From: an uncultured bacterium
Lineage (GTDB): Bacteria; Hydrothermota; UBA3073; NMUJ01; CBEVQO01
Length of the DNA: 64,000 nt
Reading direction: 5' to 3'
Assembly (NCBI GenBank): GCA_965552055.1
Contig: CBEVQO010000004.1
Coordinates: forward strand, 160,001 to 224,000
Part shown: piece by piece, positions 1 through 64,000 of the stretch
Layout of the letters: each line of letters starts with the position of its first letter
How positions within the stretch are numbered: the stretch's first letter is position 1
Notes under the pieces: model-generated
What the model saw: the letters and a program-made list of their open reading frames with translations, nothing else
Told to the model about the DNA's origin: nothing
Database searches by the model: none
Translations under genes and position numbers: made by a program

Positions 1-1797
1 GGTTTATGTTATTATCAGGAGCAAAAATTTGATAGTGCGTTATTTTATTATCATAAAGCATGTTCTCTTTTGCCTTGCTGTGAAAAAGAAAAAAAGAAAA
101 GAATTTTGCCTTTGTTATACAATAATATTGGGGTGTTGTATGATAAAATTTACCTGAAAAAACTTGCGAAAAAATACTGGCTAAAAATAATCAAGGAGTC
201 AAATTTTAAATGGGCTTTAGCCTGTGCTTATGCAAATATTGGGAGGCTTTACCAGGAGCGCTCCGAAGAAGATAGTGCCATTTTATTTCTGTTGAAATCT
301 CTTGAATATTATAAGAAGATAAGAAACAGGAGGGGCGAAGCACAGGTTTATAATAATCTTTCGCAATGCTATATCAATAGTGACTGGCATAAAGCTTTAT
401 TTTATGCAAGAAGGGCTTTAAAATTGAATAGTGAAACGGGCGATTATGATAATTATTGTTATTGCCTATTTTTCATTTCAAAGATTTTTTTATCTGCGAA
501 TTATAGAGATTCTGCTTTGTTTTATATTAATAAGATGCTGAACATGGAGCGTTTTCCCGTTAAATTAAAATGGAGAGTTTTTCTTTTGAAAGGTGACATT
601 GTTTTTGACTCTTCTTTATTTTATTATAAAAAGGCATTGGAGACACTGGAAGCGAGTATTAAGCATGCCCGGAAGATTGAAGTTAAAGCTGGACTTTATG
701 AAAATTTATCAAAACCTTATTTTAAAATTGCCGAATTCTTTGCAAAAAGAGGTAAAAAGGATTCGGTTTTAAAGTATCTTGAATTATCTTCACAGAATGT
801 TTTAAAAGAAGTCACAGGGTATAAGATGGGTGTAAATATTAGAAGATTGAGAGAAAAGTTGAGGACATTACAGATAGCCTTTATAGCCAATTATGAGAAT
901 GAATTTTTAATCCTGTTTATGAGGAATGATAGTATCCATGTCTTCCTGAAAGATATTCCTGTTGAGAGTTTGAGGTCTGTTAAAGGAAGGATATTTGAAA
1001 GCCTCATAAATGCGGTTAATATGAAGAAGATAGAGATTCCGTATAGGGAGTTGAAATGGCTTTATGATAAGATATTTTCGTGCATAGATAGTTTTATTGA
1101 TACTTCTTCGGTTCTGTTTATAGTTCCTCATTTTGAGTTGCTCGAAATACCTGTAGAATGTTTATGGGATGGTGATAGATTTCTGGGTGAGAGATATAAA
1201 ATTGTTTATTTACCTTCTTTATCTTTGTTGCGTAAGAGCAAAAAGCGATTTGGTAATTTATTGTTGTATGCTTATGGTAAGGAGTTAAGATACACTATTG
1301 CTGAAGTAAATGCTATAAAATCTATATGGGGGACTGCAGTTGTAGATACATCGGGTAAATTTTTGAAGGCTGTATCGGAATATGATATTTTACATCTTGC
1401 GACACATGGGCTTTTCAATGAAGATGATATAATGAATTCTGGTGTGCTTTTAAGCGATGATACACTTTGTCTGAATGAAGTGCTTAAAATGAATTTGAAT
1501 TTATCCCTGTGTGTTTTATCAGCGTGCGAGACATCATTTCTTGTTCGTTATCCTTCTTCTCCCTTTTTTGGACTTGTTTTTGCTTTCATAGCCAGGGGTA
1601 CGGATTTTGTTGTAAGTTCCAACTGGCCTGTAAGAGATGTTATAGCTTACAATTTTATGGTTGCTTTTTATAAGAAATTAAGGGAGACAGGAGATGTAGT
1701 GGATGCAATGAAGTATGCCCGTGTTAGTTTGTTGAATAAATACAAGCATCCTGCTTTCTGGTCTACCTTTATACTGGTGGGATGCGTGAGAAAATAA
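1..1797 (+). CDS. TPR-repeat CHAT-domain (caspase-like) protein, 5' partial
   Basis: Frame is open from base 1 (GLCYYQEQKFDSALFYYHKA). TPR-like repeats (YNNIG, YANIG, YNNLS) precede CHAT motifs HLATHG and VLSACET, ending HPAFWSTFILVG. Confidence 0.85.
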   Translation, partial: GLCYYQEQKFDSALFYYHKACSLLPCCEKEKKKRILPLLYNNIGVLYDKIYLKKLAKKYWLKIIKESNFKWALACAYANIGRLYQERSEEDSAILFLLKSLEYYKKIRNRRGEAQVYNNLSQCYINSDWHKALFYARRALKLNSETGDYDNYCYCLFFISKIFLSANYRDSALFYINKMLNMERFPVKLKWRVFLLKGDIVFDSSLFYYKKALETLEASIKHARKIEVKAGLYENLSKPYFKIAEFFAKRGKKDSVLKYLELSSQNVLKEVTGYKMGVNIRRLREKLRTLQIAFIANYENEFLILFMRNDSIHVFLKDIPVESLRSVKGRIFESLINAVNMKKIEIPYRELKWLYDKIFSCIDSFIDTSSVLFIVPHFELLEIPVECLWDGDRFLGERYKIVYLPSLSLLRKSKKRFGNLLLYAYGKELRYTIAEVNAIKSIWGTAVVDTSGKFLKAVSEYDILHLATHGLFNEDDIMNSGVLLSDDTLCLNEVLKMNLNLSLCVLSACETSFLVRYPSSPFFGLVFAFIARGTDFVVSSNWPVRDVIAYNFMVAFYKKLRETGDVVDAMKYARVSLLNKYKHPAFWSTFILVGCVRK

Positions 1798-2876
1798 AAA
1801 TATTGATAATAGGACCAACCCCTCCGCCATACTTTGGAACAGCTGTGGCGACACAAAAGATATTACAAAATGAAAAATTAAATAAAAAATTCGATTTATT
1901 GCATCTTGATACATCGGATAGAAGGGGAGTCGAGAATATAGGGAGATGGGATTTGCAAAACATTAAACTTGCCATTTTTCACATTTTAAAATTATTTCTG
2001 TTGCTTCTGAAGAAAAAAGTAAATCTTACATACATCCCGATTGCCCAAAATGTACCCGGTTTTTTGCGAGACGGGATTTTTATTCTTATAAGCAAGCTTT
2101 TTGGCAAAAAAGTAGTTTGTCATCTCAGGGGAAGTTATTTCAGGGATTTTTATGAGAGAACAAATTCCATTATGCGATTTTATATAAAGTTCTGTCTGAA
2201 AAAAGTCGATAGAATGATAGTATTGTGCGAAAGGTTGAAGAAAATTTTTAGTGGTCTCATAGATGATAAGAAAATATCCGTGGTGCCGAATGGTTTACCC
2301 GTTAGGGAATTAATAAGGAGAAAAGGTGAGCATTTTTTATATTTAAGTAATCTTTCTGCAGGTAAGGGGGTATTCTTTGCATTGAATGGCTTAAAAATTC
2401 TGGATAAAGATTTGCACTTTAAGTTTATATTCGCAGGCAACTGGCGTAACTCATATGATAAGAAGAGGGCGATTGAGATTATAAAAAGTTTTAAAAAAAT
2501 CGATGTGCAACTGGTTGGTGCAGTGAAGGGCGAAGAAAAATCGGAATTGATGTCGAAATCCATAGCTCTTATTTTTACTCCTGTTCATAAAGAAGGTATG
2601 CCATGGGTGATAATAGAGGCACTCTCCTATGGTTTACCCATTATTTCGACAGATAGAGGGTGTATCCCAGATATGGTAAAGGATGGTGAAAATGGTTTTA
2701 TAGTGAAGGATGAGAAAGATCTGGCAGAAAAGATAAAGATATTGCTGGAGAATGAAGAATTAAGGGAAAAAATGTGCAGGAAATCGCGAGAGATTTTTTT
2801 AAATTATTACAATGAGGATAAAAGTATGGAGAAGTTTATCGAAGTTTTTCACTTGACTTTTTCATCAAAAGGATAA
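1782..2876 (+). CDS. Glycosyltransferase family 4
   Basis: GT-B motifs VVPNG and EGMPWVIIEALSYGLPIIST (EX7E). Confidence 0.9.
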   Translation: MREKIKILIIGPTPPPYFGTAVATQKILQNEKLNKKFDLLHLDTSDRRGVENIGRWDLQNIKLAIFHILKLFLLLLKKKVNLTYIPIAQNVPGFLRDGIFILISKLFGKKVVCHLRGSYFRDFYERTNSIMRFYIKFCLKKVDRMIVLCERLKKIFSGLIDDKKISVVPNGLPVRELIRRKGEHFLYLSNLSAGKGVFFALNGLKILDKDLHFKFIFAGNWRNSYDKKRAIEIIKSFKKIDVQLVGAVKGEEKSELMSKSIALIFTPVHKEGMPWVIIEALSYGLPIISTDRGCIPDMVKDGENGFIVKDEKDLAEKIKILLENEELREKMCRKSREIFLNYYNEDKSMEKFIEVFHLTFSSKG

Positions 2877-2879
2877 AAT
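2853..2879 (+). promoter_or_regulatory. sigma70-like promoter TTGACT-N15-TAAAAT
   Basis: Boxes read directly; GTG start lies 6 nt after the -10 box. Confidence 0.6.
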
Positions 2880-2885
2880 AATATA

Positions 2886-3635
2886 GTGAAAGTGGCACTG
2901 ATTAGTGATTTTCATGGCAAGGAAGAATATCTGGAGAAATTTATTAATGCTATAAAGTCAGAGAGTCTTGATTTTATCATATTTTGTGGTGATGTGGTTA
3001 AGGGTTTTGTCAGGGGTGACGAGTGGCTCAGTGCCCGTTCAGATGGCAGGTGTCCTGATAAGAATAAAAAAGAAATATGGGATTCTTTTTCGGAAGATAA
3101 ATATTTTTATGATAAATTTTTCGGTGAATTAGACAAACTTGGTTTGCAGGTACTTGTGGTGCATGGAAACATGGATGCTCCTGTTAAATATTTTGAAGAA
3201 GCAGTTGATAAATATCCCAACATTTATAATTTGCATTGTGCTGTTTATGGTTGGAAAGATTGGGTATTTTTTGGATTCGGGGGAGAGATTACCGAGTCGG
3301 AATACGAAGATTTTTTCGTCAATGTGTATCCGAGAAAGATGATAGAGAAAGCTTTTTTGAAGATGAAAGATGTTAGATTAAAAAAAATATTCGTTACGCA
3401 TACTCCTCCTGTATCAAGAGCAGGTACAGAACCTCAGGGGTATAAAGGATGCGAGATTATAAATGAGATTATTCTGAACTATAAACCTGTTTTTCATTTC
3501 TGTGGTCATGCTCATAAAGCCCGTGGACAGGATAAAATAGGAGAAACAGTTGTGGTGAACCCTGGACCCCTGAAATACGGATATTATGCGATTTGCGATG
3601 TTGAAAAGAAGGAGGTAAAATTTTTGACTCTTTAA
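2886..3635 (+). CDS. Calcineurin-like metallophosphoesterase (Icc-related)
   Basis: Motifs SDFHG, CGDVV, HGNMD, THTPP and CGHAH. Confidence 0.88.
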   Translation: MKVALISDFHGKEEYLEKFINAIKSESLDFIIFCGDVVKGFVRGDEWLSARSDGRCPDKNKKEIWDSFSEDKYFYDKFFGELDKLGLQVLVVHGNMDAPVKYFEEAVDKYPNIYNLHCAVYGWKDWVFFGFGGEITESEYEDFFVNVYPRKMIEKAFLKMKDVRLKKIFVTHTPPVSRAGTEPQGYKGCEIINEIILNYKPVFHFCGHAHKARGQDKIGETVVVNPGPLKYGYYAICDVEKKEVKFLTL

Positions 3636-3655
3636 ACACATTTGCTAAAATATTA

Positions 3656-3850
3656 TTGCTTTTTGGTATCTTTTTGATTTTTACTTCTGGTATTCTATTT
3701 TTGCTTGGTAAAACAGGTGTTAACTTTCCGCGTTTACCGGGTGATATTTACATAAAGCGTGAAAATTTTGTTTTTTATTTTCCCATTGTTAGTTGTGTTA
3801 TTTTGTCTTTACTTTTGACTCTTATTTTAAATCTTTTGTGCAGGAGATGA
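3656..3850 (+). CDS. DUF2905-like small membrane protein (start uncertain)
   Basis: RLPGDIYIKRENFVFYFPIVSC signature between two hydrophobic helices. Confidence 0.8.
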   Translation: MLFGIFLIFTSGILFLLGKTGVNFPRLPGDIYIKRENFVFYFPIVSCVILSLLLTLILNLLCRR

Positions 3851-4902
3851 TACCTGAGAGTTTATTTTTTATAGTGTCGAAATATTTTGAAGTCGAAAGT
3901 GTTCATTACTCTGGAGAAAGGCTTTCTTTCTTTGGGCGACCGATCGGTGACCCTGATGAATCTTTTGATAATATTTATCGTGAGATAAGAAAGTTTGATT
4001 TCATTCCTGCTTTTTTCAAAAAAGATGGACATATAGAATTGAGGATTGTAAAATTTTCGCCCGTTAAAGCGGGTAATCACAATGTGAATCTCATATTGCT
4101 TTTTCTTACTGTTATCACAACAGTGCTTGCCGGTGTTATGCTTTCTGGCAAAAGTCCGTTAATCATAAAGAACTGGATTTATGGTATTCCTTATTCAATA
4201 GCGATAATGACAATACTTGGAGCACATGAGCTCGGGCATTATTTTGCCTGCAAAAAATATGGTGTAAGGGCAACTCTTCCTTATTTTATTCCTGTGCCTA
4301 CTTTTGTAGGGACATTTGGTGCAATAATAAGGATAAAATCGCCGATTCCAAATAGGAGAAGCTTAATGGTGATAGGAGCCAGCGGACCTTTTATTGGTTT
4401 ATTCTTTGCAATACTTTTTACAATAATAGGTTTAAAACTGTCGAAAGTGGTTCCGCGTACAGGGGCAGGGTTATCGCTTGGTAGTTCTTTACTTTTTTCT
4501 TTTTTATCGAAAATGGTTTATCCTGATGTTCCCGCGGGCATGACGATAGCTTTAAATCCACTTGCTTTCGCTGGCTGGCTCGGTATGTTTGTCACCGCTA
4601 TGAATCTATTGCCTGTTGGTCAGCTAGATGGCGGACATATTGCTTATTCTTTATTCGGGGAAAAACAAAGATATTTCTCTTTACCTGTTATAGCTTTATT
4701 GATTTATTTTGGGATAAAATACTGGGTGGGATGGTTTTTATGGGCACTTTTGCTTGCATTTCTCGCAGGGGTAAGACATCCCCCAACTTTAAATGACCTC
4801 AGCAAACTAAAACCGGCTCACAGGATAATGGGAATAGCTGGATTTATCGTGCTTATTGTAACATTTATTCCTTCGCCATTTCCTGGTGTGAAACTGGGAT
4901 GA
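3847..4902 (+). CDS. Site-2 protease (M50 intramembrane zinc metalloprotease)
   Basis: HELGH and NLLPVGQLDGGH motifs, multiple TM segments; ATG at 3847 overlaps the upstream stop. Confidence 0.92.
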   Translation: MIPESLFFIVSKYFEVESVHYSGERLSFFGRPIGDPDESFDNIYREIRKFDFIPAFFKKDGHIELRIVKFSPVKAGNHNVNLILLFLTVITTVLAGVMLSGKSPLIIKNWIYGIPYSIAIMTILGAHELGHYFACKKYGVRATLPYFIPVPTFVGTFGAIIRIKSPIPNRRSLMVIGASGPFIGLFFAILFTIIGLKLSKVVPRTGAGLSLGSSLLFSFLSKMVYPDVPAGMTIALNPLAFAGWLGMFVTAMNLLPVGQLDGGHIAYSLFGEKQRYFSLPVIALLIYFGIKYWVGWFLWALLLAFLAGVRHPPTLNDLSKLKPAHRIMGIAGFIVLIVTFIPSPFPGVKLG

Positions 4903-5783
4903 ATGTTGTATCGAAAACAGATTTAAAAGATGTGAAGTTAATAAAAAGGGGCAAGGTAAGGGATATATACGAAGTGGATGATAAGCTGTTAATAGTTTCT
5001 ACCGATAGAATATCTGCTTTCGATATTGTGCTACCCAATGCTATTCCTATGAAAGGTAAAATTTTGAATAAGATGTGTGAATTCTGGTTTAAATTTACAT
5101 GTGATATTTGCGATAATCATTTTATAACTGCGGATGTTGAAGATTTTCCCGATATTTTGAAAAAATATTCATTAATTTTGAAAGATAGGGCAATGTTATG
5201 TTTGCGTGCAGAACCTATCATGGTTGAATGCATTGTCAGGGGTTATTTATCTGGCAGTGCCTGGAAAGAATATAAGAAAAAAGGGACGATATGGGGGACA
5301 AGGTATCCCGATGGCTTAAAGGAGTCGCAGAAATTGGATGAGCCAATATTTACTCCAACTACAAAAGCATTGGAAGGGCATGATGAACCCATAACTTTTA
5401 AAAAATTAAAAGATAAATATGGTACGGAGATTGCGAATTTTCTAAAAGATAAGAGCATAGAAATTTATTTGAAAGGAGCAAAATATGCAGAGGATAGAGA
5501 TATTATAATAGCGGATGCAAAATTTGAATTTGGTTTTTATGATGATAGGATAATTTTAATAGATGAGATTTTGACACCCGATTCTTCGAGATTCTGGGAT
5601 GCAAAGGAATATTCGCCCGGGTTACCTCAAAAGAGTTTTGATAAGCAATTTGTCAGGGATTATCTCGAAAGTATAGGCTGGAATAAGAAGCCCCCGCCCC
5701 CACCCCTCCCCCCCGAAATTATCAAAAAGACAACAGAAAAATATAAGGAAGCATACAAAAGATTAGTGGGAGAGGAGATATGA
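4899..5783 (+). CDS. purC: SAICAR synthase
   Basis: GKVRDIY, DRISAFD, DAKFEFG, DEILTPDSSRFW and FDKQFVRDYL. Confidence 0.96.
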   Translation: MNVVSKTDLKDVKLIKRGKVRDIYEVDDKLLIVSTDRISAFDIVLPNAIPMKGKILNKMCEFWFKFTCDICDNHFITADVEDFPDILKKYSLILKDRAMLCLRAEPIMVECIVRGYLSGSAWKEYKKKGTIWGTRYPDGLKESQKLDEPIFTPTTKALEGHDEPITFKKLKDKYGTEIANFLKDKSIEIYLKGAKYAEDRDIIIADAKFEFGFYDDRIILIDEILTPDSSRFWDAKEYSPGLPQKSFDKQFVRDYLESIGWNKKPPPPPLPPEIIKKTTEKYKEAYKRLVGEEI

Positions 5784-5784
5784 A
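5762..5784 (+). repeat. 23-bp direct repeat copy 1 (ATTAGTGGGAGAGGAGATATGAA)
   Basis: Exact match to 7455-7477; contains the purC 3' end, the RBS and the next ATG. Confidence 0.9.
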
Positions 5785-6823
5785 TAAACTTTTATCTGCT
5801 ATTGAAGCAGCCAAAATCCTACAAATAACAGTTAAGGAATTACATGAGTTAACGAAGTCAGGTGAAATAAAGAGCATCATTATTCCCAGTGGACAATACA
5901 AATTCGATTACGAAGAGATTTTGAGATTTAAGAAAACCGATTTATATCAAAAACTTAAAAAAAGAGGCAAAAAAGCACTGGAAGATAAGATAAAATTAAT
6001 AGAAGTTAATAACACCACTCAAAAAATAATTGTGGGCGATGCACGCAAAATGGAAGAAATAGAAAATGGTTCTATAAATCTTGTAATAACTTCGCCTCCA
6101 TATTTTAACGCTAAATTGTATTCTGAGACGAAAATCGAAGGAGATTTAGGTGCAATTGAAGATTTAGATAAATGGTTAGAAGAAATTGAAAAAGTGTGGC
6201 GTGAAGTTTATCGGGTTTTACAACCCGGCAGGAAAGCATTTATTAATATTATGAATTTACCTGTTCGCACAAAGCGGGGATTTAAAACTTTGAATTTATG
6301 TGGTAAAACAATAGATATTTTTGAAAAAATAGGGTTTATATTTAAAAGAGACATTGTGTGGCACAAAACAAACTCAGTCCGTGCACATTTCGGTACTTTT
6401 CCCTATCCCGGTAATATTTTAATAAACTATGCACATGAATTCATACTGGAGTTTGAGAAACCTGCTCCTAAAAATTATGATAAATATGCTCATTTAACTG
6501 AATATCAAAAAGAGGCATCGAAGTTAGAAAAAGAATTTTGGATTGAGATTAAGAAGACAGATGTATGGACTATGAAACCCGAAGGTTCGGGTGATAGGCG
6601 TGAACATGTTGCACCTTTTCCTTATGAGTTGCCTTATAGATTGATAAAAGCTTACAGTTACATTGGTGAAGTCGTTTTAGATCCTTTTGTAGGTTCAGGA
6701 ACCACTTTAATTGCAGCTAGAGATTTAATGAGAAATGGTATAGGATATGAAATAAATCCTGAAATTGCAGCTGTAGCAGTTGAAAGGATAAAAAATTACC
6801 AGTATAAATTGTTTAAAAAATGA
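5780..6823 (+). CDS. Beta-class N4/N6 DNA methyltransferase with N-terminal excisionase-like HTH
   Basis: N-terminal LLSAIEAAKILQI...SGQYKF HTH; catalytic TSPPY precedes HVAPFP and the SAM-binding LDPFVGSGTT. Confidence 0.9.
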   Translation: MNKLLSAIEAAKILQITVKELHELTKSGEIKSIIIPSGQYKFDYEEILRFKKTDLYQKLKKRGKKALEDKIKLIEVNNTTQKIIVGDARKMEEIENGSINLVITSPPYFNAKLYSETKIEGDLGAIEDLDKWLEEIEKVWREVYRVLQPGRKAFINIMNLPVRTKRGFKTLNLCGKTIDIFEKIGFIFKRDIVWHKTNSVRAHFGTFPYPGNILINYAHEFILEFEKPAPKNYDKYAHLTEYQKEASKLEKEFWIEIKKTDVWTMKPEGSGDRREHVAPFPYELPYRLIKAYSYIGEVVLDPFVGSGTTLIAARDLMRNGIGYEINPEIAAVAVERIKNYQYKLFKK

Positions 6824-7476
6824 ATGTATTATGCCAAATAAATGACTTTAAAAAAGCAATTAATGAAATAATAGAACTTTTAGATTGTGAAAAGTTAAAT
6901 TTGGAAAGAGGCGTAGAATTTACTGATGAGATAAAAGAAATAAAATCTTTTTTTGTTTTCTTAAAAAATATATCTAAAAAAGCAAATTCTTATGAAGAGC
7001 TCATAAAAATTCTTAATGAAAGTAAAGAAATTGATAAAAGATTTTTAGGTTTTTTAGGAAAAATTTTAGATATTATTCAAGTTTTAAAAGAAGGAAGCGA
7101 ACGAAACAGGAAAATAAGGTCGGAGATAATTAAGAATTTAGAAGAAACAGGGCACTGGAGAGAAAGTATGAGAATAAGAATAGAAAGATATCATAAAGAA
7201 TTAATCGAAGCAATTGTTATTTACAATATTTTGGAAATAGCTTATTTTATCGGGGAGAAAAAAGAAAGCAGGTTAGGCAAACCGCTACAAAAAAAATTTG
7301 AAGAATATGAAGATTGTTTAATATTTATACCACATGTAAAAGAAAATGTTAAACAGATAAATGAAAAAGATGAAATTATCATTCCTCAGGAGGTTTTAAA
7401 AACAAAGATAAAGTTTGAGGATTTTGAGAATTTGCCGGCAGATGATTTAATCAAATTAGTGGGAGAGGAGATATGA
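6820..7476 (+). CDS. Hypothetical protein coupled to the methyltransferase
   Basis: 218-aa ORF with ATGA overlaps at both ends; no recognisable motif. Confidence 0.7.
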   Translation: MNVLCQINDFKKAINEIIELLDCEKLNLERGVEFTDEIKEIKSFFVFLKNISKKANSYEELIKILNESKEIDKRFLGFLGKILDIIQVLKEGSERNRKIRSEIIKNLEETGHWRESMRIRIERYHKELIEAIVIYNILEIAYFIGEKKESRLGKPLQKKFEEYEDCLIFIPHVKENVKQINEKDEIIIPQEVLKTKIKFEDFENLPADDLIKLVGEEI

Positions 7477-7477
7477 A
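7455..7477 (+). repeat. 23-bp direct repeat copy 2
   Basis: Exact match to 5762-5784; both upstream proteins end in LVGEEI*. Confidence 0.9.
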
Positions 7478-7985
7478 AGAATATAAATTATCGGATGAGT
7501 TTTTGTCAACGGGTGTTCCTACTGCTGGGGACCTGAAGTATGTGTTACCGCCTGATGAGCGCCTTGAGAGGGGTCCCTGTGTCGTGGTTGAGTGCTTTCA
7601 GCGTATCCCGTGCAATCCCTGTACCAGAGCGTGTCCTTCAGGAGCTATAAAAATAGAAGGAAATATCAATAATTTACCCGAGGTGGATTTTGATAAATGC
7701 ACAGGATGCGGTGTGTGTATCGCTCATTGTCCCGGATTATGTATTTTTGTTGTACATAAAAATTATACAGAAAAAACAGGAAGAGTGATGATACCCTATG
7801 AATTTTTACCTGTTCCGGAAAAGGGTGAAATCGTTGATGGTTTGAATCGTGCAGGCGAAAAAGTTTGTGATGCAAAAGTTTTAAGAGTGATAAATAATCC
7901 AAAGCAAGACAAAACTTTAATAATAGATGTGGAAGTGCCGAAAAATTTAATAAATGAAGTAAGGATGATAAAAGTGAGAAGATGA
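7473..7985 (+). CDS. 4Fe-4S dicluster protein (similar to the ferredoxin subunit of sarcosine/proline oxidoreductase complexes)
   Basis: [16 protein letters not shown] and [12 protein letters not shown]. Confidence 0.85.
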
Positions 7986-9703
7986 GAGTTGGAATTGCAC
8001 AAATAAATCCCACGGTTGGTGATTTTGAAGGCAACGCTAAAAAAATTCTGGAGTATATTGAGAAAGCAAGGGAAGTGGAGTGCGATGTCGTTGCATTTCC
8101 TGAGCTGGTGCTGACAGGATATCCGCCCGAAGATTTGTTGCTGAAACCCAAATTTATAGAAGAAAATCTTAAAAAAATAAAAGAAATAGCATCAAAAACA
8201 AAAGACATAGTCGCAATAATAGGTTTTGTTGATAAAAAGGACGATATTTATAACGCTGCAGCTATTATTTATGATGGTGAAATAAAAGGTGTTCATCACA
8301 AGCATTATCTACCCAATTACACTGTATTCGATGAAAAGAGGTATTTTCAGGAAGGCAAAGAATCTTATGTTTATCAGTATGGTGAATGTATTTTCGGGGT
8401 TACTATTTGTGAGGATATCTGGATACAGGGTGGCACTCTTGAAGCCCAGGTTCTTGGTGGTGATGTTGAGATTATTTTCTCAATAAATGCCTCGCCTTAT
8501 CATGTTGGGAAATGGGAACAAAGGAGAGAGATGCTTTCTACTCGTGCAAACGATAATTCAATAGTTATTGTTTATGCAAATATGGTTGGGGGACAGGATG
8601 AGCTCGTTTTTGATGGTCATTCTATGGTTATAAATGAGTATGGTGAGTTGATAGCAGAGGCATCGCAATTTGAAGAAGATTTTATTGCCTGTGACATAGA
8701 CAGGAGGAGCATTCTCAGAAAAAGATTGCACGACCCGAGGAGGAGAGAAGCCAAAGAAGAATTTTTACAAACAGGTCAAAAGGTTAAAAGAATAATTTTA
8801 AAAAAGGACGAATATGAAAAAGATAAGAAACCACTTCCTTCTTATCCGAGGATAAGGTTGCATGAAACAGAGGAGATTTACAGGGCATTATGTGTTGGTT
8901 TGCGTGATTACATAAAGAAAAATGGCTTTAAAAAAGTGGTAATAGGGTTATCCGGCGGGATAGATTCTGCGCTTACAGCTGTAATAGCGGTCGATGCACT
9001 TGGAAAGGAGAATGTAACATGTGTTTATATGCCATCGATGTATTCATCAAAAGAAAGTAAAGAAGATGCAGAAAAGCTTGCGAAAAATCTTGGAGTGAAA
9101 TTTCTGGAAATACCCATAACCGATATTTACAATCAATATATGAAAGTGTTTGGCAAAGTGTTTAAGGGCTTGCCTGTCGATAAGACCGAAGAAAATTTGC
9201 AGGCAAGGATAAGGGGTAATATTTTGATGGCTTTATCAAATAAATTCGGCTGGATTGTTTTATCTACAGGTAATAAAAGTGAAATGAGCGTTGGATATGC
9301 GACACTTTATGGTGATATGTGCGGTGGATTTAATGTGTTGAAAGATGTTCCAAAGACGCTTGTTTACAAACTCGCACATTACAGGAATACAAAATCAAAA
9401 GTGATACCCGATAGAATTTTGAAAAAACCGCCCTCAGCTGAGTTAAGACCAAATCAAAGAGACGAAGACGAGCTCGCACCTTATGAATTGCTTGACCCCA
9501 TAGTGCAGCTTTATGTTGAAGAAGATAGGAGCATGGATGAAATTATAAAAATGGGTTTCGAAGAGAAACTTGTAAAAAAGGTAGTAAGTATGATAGACAA
9601 AAACGAATATAAGAGGCGTCAATCACCACCCGGCATTAAAATAACCCCAAGAGCATTTGGTAAAGATAGAAGAATGCCCATAACCAATAAATTTATTCCT
9701 TAA
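7982..9703 (+). CDS. nadE: Glutamine-dependent NAD+ synthetase
   Basis: Nitrilase domain (FPEL, ICEDIW) plus synthetase domain ([22 protein letters not shown]). Confidence 0.96.
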
Positions 9704-11570
9704 GTCGCTCTAACTGAGCCTTTGCTCTTTCTATTGCCTTTTTGGCTTTCTCATTGGTCGGGTCAATTTCGAGAACTTTTTTCCACCAGTAGATTGCTTC
9801 TTCGAAATCATCTTTTGTATAAGCGGATATTCCCTTTAGGTAATATTCTCTGATTTTTTCTGCCGATATTTTCTTTCTTTTTGTTTTTATTCTGTTTATA
9901 TAATTTTTCGCAGTAATGTTTTGTGGGTCGAGTCTCAACACTGCACTAAATGCAGCTTCTGCTTCGTCATATTTACCTTCGCCATATAATCTGATGCCTT
10001 CATTTGTTTTCTCTTTGATTATTTTACTTCTTTCTGCATAAATCTGATTTTTTATTTCCTTTACTTCGGGGTCTTCTGGTGCCAGTTCCTCTGCTTTTTT
10101 GATTTTGGAGAGAGCAAGATTTATATTTCCTTCTGATAAGTATTTTCTTGCTTCATTTTTATATGATGTTATAAGTTTCTGTAAAGCTTCTTTTGCTTTT
10201 TTAATTCCTTCTTTTGCGGGTTCGAAATCTGGTTGTTTTTTAAGCAATTCCTGCCATTCTTTGATTGCAAGTTCATATTGTCCCTGTGTATAATAGGTTA
10301 TAGCCTTTTGATGTCTTATTTGTATTTCAAGTGAAAATGCTTCTGTTTGTTTCTTTAATGCCCTGTTTGTTTCGTCCAGTAATTTCTTTGCTTCTTCATT
10401 TTCAGGGTCTATTTCCAGCACCGATGCAAACTCTTTAGCAGCTTTCAGGTATTCACCTGCGTTATAAAGAGCCTTGCCATGCTCTAACATTGCTTTTATC
10501 TTTCTTCTCCTTGTTTCTTCAATTATTTCTTTTAATTTTTCGCTTGCTTCTTTAAAATCGGGCACATATAACAGTGCTAAAGTGAACTGCTGACGGGCAC
10601 CTTCGAGGTCACCTTTCTGTAATAATGATAACCCTGTCTCATAAAACATTCGTGCAGCTTTCAGATACATTTCTTCTTCTCTTTTTTGTATAAGTGCTAT
10701 GAGATGCTCGGGTGGAGTTGGGGTTATTATCAAATCGAAGCGATGTATCAAGCCGAGCTGAGGATGACCAACCGGAACATAGTTTAGCCCAGAGTTTACC
10801 CTTTTGAATCCGAATCCTGCATAGATTTTAAATCTGTCGGTCCCGAATCCATACAAATCGGAATTCTCTTTGCCTGCGAAAATATATTTAAGACCGCATC
10901 TGAGGAAGAATGTATTTGCGATGTTAAATTCCTGAAAAAGTCCGAAGTCAGGGGGTGCATCTGCATAGAAATTAAATCCCAATCCAACATCCATCGATGT
11001 ATTTTGTGATTTAATGACATCAGGATAAAGAATCCCCATTGCGACTGTAAGTGCACTTCCTGCACCGATGTTTAAAATAGAGGCACCTATTTGCCATGTC
11101 CTGTCATAAATAAAGCCAATATCAAAGTAAGGATACCATAGTGAGACATCTTCATCAGTGCCAACGGTGTTAAAGTTCAACAGTTTAAAAGCTAACCCAA
11201 AAGAGCCAAGTTTTAATTTCTTTGAATAAGCACCATATAGCAATAGGTAAAATAAGTTATACTTTTCCTCCGGTAAACCTGGTGAGTAAGCAAGAGGTAT
11301 GCCCAAAGCTCCGAATCCTGCTATTCCCCATCCTATTGTGCCATATTTAGAAGGATGAGCACCACCTCCGCACAATATGTGAGCGCCCCACCATTTTGAA
11401 TAGGATACCAGATATTCTGAATAGTTGCAGTAAGATAACCCGGCAGGATTGAAGAACAATGCATATATTCCGTTGTGACCGATGCCATAAAATCCACCTG
11501 TGGATAAAAATTGCGCTGTACCTGTAACCCTGTTAAATGCAAAGAAACTCGAAATTAAAAATACCAGCAT
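9693..11570 (-). CDS. PorV/PorQ-like outer-membrane barrel fused to long TPR array
   Basis: LFFNPAGLS motif and beta-strand pattern ending LGLIHRFDL, then multiple TPRs; ATG at 11570 follows GGAGG. Confidence 0.7.
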
Positions 11571-11647
11571 AACCACCTCCTTAATTATCTTTATTCATTT
11601 TCTGGAAAAGTCAAGTAAAATTTTTTAAATTTTTATCAAATTTTATC

Positions 11648-12823
11648 TTATTTATCATGTAATTTTTTGCGTAAGATGAGGTGGGTTCCTTTTCCGAGTG
11701 TGATGCCCGGGTGTGGCTTTTCGGGTGCTGGTTTTATCTCTATTTCATCGAAAATTTTCTTGAGATAATAAAGCCCTCCTTTCTTTGAGAAAGCAGTTTC
11801 TTTTGAAAGTCCCACGCCGTAATCAATAATGTTTAAAGATAAAGTATTGTCCTCTTTTGTAAAACTCACTTCAACTATTCCTTCTTTTCTTCCTTCGTAT
11901 GCATAGGTTATAACATTTGCCATTATTTCTTTTGCGATAAATTCAAGAACTCCTCTATCAATCTCTTCCTCTGGAACTTTTGCTTCTTCGTAAAACACTT
12001 TTTCAAGGAACTTGAAGAAAGCAGGTGTAAAACTTTCTTCTGCTGGCAATGTCAAAGTTTGGGCTATCTTTGCTTCTCTTATAAATGGACTTATTTTCCT
12101 TATCGCAGAAAATATCTCGTCTTCCTCAACCAGGTCAGCAAGTATTCTCAGCCACCATTTATCGTCGGGTATTTTTCTCAACAGTATCTCCTGTTGCTCT
12201 TTTAATACATTGTAAAGGTCTTTTGATATTAAATTTTGTGTATAAAGTTCATCAAGATTTTCGAATCTTTCGAGCAATTCGTTTATTCCGAGCAATTCAA
12301 TCGTTTTTTTGATATGCCTGTTTGGCATAGAGAAATATGCGAAATTTTCTTTTTTCTTTTCAAATAATGTAAGCAATGCAAGTCCTCTCGAGCTTATATA
12401 GCGCAAAGTGTTTATCAAAATCACATAATTATATTTTCTATCGAAGCATTTCAATTTTATAATGCGGGTGATGTCTTCTGCAGGGATTGTATCCATAGAG
12501 CCCGAGAATATAATTCCCCAGGTATTTCTTTTTTCATCGTAATTTAAAAGTGTTCTCAGGGAGCCAAAAACCCTTTCTTCTGTGATTACAGGTGTTTCTC
12601 CCCATCTGTAAGGCAATACACTTGGTTTTTCCTCAATAGAAGGTGGTTTAGATGTCTCTTTTTTTAGCCACTCATCGATAAGGTCTTTTGGAAATCTCCA
12701 GCTTCCTCCTATCTTTTTCGCCGGAATTTCTCCTGCTTTCACTTTCCTGTAAATGGTAATCTCACTTAAACCAAGATATTCCGCAAGTTCCCTTACCGTT
12801 AAAAGCTTTTTCTCTTCCATCAT
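11648..12823 (-). CDS. HTH_17 + STAS + RsbW-like HATPase fusion regulator
   Basis: LTVRELAEYL...IPAKKIGGSWRF HTH; STAS-like YISSRGLALL; kinase boxes EIMANVITYAY, DYGVG, GGL and GTHLILRK. Confidence 0.78.
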   Translation of the reverse strand: MMEEKKLLTVRELAEYLGLSEITIYRKVKAGEIPAKKIGGSWRFPKDLIDEWLKKETSKPPSIEEKPSVLPYRWGETPVITEERVFGSLRTLLNYDEKRNTWGIIFSGSMDTIPAEDITRIIKLKCFDRKYNYVILINTLRYISSRGLALLTLFEKKKENFAYFSMPNRHIKKTIELLGINELLERFENLDELYTQNLISKDLYNVLKEQQEILLRKIPDDKWWLRILADLVEEDEIFSAIRKISPFIREAKIAQTLTLPAEESFTPAFFKFLEKVFYEEAKVPEEEIDRGVLEFIAKEIMANVITYAYEGRKEGIVEVSFTKEDNTLSLNIIDYGVGLSKETAFSKKGGLYYLKKIFDEIEIKPAPEKPHPGITLGKGTHLILRKKLHDK

Positions 12824-12825
12824 TA

Positions 12826-12853
12826 ATTATACTTAAAATTTTAAATTTGTCAA
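12826..12853 (-). promoter_or_regulatory. sigma70-like promoter TTGACA-N16-TATAAT
   Basis: Consensus boxes directly upstream of the ATG ATG at 12823/12820. Confidence 0.65.
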
Positions 12854-12865
12854 CACTTTTTTATC

Positions 12866-12892
12866 TTGACAATTTTAATTTTCATTTAAAAT
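12866..12892 (+). promoter_or_regulatory. sigma70-like promoter TTGACA-N15-TAAAAT
   Basis: ATG at 12898 lies 5 nt after the -10 box; no Shine-Dalgarno. Confidence 0.65.
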
Positions 12893-12897
12893 AAATT

Positions 12898-13851
12898 ATG
12901 AAAATCTCTATTCCAAAGGGCTTACTTTACTATAAATATTTCCCGATGTGGAAAGTATTTTTTGAAGAACTTGGATTTGATGTGATGACATCAAGGGATA
13001 CATCCAAGAAGATTATGGAAAGCGGACTTAAAATAGCGAACGATGAATTATGTTTGCCTGTAAAGATATTTCACGGTCATGTTGCAGATGTTAAAGATAA
13101 ATCGGATTATATTTTTATTCCAAGGATTATAAATATGCGAAAAGGAAAAAATTTTTTCACATGTCCCAAGCTGATGGGCTTACCCGATATGATAAAGGGA
13201 TGTTTTGATGATATTTCTCACAGATTGCTTGAGCCCGATATAAATTTGGCAAAAGAACCGCTTGAAAAAACTTTTATAAAACTGGGGAAGAAATTGGGGG
13301 AAAAAGAAAAAGCAAAGAAAGCGATTAAGAGGGCAATGAAAGCACAAAAAGATTTCGAAAAATTACTGGAAAAGGGATACATGTTCGAAGAAGCGCTCAA
13401 TATTTTATTCAAAGGAGAAAAAGTTAAAAGAAGGGAAAGAAGATTTAAAAAGAGGGTAGGTATAATCGGGCATTCTTATATTGTGTTTGATAAATTTTTG
13501 AATTTAAATTTATTTGAAAAACTTGAGAAACTCGAAGTCGATTACATTACAATGTATAATTTGCCTTTTTCTTTTCTTGATTTTGAGGATGATTATTGGA
13601 ATGTTGCATGGATTTACGAAAGAGAAATCATAGGAGCTGTGAAATATTTTATTGAAAAAGAGAAAGTTGATGGTATTATTTATCTTTTAAGTTTTGGTTG
13701 TGGCACAGCGATAGTCGTTCGTGAGATTATAATGAGGGATGTTATAAAGGGCGCAAATATACCTTTTTTGCCGCTTATACTCGATGAGCATACAGGAGAG
13801 GCAGGTTTTATGACGCGTCTGGAATCTTTTTGTGATATACTCAAAAAATGA
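12898..13851 (+). CDS. Acyl-CoA dehydratase activase-related protein (DUF2229-like)
   Basis: ELCLPVKIFHGH, CPKLMGLPD, SFGCG and LDEHTGEAGFMTRLE. Confidence 0.85.
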   Translation: MKISIPKGLLYYKYFPMWKVFFEELGFDVMTSRDTSKKIMESGLKIANDELCLPVKIFHGHVADVKDKSDYIFIPRIINMRKGKNFFTCPKLMGLPDMIKGCFDDISHRLLEPDINLAKEPLEKTFIKLGKKLGEKEKAKKAIKRAMKAQKDFEKLLEKGYMFEEALNILFKGEKVKRRERRFKKRVGIIGHSYIVFDKFLNLNLFEKLEKLEVDYITMYNLPFSFLDFEDDYWNVAWIYEREIIGAVKYFIEKEKVDGIIYLLSFGCGTAIVVREIIMRDVIKGANIPFLPLILDEHTGEAGFMTRLESFCDILKK

Positions 13852-14951
13852 GGGTAGCTTTTCCACATATGGGCAATCTATATATTCCTTTGACTTCGCT
13901 TCTTGAAAATCTGGGCTGTGAAGTAAAATTACCCCCTAGACCTTCTCGCAAAAGCATAGAACTTGGGGTAAAATATTCACCTGAATGGATGTGCTTTCCA
14001 TACAAGGCGAATCTCGGTGATTTAATACTTGCTCTTCAAAATGGTGCGGATACTCTTTTATCGGTAAAAGGTGATTGGGCTTGTAGATTCGGGTATTACG
14101 GAAGATTGCATCATAAGACATTGAGAGATATGGGGTTTAAGTTCGAAAGTATAATAATAGGTAAAAATAGTGTGATGTATGTGATAAACAAAGTCAAAAA
14201 GTTAAAAAAAGGAAGTTTAACAAAAACGATTCTCCACATGATAAGGGGTTTCTGGATGTGCTGGAAGAAATCGAAACTTGTGGATTTAACGGAGAGATTA
14301 GCGAGAAAATATCGCCCGTATGCAAAAAACAAAAAGGATGTGGAGAGGGTTCTGAATAAATGTTTAAGATGGATATATAAAGAGAAGACCTTATCAGGGC
14401 TTGATCGTTTGAGAAAGAAAATAATTAAGGAGTTCGAAAAGATAGAATGTGACTGGGGGAAAGAGGTTTTAAAGGTTAAGCTGGTTGGTGAAACTTATAT
14501 CGTCATAGAGCCTGCTGTTAATTTTGATATAGAGCGTCGTTTGGGTGAAATGGGGGTATATGTTGAGCCATTTTTAACGATACATAAGTGGATATGGCAT
14601 CCTTTTCACATTGGTCTTGGTGGTAGGCGTGGTGAGCGTGCTGCACGCAGAGTTGCCAGAAAATACCTGAAACATTGTATAGGAGGAGAAGAACAGTTAT
14701 CCATAGGGTATACGATATTTGCTGCGAAAGACGGATTTGATGGCGTTATACATTTGTATCCTTTTACCTGCATGACAGAAAATGTTGCAAAAGAAATCTT
14801 GCCAAAACTCCAGAAGGAATATAATATACCTGTGATGAGTATCACGATCGACGAGCATACGGGTGAGGCTGGTTTTATATCAAGGATAGAAGCTTTTGTT
14901 GACCTTTTAAAAGCAAGGAGGAAAAATGCGAATACTGGTAGCAGATGCTGA
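13848..14951 (+). CDS. 2-hydroxyacyl-CoA dehydratase-like / CoA activase-associated protein
   Basis: FPHMG, CFPYK, ACRFGYY, PFTCM and IDEHTGEAGFISRIEAF. Confidence 0.82.
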   Translation: MRVAFPHMGNLYIPLTSLLENLGCEVKLPPRPSRKSIELGVKYSPEWMCFPYKANLGDLILALQNGADTLLSVKGDWACRFGYYGRLHHKTLRDMGFKFESIIIGKNSVMYVINKVKKLKKGSLTKTILHMIRGFWMCWKKSKLVDLTERLARKYRPYAKNKKDVERVLNKCLRWIYKEKTLSGLDRLRKKIIKEFEKIECDWGKEVLKVKLVGETYIVIEPAVNFDIERRLGEMGVYVEPFLTIHKWIWHPFHIGLGGRRGERAARRVARKYLKHCIGGEEQLSIGYTIFAAKDGFDGVIHLYPFTCMTENVAKEILPKLQKEYNIPVMSITIDEHTGEAGFISRIEAFVDLLKARRKNANTGSRC

Positions 14952-16563
14952 CCATTTTACACTAAAGCAGATGAAAAAAATATTAACAGAAGAAGGATAT
15001 GATGTAGAAACTGTTACAACTGGCGAAGAGGCAATAGAAATGATAAAAAAGGGTGAATTCGAACTGATAATCCTTGGTGTGTTGCTCGGCGATGACATGG
15101 ATGGTTTTACAGTGCTAAGGGAGATAAGGAAAACTTTGAAGAAGGAAATACCTGTTATGGCGATTGGAAGAAGGGACCAGGGAGAAGAGCTTAATGATAT
15201 GCGAAGTGTCGGTGCAAAAGAGTTTATGTTCAAACCAATAGATGAAAAAACACTCCTCCAGAGGATAAAAAAATTGGTAGGAACAGTGGAAAAGAAAGTA
15301 GAAGCGAAAAAATATGATGAAATAGTGAAAAAAGCCAGAGAATATCTGGAAGAAGAAATAAAAACAGGAACAGAGATAATTGTAAAAGTAACAGAGGATG
15401 AGTTGATAGCTTATGGATACATTAAACAAATAGGAAATAAGTTTGAAATTACAGTGGAAGACCTTAAAAGAGCACTGGAAGAAAAGGGCGTAATTCTTAT
15501 AGATGAGGATATTTTGAAAGATATAGTTGAGAAAAGGAGGGTGAACGAACCTTTGATATTCGCAAAGGCAATATTGCCCGAAATTGCAGAAAGTGCAGTT
15601 GAGTTTCGTTTTGATATTAAAAAAGAAGGCTTTGAATTTGAAAAAGTAAAAGCAGGGACAGTTCTTTGCAAACATATTACGCGTGGAGAAGTAAAAGCAG
15701 GTAGAACTGTAAGGGGTAAAGTATTAACTGCTCCTGCACCCCATATGGCTGCCATGCCTCAGCCCGGCGAAAATGTATATTATAGTGAAAAGAAAGGTGA
15801 ATTGATAGCAGAAGTAGATGGCGAAATTTATTATGATGGCAAAAAGATAAATGTTTTTCCGATAGAAGAAATAGCACAGGATTTAAAGCCATCAATGGGT
15901 GAAGTGACATCAGAAGGCACTTTGCATTTAAAAGGCAACATACATGCGAATGTGAGAATAAAAGCTAAAGGTAGTGTTTTGTGCAATGGCTGTTGTGATG
16001 CAGCAGAGATAAAGGCAGGTGGTAAAGTTTTTATTCAGGGCGGATTTTTCGGAAGAGGAAAGGGCAAAATAGAAAGTAACGGCGATGTATTTGTCTCAAA
16101 AGCAGAAAATGCCGAAATAAAAAGCAAAGGAAATCTTTATTGCAGTGAAAAACTGGAAGAATGTAGAATCGCAGTTGAAGGAAAAGTGCAAATTGAAGAT
16201 GGTATGATAATCGGTGGCGTAATAAAAGCAGCGGAAATTATCGCAAAAAATATAGGAACACCTTTTGAAACACCAACAGAAATAATATTGACAGGAAAAG
16301 GTATATTAACAGAAATTGAAGAAGCTTTAAACGAATTAAAGAAAGAGAAAAAGCCCGAATTAAGGGGAATACAGACACATCTCGAGAATATAAAATCGAA
16401 GCTTTCGCAAAAAATGCCTTGTCGAATTGTATGTAAGGGAAATCTTTATCCCGGTGTAGTCATAAAATATTTTGGAGAAGAGTTAAAAGTAGATAATGTC
16501 TTGACAAATTGTGAAATTAAGGTAGAAGAAGGCAGGTTAAAAATTGTAAAGGGGGCAAAATGA
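14926..16563 (+). CDS. Receiver domain (atypical) fused to FapA/DUF342 domain
   Basis: REC fold (ILVAD...MDGF...FKP) followed by DUF342-like GRTVRGK, AEVDG, beta-helix repeats, IIGG and LYPGV. Confidence 0.78.
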   Translation: MRILVADADHFTLKQMKKILTEEGYDVETVTTGEEAIEMIKKGEFELIILGVLLGDDMDGFTVLREIRKTLKKEIPVMAIGRRDQGEELNDMRSVGAKEFMFKPIDEKTLLQRIKKLVGTVEKKVEAKKYDEIVKKAREYLEEEIKTGTEIIVKVTEDELIAYGYIKQIGNKFEITVEDLKRALEEKGVILIDEDILKDIVEKRRVNEPLIFAKAILPEIAESAVEFRFDIKKEGFEFEKVKAGTVLCKHITRGEVKAGRTVRGKVLTAPAPHMAAMPQPGENVYYSEKKGELIAEVDGEIYYDGKKINVFPIEEIAQDLKPSMGEVTSEGTLHLKGNIHANVRIKAKGSVLCNGCCDAAEIKAGGKVFIQGGFFGRGKGKIESNGDVFVSKAENAEIKSKGNLYCSEKLEECRIAVEGKVQIEDGMIIGGVIKAAEIIAKNIGTPFETPTEIILTGKGILTEIEEALNELKKEKKPELRGIQTHLENIKSKLSQKMPCRIVCKGNLYPGVVIKYFGEELKVDNVLTNCEIKVEEGRLKIVKGAK

Positions 16564-17990
16564 AAGAATTTCTAGAATCTGCACTTGATGAAATGAAATT
16601 TCAAAAAGTTGATTACGGCGATATAAGAATAGTTAATCGAATTTATCAGTATATTGTGTATTGCGATGGCAAAGTGGATAATGTTTCGTATGGTGAAGAT
16701 TTAGGCTTCGGGATAAGGGTTTTGAAAGGAGGATGCTGGGGATTTTCTGCGTCATCTTCTCTCACAAAAGATGAGGTTATAAAAGCAGTGAGAAAGGCAG
16801 TAAAAATAGCAGAAGAATCGGCTCGTTTTAAAAAAGAGGATATAAGACTTGCAGAAGCAGAAATCGTCAAAGGCAAATATAAAACAGAAATAGAAGAAGA
16901 CCCGTTTAAAGTTTCACTGGAAGAGAAAATAAATTTACTGGCAGAAACCGACGAAATAATGCATAAAGTAAAAGGGATAAGGACAACACGCAATCATTTA
17001 TTTTTTAAGAAGGAACATAAATTTTTTTCATCAACAGAGGGAACAGAAATTGAGCAAGAGATTTATCAATCAGGTGGTAGAATATCGGCTACTGCTGTTA
17101 AAGATGGGCTAACAGGAGAGAGGTCGTATGAAGGCACCGGTGGGAAGACCTGCGGTTATGAACTTATAAGGAGATTGAATTTGAAAGAAGAAGCACAAAG
17201 AGTTGCAGAAGAAGCAGTCGCACTATTGTCTGCAAAAGAATGTCCAGAGGGAGAGATGGATGTAATTCTTGATGGCTCTACAGTAGCTCTTACAGTGCAC
17301 GAAACAGTGGGTCATCCAACAGAGCTGGACAGGGTTTTTGGTTATGAAGTGAGTCTGGCTGGCACAACCTATTTAACACCCGACAAACTTGGGAAATTTA
17401 AATTCGCATCGGAAATTGTAAATATTGTGCAGGATGCAACAGCAAAAGGCGGACTTGGAACTTTTGGATATGACGATGAAGGAATCCCAGCCCAAAAAAC
17501 ATATCTTATAAAAGACGGAATTTTTGCAGGATATTTGATGTCAAGGGAAACGGCTATAAAACTTGGTTTAAAGAGCAATGGCACGATGCGAGCAGATGGA
17601 TGGTCGAGAATTCCTTTGATTAGAATGACAAATATAAATTTGCTACCTGGAAACTGGGAGCTTGAGGATTTAATAAAGGATACAAAAGATGGAATTTATC
17701 TCGTTACTGCTACATCTCCGAGCATCGATGATAAGCGTCTTAATTTTTCGATTTCAGCAGAAATTGGCTGGAGAATAAGGAATGGCAAATTATGTGAAAT
17801 GATAAGGCGTCCTTTTTATGGTGGTATATCTTATGAGGTATGGCGCAAATGTGATGCTATCTGCAACGAAAAATACTGGGATATATGGGGAATATGGGGA
17901 TGTGGTAAAGGCGACCCAATGCAGGAGATGCAGGTTGGGCATGGTGCTTCACCTTTGAGATTTCGCAAAGTAAAAGTCGGGAAGAAATAA
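16560..17990 (+). CDS. tldD: TldD-family metalloprotease
   Basis: GIRVL, HETVGHPTELD, YDDEG, RMTN and GCGKG. Confidence 0.9.
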   Translation: MKEFLESALDEMKFQKVDYGDIRIVNRIYQYIVYCDGKVDNVSYGEDLGFGIRVLKGGCWGFSASSSLTKDEVIKAVRKAVKIAEESARFKKEDIRLAEAEIVKGKYKTEIEEDPFKVSLEEKINLLAETDEIMHKVKGIRTTRNHLFFKKEHKFFSSTEGTEIEQEIYQSGGRISATAVKDGLTGERSYEGTGGKTCGYELIRRLNLKEEAQRVAEEAVALLSAKECPEGEMDVILDGSTVALTVHETVGHPTELDRVFGYEVSLAGTTYLTPDKLGKFKFASEIVNIVQDATAKGGLGTFGYDDEGIPAQKTYLIKDGIFAGYLMSRETAIKLGLKSNGTMRADGWSRIPLIRMTNINLLPGNWELEDLIKDTKDGIYLVTATSPSIDDKRLNFSISAEIGWRIRNGKLCEMIRRPFYGGISYEVWRKCDAICNEKYWDIWGIWGCGKGDPMQEMQVGHGASPLRFRKVKVGKK

Positions 17991-17999
17991 GGAGGAGAG

Positions 18000-19316
18000 A
18001 TGCTCAAAATGTCAAATTTAAAAGATTTGGCGGATAAAAACTTAAAAGAAGTAAAAGCAGATTGTGAGATAACTTTAAGCAGTTATTTCCATGGTACCAC
18101 TCGCTTTGCGGAATCACAGATACATCAAAATATGGATGTATTGGAAAATGATTGCATTGTGCGGATAGTGAAAGATAAAAAAATAGGGATATCCGGAACA
18201 ACTTTTGGTGACGAACAAAAAATAAAAAATTGTATAAAAAGAGCAGAAGAGATAGCAAAATTTTCTTACGAAGATAAGGATTTTGTGAAATTACCGGATG
18301 AAAAAGGAATAGAATACGATGAAGAAATAAAAGAAATGTCTCCAGAAGAAAGAGCAGAGGCAGTTTCTAAAATTTTTGATGTTGCACGAAAATATGATTT
18401 ATGTTGTGCAGGTGTAATTCACACTATTTCCGGCAGAAAAGTTATAGCGAATACCTTGGGATTGAGAAGCGCAGGTGCAGAAGCCTATGTAACAGGTACA
18501 ATAACAATGATGACAGAAAATAGTTCGGGATACGCAATATTCGGTGCCAAGAATTTGAATGAAATAGATTTTGAAAAAGAAGCAGAAATATCTGCACAAA
18601 AAGCAATGTTATCGAGTAATCCTAAAGATTTTAAACCCGGGAAATATGTTGTTCTGCTTGAAGAGCCAGCAGTAGCAGAGATACTCGTGTTTTTGTCGCA
18701 TCTTGGATTTAGTGCAAGGGATTTTGAAGAAGGACGCAGTTTTATGTGCGATAAAATCGGTAAAAAGATAACAGGCGATAATGTTACGATTTACGATGAT
18801 GTAAATCATCCTCTACAAATTGGATTGAAATTTGATAGAGAAGGCGTTCCCAAACAAAAAGTTACTTTAATAGAAAATGGAGTGGCAAAATCCGTTGTAT
18901 ACGATTCTTATTATGCTTATAAATCGGGTAAGAAACCAACAGGACATTGTGCATGGCAAAGATATCCTTATCCTATGAATCTTGTAATGAAAGGAGGTGA
19001 AACAAAAAGAGAAGATTTGATAAAAAAGATAGACGAAGGAATCCTTATAACAAGGACCTGGTATTGCAGAGTAGTAGACCCCGATAAAACCCTGATAACC
19101 GGTATGACCCGTGATGGCACATTTTACATAAAAAACGGCGAAATAAAATATGGAATAAAAAACATGAGGTTTACAATAAACATTCTCGAAACATTTAAAA
19201 ATATAATAGCTGTATCTCGAGAACAAAAAGCAATTGTCTCTGAGTATGGCGGAGTGTATGTTGTGCCAGCATTGCTGATAAAAGATTTTAATTTTGAAAG
19301 TGCAACTCATTACTGA
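18000..19316 (+). CDS. TldE/PmbA-family protein
   Basis: TRFAESQIHQN, FDREG, TGH and TGMTRDG; no HExxxH; adjacent to tldD. Confidence 0.88.
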   Translation: MLKMSNLKDLADKNLKEVKADCEITLSSYFHGTTRFAESQIHQNMDVLENDCIVRIVKDKKIGISGTTFGDEQKIKNCIKRAEEIAKFSYEDKDFVKLPDEKGIEYDEEIKEMSPEERAEAVSKIFDVARKYDLCCAGVIHTISGRKVIANTLGLRSAGAEAYVTGTITMMTENSSGYAIFGAKNLNEIDFEKEAEISAQKAMLSSNPKDFKPGKYVVLLEEPAVAEILVFLSHLGFSARDFEEGRSFMCDKIGKKITGDNVTIYDDVNHPLQIGLKFDREGVPKQKVTLIENGVAKSVVYDSYYAYKSGKKPTGHCAWQRYPYPMNLVMKGGETKREDLIKKIDEGILITRTWYCRVVDPDKTLITGMTRDGTFYIKNGEIKYGIKNMRFTINILETFKNIIAVSREQKAIVSEYGGVYVVPALLIKDFNFESATHY

Positions 19317-19317
19317 A

Positions 19318-20529
19318 ATGATTTTATTTTTAATTCTTACGAAAATTTTGATTCCCATGGATTTTGACCAGATAAATCATTTGAAAGCATATGGTGTAGT
19401 TTACAGGACTTTGCAAAAAGATATAAAAGTAGAATGGCTTTTGAACTACAGAGGCGGTTCTTTTTTGATGGATTATTATGATTTCATTGAAAAAGAGTTA
19501 TTAAGAGAAGGGGTTTCCTATGAGATAATTTCCGAATCAGAAGCACAGGCAATTTACAAAGATATAGAGCAACATAATATGGAAAGAATAGTTCTTGAAG
19601 TAGCTCCGAAGATTGCGGTATATGCTCCGCCTTATGCCGAGCCATGGGATGATGCAGTAAGATTAGCACTTGACTATGCTGGCATACCTTATGATGTGAT
19701 ATACGATCCAGAAGTGTTATCGGGCGCACTATCAAATTATGACTGGTTACATTTACATCATGAAGATTTTACAGGGCAATTTGGTAAATTTTATGGTTCT
19801 TACAGGTATGCTCCGTGGTTTAAGCGTCAGGTTGAGTTCAATAAAAGTCTGGCGAGGAAACTTGGCTTCAAAAAAGTGTGGCAGATGAAACATGCCGTTG
19901 CCCAAAAAATAAAAGAATATGTTGAAAAAGGCGGATTTTTGTTTGCTATGTGCTCGGCTACAGAAACGATTGACATTGCTCTTGCAGCACTCGGTATGGA
20001 TATCGTTCCTTTAATAGATGGTGATGGAGTGGAACCCAATTGTCAGGAAAAATTAAATTACGAGAATACTTTTGCATTTACAAATTTTGAAGTTGACTTA
20101 AATCCCTATAGATACAGGCATTCTGACATTGATGTTACAGATGAAGCAATTATAAGAGGTCCCAAAACTTACTTTAAATTGCATACATTTTCAGCGAAAT
20201 ATGACCCAATACCAACGATGTTGACGCAAGACCATACACATCTTATAAAAGAGTTTTTGGGTCAAACAACTGGTTTTCGTCGCAGTTTGATAAAGAAAGA
20301 TGTTGTGATACTTGCAGATGTACCCGGTACAGAAGAAGTTAAATACATTTACGGGAGCTGTGGTAAGGGCTTTTTCGCTTTTTACGGTGGACATGACCCT
20401 GAGGATTACGCACATTATGTAGGCGAGCGACCAACAAATTTAGAGTTGCACAAAAATTCACCAGGTTACAGATTGATTTTGAATAATGTATTATTCCCGG
20501 CAGCAAAAGTCAAGAAGTTAAAGACATGA
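19318..20529 (+). CDS. Conserved secreted protein of the FCB family often mislabelled 'asparagine synthetase B' (GATase-like fold)
   Basis: LIPMD, HLKAYG, WLHLHHEDFTGQFGKFY, FAMCSAT, GGHDPEDY and SPGYRLILNNVLFPAA. Confidence 0.75.
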   Translation: MILFLILTKILIPMDFDQINHLKAYGVVYRTLQKDIKVEWLLNYRGGSFLMDYYDFIEKELLREGVSYEIISESEAQAIYKDIEQHNMERIVLEVAPKIAVYAPPYAEPWDDAVRLALDYAGIPYDVIYDPEVLSGALSNYDWLHLHHEDFTGQFGKFYGSYRYAPWFKRQVEFNKSLARKLGFKKVWQMKHAVAQKIKEYVEKGGFLFAMCSATETIDIALAALGMDIVPLIDGDGVEPNCQEKLNYENTFAFTNFEVDLNPYRYRHSDIDVTDEAIIRGPKTYFKLHTFSAKYDPIPTMLTQDHTHLIKEFLGQTTGFRRSLIKKDVVILADVPGTEEVKYIYGSCGKGFFAFYGGHDPEDYAHYVGERPTNLELHKNSPGYRLILNNVLFPAAKVKKLKT

Positions 20530-21161
20530 GTTTAAGGCTTATAATAATACGACATGGAGAAAGCGAGGGCAATGCTCAAAACTTATTCAGAGGACAGATG
20601 GATTTTCCTTTGACACAAAGAGGAGTGGAACAGGCAAAATCACTTGCAGAAGAATTATCAAAAAGATTTGAGATAAAAACAATTTATTCAAGTCCATTAC
20701 AAAGGGCAAGGGAGACCGCAAAAATAATTGCAGAAAAATGCAATGCAAATCTCATAATAGATGAAAGTTTTAACAATATAAAACTCGGTGATTGGGAAGG
20801 CAAACCCAAAAATGAGATTGCACAAAAATATCCAAAAGAATGGAAAATATGGATTACAGAGCCTGAAAAGTTGAAACTCAAAGGTGCAGAGACGCTCGAT
20901 AATGTGCAGAAGAGAGCGGTAGAAGCAGTAAAAAGGATAGTAAATACAGAAAAAGAAGGAGATATATGCATCGTTACCCACAGAGCCGTAATTAAGCCAT
21001 TAATCGCAGGGTTAATCGGTATCACCAAACCTTATTTCTGGAAAATACACACAGATACCGCATCATTTAGTGTCATAGAATATGAAAAAGAAAGAGGTTT
21101 TATTTTGAAACTTTTAAATTACACAGACCATCTTAAAGAATTTATAGAAGAAAAAGTATGA
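20526..21161 (+). CDS. Histidine phosphatase family protein
   Basis: IRHGES, YSSPLQRA, GDWEG and IVTH. Confidence 0.9.
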   Translation: MSLRLIIIRHGESEGNAQNLFRGQMDFPLTQRGVEQAKSLAEELSKRFEIKTIYSSPLQRARETAKIIAEKCNANLIIDESFNNIKLGDWEGKPKNEIAQKYPKEWKIWITEPEKLKLKGAETLDNVQKRAVEAVKRIVNTEKEGDICIVTHRAVIKPLIAGLIGITKPYFWKIHTDTASFSVIEYEKERGFILKLLNYTDHLKEFIEEKV

Positions 21162-22213
21162 TTTTGATTTTTATACTTATTGCAGGCTGGCAAAAAGATT
21201 TAATGAACGCAAAAAAGTATGAGAGAAAGGGGAATTTTACAAAAGCAGAAAGTTTGTATATTAAGGCATTTAGAAAAGCACCCGAAAGGGTTTATTCTGA
21301 ACTGAAAAGGTTTTACGAAAAAAGAGAAGAATACGAAAAATTGAAGAAAATAACTCTGGAGTTTTTAAAAGAAAATCCATATCACAAAAAGGCTATAAAA
21401 ACATTGATAAAAGTTTGCGAAAAACTCGGCGATAAATATTCGGCAATCAATTATCTCAAAAAATTAAAGAATAAAATGGTTTACGAAGAAATAGCAAATC
21501 TCTATCTTGAACGAGGCGATACTTTAAAAGCACTCAAATATTATAAAAAAGCACAGAACAATTTAAAAATTGGGTTAATTTTGAAAGATAAAAAACCTGA
21601 AAAAGCGATAAAATATTTGAAAAAGGAAAAAGGTGATAAAGCGAAGATAGGGCTTTTTGAATGTTATTTAAAACTTGGAAGATTTGAAGATGCCAAAAGA
21701 GCAATAGAAGGCACACGCGATGAGAATTATTTTATAGGACTTGTAGATTTTTATGATGGCAATATAGAATCCGCGAAACTACATTTTTCCAGAGTTTTAC
21801 CATCTTCTCCCTATGCTCGTGAGGCTATGAAAAGAATTTTTTTGATTTCAGAATCTCAATCAGAAGATGATTTAAAAACAATTGCATTTGCCGAATTTTT
21901 AGTTTTTCAAAGGAAATTTAGGGAAGCGAAAAGAGCTCTTATGAGTGTGCAGGATAGTACTTTGCGTGATGATGCTTTCCTTTTGCTCGGTGAAATTTAT
22001 GAAAAGGAAAAAAATATAAAGTCGGCTATATCTGCTTATACTTATATAATAACACATTACAACAATTTTTCAGCACAACTTGCATACCTAAAATTATGTA
22101 AAATATTTAAGAAACAAAAGAAGAAAGAAGAAATTAAAAATTTAAGAGAAGAATTTATAAGAAAATTTCCAGCGAGTCCACTTTTGCCATATATAAAAGA
22201 AATAACAATGTGA
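21158..22213 (+). CDS. Secreted TPR protein
   Basis: Short hydrophobic N-terminus and repeated TPR-like helices ending FPASP. Confidence 0.75.
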   Translation: MILIFILIAGWQKDLMNAKKYERKGNFTKAESLYIKAFRKAPERVYSELKRFYEKREEYEKLKKITLEFLKENPYHKKAIKTLIKVCEKLGDKYSAINYLKKLKNKMVYEEIANLYLERGDTLKALKYYKKAQNNLKIGLILKDKKPEKAIKYLKKEKGDKAKIGLFECYLKLGRFEDAKRAIEGTRDENYFIGLVDFYDGNIESAKLHFSRVLPSSPYAREAMKRIFLISESQSEDDLKTIAFAEFLVFQRKFREAKRALMSVQDSTLRDDAFLLLGEIYEKEKNIKSAISAYTYIITHYNNFSAQLAYLKLCKIFKKQKKKEEIKNLREEFIRKFPASPLLPYIKEITM

Positions 22214-22214
22214 G

Positions 22215-24317
22215 ATGAAAAAGATTTTGCAAAATTATAAAACAGGAGAAATCGAAATTGCAGAAGTACCTGTTCCGGCTGTCAAAAAGGGCTATATTTT
22301 GGTGAAAAACCTTTATTCTGCTGTGAGTGTGGGAACCGAGCGTGCCAAAGTTGAACTTGCTCGCAAAAATATTTTGCAAAAAGTTATGGAAAGGAAAGAT
22401 GATTTAAAAAAATTCTGGATGATGGTGAAAAGAGAGGGCTTCTTATCTGCTTACAGGAAAGCGAAAACTATTTTAGAAACCCCAAGACCACTTGGTTATT
22501 CATGCTGTGGAAAGGTGGTTGAGATTTCAGAAGGTATAGATAACATAAGAGTGGGTGACATTGTTGCATGTGCAGGCGATGATGCTCATCATGCAGAGTT
22601 TGTGTGCTGTAACAGAGCGTTATGTGTGAAAGTGCCAGAAGAAGTTTTGCCAGAAGAAGCCGCTTTTGTAGCACTTGGTTCAATCGCAATAAATGCCGTA
22701 AGAAAAGCAGAAGCACAAATCGGAGATAAAATATGTGTAATAGGGCTCGGATTAATCGGACTTATAATCACCCAAATTTTAAAATCAGCAGGCTGTAAAG
22801 TTTATGGAATCGATGTAAATGAAAAACGAATCGAACTGGCAAAAAAATTCGGAGCAGAAGTTAGCAATAAAATAGATTTTGAGAAAATTAAAGATTTTAC
22901 AGAAGGAGTTGGATTTGATTCTGTTATTTTATCTTTGTCAACATCAGAGGAAGATATAATGGATAAAGCAGGTAAAATTGCCCGTGATAGAGGCAAAATA
23001 ATAATCGTAGGAGTGTTCCCCATCCAGATTCCCCGTGACATTTACTATTACAAAGATTTAGAAGTAAGAATTGTAAGGTCTTATGGTCCCGGTAGATATG
23101 ACCCGATTTATGAAGAGAAATCAATAGATTATCCTGTTGGATATGTTAGATGGACAGAAAATCGCAATATGAAGGAATTTATCGAATTGCTGAAGAATAA
23201 AGAAATCACTTTAAGACCTTTAATAACCCATATTTTCCCGATTGAAAAAGCAAAAGATGCCTATCAATTGATTCGTGAGAAAAAAGAAGAGTTTGTAGGA
23301 GTGTTATTTAAATATCCAGAGGAAGAAAAGGTAATAAGAGTGATTGAGAAGAAAAGGGAATATAAAGGTGAGAAGGTGAATCTTGGGGTTATAGGTGCAG
23401 GTAAATTCTGTCAGTCAAATCTTTTGCCCCATTTAAAAGAGAAAGTTTATTTTAAAGCGGTATGTAATGAGCATCCTGAAAGTTCTTTTTATGTTCAGAA
23501 GAAATTTGGATTTGAGCGCGCTACAACCAATCCCGAAGATATTATAAATGACAAAGAAATAAATGCAGTTTTGATTGCAACGAGACACGATACACATGCG
23601 GAATTGATAAAAAAATCATTATTAAAGGATAAATATGTATTTTGCGAAAAACCACTTGCGATAAAAATTGAAGATGTGTTTGAAATTAAGAAGATAGTTG
23701 AAGAAAGGGGTAGTAGATTGCAGATAGGTTTTAACAGAAGGTTTTCGCCATCGGTTGTTGAGGCAAAGAAAGAGATGGGAGATGGTATCTTTTTAATAAA
23801 TTACAGGGTTAATGCAGGTGAGATTGAAAAGACTCACTGGGTGCAGGATTTGGATGTAGGTGGTGGCAGGATTATAGGTGAAGTTTGTCATTTTGTTGAT
23901 ACTCTTATTTATCTTCTATCCGATAGACCTGTTGAAGTTTTTGCATACTCTACGCCTGATTCTGTAAATTTTGACAATGCAATTATAAATTTGAAGTTCG
24001 GGCGCGGTTCAATCGCAAATGTAATTTACGCATCAAAAGGTGATAAATATTTTGAAAAGGAGAGGATAGAAATCTTTGGCAAAGGTAAAGTTATAATAAT
24101 CGAAGATTTTAAAAGGTTGAGGATTTCAAAAGAAGGTGTAGAAAGAGTAAAAGAGTTAAAAGGTAAAGGTTTTAAGGAAGAACTTCGGGCATTTATAGAT
24201 GCTGTAGAAAAAGGCAAACCCTCGCCCATAAGTTTTGAGGATATTTTCTATACGAGTTTAACGACATTCGCAATAATCGAAAGCATAAAGAAAAATTCAC
24301 CAAAAAATATTCGATAA
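22215..24317 (+). CDS. Bi-domain oxidoreductase (MDR dehydrogenase + Gfo/Idh/MocA), polysaccharide-biosynthesis type
   Basis: SVGTE, GLGLIG, SYGPGRYD, GAGKF, EKP, GFNRRF and GGRIIGEVCHFVD. Confidence 0.9.
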   Translation: MKKILQNYKTGEIEIAEVPVPAVKKGYILVKNLYSAVSVGTERAKVELARKNILQKVMERKDDLKKFWMMVKREGFLSAYRKAKTILETPRPLGYSCCGKVVEISEGIDNIRVGDIVACAGDDAHHAEFVCCNRALCVKVPEEVLPEEAAFVALGSIAINAVRKAEAQIGDKICVIGLGLIGLIITQILKSAGCKVYGIDVNEKRIELAKKFGAEVSNKIDFEKIKDFTEGVGFDSVILSLSTSEEDIMDKAGKIARDRGKIIIVGVFPIQIPRDIYYYKDLEVRIVRSYGPGRYDPIYEEKSIDYPVGYVRWTENRNMKEFIELLKNKEITLRPLITHIFPIEKAKDAYQLIREKKEEFVGVLFKYPEEEKVIRVIEKKREYKGEKVNLGVIGAGKFCQSNLLPHLKEKVYFKAVCNEHPESSFYVQKKFGFERATTNPEDIINDKEINAVLIATRHDTHAELIKKSLLKDKYVFCEKPLAIKIEDVFEIKKIVEERGSRLQIGFNRRFSPSVVEAKKEMGDGIFLINYRVNAGEIEKTHWVQDLDVGGGRIIGEVCHFVDTLIYLLSDRPVEVFAYSTPDSVNFDNAIINLKFGRGSIANVIYASKGDKYFEKERIEIFGKGKVIIIEDFKRLRISKEGVERVKELKGKGFKEELRAFIDAVEKGKPSPISFEDIFYTSLTTFAIIESIKKNSPKNIR

Positions 24318-24378
24318 AAATTTTAACACAAATTTCAAAATTTTAACATGTACCATTAAAAATTTTTTCATTTTACCC

Positions 24379-24405
24379 TTGACAAAAAAACGAGTATATT
24401 AAAAT
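24379..24405 (+). promoter_or_regulatory. sigma70-like promoter TTGACA-N15-TAAAAT
   Basis: Followed by a GGGGG RBS and ATG at 24419. Confidence 0.65.
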
Positions 24406-24418
24406 AAAAAGGGGGGAT

Positions 24419-26821
24419 ATGTTGTTGCTGTTGATTTTAAGTTTAAATGTGGACTGGTTGAAGTATTATGGATTTCCCTGGTGGGGCAAAGACATCGGTA
24501 AATGTTCTTTTAAATGTTCAAATGGCTATATTGTGTTTGGTAATTCTGATGGTAAAACTTATTTAGTAAGGATAGATGAAAATGGCGATACTTTATGGAC
24601 GAAGAAGATAGGAGGCGGGCTTATAAGCGTTGAAGAAGCTATTGACGGAGGATATATTGTAATATGCGAAAAAGCGCCTCATTATTATGCTGAAAAGATT
24701 GATGAATTCGGGAATGTGCTGTGGGAAAAGGAACTTCCGGAAACCAGTTACGATTATTATCAACCTGTGATTATACGCTCTGATAGCGGTTATGCGGTGT
24801 TGCGTATGGCATTTGATACAGTTAGTGGAGATTGTGGTATGGCTCTGTTGAATGCGGATATGAATTTTAATATTATGTGGGAAAAAATTTATTTCCCGCC
24901 ACCGGAAACCTCTTTTGGATTCGATAAAGATTTCTGCAAAACAAAAGATGGCTTTGTTATAGTGGGTGAAAAATACCCGGGAGGTACTTTTGTAATGAAA
25001 GTCGATAAATCGGGCAATATTATCTGGAATAAAAATTATTATCGTTTTACTCCTTATGATATTATAACTACGAGCGATTCTTTTTATGTAATTGTGGGTG
25101 AAAAAGATAAAGACATTTATCTGTTGAAACTGGATAAAAATGGTGATACTTTATGGTCAAAGAGATATGGCGATACTTTGACCGATTGCGGATATTGTGT
25201 AAAAGAAATTCCATCGGGATACATAATCGGAGGATTTACAACCTCACAGGATACTGATTTTTATCTCTTAAAGGTTGATAAAGATGGTAACATTATATGG
25301 TCAAAAATTTATCAAAGGGAATCAATTCAAAAGCTATACGATGTACTTATCATGGATAATGGCTTCTTACTCACAGGATATTATCGTTTTGATGAAAATC
25401 CTTATGAGGAAGTTTATATTATGCTTGTTGATACTAATGGTGCGCCAATGTGGGAGAAGACATTTGGTTATCCACGGGGATGTGAATCAGGTGTTCGAGT
25501 GATTCGCACTTCTGATGGCAATTTTGTAATCGCTGGATTAACAGAATTATTTTTTTCAAATTCCCATCATTCACATCTCTGGGTGCTAAAAATAAATGCA
25601 GATGGTGATACACTTTTCAGTAAAAAATATAAAATAGGTGAAAATACGGCAGGACTTTATGTCGAAGAAGATAGTGACTCTGGGTTTATAATATGTGGTA
25701 TCGTTGATACTGCAGAAGATGGAATTGAAAATTATGATTTGCTTATCATGAAACTTGATAAATACGGTAATTTGGTGTGGTACAGAAATTTTGATGCAGG
25801 GATGCAGGAAGAAGGATTGGAGATTCATAAAACAAGTGACGGCGGATATATAGTGGTTGGTAACTTTGGACCTTATCTTATAAGTTACGGTGGACCTTAC
25901 TATAAATCCGAATCTTCCTATTATGTTTATCTTGTAAAACTGGATAAAGAAGGAAATCTCGAATGGTCGAAAACATATTCTTTTGCAGATGATTGGACCG
26001 GGTGGTCTGTGGTAGAAGACAGTGGCTTTGTAGTATCTGGTTATATTTTTAGAGATCATCCTTTTCCTTTGCTTTTTAAATGTGATTATAATGGAAATTT
26101 AATCTGGTATAAAATTTATGATGATTCATCGCACTCTCCTCGTGGTGAAATCTATCGCATGTTAAAAACAGAAGACGGATATATTCTTTGTGGTAATTCT
26201 ATACATCCCATGAGTGGCAGTTACAATTTTAGAGTGTTTTTAATGAAAGTAGATAAATTAGGTGAAATCTTGTGGTTAAAAGAGTATGGTCCTGACACTA
26301 CTCCTATTGCATGCAGGGGACTTGATGTTAGGTTTGATGATGCAGGCTACATAATTTGTGGGTTAAAAGGTTATTTTGAGTGCGGTGGGATAAATTCCCC
26401 TGATATTTATATTGTGAAAGTAGATAGTCAGGGTAATCTCATTTCCCGGGGTGAAGCAGGAGAAGATTGGATGTGGATTCAAGCAAATTCAATTCAACCA
26501 TTTGAAGGAGGATATATCGTTTGTGGTTTCGGACGCAGTGAAATTTACCCATCCGACGGCATCATAGCATTGAGAATATCGAATATAGGAATGGAAGAAA
26601 ATAAGAAATTTAACGATATAAAAAAATGCATCTTAACACAGGGGATTATAAATTTTGACTCAAAAATCAATTTAAAACTCTATGATATTACAGGTAGATG
26701 CATAAAAAATATAAGGGGAACCAGGATTTTGAATATAAGAGATTTACCACAAGGAATTTATTTCTTGCATACAAAAAGAGAAGATAAAAAAGACAAAATA
26801 AAAATCATTCTGATAAAATAA
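24419..26821 (+). CDS. Secreted beta-propeller repeat protein with T9SS type-A-like C-terminal domain
   Basis: Repeats of the form LxKxDxxGxxxWxKxY; C-terminal LYDITGR...LPQGIYFL...KIILIK. Confidence 0.85.
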   Translation: MLLLLILSLNVDWLKYYGFPWWGKDIGKCSFKCSNGYIVFGNSDGKTYLVRIDENGDTLWTKKIGGGLISVEEAIDGGYIVICEKAPHYYAEKIDEFGNVLWEKELPETSYDYYQPVIIRSDSGYAVLRMAFDTVSGDCGMALLNADMNFNIMWEKIYFPPPETSFGFDKDFCKTKDGFVIVGEKYPGGTFVMKVDKSGNIIWNKNYYRFTPYDIITTSDSFYVIVGEKDKDIYLLKLDKNGDTLWSKRYGDTLTDCGYCVKEIPSGYIIGGFTTSQDTDFYLLKVDKDGNIIWSKIYQRESIQKLYDVLIMDNGFLLTGYYRFDENPYEEVYIMLVDTNGAPMWEKTFGYPRGCESGVRVIRTSDGNFVIAGLTELFFSNSHHSHLWVLKINADGDTLFSKKYKIGENTAGLYVEEDSDSGFIICGIVDTAEDGIENYDLLIMKLDKYGNLVWYRNFDAGMQEEGLEIHKTSDGGYIVVGNFGPYLISYGGPYYKSESSYYVYLVKLDKEGNLEWSKTYSFADDWTGWSVVEDSGFVVSGYIFRDHPFPLLFKCDYNGNLIWYKIYDDSSHSPRGEIYRMLKTEDGYILCGNSIHPMSGSYNFRVFLMKVDKLGEILWLKEYGPDTTPIACRGLDVRFDDAGYIICGLKGYFECGGINSPDIYIVKVDSQGNLISRGEAGEDWMWIQANSIQPFEGGYIVCGFGRSEIYPSDGIIALRISNIGMEENKKFNDIKKCILTQGIINFDSKINLKLYDITGRCIKNIRGTRILNIRDLPQGIYFLHTKREDKKDKIKIILIK

Positions 26822-26824
26822 AAC

Positions 26825-26932
26825 TGCTGAAAAATATTAACCTTATAGAAATGGGTCGCGGAGGGCGGAGCCCTCCGAAAAATCTCTGGGCGGGTGGGAT
26901 AAATAAAAATTGAAAAATAAAATTTTTCAGCA
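26825..26932. mobile_element. Putative MITE-like element
   Basis: 11-bp terminal inverted repeats TGCTGAAAAAT/ATTTTTCAGCA and an internal perfect hairpin CGGAGGGC-GGA-GCCCTCCG (26859-26877). Confidence 0.55.
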
Positions 26933-26949
26933 ACCTCTAAAATAAATTA

Positions 26950-26976
26950 TTGACTTTTTAATTTTTTGCATAAATT
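26950..26976 (+). promoter_or_regulatory. sigma70-like promoter TTGACT-N15-TAAATT
   Basis: ATG at 26982 lies 5 nt after the -10 box. Confidence 0.55.
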
Positions 26977-26981
26977 AAAAG

Positions 26982-27365
26982 ATGGGGAAAGTGGTGGAGA
27001 AGATAAAATTAAAAAATTTATTTGAGCCAGAGAAATCTGTGGAAGTGGATGCAGTCATAGATACAGGTGCAACAATGTTAGTTTTGCCTCAGGATATAGT
27101 AGAAAAGCTCGGCTTGCAAAAAGTAGATGAGAGAAGAGTGAGATACGCAAATAACCAAATTCAAATAAGACCTATTTACAGGGGCGTAATACTTGAACTA
27201 AAAGGCAGAGAAGGAATATTTGATGTGCTGTGCGAGGTAAAGGTCGCAGAACCACTTGTTGGACAAATAGTATTGGAAACTTTAGACCTAATAGTTGACC
27301 CTATCACAAAAACAGTGAAACCAAATCCAAAATCACCAGATATGCCCACGGCAGAGATACTTTGA
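26982..27365 (+). CDS. Clan AA (retropepsin-like) aspartic protease
   Basis: IDTGAT catalytic motif and PLVGQIVLE. Confidence 0.88.
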   Translation: MGKVVEKIKLKNLFEPEKSVEVDAVIDTGATMLVLPQDIVEKLGLQKVDERRVRYANNQIQIRPIYRGVILELKGREGIFDVLCEVKVAEPLVGQIVLETLDLIVDPITKTVKPNPKSPDMPTAEIL

Positions 27366-27388
27366 AAAGAGTCCAAGGGAGGTGGTTT

Positions 27389-27568
27389 ATGAAAAAGAAG
27401 AAAGAATTTGACGCTGTAAAGATGATGAGAGAGATTCGAGATAAATTGAGCAAAATATACAGTAAAGACCCAGAAGCTGAGGTAAAAGATTCGCAGAAAA
27501 TAAGAGCAAAGTATGGAATCCATGCAAGAAGAAATAAAAAGGTTACTTTTAAAGATATTAAATTTTAA
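27389..27568 (+). CDS. Small basic hypothetical protein (antitoxin-like)
   Basis: GGAGG RBS; KKKEFDAVKMMREIRDKLS resembles small proteins seen beside PIN toxins. Confidence 0.55.
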   Translation: MKKKKEFDAVKMMREIRDKLSKIYSKDPEAEVKDSQKIRAKYGIHARRNKKVTFKDIKF

Positions 27569-28637
27569 TTTAGGGAAAAATTTTTGTGGCTTTGACCCCT
27601 ATGATGGTATTTTTTGTGATTTGGGTTGCAAAATTTTGCGTCAAATCTCGCAACAGACAATCAAATTATCACCCATAAATTTCAGGAAAGCACTTTTAAT
27701 AAAAGAAAAAGTACATCCAAAAACTCTTGCGCTATTTTCAATGGGTTTATCAAATCTTTATGAAGTTTTAAAAGAAGAAAAATGTTTGGAACTCGCAGAA
27801 AATTTATTGATAAAATTAAAAGATTTAAAATCAAAGTATTTTCCGGAGTATTGCTGGGGGCATACTTTTGCGTGGCAAACAAGGGAAAAACTTATTCCTG
27901 AAAATTATCCAACTGCCGTAAATACCGCTATCTGTGCATCTGCATTTCTCGATTTTTATAAGCACAAAAGAAAAAAAGATTTTATCGAGATAGCAAAAAG
28001 TGCAGGTGATTTTTTGATGAAAAGGTTAAATATTAAAGAAGATAGATTTTATTTGAGTTATACTCCCATTGATAGAAATTTCGTTCATAATGCAAATTCT
28101 TTATCTGCTGGTTTTTTATGCAAATTGTTTCATTATACAGGAGAGCAGGAATATTTGAATTTTGCAGAAAAAGTGTTTGATACACTTATTTTTTATCAAA
28201 ATTCTGATGGCGGATGGAATTATGGTTTAGCACCTTATCAAAGGTGGATTGATGGCTTTCATACTGGTTTTACGCTGTGGGGTCTAAAATGGGCATTGGA
28301 ATACGGAGGCACTGCGAAATATCAGGAAAATTTATCAAAGGGATATGTTTTCTACAGGGAAAAATTATTTGAGGCTGATTTCCCAAAATATTATTTGCAT
28401 AAGTTTTATCCCACTGATTCTCATAATCTTGCTGTTGCAATCATTATCCTGTGTGAATTTAGGGAGATAAAAACTGCACTTGACATTGCAAGGTGGGTGA
28501 TAGACAACTTTTATTGTTCATCAGGCTATTTTTATTTTCGTGATTATGGCTTTTACAGGATAAAAATACATTATCCGAGATGGAGTGATGCATGGCTTTT
28601 TTATTCTTTTTCTCTGCTTTTAAAAGAAATTATTTGA
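27513..28637 (+). CDS. Alpha/alpha-barrel protein of polysaccharide clusters (GFDPYDG family)
   Basis: GFDPYDG, WGHTFAWQ, VHNAN, QNSDGGWNYG and WIDGFHTG. Confidence 0.75.
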   Translation: MESMQEEIKRLLLKILNFNLGKNFCGFDPYDGIFCDLGCKILRQISQQTIKLSPINFRKALLIKEKVHPKTLALFSMGLSNLYEVLKEEKCLELAENLLIKLKDLKSKYFPEYCWGHTFAWQTREKLIPENYPTAVNTAICASAFLDFYKHKRKKDFIEIAKSAGDFLMKRLNIKEDRFYLSYTPIDRNFVHNANSLSAGFLCKLFHYTGEQEYLNFAEKVFDTLIFYQNSDGGWNYGLAPYQRWIDGFHTGFTLWGLKWALEYGGTAKYQENLSKGYVFYREKLFEADFPKYYLHKFYPTDSHNLAVAIIILCEFREIKTALDIARWVIDNFYCSSGYFYFRDYGFYRIKIHYPRWSDAWLFYSFSLLLKEII

Positions 28638-28660
28638 CATTATGAGGATATGAATATATT
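28634..28660 (+). promoter_or_regulatory. sigma70-like promoter TTGACA-N15-TATATT
   Basis: Upstream of a GGGGGTG RBS and ATG at 28674. Confidence 0.6.
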
Positions 28661-28673
28661 AAGAGGGGGTGAG

Positions 28674-28961
28674 ATGAGTACTTCTGGCAAAGCAATAACG
28701 AGCCTTGTACTTGGAATATGTGGCTGGGTGCTACCAGTTGTGGGTGTTGTCTGCTCCATCCTTGCCATTATTTTCGGTATTCTTGCGAGAAATGAGATCA
28801 GGTCATCTGAAGGCAAACTGAGTGGCGAAGGCATGGCACTTGCGGGCTTCATACTCGGTGTAACAGGACTTGCTGTGAATGTAGGAGTGTGGCTGTTTGT
28901 ATGGAAATTAATTGTGGAGATAATAAGAGCAACGCTTACTGTAAGTTCTATGTGTTTATAA
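28674..28961 (+). CDS. DUF4190-like membrane protein
   Basis: AITSLVLGI...AIIFGILARNEI...GEGMALAGFILG. Confidence 0.85.
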   Translation: MSTSGKAITSLVLGICGWVLPVVGVVCSILAIIFGILARNEIRSSEGKLSGEGMALAGFILGVTGLAVNVGVWLFVWKLIVEIIRATLTVSSMCL

Positions 28962-28976
28962 TTTTGTCTGTAAGAA

Positions 28977-31550
28977 ATGAAGTCAAATGAATTTCGCAGA
29001 ATATTTCTTGAATTTTTTAAAGAAAGGGGGCACAAAATTTGTCCTTCTTCTCCTTTGATTCCCCGTGACCCCACGCTTTTATTCACATCGGCTGGTATGG
29101 TGCAGTTTAAACCTTTATGGTCAGGAGAATCTCCCCTTACATTCAGGCGAGCCACTTCCTGTCAGAAGTGCCTGAGAGCAACAGATTTGGAACAGGTAGG
29201 TTTTACTCCCCGTCATCTTACATTTTTTGAAATGCTTGGTAATTTTTCTTTTGGTGATTATTTTAAACTGGAAGCGATAAAATGGGCTTGGGAATTCGTT
29301 ACAGAAGTTATGAAACTTCCCAGAGATAGATTGTATATCTCTGTTTATGAAGAAGATGAAGAGGCATATAATATCTGGCGCGATGAGATAGGCATTTCTC
29401 CTGACAGGATTTATAAGTTTGGCAAAGAGGATAATTTCTGGGGACCTGCGGGTGATACAGGACCTTGTGGTCCCTGCACTGAAATTTTTTACGACCTCGG
29501 AGAGGAGATAGACCCCGGTAAAACAATTGCAGATGATAGTGATAGATATTTCGAAGTCTGGAATTTAGTTTTTCCTCAATATGATGCCCAGAAAGATGGT
29601 ACATTAAAACCTTTGAAAAACAGGGGAGTTGATACAGGTATGGGACTTGAGCGCGCACTTTGTGCAATGCAGGGTAAAAAAACAGTTTTTGAAACTGATG
29701 TTTTCGAACCAATAATTCAAAATATAGAAGATGAAATAAAAATTAAATACTTTGAAAAAAGAAAAATGTTCAATATAATAGCCGACCATATAAGGGCTTT
29801 GACATTTGCCATTTCCGAAGGTGTATTTCCGGGCAATACCGGCAGGGAGTATGTGATTCGCAGGATATTGCGTCGTGCAGTAAAAGAATATTATGATGCA
29901 GGGATTAAGGGACCTTTGCTTTATAAGTTTGTAAAATCTGTGGTTGATGTTATGGGTGATGCTTATCCCGAAATAAAAGGGAAAGTTGAGAGTGTATCTC
30001 TTGTCATAAAAGCTGAAGAAAAGCGTTTTCTTGATACCCTCTCAAGGGGCAAAGTCATTTTCACTGTTATAAGCAATAGTTTGAAAGAAAAAGGCAAAAG
30101 AGAATTTCCGCCAGAAGAGGCATTTAAACTTTATGATACCTATGGATTTCCTTTTGAATTAACAGAAGAATATGCGAAAAAGGAAGGTTTTGAAATTTCC
30201 CGCGAGAAATTTGAAAAATATCTTGAAAAACAAAGGGAACTTGCAAAGCGTTATGCGAAATTTAAAGCGGAAAAATTCGAGTGGAATATTTTGAAGGAAA
30301 TCGAAAAAGATGAATTTGTGGGATACAATACTTTGAAAATAGAAAGCAGGATTTGTATGTGGCGTAAAGATGATAAAAAATACTATTTAATACTTGAAAG
30401 AACTCCGTTTTATGCAGAAGAAGGAGGGCAGGTTGGAGATACGGGCAGGATTTATAATGATGATATGGAATTTATCGTTGAGGATACGCAATATTTTGAC
30501 AAATACAGGATGCATATCGGTATTTTGAAACAGGGGCAAATTACGGAAAGGGAAGTTATCTGTGAAGTTGATAAGGAGAGGCGTTTGTCGATTCAGCGCA
30601 ATCACACTGCTACTCATTTATTGCAATCTGCGTTAAGAAAGGTTTTGGGCGAGCATGTTCATCAGGCAGGTTCACTTGTTGCACCGGATAGATTGAGATT
30701 CGATTTCACACATTTTTGCAAACTCGAAAAGTTTGAGGTTGATAAAATAAGAGAATTGGTTAATGAATGGATAATGCAGGATGTTGAAGTTTTAACTTAT
30801 AATAAGAAATATTTTGATGCAATTGCAGAAGGTGCAATTGCTTTACCTGGAGCACAGTATGGAGAGATTGTAAGAGTTGTTGATATTAAAGGAATTTCAA
30901 AAGAATTATGTGGAGGTACTCATTGTAGAAGAACAGGTGAAATTGGCTTTTTTGAAATAATAGAAGAAAGTGCAATACATGCAGGTGTTAGAAGAATTGT
31001 TGCTCTAACGGGATTTTCCTTTTTGAATTTTTATCTTGACAATCAGCGGATTTTATTAAAATTGGCAAATATGATGGGTGTGGATGTTAATAATGTCCTT
31101 AAAAAAGTAGAGGGGGTCTTAAGTGAAAGAGATTTGCTCGAAAAAAAGTTAAATGAAGTTATGCGCGAAATGATTAAGTATAAGGCAAATGAATTGAGGG
31201 AGAAAAGCAAAAAGGTAAATGGAGTTGAAGTTATAATGTCTGAAGTATCTTTTGATGATATTGAATATGTGAGGTCTTTTGCTGATGTTTTGAGGAAAGA
31301 AAACAGTGTAGGAGTACTTGGATTTAAAAAGGGAAATAAACCTTCATTTATTGTTTTTGTAGGTGATAAATTGAAAGATAAGTTGAAAGCAGGTGATCTT
31401 GCTCGTGAACTGGGTAAGCTTGCAGGTGCAGGTGGAGGTGGCAAGCCCCACATGGCTCAGGCAGGCGGAGCAGTAGGAGCAGAGGTATCAAAAGTGTTGA
31501 AAGAATTTGAGAAAATAATAATTGATAAGATTAAAAAGTTAAATGTTTGA
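28977..31550 (+). CDS. alaS: Alanine--tRNA ligase
   Basis: LFTSAGM, HLTFFEMLGNFSFGDYFK, DTGMGLER, editing NHTATH/ELCGGTH and GGGGKPHMAQAGG. Confidence 0.98.
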   Translation: MKSNEFRRIFLEFFKERGHKICPSSPLIPRDPTLLFTSAGMVQFKPLWSGESPLTFRRATSCQKCLRATDLEQVGFTPRHLTFFEMLGNFSFGDYFKLEAIKWAWEFVTEVMKLPRDRLYISVYEEDEEAYNIWRDEIGISPDRIYKFGKEDNFWGPAGDTGPCGPCTEIFYDLGEEIDPGKTIADDSDRYFEVWNLVFPQYDAQKDGTLKPLKNRGVDTGMGLERALCAMQGKKTVFETDVFEPIIQNIEDEIKIKYFEKRKMFNIIADHIRALTFAISEGVFPGNTGREYVIRRILRRAVKEYYDAGIKGPLLYKFVKSVVDVMGDAYPEIKGKVESVSLVIKAEEKRFLDTLSRGKVIFTVISNSLKEKGKREFPPEEAFKLYDTYGFPFELTEEYAKKEGFEISREKFEKYLEKQRELAKRYAKFKAEKFEWNILKEIEKDEFVGYNTLKIESRICMWRKDDKKYYLILERTPFYAEEGGQVGDTGRIYNDDMEFIVEDTQYFDKYRMHIGILKQGQITEREVICEVDKERRLSIQRNHTATHLLQSALRKVLGEHVHQAGSLVAPDRLRFDFTHFCKLEKFEVDKIRELVNEWIMQDVEVLTYNKKYFDAIAEGAIALPGAQYGEIVRVVDIKGISKELCGGTHCRRTGEIGFFEIIEESAIHAGVRRIVALTGFSFLNFYLDNQRILLKLANMMGVDVNNVLKKVEGVLSERDLLEKKLNEVMREMIKYKANELREKSKKVNGVEVIMSEVSFDDIEYVRSFADVLRKENSVGVLGFKKGNKPSFIVFVGDKLKDKLKAGDLARELGKLAGAGGGGKPHMAQAGGAVGAEVSKVLKEFEKIIIDKIKKLNV

Positions 31551-31671
31551 TTTTGAGAAATATTTTAAAGAGGAGATATTTGGCGTAAAGCATGAATTAT
31601 GCATACAGAAGGTTTTCATGAAAAGAGATATTAGGAAATTGATTGAATTTGTAAATAAATAAGGGGGGTGT

Positions 31672-32679
31672 ATGCGTAAGTTGTTGTACTTGTTGTTGTG
31701 TGGTGTTTTGGCGACTGCATGTATAATCATAATATCGGGGGAGCCAGAGGTTGCAGAAGTGCACTTGATGGGGTCTGTGCAATACGCTCCGGATTTCGAT
31801 ACATCCGGCAAGTTCTCGATACCAATAATAGCACTGACAGAAGATGGTGATGTGATATCTTTGAAGTCCTCTAATGTGGCAATAATTGTAGATTCGGTTT
31901 CTCCTTCGGATGCATATTATGAAGTTACTGTGACGAGCGTTAAAAATACATCTCCTACTTCTAAGAAAATCGCAGTAGGACTGTTGCTTGACTCAAGCGG
32001 AAGTATGGAATGGAATGATTCTTTAGAGCTTCGAAAAGATGCAGCTAAAGAGTTTATAAGAAAATTGTTAAATAATTCTACTTCGCATTTGTGCGGTGTG
32101 TTCGATTTTGCTGCAGGACACGGTGATGCGAATAACGATGGAATAGATGACTATTATTTCAGAATAATATGCGATTATAGGAGCGTGAAGGATACCGTTG
32201 AGCTCTTTGGAGCAATTGAAAGTGTCACTGCAGAGGGCGGAACTCCTTTATACGACGCAATATGTTATTTGCTCGACCATACCAATAATAATGTATCCAC
32301 TTCTTATGGGAGAGCAATTTTATGCTTAACGGATGGAGAAGATAATGATAGTTACAATGATACTTCGGATGTTATTTCTAAATCTATTGATTATGGGATA
32401 CCGGTTTATGGGGTTGGCCTTGGTGACACATCTGATATAGACTTTTCTGAATTTAAGGAAACCTGTGAGAGGACGGGAGGAGTATTTGCTTATGCAATTG
32501 ATCCTGATGCTCTTGATAAAATATTTACTGCAATGGGTACAGGACTCACAGAGGGCTATACATTAGTTGGAGCACAAATAAATCCGGTTCCAGAAGCAGG
32601 TCATATAATTTATTGTAGAATTGAAGTTAATTCGGGCGGTTCCTCTGCTTATGCTCATTTTGTAATTTACGCTCCTTAA
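31672..32679 (+). CDS. VWA-domain lipoprotein
   Basis: Lipobox LATAC; MIDAS DSSGS, GGTPLYDA and LTDGEDN. Confidence 0.85.
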   Translation: MRKLLYLLLCGVLATACIIIISGEPEVAEVHLMGSVQYAPDFDTSGKFSIPIIALTEDGDVISLKSSNVAIIVDSVSPSDAYYEVTVTSVKNTSPTSKKIAVGLLLDSSGSMEWNDSLELRKDAAKEFIRKLLNNSTSHLCGVFDFAAGHGDANNDGIDDYYFRIICDYRSVKDTVELFGAIESVTAEGGTPLYDAICYLLDHTNNNVSTSYGRAILCLTDGEDNDSYNDTSDVISKSIDYGIPVYGVGLGDTSDIDFSEFKETCERTGGVFAYAIDPDALDKIFTAMGTGLTEGYTLVGAQINPVPEAGHIIYCRIEVNSGGSSAYAHFVIYAP

Positions 32680-33296
32680 TGGTAGTACTTGCTATAGGAG
32701 CACATCCTGATGATATTGAATACGGCTGCGGTGGTAGCTTGTTAAAACATAAGTTCTTGCACAATCACAAAGTATATTTGCTCGTAATTACAAGGGGTGA
32801 GATGTCAGGTGGAGCAGAAGTACGGACCAGAGAGCAGGAAGATGCTGCACGCTTTTTAAAAGCAGATGGATTGTTCTGGGGAGGATTTAAAGATACAGAG
32901 ATTCCCGAAGGTAAACCTTTGATAGAAAAAATTGATGAGATAATATCCAAAGTAAAACCCGACTTAATTTATGTTAATTATCCGGACGATGCACATCAGG
33001 ACCACAGAGCTGTTGCAAATGCAACAATAGCTGCCTGCAGATATTCGAAAAGAGTTTTATTCTATGAAGATTATACCACAAGAAATTTTGAGCCCAATGT
33101 ATTTGTTGATATTGCAGATGTACTTGATAAAAAAATAGAATTGCTGAAAATTCATCGCTCACAGGTTGAGAAACCTTATCCTACGGGTCTTGATATGCTT
33201 GAGAGTGTGCATTCTATTGCCAGTTTTCGTGGCTTTCAGGGTAAGGTGAAATATGCAGAAGGTTTTGTAGCTTTGCGTTATCTTTTGCCAATTTGA
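32679..33296 (+). CDS. PIG-L/LmbE family deacetylase
   Basis: AHPDD and HQDH. Confidence 0.92.
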   Translation: MVVLAIGAHPDDIEYGCGGSLLKHKFLHNHKVYLLVITRGEMSGGAEVRTREQEDAARFLKADGLFWGGFKDTEIPEGKPLIEKIDEIISKVKPDLIYVNYPDDAHQDHRAVANATIAACRYSKRVLFYEDYTTRNFEPNVFVDIADVLDKKIELLKIHRSQVEKPYPTGLDMLESVHSIASFRGFQGKVKYAEGFVALRYLLPI

Positions 33297-33297
33297 T

Positions 33298-33726
33298 ATG
33301 GAAAAGTGGATGAGAGAAGCGTTAAAGGAAGCTATTAAAGCGTTTCATGAAGGTGAAGTTCCTGTTGGTGCTGTTGTTATACACGAGGATAGAGTAATAG
33401 GGCGTGGTCATAATCAGGTTGAGCACTTAAAAGACCCCACGGCTCATGCAGAGATAATTGCTATAACTGCTGCTGCAAATACGCTCGGTGACTGGCGACT
33501 CGATGGATGTGAAATTTATGTTACAAAAGAACCATGTCCTATGTGTGCAGGTGCTATAATGCTATCACGCATCAAAAAATGTGTGTTCGGGATAAAAGAT
33601 GAGAAAATGGGAGCACTTTTGAGCCGTTATTCGATAAAAAGAGAAGACCTCGAAATTTATTATGGTGTGCTTGCAGATGATTGCTTAAACCTACTTCAGG
33701 AATTTTTCCGCAGACTACGGGTGTAA
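33298..33726 (+). CDS. tadA: tRNA adenosine(34) deaminase
   Basis: EVPVGAV, DPTAHAE and EPCPMCAGA. Confidence 0.92.
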   Translation: MEKWMREALKEAIKAFHEGEVPVGAVVIHEDRVIGRGHNQVEHLKDPTAHAEIIAITAAANTLGDWRLDGCEIYVTKEPCPMCAGAIMLSRIKKCVFGIKDEKMGALLSRYSIKREDLEIYYGVLADDCLNLLQEFFRRLRV

Positions 33727-33728
33727 TA

Positions 33729-34421
33729 TTATAAATAAGTTCGGTAAACTATTTTTATAGTGCGATTCGTTGTTTTCTCTGTATATTTTTTGGTGCAACT
33801 GAATAAATCTCTAAAAAGTAATTCGATTGATATATCTTCGTATTTGAATCTTATCCCAAATGATAAGTATCCCGGGAATTCCATTTGTGGCTGATTTAGT
33901 CCCAAATAATATTCAGCGAGTAATGAAAATTCTTCCGTTACTTTAAGAGATACTCCTCCGAAGATATCAAAAGGATTTTGTCCTTTTTTAGTTTCTGTCA
34001 GGTTATAGTTTGCACCTGCGCCCCATGTGATTATTTCTTTAAAGTCAGAGCCAGCAACAAGGTAAGCTCCTTTTGATTTGATAAAATATCCTTCATATTC
34101 TATTCCGTTTGCGCTGTGAGTTGCCCATTCTTCATGTCCCTGTATATCCAGTCCGATGGCTATTTTTGGTTTTTCCCACAATTTATATTTTATCTGAGTG
34201 CCAATCCTTGGATAAAAGCGTGGTTTACCATATCCTATTATTTTTTCGCCACCATAAGAGACACCTATCAGGAAATTGTCAAGTATGCCGACATCTATAT
34301 ATCCAACGAGCCCGCCCTCAGGTTCTGCTCTTAATTTAACTTCTATCTGTGCTCTTTCAAGGGCATCAGGTGTGGGACAATCGATAAATTCGGTCATTGC
34401 TATAAAAATTAATGTAAGCAT
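33729..34421 (-). CDS. Putative outer-membrane beta-barrel (YjbH-like)
   Basis: Short hydrophobic N-terminus, IDCPT motif, alternating beta strands and an aromatic C-terminus. Confidence 0.55.
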   Translation of the reverse strand: MLTLIFIAMTEFIDCPTPDALERAQIEVKLRAEPEGGLVGYIDVGILDNFLIGVSYGGEKIIGYGKPRFYPRIGTQIKYKLWEKPKIAIGLDIQGHEEWATHSANGIEYEGYFIKSKGAYLVAGSDFKEIITWGAGANYNLTETKKGQNPFDIFGGVSLKVTEEFSLLAEYYLGLNQPQMEFPGYLSFGIRFKYEDISIELLFRDLFSCTKKYTEKTTNRTIKIVYRTYL

Positions 34422-34422
34422 T

Positions 34423-35762
34423 TTACCCCCCTGCTTCTTTTATAATGCGCCATAGTTCTTCGGCAGAATAGATAAAATTTAAGCACAGAAATAGGGTTAT
34501 ATCGGCAAATCCTCTGTATAATGTGGGATAAATTATAAATGCGTCAAAATAGAGATTTTGACCCCATAAATATCTTATTCCAAGAGCAAATACATTATAA
34601 CCCGTTACATCTGATTTTAGATTGTCGCAATCAAATTTTAATCTGTGTTCCCTTGAGTATTCAGCAATAAGAGTTATTGCGTTTGTAAGTGATATGTAGC
34701 CTGCGAGTCCTGCATCGAAGTTTAATGTCTTTTTTTCCTGTATATCATAACCATCTGTTACAATTTTTGTCCTGTGGTCATAAATTCCCAATTTTGCTAA
34801 TGCTTTAATTTTGCCGAAATCCTTTTCGAATATCACACCAAGTTCACCATACCTTGCTCCGAGATAAAATACATTTGTCGGAGAGACAGCACTTTCGTAA
34901 TAAATACTTTCCCAGTGAATAAGGGGAGATAATTTTCCAAAAAGAGCAATAGCCGGTATCATTTTGCCTTTTTCTTCCAGTAATTTTAATTTTAAAATTC
35001 CTCCTCCCATTGTAAATGTTTTGTAATATCTTTGTGGTAAGAATTTGCCTGCAGGTAAATTTGTTAGTTTTTCTTCAAAGAAAATGCCAGCTTCAGCGAT
35101 ATTGCCAAAACCTATCCTTAAATTTGTACAACGCATAAAAGATGTAAAAGGATAAATTCCAGAAGATAAATCAAAAAACAAAAACCTATCTGTAACAGGA
35201 TAAGCTCTTTCCGATAAAAATAATCGAGGTAAAGTTAATTGAGAAAACAAGTTAAAGGCTAAAAATAAAGCGATGATAAAACCCTTGCATTTTAATGCAA
35301 TGCTAAATTTTTCTGCTTCTTTGAAAGTGCTTTTTAAAATCTGGGAGAAAATTTTAAAAAAAGGTAAATTTCTTTTTTGTAAAATAATCATTTTCTTTTT
35401 AAAATTTTCGGCAATTTTTAAAGATATTAAAGTGATGAAAGTAAAATTGTTTTTAAATTTTGTGAAATCTTTTTTCTTTAACAATAGTGATAAAGATATT
35501 GCGAATATTATCCAGAAGTAGATTTTTATGCTTTGAAGTAGAGCAGAAGTTAAATCTCCGGTATCGATAAAAATAAACATGAAATTAAAAAGTGGTATCG
35601 GACAAAAGATGATAGATGGTAATAAAAATTTTTTCCTGTGAAAGAAGGAAGAGACGAAAAAGATGAAGAAAAGACCAATAAGAGGTTGAAAAAAGAAAAG
35701 GGGGAGGGAGGGGAGGATTAAACTAAGATTTATCTTCCTGTTCTTCCTTATATTCTTCATAT
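34423..35762 (-). CDS. Hypothetical membrane protein: degenerate EcfT-like N-terminus fused to barrel-like domain (start uncertain)
   Basis: TM helices then KEAEKFSIALKCKGF (cf. the EcfT xRx motif), a signal-like stretch and a beta-rich remainder. Confidence 0.5.
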
Positions 35763-37342
35763 GCTCTTCTTTCCATTTCTTCATAATAACCTGTTTCTGA
35801 TAAAATAACACTTCTTCTTTTTTCGTTTATTTCGATTACTTTTAGATTCAGGATATCTCCTATTGAGTATTTTGTGTGTATTTTTCTTGCTTTTTCTACC
35901 AGATGCGAATAAGGCACAAATCCTTCGACCTCAGGGACATCAGGAAATTCTATTATTACGCCTTTGTTGTGTATCCCTTTGATTCTGCCTTTAACAAGGT
36001 CTCCTATGGGATGTTTCCTCTGGAATTCTTTCAATGGGTCTTCTTTTAATTGTTTCAGTCCGAGTGATATTCTTCTGTTTTCTTTATCAACTTCGAGCAC
36101 CTTACATTGTATAATTTCTCCTCTTTTTAATATATCAGATGGGTGTTCGATTTTCTTTGTCCATGACATATCTTTTATGTGTAAGAGACCATCTACCCCG
36201 TCTTTCAATGTTATGAAAGCACCGAAATTCGTGAAATTCTTTACCTTGCCTTTTACCACAGAGCCTACGGGAAATTCTTTATCAACGGTTTCCCATGGGT
36301 CAGGTAAAGTTCTTTTTAAAGATAGTGCTATCTTTTCATTTTCCTTATCGACATTTAATACAACTACTTCGACTTCATCTCCTACTTTTACAGCCTGAGA
36401 TGGATGCTTTATTTCTCCCCATGATAGTTCAGAGATATGTATAAGTCCTTCTACTCCTGGCTCAAGTTCAACGAATACTCCGTAATCTACAATTGATACA
36501 ACTTTGCCTTTTACTTTTGAACCAACGGGATATTTTTTATCAACATTTTTCCATGGATATTCCTGTAAATCTTTAATTGATAATGTTACTCTTTTAGATT
36601 CTTTATCGACCTCTTTTACTTTTACTTTTACTTTGTCTCCCACCTGCACAACTTCTGATGGATGGGTTACCCTACCCCAGCTCAGGTCAGATATATGGAT
36701 GAGGCCCTCGAGTCCTCCGAGGTCAACGAACACCCCGAAATCTGTTATGGTTTTTACAGTGCCCTCCCATACTTGTCCTGGTTCTATTTTTTCAAGTATT
36801 TCTTTGGCTTTCTTTTGAGCTTCTTCTTCGAGAAGTTCCCTTCTTGAAACTATGATATTTCTTTGTGCTCTATTTGCTTTTATTACTTTAAATCTGAATT
36901 TCTCACCGATTAGTTTATTAAGGTCTGTTACTGGTTTTATATCAGCGTGTGAGCCTGGCATGAATGCACGCACACCATCTATATCCACGATGGCTCCTCC
37001 TTTTACAATTTTTATCACCCTGCCCTCGACAGGAGTTCCTTCGGCGAATGCTTTTTCAATCTTATCCCATACTATCATCTGGTCTGCACGCTCCTTCGAG
37101 AGAACAGGTATGCCTGTTTCGGGTTCAATCCTTTCGATAAAGACCTTTATCTCGTTGCCTTCTTTCAGCTCTTCCTCTTTAAATTCGGTGATGGGAACAA
37201 CTCCTTCTGCTTTATAGCCGATATCAACTATCACTTCTTTTTCCGTTATCTTTACGATTTTGCCATCCACTATTTCGCCTTCTGATATTTTTCTCAGATA
37301 TTTATCAACCGATGCAAGGAGGTCTTCTTTCTTTACTTCCAT
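35723..37342 (-). CDS. rpsA: 30S ribosomal protein S1
   Basis: Six S1 repeats (GLIHISDLSW, GLIHISELSW, GLLHIKDMSW); ATG at 37342 follows GGAGGTG. Confidence 0.96.
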   Translation of the reverse strand: MEVKKEDLLASVDKYLRKISEGEIVDGKIVKITEKEVIVDIGYKAEGVVPITEFKEEELKEGNEIKVFIERIEPETGIPVLSKERADQMIVWDKIEKAFAEGTPVEGRVIKIVKGGAIVDIDGVRAFMPGSHADIKPVTDLNKLIGEKFRFKVIKANRAQRNIIVSRRELLEEEAQKKAKEILEKIEPGQVWEGTVKTITDFGVFVDLGGLEGLIHISDLSWGRVTHPSEVVQVGDKVKVKVKEVDKESKRVTLSIKDLQEYPWKNVDKKYPVGSKVKGKVVSIVDYGVFVELEPGVEGLIHISELSWGEIKHPSQAVKVGDEVEVVVLNVDKENEKIALSLKRTLPDPWETVDKEFPVGSVVKGKVKNFTNFGAFITLKDGVDGLLHIKDMSWTKKIEHPSDILKRGEIIQCKVLEVDKENRRISLGLKQLKEDPLKEFQRKHPIGDLVKGRIKGIHNKGVIIEFPDVPEVEGFVPYSHLVEKARKIHTKYSIGDILNLKVIEINEKRRSVILSETGYYEEMERRAYEEYKEEQEDKS

Positions 37343-37363
37343 ACCCTCACCTCCTAATCTCTT

Positions 37364-37390
37364 AAAATAATGAAATATGGTTTTCGTCAA
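37364..37390 (-). promoter_or_regulatory. sigma70-like promoter TTGACG-N15-TATTTT (rpsA)
   Basis: Boxes read on the minus strand upstream of the rpsA RBS. Confidence 0.5.
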
Positions 37391-37398
37391 GTAAAAAT

Positions 37399-37743
37399 TT
37401 AAATTTCTTCAATCTCCTCAGGAGTGCCGTAAACTTCTTCTAATTTTATCATCATTATTCTTGATACTCCTTTTGCCTCGAGGTCAATATCCACGGTTTT
37501 CAGCATATTTATCAGCTCTTTTCCTGCGTTTTTATTATCCGTTATTGCGAATATTACCTTTGAGAAGGGTCTTTCTCCCATACCGAGTCTTAATCCTGCG
37601 AAAATTGGCACCCTGTAAGCCAAAGCACGCTTCGTGCTCTCTGCATCCATGGTTATGGCGTCTTCAACTCCAAGCTCAAGCAAAGCTTCAAGAATATCAT
37701 TTAAATATTCTTCACGATGAAGGATTATTATCAAAAGATACAT
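37399..37743 (-). CDS. PII-like small protein
   Basis: MYLLIIILHREEYLNDILEALLELGV...PIFAGLR; PII-like beta-alpha-beta pattern, 114 aa. Confidence 0.65.
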   Translation of the reverse strand: MYLLIIILHREEYLNDILEALLELGVEDAITMDAESTKRALAYRVPIFAGLRLGMGERPFSKVIFAITDNKNAGKELINMLKTVDIDLEAKGVSRIMMIKLEEVYGTPEEIEEI

Positions 37744-38261
37744 TACTCCTCCTGTTTGTAAATAATCCTTCCTTTTTTCATCTTTACTTTTACTTCTTCT
37801 GGTGCGATTCCATCGAAGTCAGCTATCACTTTTATTATATCGTCTTCGGATGTTGCCTTCTTCAATGCTTCTCTCATTATTTTTGATTTCAGTAATCTTG
37901 CTATTTTTGCAACTGTTTGTATGTATTCCTTTCTTGCTTTCTCCGGTGCAAGAATCATAAAAATCACATACACAGGTTTACCATCGAGTGCTTCAAAATC
38001 GACCCCCTTTCTGGATATCCCAAGTGCTACCTTAAGTTCTTTTACTTCAGAAGACCTGCAGTGAGGAATCGCTATACCTTCGCCAATAGCAGTAGATTCA
38101 ATTTGCTCCCTTTGCATAACAGCATCTATCACTTTCCTTTTATCTCCTATGACCCCCTTTTTCTCAAACAATTCGACCATTTCTTTTATTATGTCTTCTT
38201 TTTTTGTTGATTCTATTTCGAGTTTGATCAAATCCCCATCTATTAAGTCACTTAACAACAT
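37743..38261 (-). CDS. PTS EIIA (Fru/Ntr-type) domain protein
   Basis: RE...STAIGEGIAIPH phospho-His motif; GVDFEALDGKPV. Confidence 0.9.
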   Translation of the reverse strand: MLLSDLIDGDLIKLEIESTKKEDIIKEMVELFEKKGVIGDKRKVIDAVMQREQIESTAIGEGIAIPHCRSSEVKELKVALGISRKGVDFEALDGKPVYVIFMILAPEKARKEYIQTVAKIARLLKSKIMREALKKATSEDDIIKVIADFDGIAPEEVKVKMKKGRIIYKQEE

Positions 38262-38272
38262 CTCCCCCTCCT

Positions 38273-39478
38273 TTAATATATCTCTTTTTTGGTTTTGTCA
38301 ATTCTTTTTACCTCTCCTGCTTTTTTAATTGCCCATTTTGTGAGTATGGGACCTACGAATTCCGTTACTATTGTTGTCCCAAGTGCTATTGCTATTATTG
38401 TATCTCCAACCTGTGGAAATTCTTTTGCTGCGTAAAGGCATAGACCTATTGCTATCCCTGCCTGTGAAAATAATCCAAAGCCCGTGTATTTGCGAAGAAC
38501 AGCAGGCGCTTTTCCAATAACTGCACCAAAAAATGCACCAAAGATTTTACCGCTGAATCTACAAAGTAAGTAAACAAGAGCAACGAGACCCAGTTTCATC
38601 AACAGATGAATATTCAGGCGCGCACCAGCAAGCACAAAATAAATTACATAAAAGGGAAGTGAGAAATTTTCAAAAACAGTGAAAACAGTTCCCCTGCGTA
38701 CAGAATAATTTGAGACTATAAATCCGAGCATCATTGCACATAAAAGAGGAGAAAAGCGAATACCCCATGGTTTAGTCTGCAATAAGCCAGAAAACAACAT
38801 TATGGTGCCGATTGTGACAACAAGAACATTTAATGGGTCTTTTACTTTTCTTAAAATAAAAAGAAGTAAAATCCCGGAGAGCCATCCTGTAAAAAGCGAG
38901 AAGAATATCCCCGCTATAATTTTTAATAGTAAAATTCCGAAAGATATTTTCAATTTATCAAAAGCAATATGTGCGATTGATGCAGAAATCGAATAGAGCA
39001 TGAGACCTATTGCGTCATCCATACCGACGCAGGCAAGGAGAGTTTGGGTTAAAGGACCTGATGCCCTGTATTCCGCGAGCACCATAACGGTTACTGCAGG
39101 AGCAGTTGCGCAGCCAATAGCCGCAATTAAAAGCGAAAGCGGTAAAGATAAATGGAGCAAAAACATACCAATAAAGAGGAATAAAAATGTAAATAATGTC
39201 TCAAAAATTATTATTAAAATTAAAGGTTTACCAAGTCTTTTAAAAGTCGAAATCTTCAATTCCATTCCGACATTGAATGCAACAAGCAAAAGAGCGAATT
39301 CAATGAGCCATGTTAATTCAAGGTTCAATTCAAGTGGAATTAATTTTAAGAAAGATACACCAAAAGCAAGTCCAATTAGAATATATCCCGTTACCGTTGG
39401 AAATTTTAATTTAGAAATAAATTTGCCAGCGAAAAATCCAAAGAATAATATTATACCTATTGCAAGAATTTCACTCAT
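38273..39478 (-). CDS. Cation:proton antiporter (CPA2)
   Basis: PTVTGY, ATAPA, GMDDA and SQAGIAIG; multiple TM helices. Confidence 0.88.
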   Translation of the reverse strand: MSEILAIGIILFFGFFAGKFISKLKFPTVTGYILIGLAFGVSFLKLIPLELNLELTWLIEFALLLVAFNVGMELKISTFKRLGKPLILIIIFETLFTFLFLFIGMFLLHLSLPLSLLIAAIGCATAPAVTVMVLAEYRASGPLTQTLLACVGMDDAIGLMLYSISASIAHIAFDKLKISFGILLLKIIAGIFFSLFTGWLSGILLLFILRKVKDPLNVLVVTIGTIMLFSGLLQTKPWGIRFSPLLCAMMLGFIVSNYSVRRGTVFTVFENFSLPFYVIYFVLAGARLNIHLLMKLGLVALVYLLCRFSGKIFGAFFGAVIGKAPAVLRKYTGFGLFSQAGIAIGLCLYAAKEFPQVGDTIIAIALGTTIVTEFVGPILTKWAIKKAGEVKRIDKTKKEIY

Positions 39479-40608
39479 TTGAATAATAGCCTGAGAAGCA
39501 AAGGAGTAAATATTGCCGTCACCAGCGATAAAATTACGGTTAACGAGAATTCAAAATGACCTATTAGATTTTTTGAAAGCCCGATAGATGCGATTATCAA
39601 AGCTACTTCGCCTCTGGGTACCATTCCTACTCCGATTCTCAAAGATGTTTTTGCAGGCAGCTTTGCTATTTTCGCACCAAGTCCGCATCCTATTATTTTG
39701 CTCATTATAGCGATTAAAATAAAACAAATGAGGAATAAAACATTGCCCGAAATTTTGTGAATTTGTGCTTTTAAACCTATGTTTGTGAAGAAAACAGGGA
39801 CAAATAGACCATGAGCCATTGCTTCTAATTCTCGCATTACTTCTCTTCTCATCTCCCTGCTTGAAAAAAGTCCAGCAAGATATGCTCCTGTTATTTCTGC
39901 TATGCCCATAGATTTTGCGAACCATGCATAGAAGAGCACGGTAGATAGTGCTATCGCAATAGTTGCACGAGAAGCACGCAAGCGCTTTGAAAATTTATAA
40001 GAACGACGAACGAGAAAAAAACCAAGAAAAGATGCTATAACAAAGAAAATTATCATCTTTGCGAAAGAGATAAAAATACGGGTTTCTTTTCCAATTAAAC
40101 TTAAAACGAATGCTAAAAGTATAACAGAGAGTGCATCGTCAATTACCGCAGCAGATAAAATTGTCCTCCCTTCGATTGTTTCGAGTTTTTTAAGGTCATA
40201 AAGTGTCATCACAGTGATTGCCACAGAAGTTGCAGTTAAAATTGTGCCAAGGAAAAGTGACTTATTTACTTCAAAGCCAAAACTTCTTGCAATACAGAAA
40301 CCAAGAAAAAAAGGAAGCACCACTCCCCATATAGCCGTTGTAAAAGATATGCGAGCTTCTTTGCGTACCTGAGCAATATCGGTTTCGAGACCAGCCATAA
40401 AAAGTAAAAGTATCGCTCCAATCTCTGAAAATACTTCAATAACTTCGTTGGAACGCAAAAATTTAAAACCAGATTCCCCGAGAATTAATCCTGTAAGTAA
40501 TAGACCAAAGACAGGTGGTTGTTTTATTTTTTCACAAAAATGTGATACGATTTTCGAAAGAAAGATGACGACCGCAAGCTCAAATAATATGTTTTTCAAC
40601 CCATACAT
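39475..40608 (-). CDS. Cation:proton antiporter (CPA2, NapA/KefB-like)
   Basis: GLETD, ATSVAIT, AAVIDD and GMVPRGEVALI. Confidence 0.9.
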   Translation of the reverse strand: MYGLKNILFELAVVIFLSKIVSHFCEKIKQPPVFGLLLTGLILGESGFKFLRSNEVIEVFSEIGAILLLFMAGLETDIAQVRKEARISFTTAIWGVVLPFFLGFCIARSFGFEVNKSLFLGTILTATSVAITVMTLYDLKKLETIEGRTILSAAVIDDALSVILLAFVLSLIGKETRIFISFAKMIIFFVIASFLGFFLVRRSYKFSKRLRASRATIAIALSTVLFYAWFAKSMGIAEITGAYLAGLFSSREMRREVMRELEAMAHGLFVPVFFTNIGLKAQIHKISGNVLFLICFILIAIMSKIIGCGLGAKIAKLPAKTSLRIGVGMVPRGEVALIIASIGLSKNLIGHFEFSLTVILSLVTAIFTPLLLRLLFK

Positions 40609-41020
40609 TCAAAATTTCGAGCAAATTTATCTCCCCTATTACTCTGTCTTCCTCATCTACTACAGGTGCTTCTTCTATACCGTTTTCGAGCATTTTCTTT
40701 AAAACTTCCTCAATGTTATCTTCGTCTCTTACCTTTAAAGGTGCTTCTATCATTATTTCTTTTGCACATCTACCACGAAATGTATGTAAAATTTCATAAC
40801 CTGTTTCAATTTTTATCACTTCAGGGAAAATAATTTCTACAATGTCATCAAGGGTAATTATCCCTTTTAATCTGTTTTCTTTATCGACTACATAAATGGT
40901 TCTTGTTTTTGGATTATCGCAGAATGCTAAAGCGATTTCTGGAAGTGTTTCATCTTCTTCAACGGTCGCAGGCGTATCACAAATCAATTTTCTTACATTT
41001 TTCACTTTTATTTTTTGCAT
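40580..41020 (-). CDS. CBS-domain protein
   Basis: Two CBS repeats (VVDKENRLKGIIT, PVVDEEDRVIGEI). Confidence 0.88.
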   Translation of the reverse strand: MQKIKVKNVRKLICDTPATVEEDETLPEIALAFCDNPKTRTIYVVDKENRLKGIITLDDIVEIIFPEVIKIETGYEILHTFRGRCAKEIMIEAPLKVRDEDNIEEVLKKMLENGIEEAPVVDEEDRVIGEINLLEILNVWVEKHII

Positions 41021-41026
41021 TACAAA

Positions 41027-41053
41027 ATGATAATCATTTTGCTGATATGTCAA
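41027..41053 (-). promoter_or_regulatory. sigma70-like promoter TTGACA-N15-TATCAT
   Basis: ATG at 41020 lies 6 nt after the -10 box. Confidence 0.6.
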
Positions 41054-41083
41054 GGGATAAATTTTATAAATTCAAAAAAATGC

Positions 41084-41110
41084 TTGACATCTTCTTATTG
41101 TCTATAAACT
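41084..41110 (+). promoter_or_regulatory. sigma70-like promoter TTGACA-N15-TAAACT
   Basis: Upstream of the AAGGAGG RBS of kbl. Confidence 0.6.
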
Positions 41111-41129
41111 TATTGATAAAGGAGGGGTT

Positions 41130-42305
41130 ATGATTGAACTTGATTTTTTACAGGAAGAAATTAATAAACTGAAAGAAGAAGGCAGGTATAACATAATAAG
41201 GACGATTGGCAGTGCTCAGGGTTCGTGGATTATCTGTGATGGCAAAAAGGTGCTGAATATGTGCTCCAACAATTATCTTGGATTCGCAAACGACCCTGTT
41301 TTAAAAGAGCGTGCCAAAAAAGCAATTGATAAATATGGCGTGGGACCAGCAGCTGTTAGAAGCATCGCAGGAACACTTGACCTTCATCTTGAACTCGAAA
41401 AGAAGCTCGCAGAATTCAAAAAAGTAGAAGCAACCCTCTCTTTACAATCAGGATTTATTTGCAATGTCGCCACAATTCAGGCAATAATGTCTTCACCCGA
41501 TGATGTTATAATTTCTGACGAACTAAATCATGCGTCAATAATAGACGGATGTAGATTGACAAAAGCACAGCGTCACATTTATAAACATCTTGATGTTAAT
41601 CATCTTGAAGATGTGTTGAAAAATGTAAAAGGAAGGCGTAAAATGATTATAACGGATGGTGTTTTTTCAATGGATGGAGATATTGCGCCTTTGCCCGATA
41701 TCGTTGAAGTAGCAGAAAAATATGGTGCAATGGTTATGGTTGATGATGCTCACGGTGAAGGTGTACTCGGAGACCATGGCAGGGGCATTACAGATTATTA
41801 TGGGTTACACGGAAGAGTTGACATCGAAATAGGCACTTTATCAAAGGCATTTGGTGTTGTGGGTGGCTATGTTGCTGGTAGTTCTACTTTAATCGAATTT
41901 TTGCGTCAAACAGCAAGACCTTTCTTATTCTCTTCAGCAGTAACAGCAGCAGATGTAGCAGCATGCATCGCAGCAACGGAAATTTTGATGGAATCAGATG
42001 AAAGGGTTAAAAAATTATGGGACAACACAAATTATTTCAAACAAAAACTAAAAGAACTTGGATTTGATACAGGACAGAGCAAAACACCGATAACCCCTGT
42101 AATGCTTGGAGACGAAAAATTGGCATGGAATTTCTCAAAGAGACTTTTCGAAGAAGGGATATTCGCCCAGGCAATCTGCTATCCCACAGTGCCCCGTGGT
42201 AAAGCAAGAATAAGGCTAATGGTATCCGCTACTCATTCAAAAGATGACCTTGATTTTTGTCTCGAAAAATTTGAAAAGATAGGAAAAGAGTTGAGAGTTA
42301 TCTAA
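41130..42305 (+). CDS. kbl: Glycine C-acetyltransferase (class II PLP aminotransferase, Kbl/BioF family)
   Basis: [29 protein letters not shown] and GTLSKAFG. Confidence 0.88.
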
Positions 42306-42306
42306 A

Positions 42307-43500
42307 TTGGACATACTTTTATTTATTGCAATCGCATTAATTTGCGGATATATCGGTGGTAAAATAAGTAACCGTTTTCGTTCGCCTGCCGTTGTAGGAT
42401 ATTTAATAGTTGGGTTATTACTCGGACCTTCTGTCTTTAAAGTTTTCGATTTAAAGACACTCGATAAACTCGGTATTATTTCCGATGTTACTCTTTCTGT
42501 TGTTGCTTTCATAATAGGTAGTGAAATGTTACTCAGCACTTTGCGAAGAATTGGCAAAGGCATCGCCATAATAATTTTGAGCGAATCATTTCTTGCATAC
42601 TTCCTGGTTCTAATCGGTGTTTATCTTTTGACCCATAAACTTTATCTTGCTTTGATTTTCGGTGCAATGGCTCCTGCTTCTGCACCTGCTGGCACTGTTG
42701 CAGTTGTGCAGGAATATCGTGCAAAAGGACCGCTTACAGATGCCTTGTTTGCAGTAGTGGGACTTGACGATGGACTCGCGATAATGATTTATGCATTCTC
42801 ATCTGCACTCGCAAAAATGTTAATAACAGGAAAATCAATATCTGTGGCAGAAGCCATAGGCAAACCTCTACTTGAAATAACAATCGCAATAGCACTTGGT
42901 GCAGGGATAGGTTTTCTTATGGGCTTACTTATGCAAAAAATAAGAACAACAGAAGAACTTCTTACAACAACATTTGCGGGAATATTTTTATGCACGGGAT
43001 TGTCAAAACTCCTTCACTGTTCGCTCATTCTGTCAAATTTAAGTTTAGGTATGGTTTTTGCCAATCTTTATCTTCGCACAAATAGAAGGGCATACAGGGC
43101 AATTGAGCCTTTATCTTATCCCCTTTACATTGTGTTTTTCCTTATAGCTGGTGCACATCTACAAATAAAACTTTTACCTGCGATGGGTGCCATTGGTGTA
43201 ATTTATATAATTTTAAGGTCATTGGGACTTATAGCAGGTGCTTCACTTGGTGCAACTATTGCTCGCGCACCTTCTGTTATGCGTAAATACCTAGGCTTTG
43301 GTATTTTATCGCAGGCAGGTGTAGCTGTAGGACTCGCTATGCTTGTAACACGAGAATTCGCACAGCTTGGGGATGCAGGTGCTCATCTCGCTACCACAAC
43401 CATAAACATAATAGCAGCGACAACCATATTCTTTGAAATTATAGGACCAATCGGTGTAAAATTTGCATTATCAAAAGCAGGAGAAATCGGCAAAAGATGA
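42307..43500 (+). CDS. Cation:proton antiporter (CPA2)
   Basis: ASAPA, GLDDG and SQAGVAVG; paralogous to 38273-39478. Confidence 0.87.
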   Translation: MDILLFIAIALICGYIGGKISNRFRSPAVVGYLIVGLLLGPSVFKVFDLKTLDKLGIISDVTLSVVAFIIGSEMLLSTLRRIGKGIAIIILSESFLAYFLVLIGVYLLTHKLYLALIFGAMAPASAPAGTVAVVQEYRAKGPLTDALFAVVGLDDGLAIMIYAFSSALAKMLITGKSISVAEAIGKPLLEITIAIALGAGIGFLMGLLMQKIRTTEELLTTTFAGIFLCTGLSKLLHCSLILSNLSLGMVFANLYLRTNRRAYRAIEPLSYPLYIVFFLIAGAHLQIKLLPAMGAIGVIYIILRSLGLIAGASLGATIARAPSVMRKYLGFGILSQAGVAVGLAMLVTREFAQLGDAGAHLATTTINIIAATTIFFEIIGPIGVKFALSKAGEIGKR

Positions 43501-44471
43501 GAATAACTTTAGCACATGGAGCAGGAGGAAAAGCACAATATGACCTTCTCAAAAATCACATTCTAAAATATTTTGGTAATGAAATACTTACAAAACTTGA
43601 AGATAGTGCAATACTTGAAGATATTGTTTTTACAACAGATTCTTATACAGTATCTCCTGTATTTTTCCCTGGTGGTGATATAGGCAAGCTCGCTATCTCA
43701 GGCACTATAAACGACATTCTATGTGCAGGAGCCAGCCCCCTATACATAAGTTTTTCAATAATATGTGAAGAAGGTTTTGAAATTGAGAATCTTGAAAAAA
43801 TTTTAGAATCTGCAAAGAAAGAAGCAGAATTCTCTGGCGTCAAAATAGTTTGTGGCGACTTCAAGGTTGTGGAGCATGGTAAGATTGACAGCATTTTTAT
43901 AAATACTTCGGGAATAGGCAAAGCAATTTATAATTATTCGCCCGATAAAATAAAAGTTGGTGATAAAATAATAGTTACGGGGACAATTGGAGACCATGGG
44001 ATTGCGATTGTATGTGCAAGAGGTGAACTTGGTTTGATGTCCGATATTAAAAGTGATTGCAGAGCATTGATTAAATTTCTTGATATTTTTGATGAGAATA
44101 TTCATTGTGTTAGAGACCCTACTCGTGGTGGACTTGGTGGCATCCTTGCAGAAATATGTGAGGGCAAAGAATGGGGGATAGAAATATGGGAAGAAAAAAT
44201 CCCTGTAAATGGAGAAGTAAAATCTGCATGCGAATTGCTTGGCTTTGACTATATATATCTTGCGAATGAAGGCAAATTTGTGATTTTTGTTGATAAAGAT
44301 TATGCAGATGAAATTTTAAGTAAAATAAGAAATTTGGAAGAAGGCAAATATGCAGAGATTATAGGCGAGGTTGTTTCATCGCATCAAGGTAGGGTGCTTT
44401 TACATACCGGTGTGGGCGGTGCACGCATAATAGACCTGCCATCAGGCGAACTCCTTCCCCGCATCTGCTAA
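43497..44471 (+). CDS. hypE: Hydrogenase maturation protein HypE
   Basis: LAHGAGG, TTDSY, RDPTRGG, ANEGK and terminal PRIC. Confidence 0.95.
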   Translation: MRITLAHGAGGKAQYDLLKNHILKYFGNEILTKLEDSAILEDIVFTTDSYTVSPVFFPGGDIGKLAISGTINDILCAGASPLYISFSIICEEGFEIENLEKILESAKKEAEFSGVKIVCGDFKVVEHGKIDSIFINTSGIGKAIYNYSPDKIKVGDKIIVTGTIGDHGIAIVCARGELGLMSDIKSDCRALIKFLDIFDENIHCVRDPTRGGLGGILAEICEGKEWGIEIWEEKIPVNGEVKSACELLGFDYIYLANEGKFVIFVDKDYADEILSKIRNLEEGKYAEIIGEVVSSHQGRVLLHTGVGGARIIDLPSGELLPRIC

Positions 44472-45713
44472 CACAAAATAAAAAGCAGGCATTATTTTTA
44501 TACTTACATCTTCCTTTATCTCTCCAAAATCTTCCAGAGTTATTAAATAACCCTCTTTTACATCTAATTTTTTCAGAGCTTTTTTAAATTTTCTAACACT
44601 CACCTTATCTGCTTTTAATTTGCACTCAATAGGTATAATTTTATCTCCCTTGCGTAATATTATGTCAATCTCTGTTTGATTTTTCCTGAAATAATTTTGT
44701 GGGTTTATTTCATTTATGATGAATGTTTCAAGAATTTCGCCTGTCATTTTATGCATGTTTTCCATAAAAATGAAACCTGTCGATGATGGATAAATCTTCC
44801 TATTTTTGCGTGAAGAAGTAAGGGTTCCTTTTCTGAAATTTGAAAGTATTTTTATAAGCATCGCATATTTCAAATAATGGATATAATTTGCAATGGTGCG
44901 TCTATCCCTGTTAAATTGGTTTGATAAATTTTCATACGAAATCATTAAACCGGGAGAGGAAAAAAATAACTTCAATAAATTTTCGAGTAATTCAAAATCT
45001 TTTAATCCAAATTCAAGAGGCAAATCTTTATAAATAATTCTATCTATAACCGAATTTTTGAAATACATTTTTATTTTCTCATCATCCTCTTCAAATGTAA
45101 GTTCGGGAAATCCTCCTTTTTTAATAAAATCAAAAAACAAGGGAAGAATTTGAGGGGCAATGAGTTTGGGATTTGATAAATCGAATTCTTTTCCCATCAT
45201 TTTCAGAAATTCCCGAAAAGATAAAATAGGAAGTGTAAATTCAAAAACTCTTCCTGCGAGACTTTCTGCACTCTTCTTCTGCAAAATAAGCGATGCAGAA
45301 CCCGTTAAGAAAAATTTCAGCATGGGATAAAGGTCATAATAAACTTTTATTTTATTAGCCCAGTCATCTGCTTTCTGTATTTCATCAAAAAATATATAAA
45401 CTCTTTCTTCACCTATCTCTTTGTTTAAAATTTCATTGTGATAAATTTTTAAAATATCATCAATTTTTGACCTGCTTACATCAAAGGAAAAATAAAGAAT
45501 GTTTTTAGGATTTACCTTTTTGAGCAATTCATTTATTATTTGATAAATCAATACTGTTTTGCCGACTCTTCTCATTCCTGTCAGAAGAATTATTTGCCTT
45601 GTTTCAATTTGTTTTATGAGTTTATAAAATAAATCCCTTTTGAATTCAAAGAGCAATCCATCCGGAACCCTCCCGGTAGCCCACCATGGATTAAACCTAA
45701 AAATCTCCTCCAC
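44442..45713 (-). CDS. AAA_14 ATPase with DUF4143 / PD-(D/E)xK-like C-terminus
   Basis: FNPWW, GMRRVGKT, FFDEIQ, ESLAGR, GGFPE and EIDIIL...PIECK. Confidence 0.88.
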   Translation of the reverse strand: MEEIFRFNPWWATGRVPDGLLFEFKRDLFYKLIKQIETRQIILLTGMRRVGKTVLIYQIINELLKKVNPKNILYFSFDVSRSKIDDILKIYHNEILNKEIGEERVYIFFDEIQKADDWANKIKVYYDLYPMLKFFLTGSASLILQKKSAESLAGRVFEFTLPILSFREFLKMMGKEFDLSNPKLIAPQILPLFFDFIKKGGFPELTFEEDDEKIKMYFKNSVIDRIIYKDLPLEFGLKDFELLENLLKLFFSSPGLMISYENLSNQFNRDRRTIANYIHYLKYAMLIKILSNFRKGTLTSSRKNRKIYPSSTGFIFMENMHKMTGEILETFIINEINPQNYFRKNQTEIDIILRKGDKIIPIECKLKADKVSVRKFKKALKKLDVKEGYLITLEDFGEIKEDVSIKIMPAFYFVLADAGKEFA

Positions 45714-45717
45714 ACAT

Positions 45718-45745
45718 ATTATAACCAGAAATAAAATTTTGTCAA
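45718..45745 (-). promoter_or_regulatory. sigma70-like promoter TTGACA-N16-TATAAT
   Basis: Consensus boxes; GTG at 45713 lies 4 nt after the -10 box. Confidence 0.62.
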
Positions 45746-45804
45746 GATTTTTTCATCATGATGCACAAAAAATTAAATTATTCGTACATTGCGATGTACA
45801 AATA

Positions 45805-46410
45805 TTAATCTTTTGATATTTCTACGATAGTGCCTTCTTTTATCAGGTTGAAAAGTTTTATTATATCTTTATTTCTCATTCTGATACAGCCGTGTGATGA
45901 AGGGGTACCTATTAATCCTTCTTCTGGTGTTCCGTGTATGTAGATACATCTCTCTTTTGTATCAACATCTCCTCCTTTGTTGATACCTTCTTCTAAACCT
46001 TCGAGCCATATTATTCTTGTAGTTATAATGTCTTCTTCGGAACATCGTTTAAGTGTGCATATTTCTGCAATTTCGTTTGTTGGTCTTCTAAATCTGAATA
46101 TAGTACCGATTTTGGCATTTTCACCTATTTTCTTATAAACACGATGTGTGCCAGTGGGAGTTTTGAAACTTCCTTTTTTATTGCCTATGCCATATTTAGA
46201 AGTAGAAACATCGTAAATTTCTATGATTTTTTTGCCTTTGAGAAGATAAAGCTTTTGTCGTGCTATGCTTACAATGACGAATATTTCGTTTTCTATGCCA
46301 TATTTTCTTTTGAGTTTTTCAGTCACTTTTCTTATTATAAAAGGAATCTGGGCATCGCTCAACAGAGAGGCGCAACTAATAAATAATATTATTGCAATAA
46401 TCCTTCTCAT
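45805..46410 (-). CDS. L,D-transpeptidase (YkuD family)
   Basis: TPTG, IYIHGT and SHGCIRM. Confidence 0.92.
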   Translation of the reverse strand: MRRIIAIILFISCASLLSDAQIPFIIRKVTEKLKRKYGIENEIFVIVSIARQKLYLLKGKKIIEIYDVSTSKYGIGNKKGSFKTPTGTHRVYKKIGENAKIGTIFRFRRPTNEIAEICTLKRCSEEDIITTRIIWLEGLEEGINKGGDVDTKERCIYIHGTPEEGLIGTPSSHGCIRMRNKDIIKLFNLIKEGTIVEISKD

Positions 46411-46450
46411 AATTATTTTTAAAAATTTGACAGGATTGTCAATAAAAATA

Positions 46451-46477
46451 TTGACAGATTGATTGTGTGATTAACAT
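46451..46477 (+). promoter_or_regulatory. sigma70-like promoter TTGACA-N15-TAACAT
   Basis: Divergent intergenic region; an alternative CATAAT at 18-nt spacing also exists. Confidence 0.45.
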
Positions 46478-46496
46478 AATAAAAATGGGGTTTGAA

Positions 46497-47468
46497 ATGA
46501 TACTTCTAATCTTACTTTTAAAATTGCCGGGGTGGGTTAAATCTCCTCCTTCTTACCATTATGTGGGTGTAGCTGAGCATTCGCGACTTGATAGTGCACT
46601 CATTCTCGCAACTACAAATGCAATCAAAGAAGTAATAAAAGCACTTGCGGTTAAAATTGAAACAGAATTTGAAACAAGAGAATTATCGCAAAAAGGTAAT
46701 TATGATGTTAAAATAAAAGGAAGAACGATGGAGCGTGCAAGGGGGTATATATCTGGTGTGAAAAGAGTTGCTTATCACGATGAGAGGGTGAAAAATGGCT
46801 TCAGAGTATGGGCAATGGTGAGGGTAAATCCCGAAGATTTTGAAAAAGCAAAAAGAGAAATTGAAGAATCAAATAAAAGATTGAGAGAATATGCTCAAAA
46901 ATTGATAGAAGAAGCAAAGGAAAAAGAGAAAAGAAAAGATTTTTATGGTGCATTCCTGAATTATAAAGCAGTTCTTGATGTGTGCAAAGAAATAGATGCA
47001 AAAGATCTGGAAAAAATCGCACAAATTGGTATTGAAAATTTGCTTGAAGTAGCAGGAAAAGATATATTGCTCGAGATAAAACCAGAGGATTTTAGATTGA
47101 AAGAAGTTTATCTTGTGGATTTAAATGGTGATAAAATCCCCAATCAAATAAAAATTGGAAAGGGTATAAAGATAAAAGTTAAAATCGCAAAGCCATCTTA
47201 CATTTATATTTTGAGTTATGACAAAGAAGAAGAAAGATTTTACTGGATTCTGCCCTGTATCTATGAGAAAGAAAACTTTTTTACAGGAGATGTTATTTTG
47301 CCTCAAAAGATAAAGATAAAAGCTGTGCCACCTGCTGGCAGGAATGAAATTTTGATATTTGCAACCGATAAACCTGTAAATTGCGGGGATATAAAGGAAT
47401 TTTTAAACGATTTAAAGAGGGTAAAATTTGACATAAAAAAGATAATCTGCTGGCTGGTGGAGGATTAA
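46497..47468 (+). CDS. LPP20-like domain + DUF4384-like domain protein
   Basis: PGWV...YVGV N-terminal domain; C-terminal KPSYIYIL...LP...VPPAGRNEILIFATDKP. Confidence 0.6.
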   Translation: MILLILLLKLPGWVKSPPSYHYVGVAEHSRLDSALILATTNAIKEVIKALAVKIETEFETRELSQKGNYDVKIKGRTMERARGYISGVKRVAYHDERVKNGFRVWAMVRVNPEDFEKAKREIEESNKRLREYAQKLIEEAKEKEKRKDFYGAFLNYKAVLDVCKEIDAKDLEKIAQIGIENLLEVAGKDILLEIKPEDFRLKEVYLVDLNGDKIPNQIKIGKGIKIKVKIAKPSYIYILSYDKEEERFYWILPCIYEKENFFTGDVILPQKIKIKAVPPAGRNEILIFATDKPVNCGDIKEFLNDLKRVKFDIKKIICWLVED

Positions 47469-48613
47469 AGATTATTTGCAATTTTACCATATTCTGTGAA
47501 GCATTTTAATGCCTCTTTGTAAGTTAATCTTTCTTTTTCATTTGGGTGATTCATGGCAGACCTTATTCCTTCTTCTGGGTCGATATCCGTAACAGGTGAA
47601 TCCGAGCCAAAAGCGAGTATTATACCCCTTTTAAAAGCGCTCTTCAACGGGTTTAACCTCATCGCCCTTTCTTTCCCCAATCTCTCAATATACAAATTTT
47701 TAAATTTTGTACAAAAAGAAGGTTGCATTGACAAAATTATACCATACTTTGCTACAATATCAAGTTGTTCCTCTGTTATAGCTTCTGCATGTTCTATTCT
47801 GTTGCCTGCATTTCCGACTCTTTCGTAAGATTTCACAACCACTTCCACTGCTTTATCACCGATGGCATGCAAGGCAACCCGTAAACCTTTATCATTTGCC
47901 TTTTTAACAAATTCATAAATTTCTTCTTCTGTTTTATAAAGAATTCCATATTCACCGGGAGCATCACGGTATTCTTCTTTAAATGCAGAAGTGCGAGAAG
48001 ATATGGAGCCATCCACAAGTAAACATCCGCCTATCTGTTTGAGACCGAGATTCAAAACTTCATCAATATTCCATGTTTGGATGAAAGGTGTAACTTTTAA
48101 ATCAATTTTATCTTCTATTTCTTTAAATATCAGGTATTCTTTAATATTCGAAAAGAGACCGGATATTGCCCATACATTTTTTTCTTTGCATATTTTTGCA
48201 GTATAAAAAATCGCTTCTTTTATTTTTTCTTCGTCTGTTCTTTCTTTTAAAAAAGCCATTACTTTTTCAAAATCTTTTCCCCTTAATAAACCGTCTTTTG
48301 TTTTGATTTTTAAAATTTCCTCAGCTTTTGAATTTATTACACATGAATGTAAATCTTCACGCACTATAATAACAGGTCTTTTACTTTCGACTTTGTCAAT
48401 TTCGTCTTTTAACGGTAATCTTTTTTCTTTAAGATTATAGGGAATTAGCTGGTAAAACTCGACAAAATCTCTTTCATCTTTTTTGATTTTTTCAAGAATT
48501 TCTTCAATACTTTTACAATTTGCGAGAGAATATTTTTTAACGATGCCTGTTTCGACGATATGCACATGTGAGTCTATAAATTTTACCTCAGTATTACTAT
48601 TTTTCCTCTGCAT
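47465..48613 (-). CDS. Amidohydrolase (YtcJ-like, Amidohydro_3)
   Basis: FIDSHVH, DGS, HAIGD, RIEHAE, SMQP and GSDSP. Confidence 0.88.
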   Translation of the reverse strand: MQRKNSNTEVKFIDSHVHIVETGIVKKYSLANCKSIEEILEKIKKDERDFVEFYQLIPYNLKEKRLPLKDEIDKVESKRPVIIVREDLHSCVINSKAEEILKIKTKDGLLRGKDFEKVMAFLKERTDEEKIKEAIFYTAKICKEKNVWAISGLFSNIKEYLIFKEIEDKIDLKVTPFIQTWNIDEVLNLGLKQIGGCLLVDGSISSRTSAFKEEYRDAPGEYGILYKTEEEIYEFVKKANDKGLRVALHAIGDKAVEVVVKSYERVGNAGNRIEHAEAITEEQLDIVAKYGIILSMQPSFCTKFKNLYIERLGKERAMRLNPLKSAFKRGIILAFGSDSPVTDIDPEEGIRSAMNHPNEKERLTYKEALKCFTEYGKIANNL

Positions 48614-51600
48614 TTTGCTATTTGTCCTTTCCCTTTTGCTTTTATTTCGTAAAGATAAACACCATTACTTACAATATCTCCAAAATCATCTCTTAAATCC
48701 CACATTATTTCGTTAAAGCCGGGATAACCCGATAATTCAATTTTTTTAACTAATCTGCCTTTTATAGTGTAAATCAAAATTTTTACATCAGCTTTGTCTG
48801 TTAGATAAAATCTAAATTTCGTCCAGTTGCCCTTTACTGGATTGGGATAATTTAAAGCACGCATAATTTTTAATTCGCCTGTACTTTTTATAATTGCAGT
48901 AAATTTGATTACCTTTCTATTGCCGGCATTATCCGAAACTTTAAAATATACGACTGCACTGTCATCTGGCTCAAGGTTCAAAACATAGGAGAAACTACCT
49001 TTATAGGGATTATTTATATCATATTTGAAATAGTCAGAAATACACTTGGGATAAGTAAATTGTGAGTCATTTATGCTTAAGCTCATGGCATAAGGTCCTT
49101 CTTTTTCTGCGATATTTATTCCCGAAGAGTCCCAGATAACCCCCGATAATACAAATTTTTTAGGCACAATAGCTCTATTTTTAATAAGCTCACCGTTTGC
49201 ATAGAGTATAACTTCTGGAGGGATGGTATCTTTGGGTCTGCCTTTAACCACAGGGATACTATCAATTCCAAGAGATGCTTCTCCATTTTCGTCGTAAATG
49301 TATATCGAAATCCTTCCAAGGTTTCCTGTTATCAGGTTCTGATTCGGTATAAAAAATTTGGCTTTAATTTTGTAATTTTTAATTTTATAGATGCCTTTAA
49401 AGAGAACATCGTAAAATCTCCTGTCATAATTTTCAAAAGAAAGGACATATCCCCTTGAGTAATATTTTAGATTTACATCGTAATCAGGGCTGTCAAGATA
49501 AGCAGAAGAAAAGCATGTTACTACGGCGTAACCTCTCGGGATAGAAGTTGTTGCTTCAATTGTGAAGCTTTCACCGCCTTTTAAAGTATCACTTTTGTTT
49601 ACAGAAATGATTTTATGATTTCTTTTAGACAGAACTAACAATGGGTCAGCCAGCAATACCCTATTAGCCCTGTTTGAATGTAATAATGCATACATAAAGG
49701 CGTCACCAGCAATTGATATAGAATCGACTAAAATTGCTTTTGCCATATTTTTACTTAATGATTTATAATCCGTTACTGTGCGTGTTGAACCTATTGTTAA
49801 GATAGCTCCTTTATTTTCTGCAGTAACAAGATATTCTGCCATACCGTCTTGAGAGGGTCTGTCAAAAGCAGCTACACCACATGCACCAAACAGAAACATA
49901 CAATACTTGCCTTTATTTGTCAGTGCATCTATACTTTGTGGATTTACAAAAAGCTTTTCAGAAGCTATTTGCTCGATACTCCCATGTCCCCAGTATATCA
50001 CAATATAACAGCCATCCGAAATTGCTCTGATTAATTCCTTTTGAGCACCTATTTTATCACCGGGGTCCCTTCCAGGATGCCATGATTCATCCTGATTTGT
50101 GCCATGATACTCTGTTGGATAAATTTTATAAACATCATAATTTTGAGGAATTAGAGGTACAAATTCATGTTCCATACTATTAGTGAACTCTAGGTTAATG
50201 CTTCCTCGCTGAGGGTCATATTCGTCTTCTGCTGTGCATACTATTTTATTTCTGAAATCTCCATAATTTTTTTCAAATTCTTTGATTTTATTCAAAATAT
50301 TTCTTACTTCTGTTAAATTTTTAGCTGGCAATCTGCCGATACACATTTCGGGATAGTCATCGTCTGTAAATTCTGCGAACCACCAATCGCAACATTTTGA
50401 AAGATTCGCAGGAACATAGCCAAATTCTCCAACCACTACACCTGTTTGATATACGGGTATCTTATTTTTAGCAACTTCTTCTTTATAATCGAAAGTCCCT
50501 GCACCAAGTAATAGGCAATAAAAAGGTTCTCCCCAGTTCTCATAGGCAAACCTTAAAAAATGCTTCAAAGCATAAGGTGTCCTTATTCCATAAGTGAAGT
50601 TGTTTACAATATCTTCAAAATCAACAACACATACCATTAAAGTATCGCCATAAATTTTTTTTCTATAGTTTGCCAGAATTTTTGCATAGTCTAAAAATTC
50701 GTGAGGACTCACAATTATATAATCTATCTTTCCATAATTTAATTTCTTAAGATTATCAATCTGTGCTTTTTCAATTGCCAGAGGTTTTTTTAAATTATGA
50801 GAGTAATAAAAAACTTCCATTCCATTTGCAGGATAATAAAAAATCAATGTATCTTTGTGAAAAGTTGTGTTACATATTCGTATGGGCTTTAAGGGGTTTG
50901 TGATGTTAAAAACAATTCCTTTTTCTTTTGCTCCCGCAATTTTAAACATTACAGTATCCATAGCGTATGCTTTGAATTTTAATTCTCCTTCTCTTACTAT
51001 GAATTTCCTTCGATAAATTACTTCATAAAAGTCAAAGAATATCTTATCATTTTTTATGGAGTTGCCTTTGAATAAAGTTAATGTAAATTTATTTTCTCCG
51101 GCTTTCAATGTATAAGCTGTGGCGGATGTATCGTCGCGATAGACACTTGGACCCTCTTTTGAGAAAGTGAGAAAAGTTGAATCATTTAAAGATAGTTTAA
51201 TGTTGTGAAGAAGATTGTCATCAATTTCTTTATAATTTGTCCAGTATCTATAATAACCTATTCTGATTTTGCATTCATTTGAATAAGGGTCATAGATATC
51301 GAAATAATAATCTCTTTTTACCTCCTGCTGTGTTATTCCTCTTTCTATTAATTCCCAGTATTTTGCGAGTCCACATTTTGTTGTGTAAATATCTTCTTCA
51401 ATATGTAAAGTATCTAAAAACCATTCGAAATACACGGGATTTTTGCAAGAGCTAGATACGAAACTATCACGCAGACCATCTTCTCCACCAAATGTAAGCC
51501 AGTAAACCATGGTGTCAGTATAAGGATTATAATAAAGATTATCGTTTTTACCCCAGCCATGCACACTTTGACCATAAAACAAAATATAAGAATTTTTGTC

Positions 51601-52347
51601 AAAAGTTATTCCGCTTTTTACATAAATTGGCACTTCTTTGAATTCTACACCATAAGGTATTTCTCTCTGTGGAGAGATTGCATAAATTTTTATAGTTTTT
51701 GGGTCTATCTGAGATGGGTCAATTCCGGCCTTTTTCAAGTCATTATAAGTTATTTTATAAATGCCTTCTTCAGTTATTTTTATTTTATAAAAGTCACCTG
51801 ATATTTGTTTAATTTTCTTTTTTCTTTCTAACTTTCGCCAATATTTTCCCGTCTCATAATTTATCACCGTTTTTTTAAGCAATTTTTCTATTCTTTTATC
51901 GGGTGGATTTTTTATTTTTTCTCCTTTTTCAAATTTTATTTCAACTTTTACAGCATCTGTTTTTTGCAAAATTTTTTTGACAGGGTTATATTTTTCGGGA
52001 GATATTTTGATTTGCACTATCCTGTAACCTCTAAAGATTCCGTCGTTTATTATTTCTGCAAATTTTTCAGGATAGAATTTGTCTTCTTCTTTGAAAGTAT
52101 CAGTAAGCCATGGAAGGATATTTCTCTTTAGATTTGCTTTTTCTTCTTTTAAATTTAAGGGGATGGCTTTTAATTTTAATTTTGCTCCATGGGGCGCGAT
52201 TATGTTTACAATGTAATGAGATGTAAATTCACCGTGAGATGTAATTTCATCTTTTTTTTCCGGGTGATAGATAAAAGTGAGAGAAGAAAGGGAAGAATTA
52301 ATGATTTTGCAGTAAGTCAGGATTATAAGGGTTAAGCGATACGCCAT
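48583..52347 (-). CDS. PorU-like C25 (gingipain-family) cysteine protease/sortase with C-terminal FlgD/CTD-like domain
   Basis: EEGIYKITY, YNPYTD..YWLT, LLLG, IGRLP, catalytic GHG and GACG..FD; C-terminal NYPNP...WDLRD...NGVYLY. Confidence 0.82.
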   Translation of the reverse strand: MAYRLTLIILTYCKIINSSLSSLTFIYHPEKKDEITSHGEFTSHYIVNIIAPHGAKLKLKAIPLNLKEEKANLKRNILPWLTDTFKEEDKFYPEKFAEIINDGIFRGYRIVQIKISPEKYNPVKKILQKTDAVKVEIKFEKGEKIKNPPDKRIEKLLKKTVINYETGKYWRKLERKKKIKQISGDFYKIKITEEGIYKITYNDLKKAGIDPSQIDPKTIKIYAISPQREIPYGVEFKEVPIYVKSGITFDKNSYILFYGQSVHGWGKNDNLYYNPYTDTMVYWLTFGGEDGLRDSFVSSSCKNPVYFEWFLDTLHIEEDIYTTKCGLAKYWELIERGITQQEVKRDYYFDIYDPYSNECKIRIGYYRYWTNYKEIDDNLLHNIKLSLNDSTFLTFSKEGPSVYRDDTSATAYTLKAGENKFTLTLFKGNSIKNDKIFFDFYEVIYRRKFIVREGELKFKAYAMDTVMFKIAGAKEKGIVFNITNPLKPIRICNTTFHKDTLIFYYPANGMEVFYYSHNLKKPLAIEKAQIDNLKKLNYGKIDYIIVSPHEFLDYAKILANYRKKIYGDTLMVCVVDFEDIVNNFTYGIRTPYALKHFLRFAYENWGEPFYCLLLGAGTFDYKEEVAKNKIPVYQTGVVVGEFGYVPANLSKCCDWWFAEFTDDDYPEMCIGRLPAKNLTEVRNILNKIKEFEKNYGDFRNKIVCTAEDEYDPQRGSINLEFTNSMEHEFVPLIPQNYDVYKIYPTEYHGTNQDESWHPGRDPGDKIGAQKELIRAISDGCYIVIYWGHGSIEQIASEKLFVNPQSIDALTNKGKYCMFLFGACGVAAFDRPSQDGMAEYLVTAENKGAILTIGSTRTVTDYKSLSKNMAKAILVDSISIAGDAFMYALLHSNRANRVLLADPLLVLSKRNHKIISVNKSDTLKGGESFTIEATTSIPRGYAVVTCFSSAYLDSPDYDVNLKYYSRGYVLSFENYDRRFYDVLFKGIYKIKNYKIKAKFFIPNQNLITGNLGRISIYIYDENGEASLGIDSIPVVKGRPKDTIPPEVILYANGELIKNRAIVPKKFVLSGVIWDSSGINIAEKEGPYAMSLSINDSQFTYPKCISDYFKYDINNPYKGSFSYVLNLEPDDSAVVYFKVSDNAGNRKVIKFTAIIKSTGELKIMRALNYPNPVKGNWTKFRFYLTDKADVKILIYTIKGRLVKKIELSGYPGFNEIMWDLRDDFGDIVSNGVYLYEIKAKGKGQIAKCRGKIVILR

Positions 52348-53246
52348 TCTGCGAGTTTAGTAGCAAGTGCGATTGAAGCCAGTTTAGATTTCTCTGAATC
52401 GGCTCGCGAAGTAAGGACACAGGGATGTGTTGTGCCTGTTACAATTGCAGCTATTTCACCTTTGCATAATTTTGTTATAGTTTTGAAAAACACATTACCA
52501 GATTCTATATTTGGGAAAATAAGTATATCTGCATCTCCTGCTACAGGGCTTTTTATTTTCTTTATTTCTGCTGCTTCCTTTGAAACTGCTGGGTCAAGTG
52601 CAAGTGGACCATCAACTATTGCTTTACCAATTTGTCCTCTTTCTGCCATTTTTGCTATAATGGCTGCTTCGGTTGTTGCTGGCATTTTGGGGCTTACTTT
52701 TTCTACTGCTGCGAGTAAGGCAACTTTTGGCATCTCAATACCAAGCGCATGTGCTACTTCAATTGCATATTTTGTGATTGCTATCTTTTGCTCGAGGTCA
52801 GGTGCAGGGATAACTGCTACATCTCCAAAAATTAAAAGCTTATGATAAGTTGGTATCTCTCCAACGGTTATATGGCTTAAAATTTGACCGGGTGGTAATA
52901 AGCCTTTTTGTTTATCAAGTATGCCTCGCATGTAGGTTGCAGTATCTACAAGCCCTTTCATCAGTATTGTGTTTTTGCTTTCCTTTACAATTTCTATTGA
53001 TTTGATTATCGCATTTTTGGGGTCTTCTTCTTTTTCTATTTTAAATTTATCCGGGTCAACATTGTGTTCTTTTGCTACTTTTTTAATCTCATCGGGATTT
53101 CCCACGAGCACTGCTTCTACAATTTCTTTTTCAACTGCTTCAGATACTGCGGATATCGTGTGAGGGTCCTCGCCTTTTGCTACCACTAATTTTCCAAATT
53201 TCTTGCCTTCGACTTCCTTTATTAAATCATCCAAACTTTTAATCAT
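52332..53246 (-). CDS. ptb: Phosphate butyryltransferase
   Basis: LMKGLVDT, DGPLALD, PNIESGN and LTSRADS; same operon as buk. Confidence 0.9.
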   Translation of the reverse strand: MIKSLDDLIKEVEGKKFGKLVVAKGEDPHTISAVSEAVEKEIVEAVLVGNPDEIKKVAKEHNVDPDKFKIEKEEDPKNAIIKSIEIVKESKNTILMKGLVDTATYMRGILDKQKGLLPPGQILSHITVGEIPTYHKLLIFGDVAVIPAPDLEQKIAITKYAIEVAHALGIEMPKVALLAAVEKVSPKMPATTEAAIIAKMAERGQIGKAIVDGPLALDPAVSKEAAEIKKIKSPVAGDADILIFPNIESGNVFFKTITKLCKGEIAAIVTGTTHPCVLTSRADSEKSKLASIALATKLAEWRIA

Positions 53247-53685
53247 TATCCCCTCCTTTATTTTTATCCTTAATGGATAATTTTTCGATTATAAATTTGG
53301 CTTCTTTAACTCCGATTTTTATAATCCTTGCATCATTACCGCCATTATAATAGCCATAGGAATGTATTACATCCCATACTGTGTCAAATGCATCAATAAT
53401 TTTGCCATCATGAACGGGATATTTTTTCAATATTCCCCAATAAGCATCTGTTGTTTTTGGTAAATTTTCATATTTTACTCCTCTTTTCATCAAATAACCA
53501 TCAATTGCAGATAGCACAGCTAACCACATCAATCCACATGCTTTTTGAACTTTTTTAATATTTGAATATCTATCGTTTTTTACTTCTATTTCATTTAAAA
53601 TTTCCTTTGCATTTTCAAAATATTCATTCGCTATTTTAAAACATTCTTCAGGTGTTTTCTTTTTTCTTTTCCATTTTATTTTCAT
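53239..53685 (-). CDS. DUF5618/HEPN-like helical protein
   Basis: YFENAKEIL...[14 protein letters not shown]...IHSYGYY, resembling HEPN/PaREP1-like proteins. Confidence 0.6.
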
Positions 53686-54770
53686 CCTTCCCTTCCTTTG
53701 TATTCTTTAGGTTTTTCTTCGCCTCTTAATACTCTCAGTGCACCCATTGCAAGTGCTTCCATCTCTTTTTCACCGGGGAATACCATCACCTTTGCGATGA
53801 ATTTAACATATTCTTTTATCGAATTTGTGAAATCCTTTTCATTTGCCAGTCCGCCTGTTAAAACTATTGCATCAACCTCACCTTTGAGTGCCGCAGCAAG
53901 TGCACCTATTTCTTTTGCTATCTGATAGACCATTGCATCATAAATCAATTTTGCTTTTTTATCACCCTGAGCAATTCTTCTTTTTACTTCTTTAAAATCA
54001 TTTGTTCCCAAATATGCTACCATTCCTCCTTTTCCTGCCAATTTCTTTTTTAACTCATCTTTTGTGTATTTACCGGATAATGCAAGCTGTATTAAATCCC
54101 ATGCTGGCAAACCACCTGCTCTTTCCGGAGAAAAAGGACCATCACCGTTTAAAGCATTGTTTACATCGATAACTTTTCCCTTTTTATGAGCACCGATAGA
54201 AATTCCGCCTCCCATGTGCGCTACAATGAGATTACATTCTTCATATTTTTTTCCAAGTTCTTTTGCTGCCAATCTTGCTACATATTTCTGGTTTAAAGCG
54301 TGAAAAATGCTTCTTCTTGTAATTTCCGGTAAACCTGATATTTTTGCTATTTCTTCCATTTCATCGACTACAACCGGATCAACAATAAAAGCAGGAATGT
54401 TAAGAGGTTTTGCAATAGCATTTGCTATCAATGCACCGAGATTTGATGCATGTTCGCCCTGTACCCCCTGGCGCAGATGTTCAAGCATAAGTTCATTTAC
54501 TTTGTAAGTACCGCCTTCTTTTAAGGGATATAAAAGTCCTCCCCTGCCAACGACTGCCGATAATTCCTTAATATCTATTCCAGCGTCTTCCAATGTCTTT
54601 AGAATTATTTCTTTTCTGAATTCATACTGGTCAATTATTCTTTCGTATTTCGATAATTCTTCAACGGGGTGTTCAATTTTTTTATTGAGAATACATTTTT
54701 CGTTTTCGAATACTGCGATTTTTGTAGAAGTTGACCCGGGATTTATGACAAGAATTTTATAAACATCCAT
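53682..54770 (-). CDS. buk: Butyrate kinase
   Basis: [30 protein letters not shown] and LTGGLA. Confidence 0.95.
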
Positions 54771-54783
54771 CTTCCCCCTCAAT

Positions 54784-54810
54784 ATTTTAATCTGTTCCTT
54801 AATTTGTCAA
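54784..54810 (-). promoter_or_regulatory. sigma70-like promoter TTGACA-N15-TAAAAT (buk)
   Basis: Upstream of a GAGGGGG RBS. Confidence 0.62.
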
Positions 54811-54822
54811 TTATTTTTTGAC

Positions 54823-54849
54823 TTGACAAATTAAAATTTTCAATATAAT
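54823..54849 (+). promoter_or_regulatory. sigma70-like promoter TTGACA-N15-TATAAT (tRNA-Leu)
   Basis: Perfect boxes ending 8 nt before the tRNA 5' end. Confidence 0.7.
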
Positions 54850-54857
54850 AAATGAGT

Positions 54858-54941
54858 GCCGAGGTGGCGGAATTGGTAGACGCACCAGTTTGAGGGACTG
54901 GGGCCCGTATGGGCGTGCAGGTTCGAGTCCTGTCCTCGGCA
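54858..54941 (+). tRNA. tRNA-Leu (anticodon GAG), CCA not encoded directly after the discriminator
   Basis: Acceptor stem GCCGAGG/CCTCGGC-A, D-loop GGAATTGGTAGAC, anticodon arm CCAGT-TTGAGGG-ACTGG, long variable arm and GTTCGAGTCC. Confidence 0.96.
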
Positions 54942-54949
54942 CTCCATTT

Positions 54950-55159
54950 TTATTCCTTACTTAAAAACCAATATAAACCAAAAGTCCCAATGGGATCAGC
55001 AATTGATATTTCCTTTCTGTGAAAATTTATTTCCAATAAAAAAGCCAAAGGTATCTCTGATAGCATGGTAAGGTTTTAATTTTAATTTATTTGAGATTTT
55101 TCCCTTACAGTGTCTCCCTTTGCTTCTTTTACTGCCAATAAAAATACAAACACAAGCAT
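54950..55159 (-). pseudogene. Degraded small secreted/membrane protein gene
   Basis: Own promoter and RBS; MLVFVFLLAVKE... is interrupted by two in-frame TAA codons and the same frame continues to ...ADPIGTFGLYWFLSKE*. Confidence 0.45.
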
Positions 55160-55173
55160 ACTCCCCCTTACTC

Positions 55174-55200
55174 ATATTAACCCTATTTTAAAAATGTCAA
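55174..55200 (-). promoter_or_regulatory. sigma70-like promoter TTGACA-N15-TAATAT
   Basis: Upstream of an AAGGGGGAG RBS and ATG at 55159. Confidence 0.5.
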
Positions 55201-55217
55201 TATAAAAAATTTTATTA

Positions 55218-55312
55218 CGAGCGAAGCGAGTGCATTACCAATGGGTTGTGAGCCAACACCCCGACTGAAAGGAGGGGTGTGCACGAGGGCGGTGGGGACA
55301 GGGAGGCGGGGC
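55218..55312. other. GC-rich structured intergenic element
   Basis: GCGAAGC mini-hairpin and ACACCCC-GA-CT-GAA-AG-GA-GGGGTGT stem-loop in AT-rich surroundings. Confidence 0.5.
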
Positions 55313-55321
55313 TAAAAATAT

Positions 55322-55348
55322 TTGACAAAACAATTATTCGATTAAAAT
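55322..55348 (+). promoter_or_regulatory. sigma70-like promoter TTGACA-N15-TAAAAT
   Basis: ATG at 55355 lies 6 nt after the -10 box. Confidence 0.65.
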
Positions 55349-55354
55349 TATTGA

Positions 55355-56332
55355 ATGGTTAATCTTAAAAATATATTGGATAGTTTAGACGCCGGAATAA
55401 TGATTACCGATATAAATTTAAACATAAATACAGTTAACAAAGCTTTACTAAAAATGTTAAAAAAGCAATCCAGCGAATTGATCAATAAAAATTTGCTTCA
55501 AATACCCTTTTTAAAAGATCTGGAAAAAGAAGATGTTATCAGGATTAAGCTGGAAGACAATTCTTATTTAGTTAAGAAATTGCCCATTACCGAAGGAGGA
55601 ATTAATCTGGGTTTCCTTATAATTTTTAACGATATAACAAAGGAAAAAGAAAGGACAGAAAATATAATTTTTGATTTTATCACCAAAGTATCACATGAGA
55701 TGCGCACACCTTTATCTGTTATGAAAGGTTATATTACAATGATGCTCACAGACCCAACGATAACAAAAGAAGAAAGAAAAGAAATTTTAAAGACGATGGA
55801 GAAAGAATGTGAGAGATTGGAAAGGATTATTGAAAATGTGCTCGATACTGCCAGAATAGAAACAGGACAAATTAGATATAAACCCCAAAAAATTAATTTG
55901 AAAGATACATTATCACATACAATTTCTCTATTTGATAGAAAGATAAAGGAAAAGAATTTAAGTTTTGAAGAAAAGATAGAAGATATAGAAATTACGGCAG
56001 ACCCCACTCTTTTATCTCAGGCAATTTTGAATTTGCTTGATAATGCGATAAAATTTACTCCTGCAGGTGGCAGAATATGGCTTCATGCACAAAGAAGCGG
56101 TAATCAGGTGAGAATAGAAGTAGGGGATACCGGTTCGGGCATTCCCAGAGATATTTTACCCAATATTTTTGATAGATTTTACAGGGCAGAAGATAAAGCT
56201 CATACATTGCCAGGCTTGGGGCTCGGACTTTACATAACAAGGGAAATAGTAGAAATGCATAGAGGCAGGATAGAAGTAGAAAGTGAAGAAGGTAAGGGGA
56301 CTGTTTTCAGAATTTACTTACCTTATGAATGA
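55355..56332 (+). CDS. Cytoplasmic PAS-HisKA-HATPase sensor kinase
   Basis: PAS-like N-terminus, SHEMRTPL, NLLDNAIKF, DTGSGI and GLGLGL; no TM segment. Confidence 0.92.
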   Translation: MVNLKNILDSLDAGIMITDINLNINTVNKALLKMLKKQSSELINKNLLQIPFLKDLEKEDVIRIKLEDNSYLVKKLPITEGGINLGFLIIFNDITKEKERTENIIFDFITKVSHEMRTPLSVMKGYITMMLTDPTITKEERKEILKTMEKECERLERIIENVLDTARIETGQIRYKPQKINLKDTLSHTISLFDRKIKEKNLSFEEKIEDIEITADPTLLSQAILNLLDNAIKFTPAGGRIWLHAQRSGNQVRIEVGDTGSGIPRDILPNIFDRFYRAEDKAHTLPGLGLGLYITREIVEMHRGRIEVESEEGKGTVFRIYLPYE

Positions 56333-57110
56333 AATCCAGAAGATAAAAGATTTTTTGAAAAAAGTAAAAAAGATAGTTGCATTAACTGGTGCCGGTATTT
56401 CACAGGAGTCGGGCATTCCTACATTTAGAGGAAAAGGTGGATTATGGGAGCGCTATGACCCCGAAAAATATGCAACACTTGCAGGTGTGATTGCGCTTTT
56501 AACCTTTCAACCGCAGAACCTTGCTAAATTTGCGACAGAACTTTACGAAACAATAATGCATGCAAAGCCTTCAAAAGCACATTATATTTTGGCAAAATTA
56601 GAACATTCGGGAAAACTACTCGCTACAATAACACAAAATATCGATAATTTACATCAGGAAGCAGGGCAAAAAAGAGTGATAGAATTACACGGAAATATTT
56701 TTGAATATCGATGCGATAAATGTGGCAAAATCGAGAAAATGGAAAAAGAATATTTTGAAGAGAAAATTGAGTTTTTAAAGAAAAGACCTACTCGAAAAAA
56801 TCTCATAGCGTTTTTGTTTAGAAAATGTGATTGCAAAGGTAAAATGCGTCCCAATATTGTTATGTTTGGCGAAAGTTTGCCACGAGATGCTTTGAGAAAA
56901 GCATATGAATTAATGGAAGAAACAGAAGCAGTTCTCTTAATAGGCACATCAGGTATTGTTGCACCAGCATGTTATTTGCCACATCATGCTAAATCTTTTG
57001 AAAAAGTCATAATCGAGATTTCTCCAGAAGAAACAGCCCTTACACCCATCTGTGACTTCTCAATAAGAGGAAAAGCATCACAAACTTTATCCTTACTTTT
57101 TGAAGAATGA
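56325..57110 (+). CDS. cobB: NAD-dependent protein deacylase (sirtuin)
   Basis: GAGISQESGIPTFRG, TQNIDNLH, ELHG and Zn-binding cysteines. Confidence 0.9.
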   Translation: MNEIQKIKDFLKKVKKIVALTGAGISQESGIPTFRGKGGLWERYDPEKYATLAGVIALLTFQPQNLAKFATELYETIMHAKPSKAHYILAKLEHSGKLLATITQNIDNLHQEAGQKRVIELHGNIFEYRCDKCGKIEKMEKEYFEEKIEFLKKRPTRKNLIAFLFRKCDCKGKMRPNIVMFGESLPRDALRKAYELMEETEAVLLIGTSGIVAPACYLPHHAKSFEKVIIEISPEETALTPICDFSIRGKASQTLSLLFEE

Positions 57111-57958
57111 TTTCAATCATCATTCCAAATTTTAACGGTAAAAATTTATTAAAAAGGAATTTACCTAATCTCTTAAAAGTTTTAAAAAAAGCAAATTTTA
57201 AGTGGGAAATAATTATCGTTGATGATGGAAGTACGGATGGCTCTGTCTCCTTTTTGAGGGAGAACTTTAAAGAAATTAAAGTGATAGAAAAACCGCATAC
57301 AGGTTTTGCCGATAGTTTAAACAAAGGTGCGAAAGTTGCTTCTTATGATATATTATATTTTATGAATTCCGATATAGAAGTTTTTGAAGATTTTTTAACC
57401 CCTTTGCTCTCTCATTTTAAGTCAAAGAAAGTTTTTGCAGTGGGCAGTGCTGCTTTTTCTAAAGAAGGAAAACTTATATCATCTAAATGTGAATTGATTT
57501 TTAAAAGAGGATTATTAGATGTAAATCGTGAAACTGTTCTTTCAAAAGATACCTGTGAGTGTGATTGTGTATCTGCCGGGCATTCAGCCTTTTCGAAAAA
57601 GATTTTTTTAAAATTAAACGGCTTTGATACATTATTTTACCCATTTTATTTTGAAGATGTTGATTTATGTTACAGGGCAAAAATTTTGGGTTATAAAATT
57701 CTTTTTGAACCCAGAAGTAAAGTCATACATCCTGCTGGTACCACCATTTCAAAATATTATAATAGGAGAAAAAAAGAAATCATTCACAGAAGAAATAAGT
57801 TACTCTTTAACTGGTGTAATCTGTCTTTTAAGAAATTATTTTTGCATATTATTTTTTTGCCGTTATATTTTTTAAAAATTTCGTTTTTTATATCTTTTTT
57901 GTATGCGATTTCGAAGTTGCCTTATGTTTATAAAAGGAGAAGATGGAAATATCTGTAA
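57107..57958 (+). CDS. Glycosyltransferase family 2
   Basis: IIIPNFNG, VDDGSTD, NSD and FEDVDLC. Confidence 0.9.
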   Translation: MISIIIPNFNGKNLLKRNLPNLLKVLKKANFKWEIIIVDDGSTDGSVSFLRENFKEIKVIEKPHTGFADSLNKGAKVASYDILYFMNSDIEVFEDFLTPLLSHFKSKKVFAVGSAAFSKEGKLISSKCELIFKRGLLDVNRETVLSKDTCECDCVSAGHSAFSKKIFLKLNGFDTLFYPFYFEDVDLCYRAKILGYKILFEPRSKVIHPAGTTISKYYNRRKKEIIHRRNKLLFNWCNLSFKKLFLHIIFLPLYFLKISFFISFLYAISKLPYVYKRRRWKYL

Positions 57959-58893
57959 ACATAGTTAATCTCAATCAGAAAGAACTTTTGAGAAAATGTC
58001 TCAAATCACTTGAAAAGAATTGCAAAGGGATGGATTATGAAGTATATGTGGTGGATAATGGCTCTGATGATGGAAGTCAGGAGATGATAAAAAATGAATT
58101 TAAGAAAGTAAAGTTAATTGAAAACAATGAAAATATAGGTGTGAGCAAAGCAAGAAATAAGTCCTTAAGATTATCTGCCGGAAATTTTATTCTTTTGATG
58201 GATAATGATGTAGAGTTGCTTAACGATTCTTTAAAATTGATGCTGGATACTTTAAAAGGGGATGAGCGTGCAGGAGCAGTAACCTGTCAGATTTTGAATC
58301 CAGATAAAACGATAAGACCTTCCCACAATGACCGCTTTCCGAATTATTTTGATGTATTTTTTGACATGCTCTTCTTCTGGTCGAATATAAAAAGTTTCTT
58401 CTGGAAATCAAAATTGTTTATGAAATACCTTTTCCCTTTGCTATTCAGATGTTATTTTAAAAAACATTATATAGCATGGACGGGTAATATGTGTTTATTG
58501 ATTAAAAGAGAGATTCTGGAAAAAATAGGTTTAATGGATGAGAATTTTTTCATCTATGGGGATGATATTGATTTTTGTATGAGAATTAAAAAAGCAGGTT
58601 ATAAAATTTTGTTTTTGCCTTCGGCACAGGCTATACATCATATTGGAAAAGTTGTTTTAGAAAGGAAAGACCTTTATCCTGAAATCATAAAATCTAAAAT
58701 TTATTTTTTCAAAAAGCATTACAGGAAAAGTATTGCAAAAGCAGTTGAAAAAACAATTTTTTATGGGATAATGTTGCGTAAATTTATCTTAAGTTTTCTT
58801 TTCAAGGTAAGGAGGGATGAGCGATGTCAGAAGAGGTTAAAGTCGTATTGTACGCTGATAGCACTGGCAAAATCAAAGGCGGTGGTCAACTGA
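57943..58893 (+). CDS. Glycosyltransferase family 2
   Basis: VVDNGSDD, DND and YGDDIDFC. Confidence 0.9.
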   Translation: MEISVNIVNLNQKELLRKCLKSLEKNCKGMDYEVYVVDNGSDDGSQEMIKNEFKKVKLIENNENIGVSKARNKSLRLSAGNFILLMDNDVELLNDSLKLMLDTLKGDERAGAVTCQILNPDKTIRPSHNDRFPNYFDVFFDMLFFWSNIKSFFWKSKLFMKYLFPLLFRCYFKKHYIAWTGNMCLLIKREILEKIGLMDENFFIYGDDIDFCMRIKKAGYKILFLPSAQAIHHIGKVVLERKDLYPEIIKSKIYFFKKHYRKSIAKAVEKTIFYGIMLRKFILSFLFKVRRDERCQKRLKSYCTLIALAKSKAVVN

Positions 58894-59930
58894 GTTTATA
58901 CCATCTTATAAAAAGATTAAATAGAAAAAAATTTGAGCCACAGGTAATTTTACCAGAAAAAGGAGAATTTTATGAAATGTTAAAAGAACTTGGTATAAAG
59001 ATACATCTTGTAAAAATGCGGGAAATAAGAAAAGGTAATATTGCGGATATTATGAAGACTTCTTTTGATATAGCGAAGATAATAAAGAAAGAAAAGGTTT
59101 CTTTAATTCATGTAAACAGTTCTCGTTCAGCGATTTACTGCGGGATTGCAGCTAAAATCACAAGGATACCTTTAATAACACATATAAGAGTGATTCAGAG
59201 AGAGCCTCTCTATGACTGGGTTATCGCTTTTTTATCCACAAAAATAATAGCAATTTCAAAAGCAGTAAGAAAAAGATTTGATTACCTATCGGATAAAAAA
59301 GTTAAAATAATTTATAATGGCATTGATGTAAATGAGTTTAAACCAGGAGGTGAGAAAAAGTTAAAAAGAGAATTAAATTTGAAAGATGAATTTTTACTTG
59401 CTTCGGTAGGGAATCTAAATCCCTATAAAGGGCATGATTATGTAATAATGGCGTTTAAAGAAGTAAAGGCTAAGATAAAGAAAGTAAAGTTAGTAATATG
59501 TGGTGAAGGTGAACAAAAATCATATTTTATGAGATTATCAAAAAGGTTAGGATTATCTCAAGATGTCATATTTCTCGGGAGAAGACAGGATATTGTTGAT
59601 GTAATGGATTCTATTGATGTTTTTTTGATTTCTTCTTTTTCTGAGCCTTTTGGCAGGGTAATTTGTGAGGCGATGGCATGCGAAAAGCCAGTGGTAGGTG
59701 TTAAAGCAGGAGCAATTCCAGAAATAGTCGAAGACGGTAAAACCGGTATTTTATGTAAACCAAAAGATATAAAAGAGTTTGCAGAGGCTATAATAAGACT
59801 TTTGAAAGACGAAAAATTGAGAAAAGAGATGGGAAAAAGGGGCAGAGAAAGGGTTGAAAAATTTTTTACAATCGAGCGAAATGTAAGAGAGATTGAGAAC
59901 TTATATGATGAAATCTTAAAATGTTGTTAA
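58824..59930 (+). CDS. Glycosyltransferase family 4
   Basis: IYNGID, KGH and EPFGRVICEAMAC. Confidence 0.92.
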   Translation: MSEEVKVVLYADSTGKIKGGGQLSLYHLIKRLNRKKFEPQVILPEKGEFYEMLKELGIKIHLVKMREIRKGNIADIMKTSFDIAKIIKKEKVSLIHVNSSRSAIYCGIAAKITRIPLITHIRVIQREPLYDWVIAFLSTKIIAISKAVRKRFDYLSDKKVKIIYNGIDVNEFKPGGEKKLKRELNLKDEFLLASVGNLNPYKGHDYVIMAFKEVKAKIKKVKLVICGEGEQKSYFMRLSKRLGLSQDVIFLGRRQDIVDVMDSIDVFLISSFSEPFGRVICEAMACEKPVVGVKAGAIPEIVEDGKTGILCKPKDIKEFAEAIIRLLKDEKLRKEMGKRGRERVEKFFTIERNVREIENLYDEILKCC

Positions 59931-61171
59931 TTCTTGGTGGAGGATTAACGGGGTTAAGTACAGGTTATCATTTGAAAAAGAAAGGATTCGAAGATTTTTT
60001 AATAATTGAAAAAGAAGAAAAACCGGGTGGACTTTGTAAGTCCTATTTTAAAGATGGATTTACTTATGACTACGGAGGGCATTATTTACATTTTCGAACC
60101 GAATATGCGGAAAATCTTGTAAAAAATTTGTTGAAAAATAATTTGAAAAAACACGAAAGAAAATCCGTGATATATATAGATGGGAAGTTTATACCTTATC
60201 CCTTTCAACGAAATTTAAGAGGATTATCTTTTAAAAAAATATCAGAATGTCTATTTGGCTTAATTTTTGCCAGATTACAGAGGAAAAAAGCTTTGAATTT
60301 TAAAGACTGGATAATCCAAAATTATGGCTATGGGATGGCGAAATATTTTTTTATCCCGTATAATGAGAAGCTGTGGGGTGAACTCACTGAAATAACAACA
60401 GAATGGACAAAAAGATTTGTACCCGATACTTCTTTTTTAAAAATTTTAAAAAGTTTAGTGAAACCCGATTTAAAAGCAGGATATAATCCTGAATTTTATT
60501 ATCCCGAAAGGGGAGGGATACAGGTATTGACTGATAAAATTTTTGAATACATAAAAGACAAAGTGAAGCTTAAAGAAAAAGTGGTAGAAATTGATATTGC
60601 CAAAAAGGAAGTGAGAACAAATAAAGGAATATATACTTACGAAAAATTGTTGAATACGATTCCTTTACCCGAATTTTTAAGGATTTTGAAAAATGTTCCT
60701 TTTCAATTTAAAGAAATAGGTGGAAAGTTGAAATGTGTAAGCGTTTATGTTTATTGTATAGGTTATAGGGGAAAAACGCCACCTTATCACTGGATATATG
60801 TACCGCAAAAGGAATTTAAATTTTACAGGGTGGGATTACACAGTAACATTTCTGCGAATCTTTCGCCCGAAAATTGGCAGGCTATCACATGTGAATCGAG
60901 AGAAAATTTGAAATTTGACGAAATTATAGAAGGACTCAGAAAAATGAGGGTTATAGGAGAAGGAGAAACAAAAGATAACGGCAAGCTTTTTATAAAATAT
61001 GCATATGTTATATATGATGAGTATCGCAGGTATTTATCTTTTGTTTTTTCTTTTTTAGAGAGTAAAGATGTCTTTTGTGGTGGACGCTTTGGTAGATGGG
61101 AATATTCAACGATGGAAGATTCTTTAATCTTTGGTAAAAATTTTTCGGAATTTTACTTGAGAAATCCATAG
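59921..61171 (+). CDS. FAD-dependent oxidoreductase (UDP-galactopyranose mutase/HemY-like)
   Basis: GGGLTG, GGLCKS, DYGGH, YNEKLWG, FYYP..GG and GRFGRWEY. Confidence 0.82.
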   Translation: MLLILGGGLTGLSTGYHLKKKGFEDFLIIEKEEKPGGLCKSYFKDGFTYDYGGHYLHFRTEYAENLVKNLLKNNLKKHERKSVIYIDGKFIPYPFQRNLRGLSFKKISECLFGLIFARLQRKKALNFKDWIIQNYGYGMAKYFFIPYNEKLWGELTEITTEWTKRFVPDTSFLKILKSLVKPDLKAGYNPEFYYPERGGIQVLTDKIFEYIKDKVKLKEKVVEIDIAKKEVRTNKGIYTYEKLLNTIPLPEFLRILKNVPFQFKEIGGKLKCVSVYVYCIGYRGKTPPYHWIYVPQKEFKFYRVGLHSNISANLSPENWQAITCESRENLKFDEIIEGLRKMRVIGEGETKDNGKLFIKYAYVIYDEYRRYLSFVFSFLESKDVFCGGRFGRWEYSTMEDSLIFGKNFSEFYLRNP

Positions 61172-61192
61172 TTAAATTTTGCATTAAAAAGC

Positions 61193-61219
61193 TTGACAGA
61201 CTTTTATTTTGATTATAAT
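61193..61219 (+). promoter_or_regulatory. sigma70-like promoter TTGACA-N15-TATAAT
   Basis: Perfect boxes; ATG ATG at 61223/61226. Confidence 0.7.
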
Positions 61220-61296
61220 AGGATGATGAGGGAGTTTTTAATTTGGGTTAATGTAATTAGGGAGAGGGGGACACATTTTAAAAGCATAAGAGATTT

Positions 61297-61321
61297 TATC
61301 CTATCCTATCCTATCCTATCC
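61297..61321 (+). repeat. Simple sequence repeat (TATCC)5
   Basis: Five exact pentamer copies inside a short ORF at 61223-61333. Confidence 0.92.
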
Positions 61322-61479
61322 TTGGTACTTTAGTGAAGGCGTTCCCTAGAGGCGTAAATTCATTTAGTGAGCCCCGACCCCTTTAGGGGATAGGGGACGG
61401 GCGCCATCCCGACCCGAATGGGGCAGGGCAGGTGAATGGGGTTTGTTCTTTGAGAGGTTAAAATTTTTAAAAGGAGGGT

Positions 61480-62061
61480 ATGATGTTAAGGAAGATAAGT
61501 CTTTTGGCAATTATCATAGTTTTTCCTTTGTTTGGAGAAGTAACTACGGAAATGACTACAATAGAAGTGAAAACAGACGAAGATTGGAAAGCTATAATTC
61601 AGCAACATCCTGAATGGGTGGCGCTTAAGAACCCCGGTAAAGTTTATTTTGTAGAAATCATATTAAAAAATATTGATAAACTTGCGTTTGATTCAGAAGG
61701 TCACCGTAGAGCTTATTTAAATAAACTTAAAGCAGTTATAGCTACAGCTAAAACTCAAAATTGGCAAGGAGTAATTCAAAAGATTGAGAACGATCTTATA
61801 CCACATGCAAAATCTTGGTTAACAAAAGAAAATCATATAATTGCAGTAGAACTTTTACTTAAATTACAAAAGTTAACTTACGAAAAGCGGGCTACTACTT
61901 TATATGTTTGTGAAAGTTGTATAGAAGAGCTCTTTTCAAGAATGCTTGAAGAAGAACTTACGTGTAAAATAAAAATAAAGTTTTATTTCAAATGCAAATG
62001 GACTCAGAAAGGCGGTCTTAGTTGCGAGGTAGGAATAACAATTGAATGGGAACGGAAGTGA
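61480..62061 (+). CDS. Secreted hypothetical protein with Cys-containing cationic beta-strand C-terminus
   Basis: AAGGAGG RBS, classical signal peptide, helical middle region, CxxC, acidic linker and tail CKIKIKFYFKCKWTQKGGLSCEVGITIEWERK. Confidence 0.8.
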   Translation: MMLRKISLLAIIIVFPLFGEVTTEMTTIEVKTDEDWKAIIQQHPEWVALKNPGKVYFVEIILKNIDKLAFDSEGHRRAYLNKLKAVIATAKTQNWQGVIQKIENDLIPHAKSWLTKENHIIAVELLLKLQKLTYEKRATTLYVCESCIEELFSRMLEEELTCKIKIKFYFKCKWTQKGGLSCEVGITIEWERK

Positions 62062-62067
62062 AAAGCC

Positions 62068-63615
62068 ATGCAACATATTTTTATTAAATGCGCGGTTGGA
62101 TGTTTAGTTATCCTCTCCGGGTGCTATTATTCTCTGGCTAAAAAAGAAGTAGGATGTGCATGTACTTTAGGTGTTGGAGGAGGAAATCTACAGGTAATAA
62201 GTAAAAGTGGACGAGTTTTATCATACCAGAATATTAAAGTATTCTTTAAAGATGCTGATCAAGAAGATAAAGCAAAAGAAGCATTGGAGTTGCTTAAATG
62301 TGGTAAAAAAACTATAGAAGAAATTACAGGATTAAAAACAATACCTATAAATGTAAAAATAATTAAAAAGGGGAGCTTTATTGGGAAAGGAGATATCTGG
62401 GGTGTTTCGATTAAAACAGATGAAACATTTAAAAGTGATTTAGCTACTGTGATTCACGAGATAACAGAACAGACGATTAGAAGAGAGCAAATTAAGGGCA
62501 GGTTTGTTTTTGATGGGATAGCTGAGTATGTAAGGTTAATATTCCAAGAGAAGTACTTACCAACACTTTTTTATAAAGAAAATACAGCGTTTTATTTTTT
62601 ATTTTATCCTCTTGATAGAGAAAAAAGATTTGATATATGTAAATGGAAGGCGGTTTCTCCTATACTGCTCTTCAAGATGATTTTCTTACCGGGTAAAATG
62701 AAGGAAAAAGTAGCAATTAGTCAAGTAATTTATTATTGGATTTCAGCGTATTTTTGGGCCAAAATGGTTGACAAATCAGGCAAAACAGATTTAATTCGTG
62801 CTTTTATTGCTAAAGTGTTAAGCTTACCTCCAAAACATCGAAAAATTGAGTCAGAAATTAAAATACTGGAAGAGCTTACAGGATTGGAAGTTCGAAAAGA
62901 GATGGTAATTTCTGTAAATGAAATGATAGAAAATTTACCTAAATATTTTTTATTTTTTAAAATACCCAAGAATATGGTACCTATAAAAATAGAAGACGAA
63001 AAATATATTTTCATAGATAAGTATGAAGTTACAAATGAAGAATTTGTAAAATTTCTTAACGAATGTGGCAATCAAATAGAAGGGGGGAAGCCATGGTTAT
63101 GCGAAGAGTGTAATAGGGAAATAGAAAAAATAGGGAAGAGATATAAGGTTAAACCAGGGTACGAAAATTACCCCGTGAGATTTGTTACATGGTACGGAGC
63201 AAATGCTTATGCTAAGTGGGTTGGGAAGCGTTTACCTACAAAGGAAGAATGGATAAAGGCTGCTGTTGGAGATAAATATAAGAGATATCCATGGGGTAAT
63301 AAATGGCAAAAAAATTATTGTAATTGGGGTGAATACGGTAAATATGACAAGTATAAGGAGACATCTCCGGTAAATAGTTTCGAAAAAGGTAAGTCAGAAT
63401 ATGGATGCTATAATTTAGTGGGAAATGTAGCAGAGTGGGTTCAACCTTTTGAAGGAAATTACTTATATTTAGGTGGTTCATATATGGATGATAAAAATTT
63501 CGTAAATGTTTATTCTTTCGGAAAAGGCACTCCTAATAGCAGCTATTCATATGTAGGATTTAGATGTGCAAAAGACTTCCCAACAATTAACGAGTTGCGT
63601 GAATTACATAAATGA
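62068..63615 (+). CDS. Putative lipoprotein: gluzincin-like domain + FGE-sulfatase (SUMF1/CLec) domain
   Basis: Lipobox LSGC; IHEITEQ...DGIAEY; YEVTNEEF, YPV, RLPTKEEW, YPWG, GNVAEW and GFRCAK. Confidence 0.82.
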   Translation: MQHIFIKCAVGCLVILSGCYYSLAKKEVGCACTLGVGGGNLQVISKSGRVLSYQNIKVFFKDADQEDKAKEALELLKCGKKTIEEITGLKTIPINVKIIKKGSFIGKGDIWGVSIKTDETFKSDLATVIHEITEQTIRREQIKGRFVFDGIAEYVRLIFQEKYLPTLFYKENTAFYFLFYPLDREKRFDICKWKAVSPILLFKMIFLPGKMKEKVAISQVIYYWISAYFWAKMVDKSGKTDLIRAFIAKVLSLPPKHRKIESEIKILEELTGLEVRKEMVISVNEMIENLPKYFLFFKIPKNMVPIKIEDEKYIFIDKYEVTNEEFVKFLNECGNQIEGGKPWLCEECNREIEKIGKRYKVKPGYENYPVRFVTWYGANAYAKWVGKRLPTKEEWIKAAVGDKYKRYPWGNKWQKNYCNWGEYGKYDKYKETSPVNSFEKGKSEYGCYNLVGNVAEWVQPFEGNYLYLGGSYMDDKNFVNVYSFGKGTPNSSYSYVGFRCAKDFPTINELRELHK

Positions 63616-63629
63616 ATAATAAAATGTGA

Positions 63630-64000
63630 GTGAAAGTGAATGATATTTGGCTGCTATTTCTTATTATCTACAATAACTTTAAATTCTCCTCACACTCTGA
63701 TTTTACAAATACTATATTTTCTTATGATGAAAAAGCTTCTACTATAAATGAATTGAGAAATAAATTTGATGCGATATTAAGATACGATTTTAAAAATATT
63801 TCATTGCAAACTAAATTATTTGCTGAATTCAAATATGATTTTGATACGCTTATTAATTATAAAATTCCATTTGATTTAATCTTTTGCTATATGCCAAACA
63901 AGAATTATTCTATTGGATTGGATTCACGATTCTATAAGTCTTCGAATGATTCACTAATTAAAATTTATTGGATAAATATGAAATATCGGTACAAAGATAA
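63630..64000 (+). CDS. Hypothetical protein, possible outer-membrane beta-barrel, 3' partial
   Basis: Frame not in the ORF track; open from GTG at 63630 to the window end (MKVNDIWLLFLIIY...DAILRYDF...FAEFKYDF...YSIGLDSRFY), aromatic-rich with alternating strands. Confidence 0.6.
   Translation, partial: MKVNDIWLLFLIIYNNFKFSSHSDFTNTIFSYDEKASTINELRNKFDAILRYDFKNISLQTKLFAEFKYDFDTLINYKIPFDLIFCYMPNKNYSIGLDSRFYKSSNDSLIKIYWINMKYRYKD

Follow-up and report, generated by a model that had tools for sequence, protein, structure and literature searches.

The promoter-type sites that precede hundreds of genes in the genome of the uncultured bacterium studied here (G000; 2.23 Mb, 15 contigs) have a spacer of 15 bases from the -35 box to the -10 box, which departs from the rule of 17 +/- 1 bp and confirms genome-wide what a first-pass annotation had claimed for the window, i.e. 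the whole stretch of 64 kb that was analysed. Perfect TTGACA-Nx-TATAAT pairs number 7, 121, 27, 7 and 4 for N14 to N18, respectively, and with the -10 box relaxed to TAnnnT the counts are 416 (N15), 93 (N16) and 106 (N17), with about 40 at other spacers. Non-coding DNA holds 376 of the 416 N15 sites, as compared to a mean of 36 and a maximum of 53 in 200 shuffles of the 30 nt downstream in which TTGACA was held fixed; in non-coding segments, 336 N15 pairs stand against a mean of 4.2 and a maximum of 6 in 20 dinucleotide shuffles. The genome-wide histogram peaks at 15 and has no peak at 17, and the N15 excess persists over the shuffled controls, two outcomes on which the earlier claim had been made to depend. 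The N17 excess is mostly a +2 shadow of N15 boxes; N17 hexamers are chiefly TAATTT (32/89) and TAATAT (21/89), and the few N17 leftovers with TAWAAT are mostly repeated elements that have a near-box at 15. No alternative 17-nt promoter class was found in G000, and its N15 sites behave as one class. An N15 match precedes 20 of the 47 tRNA/tmRNA genes (N17 alone: one of 47), and the 16S gene has two N15 matches upstream, the second of which can also be read as N18. As judged from sequence and position, the TTGACA/TAWAAT pairs at 15 bases before protein, tRNA and rRNA genes are likely the housekeeping promoters of G000.

In the window, TTGAC[ATG]-Nx-TAnnnT has 18 matches with N15, three with N16 and one with N17, and at most three at each remaining spacer from N10 to N19; 300 block-shuffles gave a mean of 3.5 N15 matches and a maximum of 9. 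The 14 N15 and three N16 sites of the first-pass annotation all read as reported (17/17), and its remark that nine plus-strand sites offer no TAnnnT at 17 nt agrees with the zero N17 matches on that strand. Its description of the 14 as intergenic holds for most, a few (e.g. +2853 and +28634) overlapping the final codons of the ORF before them. Four sites are predicted to give leaderless transcripts, namely the promoter-type site TTGACT-N15-TAAAAT at 2853..2879 (+; in-frame GTG 6 nt past the hexamer, 249-aa ORF), TTGACA-N15-TAAAAT at 12866..12892 (+; ATG 5 nt past the hexamer, 317-aa ORF), TTGACT-N15-TAAATT at 26950..26976 (+; G-ATG at 5 nt, 127-aa ORF) and TTGACA-N15-TAAAAT at 55322..55348 (+; G-ATG at 6 nt, 325-aa ORF). 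Start codons are also close by at 41027..41053 (-; TTGACA-N15-TATCAT, ATG at 6 nt) and 46451..46477 (+; TTGACA-N15-TAACAT, ATG at 7 nt). A Shine-Dalgarno (SD) sequence intervenes at 28634..28660 (+; TTGACA-N15-TATATT, ATG at 13 nt), at 37364..37390 (-; TTGACG-N15-TATTTT, ATG at 21 nt, 539-aa ORF), at 41084..41110 (+; TTGACA-N15-TAAACT, ATG at 19 nt, 391-aa ORF), which is the divergent partner of the site at 41027..41053, and at 54784..54810 (-; TTGACA-N15-TAAAAT, ATG at 13 nt), and an SD-like G run at 24379..24405 (+; TTGACA-N15-TAAAAT, ATG at 13 nt, 800-aa ORF). The site at 55174..55200 (-; TTGACA-N15-TAATAT) is followed by an SD-like run, with no ORF of at least 80 aa within 120 nt. Both sites reported as perfect TTGACA-N15-TATAAT are so: the one at 54823..54849 (+), divergent from the site at 54784..54810, lies 8 nt 5' of tRNA-Leu(GAG) (54858..54942, +), whose 5' end sets a limit to where transcription from this promoter can start, and the one at 61193..61219 (+) has a TGAT motif 5' of its -10 box. 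The N16 sites, TTGACT-N16-TAAAAT at 3624..3651 (+) and TTGACA-N16-TATAAT at 12826..12853 (-; ATG at 2 and 5 nt) and 45718..45745 (-; GTG at 4 nt), form the shoulder of the spacer distribution; that at 12826..12853 stands back to back with the N15 site at 12866. Four N15 matches were absent from the earlier list. TTGACA-N15-TATATT at 38275..38301 (-), amid the final codons of the preceding ORF, looks like a genuine promoter, having an SD and an ATG at 13 nt for a 172-aa ORF just downstream. The other three, at 31036..31062 (+; in an 857-aa ORF), 40116..40142 (-) and 53361..53387 (-), lie within ORFs and are probably chance matches, of which about 3.5 are expected per window.

The canonical sigma70/SigA promoter is TTGACA-17 bp-TATAAT (PMC11156646). 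Across 49 species the spacer is predominantly 17 bp and the start site is centred 7 bp past the -10 box, according to a study whose model was trained on 17-favouring E. coli (PMC12641261), and E. coli spacers are described as ranging from 15 to 21 with an optimum of 17 and 15 bp in the tail (PMC8695583). The sites in G000 share with this type both hexamers, an upstream A/T tract, a T-rich spacer and a location before rRNA, tRNA and protein genes: 376 of the 431 non-coding TTGAC[AT]-N15 sites have TTGACA, and the -10 box is TAAAAT in 141/430 and TATAAT in 125/430, with A at position 4 in 82% and the final T fixed at position 6. They differ in their mode of 15 and in lacking the classical TGn extended -10, for which they have G at -3 instead (51% of 430 sites; 18% at -2). 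TG at -3/-2 occurs in 5% of these 430 sites versus 65% of 31 N17 sites in the relative G065, and TG at -4/-3 in 30% versus 0%. A further difference concerns leaderless ATGs, which, among 416 sites, peak in frame at 5 nt (87) and 6 nt (47) past the hexamer, i.e. at the sixth or seventh base, with 18 at 8 nt, and which mostly follow a G that may itself be +1. Although a proxy only, these positions agree with the start about 6-7 nt past the -10 box that had been proposed, and because of them the shortening of the spacer looks real rather than the product of a mis-set -10 box. Over 1649 ORFs, TTGAC peaks at -32/-33 relative to the ATG; the predicted start site is some 32-33 bases away from TTGACA, counted from its first T.

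Among the genomes searched, the 15-nt spacing is a trait of one small order, all three sampled genomes of which (G000, G001 and G070) peak at 15, whereas N17 exceeds N15 in 196 of 198 other genomes of the phylum. Going by named homologues the order belongs to WOR-3, and G000 is likely heat-loving. The sister family of G000 (f2; genomes G001, G070 and G202) has N15/N17 counts for TTGACA-Nx-TAnnnT of 99/26 in G001 and 89/20 in G070; the non-coding N15/N16/N17 counts in G001 are 64/30/7 (755 kb of 1.4 Mb), and by eye G202 has 9/5/1 among the 38 matches listed. The sister relation is recovered on an RpoB+RpoC tree (FastTree support 0.995). Within the class, family f3 has its mode at 17 and family f4 is strictly 17, its eight genomes having no N15 class (14-39 versus 9-53 in controls). 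No lineage with such promoter spacing was found in the open-access library searched.

The cause looks specific to the sigma factor. The flagellin site has 14 nt separating TTAAG from GTCGAAAT, as in E. coli FliA sites, and AACTT-N17-TCTAA precedes the ECF gene of f2 and, identically, an ECF gene of G100 outside the order, a spacing that agrees with the 16 preferred by sigmaE. The beta flap, beta' zipper and zinc-binding domain are free of indels (16 RpoB and 17 RpoC rows). Of the proposed altered geometry of primary sigma or RNA polymerase, the lineage-wide 15-nt housekeeping geometry is supported, and a cause in the core has so far found no support; alignment revealed changes in regions 2.4-3.0 of the classical RpoD and none of the indels sought in the beta flap.

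RpoD was not found in any of the three f2 genomes (66, 87 and 99% complete MAGs) with the RpoD of G000 (P0001), TIGR02393, Sigma70_r2 and Sigma70_r4 as queries. In G000 the gene order is dnaG-rpoD; in G001 and G070 another gene follows dnaG within the contig. RpoD was found in 216 of the 226 phylum genomes that are at least 85% complete, the ten misses being both such f2 genomes and eight scattered ones. Since the spacing is shared with a family in which RpoD was not found, it points to a second, short sigma, sig2 (265-272 aa; on contig C5 of G000), which is group-2-like and lacks region 1.1; ECF factors aside, f2 yielded no other member of the sigma-70 family. The 96% identical P0128 has regions 1.2, 2, 3 and 4 only. 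From the region 2 Trp pair to ERxRQ in region 4.2, the chain measures 149-151 residues in 11 sig2 of the class, as compared to 152 in 113 of 119 RpoD homologues. Against RpoD the chain of sig2 is 2-3 residues shorter, and on an ordinary core sig2 would bring region 4 nearer to region 2 by about 2 bp. Our best reading, which the evidence favours by a little, is that sig2 replaced RpoD in the ancestor of the order and reads the 15-base promoters: once sig2 had become primary, promoters would have been selected at 15, and RpoD would afterwards have drifted (G000) or been lost (f2).

Several findings speak against this replacement by sig2. The -10 box and the base before TTGACA differ between G000 (TAWAAT, C) and G001 (TAnnTT, G; most commonly TATTTT), so that two sig2 orthologues, which are 46% identical, would have to read different boxes. 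G000 retains a full-length RpoD in its operon with key motifs; a sig2 occurs in 21 of the 22 genomes of the class, yet f4 has no N15 class; the absence of RpoD from f2 is drawn from incomplete MAGs, and RpoD was missed too in 8 of 223 other genomes; and the FliA and ECF controls comprise one type of site each, as sequence sites only. Moreover, the short chain is not shared by the look-alikes labelled Bacteroidota, most of which measure 153. In that phylum the primary factor sigmaABfr, with promoters of the type -33 TTTG / -7 TAnnTTTG, is likewise a short sigma without region 1.1, described as primary where classical RpoD is absent (PMC12632263, PMC7366714). The named homologues of sig2 are mostly Bacteroidota proteins of 288-289 aa (41-43% identity), with which it has in common a region 2.1 Phe as well as the RQIK of region 4.2, and the TAnnTT of G001 leans toward their -10 type. 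Nevertheless, sig2 does not come out as sister to the Bacteroidota clade in an unrooted tree of 46 rows, its chain is 3-4 residues shorter, both G000 and G001 have a TTGACA -35 box and no TG past the hexamer, and G000 still has an RpoD.

It is rather unlikely that this RpoD, remodelled, is still primary and reads the 15-nt promoters, with sig2 convergent in f2 or with the two sigmas having adapted together in the ancestor. P0001 is full length, follows dnaG in its operon, contains regions 1.1, 1.2, 2, 3 and 4 (Pfam domains) and still has DLIQEG, TRERIRQIE and the Trp pair, so that gene, operon, core-binding and -35 helices are intact, and the -10 and -35 flanks of G000 are RpoD-like, being the same (TAWAAT, C before TTGACA) in the RpoD-bearing relatives G065 and G050; no separate N17 regulon remains for RpoD. 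By its sequence, P0001 is fast-evolving, which counts in favour of the replacement by sig2. Of 105 near-invariant columns it departs at 27, against 10-18 for 15 relatives in the class, and its identity to members of the class drops from 0.637 to 0.481 (drops of 0.03-0.04 for RpoB, RpoC and sig2). Its end branch, at 0.79, exceeds the core branch by a factor of about 1.4, the ratio in six other lineages being 0.3-1.0, and its score of 284.8 bits falls below the TIGR02393 cut-off of 354, i.e. that of the group 1 C-terminal profile. Ten departures cluster in a DNA-facing segment, namely region 2.4 with the linker of regions 2 and 3, and region 3.0 has a Glu-to-Asn change and a one-residue deletion, which fit in with the classical TGn having been lost. 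Were RpoD still primary, these clustered changes would be adaptive and would also have created the T-G-A-T before the -10 box, in keeping with the prevalence of G at -3 over -2 where the region 3.0 Glu is replaced. However, its chain is no shorter (153 versus 152), and as f2 has the same spacer where RpoD was not found, two sigmas must have changed alike.

A change in the core enzyme whereby small alterations of the beta flap or beta' zipper bring region 4 of group 1/2 sigmas nearer by 2 bp would cover both families in one event whichever sigma acts, and the order does share two substitutions, Lys-to-Arg in the arm of the flap and Glu-to-Asp beside the zipper, in columns at which the other aligned class members do not vary. 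We consider it quite improbable, given the absence of indels and the canonical FliA-type and ECF-type sites; both substitutions are conservative and are two of 34 such columns listed, and the insertion that follows the flap, though at its longest in f4 with its strict 17, is short also in the 17-mode family f3.

Very improbable, too, is a topological cause, in which reverse gyrase and a non-supercoiling gyrase over-twist the chromosome such that 15 bp give the usual 17-bp angle. Within the class reverse gyrase is confined to G000, G001 and G070 (0/17 other genomes searched), the only GyrA of G000 has lost the GyrA-box, which is required for supercoiling according to PMC8216471, and the N15 peak is sharper in G000 than in G001 (N15:N16 of 431:64 versus 64:30). 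Yet QRGGKG is retained in G001 and G070, which peak at 15 all the same, by eye N17 exceeds N15 in 42 of the 44 genomes with reverse gyrase outside the order, the spacing of ECF- and FliA-type sites is unaltered, spacer length is described as minor for supercoiling sensitivity in E. coli libraries (PMC8695583), and 2 bp would need about 12% extra twist by our own estimate. Reverse gyrase alone does not explain the spacing.

We give still less credence to a register artefact as in S. aureus sigmaB, whose promoters have an apparent spacer of about 14 bp because the -11A is the fifth base (boxes GTTTWW/GGGWAW; PMC11156646). A melted A at position 4 of TAWAAT would suit the frequent A there, and sigmaB is likewise a sigma-70-family factor on an ordinary core, but it is a stress factor, whereas the boxes of G000 are of the housekeeping kind. 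An unchanged true distance predicts a start about 8 nt past the hexamer, where ATGs are few, and sits badly with TTGAC at -32/-33, with the TATTTT of G001, which has no A at position 4, and with the invariable final T; going by these proxies, the shortening is a true one. That the paired motif is bound by a regulator or arises from base composition, with no sigma reading it, is the least likely of all, as it is directional, stands at a fixed distance 5' of ATGs and before tRNA/tmRNA and 16S genes, far exceeds shuffled counts and has no 17-nt alternative in the genome.

In its fullest form the reading based on sig2, to which we give a little under an even chance, is that the order gave up its housekeeping sigma in favour of one that is short and independent of RpoD, with a true 15-bp spacer, an ordinary core and the whole promoter set re-spaced, G000 being an intermediate with a decaying RpoD and f2 having lost it. 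RpoS of E. coli, a group 2 sigma, reads RpoD-like boxes with a broader spacer tolerance alongside a dominant RpoD; the sharp genome-wide peak at 15 in G000 is unlike this. The lineage would be a natural test of what sets the ruler of RNA polymerase. If the sigma swap is true, that ruler would lie in the sigma 3-4 linker, in a few of its residues, and a transcription system with identical boxes but orthogonal spacing would be possible.

All 14 sites with a 15-nt spacer (N15) and all three with a 16-nt spacer (N16) that the first-pass annotation had listed in the window proved correct as written and in position. The pattern TTGAC[ATG]-N15-TAnnnT matches 18 times there, whereas the version with a 17-nt spacer (N17) matches once, and shuffled sequences gave a mean of 3.5 and a maximum of 9; an unlisted N15 match at -38301 resembles an additional promoter, and three other unlisted ones lie within ORFs. 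At 12826-12892, 41027-41110 and 54784-54849 of the window, divergent promoters are paired back to back, with their -35 boxes 13-31 bases apart. The preference for 15 nt extends to the whole genome (G000; 2.23 Mb, 35% GC, 97% complete), where the spacer histogram peaks at 15 and the excess survives shuffled controls. Perfect TTGACA/TATAAT pairs number 7, 121, 27 and 7 at spacers of 14, 15, 16 and 17 nt, and TTGACA/TAnnnT pairs 45, 416, 93 and 106, respectively. By crude ORF masks made for this analysis, 376 of the 416 N15 sites are non-coding; dinucleotide shuffling within non-coding segments left 4.2 versus 336 observed, and shuffling only the 30 nt downstream of TTGACA left 36 (maximum 53) versus 376. 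Among the 685 non-coding TTGACA hexamers, the -10 box lies at N15 in 376 and at N16 in a further 55. The N17 excess is mostly a +2 shadow of N15 boxes, and the 11 unshadowed N17 TAWAAT sites belong for the most part to repeats that also have a near-box at 15. Promoter-bearing repeats of two families with four members each, which are probably mobile (G000 contigs C1:379337, 340322 and 281212; C6:20570; C2:13686; C3:55162; C7:29437; C9:28375), supply much of the residual N17 class.

The N15 consensus of G000 begins with an A/T tract and C-TTGACA, followed by a T-rich spacer whose last bases are T-G-A-T, and then TAWAAT. In its working it is like a sigma70 housekeeping promoter, but neither the 17 +/- 1 spacer nor the TGn position is matched. 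Compared with the classical extended -10, the G of the T-G-A-T motif is shifted upstream by one base, and the motif is not present in G001, a genome of the sister family f2. An N15 site precedes 20 of the 47 tRNA/tmRNA genes (N17 alone precedes one), mostly at 6-9 nt from the tRNA, and two N15 sites lie upstream of the 16S gene. For the 416 sites, the offset from the hexamer to the ATG of ORFs of at least 80 aa peaks at 5 (87), 6 (47) and 7 nt (25); with the -10 box ignored, the position of TTGAC relative to the ATG of 1649 ORFs peaks at -32 and -33. The ATGs at 5-7 nt are predicted to be leaderless starts. Genome-wide, the base before a predicted leaderless ATG is G in 107 of 120 cases at offset 5 and in 45 of 62 cases at offset 6, versus 78 of 386 Shine-Dalgarno-led starts (examples of G-ATG lie at 26977-26984 and 55349-55357 of the window). 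Since the base before +1 is usually a pyrimidine, transcripts may start one base early, i.e. with G-AUG. A division into two promoter classes, one per sigma factor, was not found: sites with A or T at position 5 are alike in G at -3, C before the -35 box and leaderless ATG (Fisher p 0.91, 0.08 and 0.70), which implies a single dominant sigma or two sigmas with the same reading.

The leaderless offsets matter because the spacer of about 14 bp of S. aureus sigmaB turned out to be a register effect, in which -11A stands at position five of the box (PMC11156646). A register of that kind, which would leave the true distance unshortened, is extremely improbable here: with it, transcription in G000 would begin about 8 nt past the hexamer, downstream of most of the ATGs counted above, and such a register fails for G001, where the commonest -10 box is TATTTT. 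The N15 promoters thus differ from the sigmaB type, and we consider it very probable that they are housekeeping promoters with a true shortening of 2 bp; that the box pairs are not promoters at all is, given their place before tRNA and 16S genes, scarcely credible.

Within the order, G000 is the only member of its family, and f2, its sister in an RpoB+RpoC tree, contributes three more genomes. An RpoD identical to that of genome G023 belongs to a cluster labelled WOR-3, and one homologue of the short second sigma factor (sig2) also has the label WOR-3. N15 and N17 were counted phylum-wide, and N16 in the class plus five genomes outside it. TTGACA/TAnnnT counts for N15/N17 are 416/106 in G000, 99/26 in G001 and 89/20 in G070, and in G202 N15, N16 and N17 account for 9, 5 and 1 of 38 matches. 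In the other 198 genomes of the 201-genome sample of the phylum (tables read by eye) N17 exceeds N15 in 196, and the two exceptions (14/14 and 17/15) are near control level. As kin genomes are not independent, the N15 mode counts as one evolutionary event. Elsewhere in the class the spacing varies: family f4 is strictly at 17 (TANAAT pattern; e.g. G055, N16 7 versus N17 277), and f5 and f6 are split between 16 and 17 (G022, G090, G100, G201, G040 and G050, with N16 at least equal to N17; e.g. G050, 100 versus 45). A peak at 15-16 in f3, suggested by the strict TANAAT pattern, was dropped, the TAnnnT counts for N15/N17 being 69/178, 47/160 and 63/171. Families f20, f28 and f30, elsewhere in the phylum, show no clear TTGACA-TAnnnT peak at 15, 16 or 17, nor one at 18 among the five genomes counted (N15/16/17/18: G136 14/21/14/21, G144 12/24/28/36, G113 19/31/27/21, G150 17/8/29/14, G116 28/26/31/21); they may use another -35 element.

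Six proteins of G000 match sigma region 4: three are RpoD, sig2 and FliA, and the other three are smaller. RpoD (P0001; C7:57373-59100) is full length and follows dnaG; it apparently has two region-1.1-like repeats, and its finger is one residue longer and without the usual acidic run. A locus-relatedness search with it returned only five distant, uninformative loci. The first-pass annotation had proposed an altered region 2-4 geometry of the primary sigma factor or the polymerase. In G000 RpoD one residue is deleted from the region 3.0 helix, and single insertions occur at two places around the finger. Of 105 alignment columns with 95% invariance across 119 homologues, this RpoD breaks 27 and 15 class relatives break 10-18 each; ten of its 27 are clustered in region 2.4 and the linker. 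Identity to relatives is lower by 0.16 for this protein, the corresponding drop being 0.03-0.04 for RpoB, RpoC and sig2. Broken positions include T440, R441 and E458 (E. coli numbering), which we take to be contacts to -12/-13 and the extended -10. In f2 (G001, G070, G202), four profile and sequence searches found no RpoD, which was missed in only 8 of 223 genomes outside that family, and the gene after dnaG is unrelated in both genomes where dnaG was found. The only two sigma-70-family factors seen there are sig2 and one ECF factor, so that sig2 would most simply be the reader of the f2 N15 promoters. In G202, which is 66% complete, the sig2 frame on contig C8 stops after 196 aa and region 4 lies in a different frame; an assembly error is the probable reason.

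We favour, with some reserve, a takeover of the housekeeping role by sig2. In this scheme sig2 would have become the primary sigma in the ancestor of the order; its shorter chain (149-151 residues from the Trp pair to region 4.2, versus 152 in RpoD) might then have drawn region 4 in, although the distance on the core does not necessarily depend on chain length, and RpoD would have drifted, or been lost, afterwards. Sig2 has no region 1.1, and its named homologues are mostly Bacteroidota primary-type sigmas. Region 1.1 is likewise absent from the primary sigma of Bacteroidota, which recognises promoters of the -33/-7 kind (PMC12632263, PMC7366714); the N15 promoters differ from these, and the two groups of sigmas are not sisters in our sigma tree. 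Presence of sig2 does not by itself predict N15, as 21 of the 22 class genomes carry it. That a remodelled RpoD reads the N15 promoters is rather unlikely, yet it stays in play because the G000 boxes are closer to those of RpoD-bearing relatives than to those of f2, the helices of this RpoD for core binding and for the -35 box are retained, the changes in its region 3.0 agree with the shifted G before the -10 box, and f4 carries sig2 yet has no N15 class.

A change at the level of the polymerase core, the other cause put forward by the first-pass annotation, is improbable: alignment of 16 RpoB and 17 RpoC from the 19 class genomes with matches (RpoB of G015 and the incomplete genes of G080 and G085 excluded) showed conservative substitutions only, and the flap, zipper and zinc-binding domain have no indel specific to the order. 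A few candidate sites of other sigmas argue against a spacing shift that is global across sigmas. When FliA and ECF promoters were sought genome-wide, no spacing peak emerged, and only gene-anchored single sites were usable. In the flagellin site of G000 (near C4:7027, outside the window), TTAAG and GTCGAAAT are separated by 14 nt, the same distance as in E. coli FliA sites (PMC4183435); no flagellin was found in relatives with which to compare it. Upstream of the f2 ECF gene lies AACTT-N17-TCTAA, which equals the preferred sigmaE spacer of 16 (PMC1312014); a G100 site has the same spacing and a second G001 site agrees. Flagellin occurs in one of 272 phylum genomes, G000 (C4:7113-7937), which has FliA and a flagellar cluster at C1:473664-494896.

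DNA topology is a very improbable cause. Reverse gyrase (C4:82901-86113 in G000) marks the order within the class, but it is ruled out as sole cause by the carriers outside the order, 42 of 44 of which have N17 above N15. The GyrA-box is missing from G000 GyrA; because G001 and G070 keep it, topology cannot be the cause common to G000 and f2, and it may sharpen the peak of G000. The only GyrA/ParC match of G000 (C1:27269-29566) is below the gyrA cut-off and has a 9-residue gap relative to G001, G070 and G050. A. aeolicus is described as the only known case without a supercoiling gyrase (PMC8216471), and judging from its genes G000 is likely a second such Aquifex-like organism; PMC2412878 yielded nothing on Aquifex promoter spacing.

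In E. coli, where 17 bp is optimal, 15-bp spacers still work (PMC8695583), and a 49-species survey found 17 predominant, with a model trained on E. coli and no WOR-3 among the lineages in its legend (PMC12641261). In searches of open-access papers we found neither a lineage with a 15-bp housekeeping mode nor work on WOR-3 promoters and sigma factors. The order-wide N15 spacing is real and a novel form of the housekeeping promoter; the causes proposed for it can be tested in vitro. A spacer of 17 +/- 1 bp is commonly taken as a fixed trait of housekeeping holoenzymes, and promoter predictors that assume 17 bp a priori will overlook N15 promoters. With the same two boxes, a sharp peak at 15 and close relatives at 16-17, the question of what fixes the sigma2-sigma4 distance becomes testable by swaps of sigma, linker or core, and a sigma with 15-bp spacing could serve spacing-orthogonal expression. 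A takeover by sig2 would be a likely second case, besides Bacteroidota, of a short sigma replacing RpoD, with an intermediate stage preserved.
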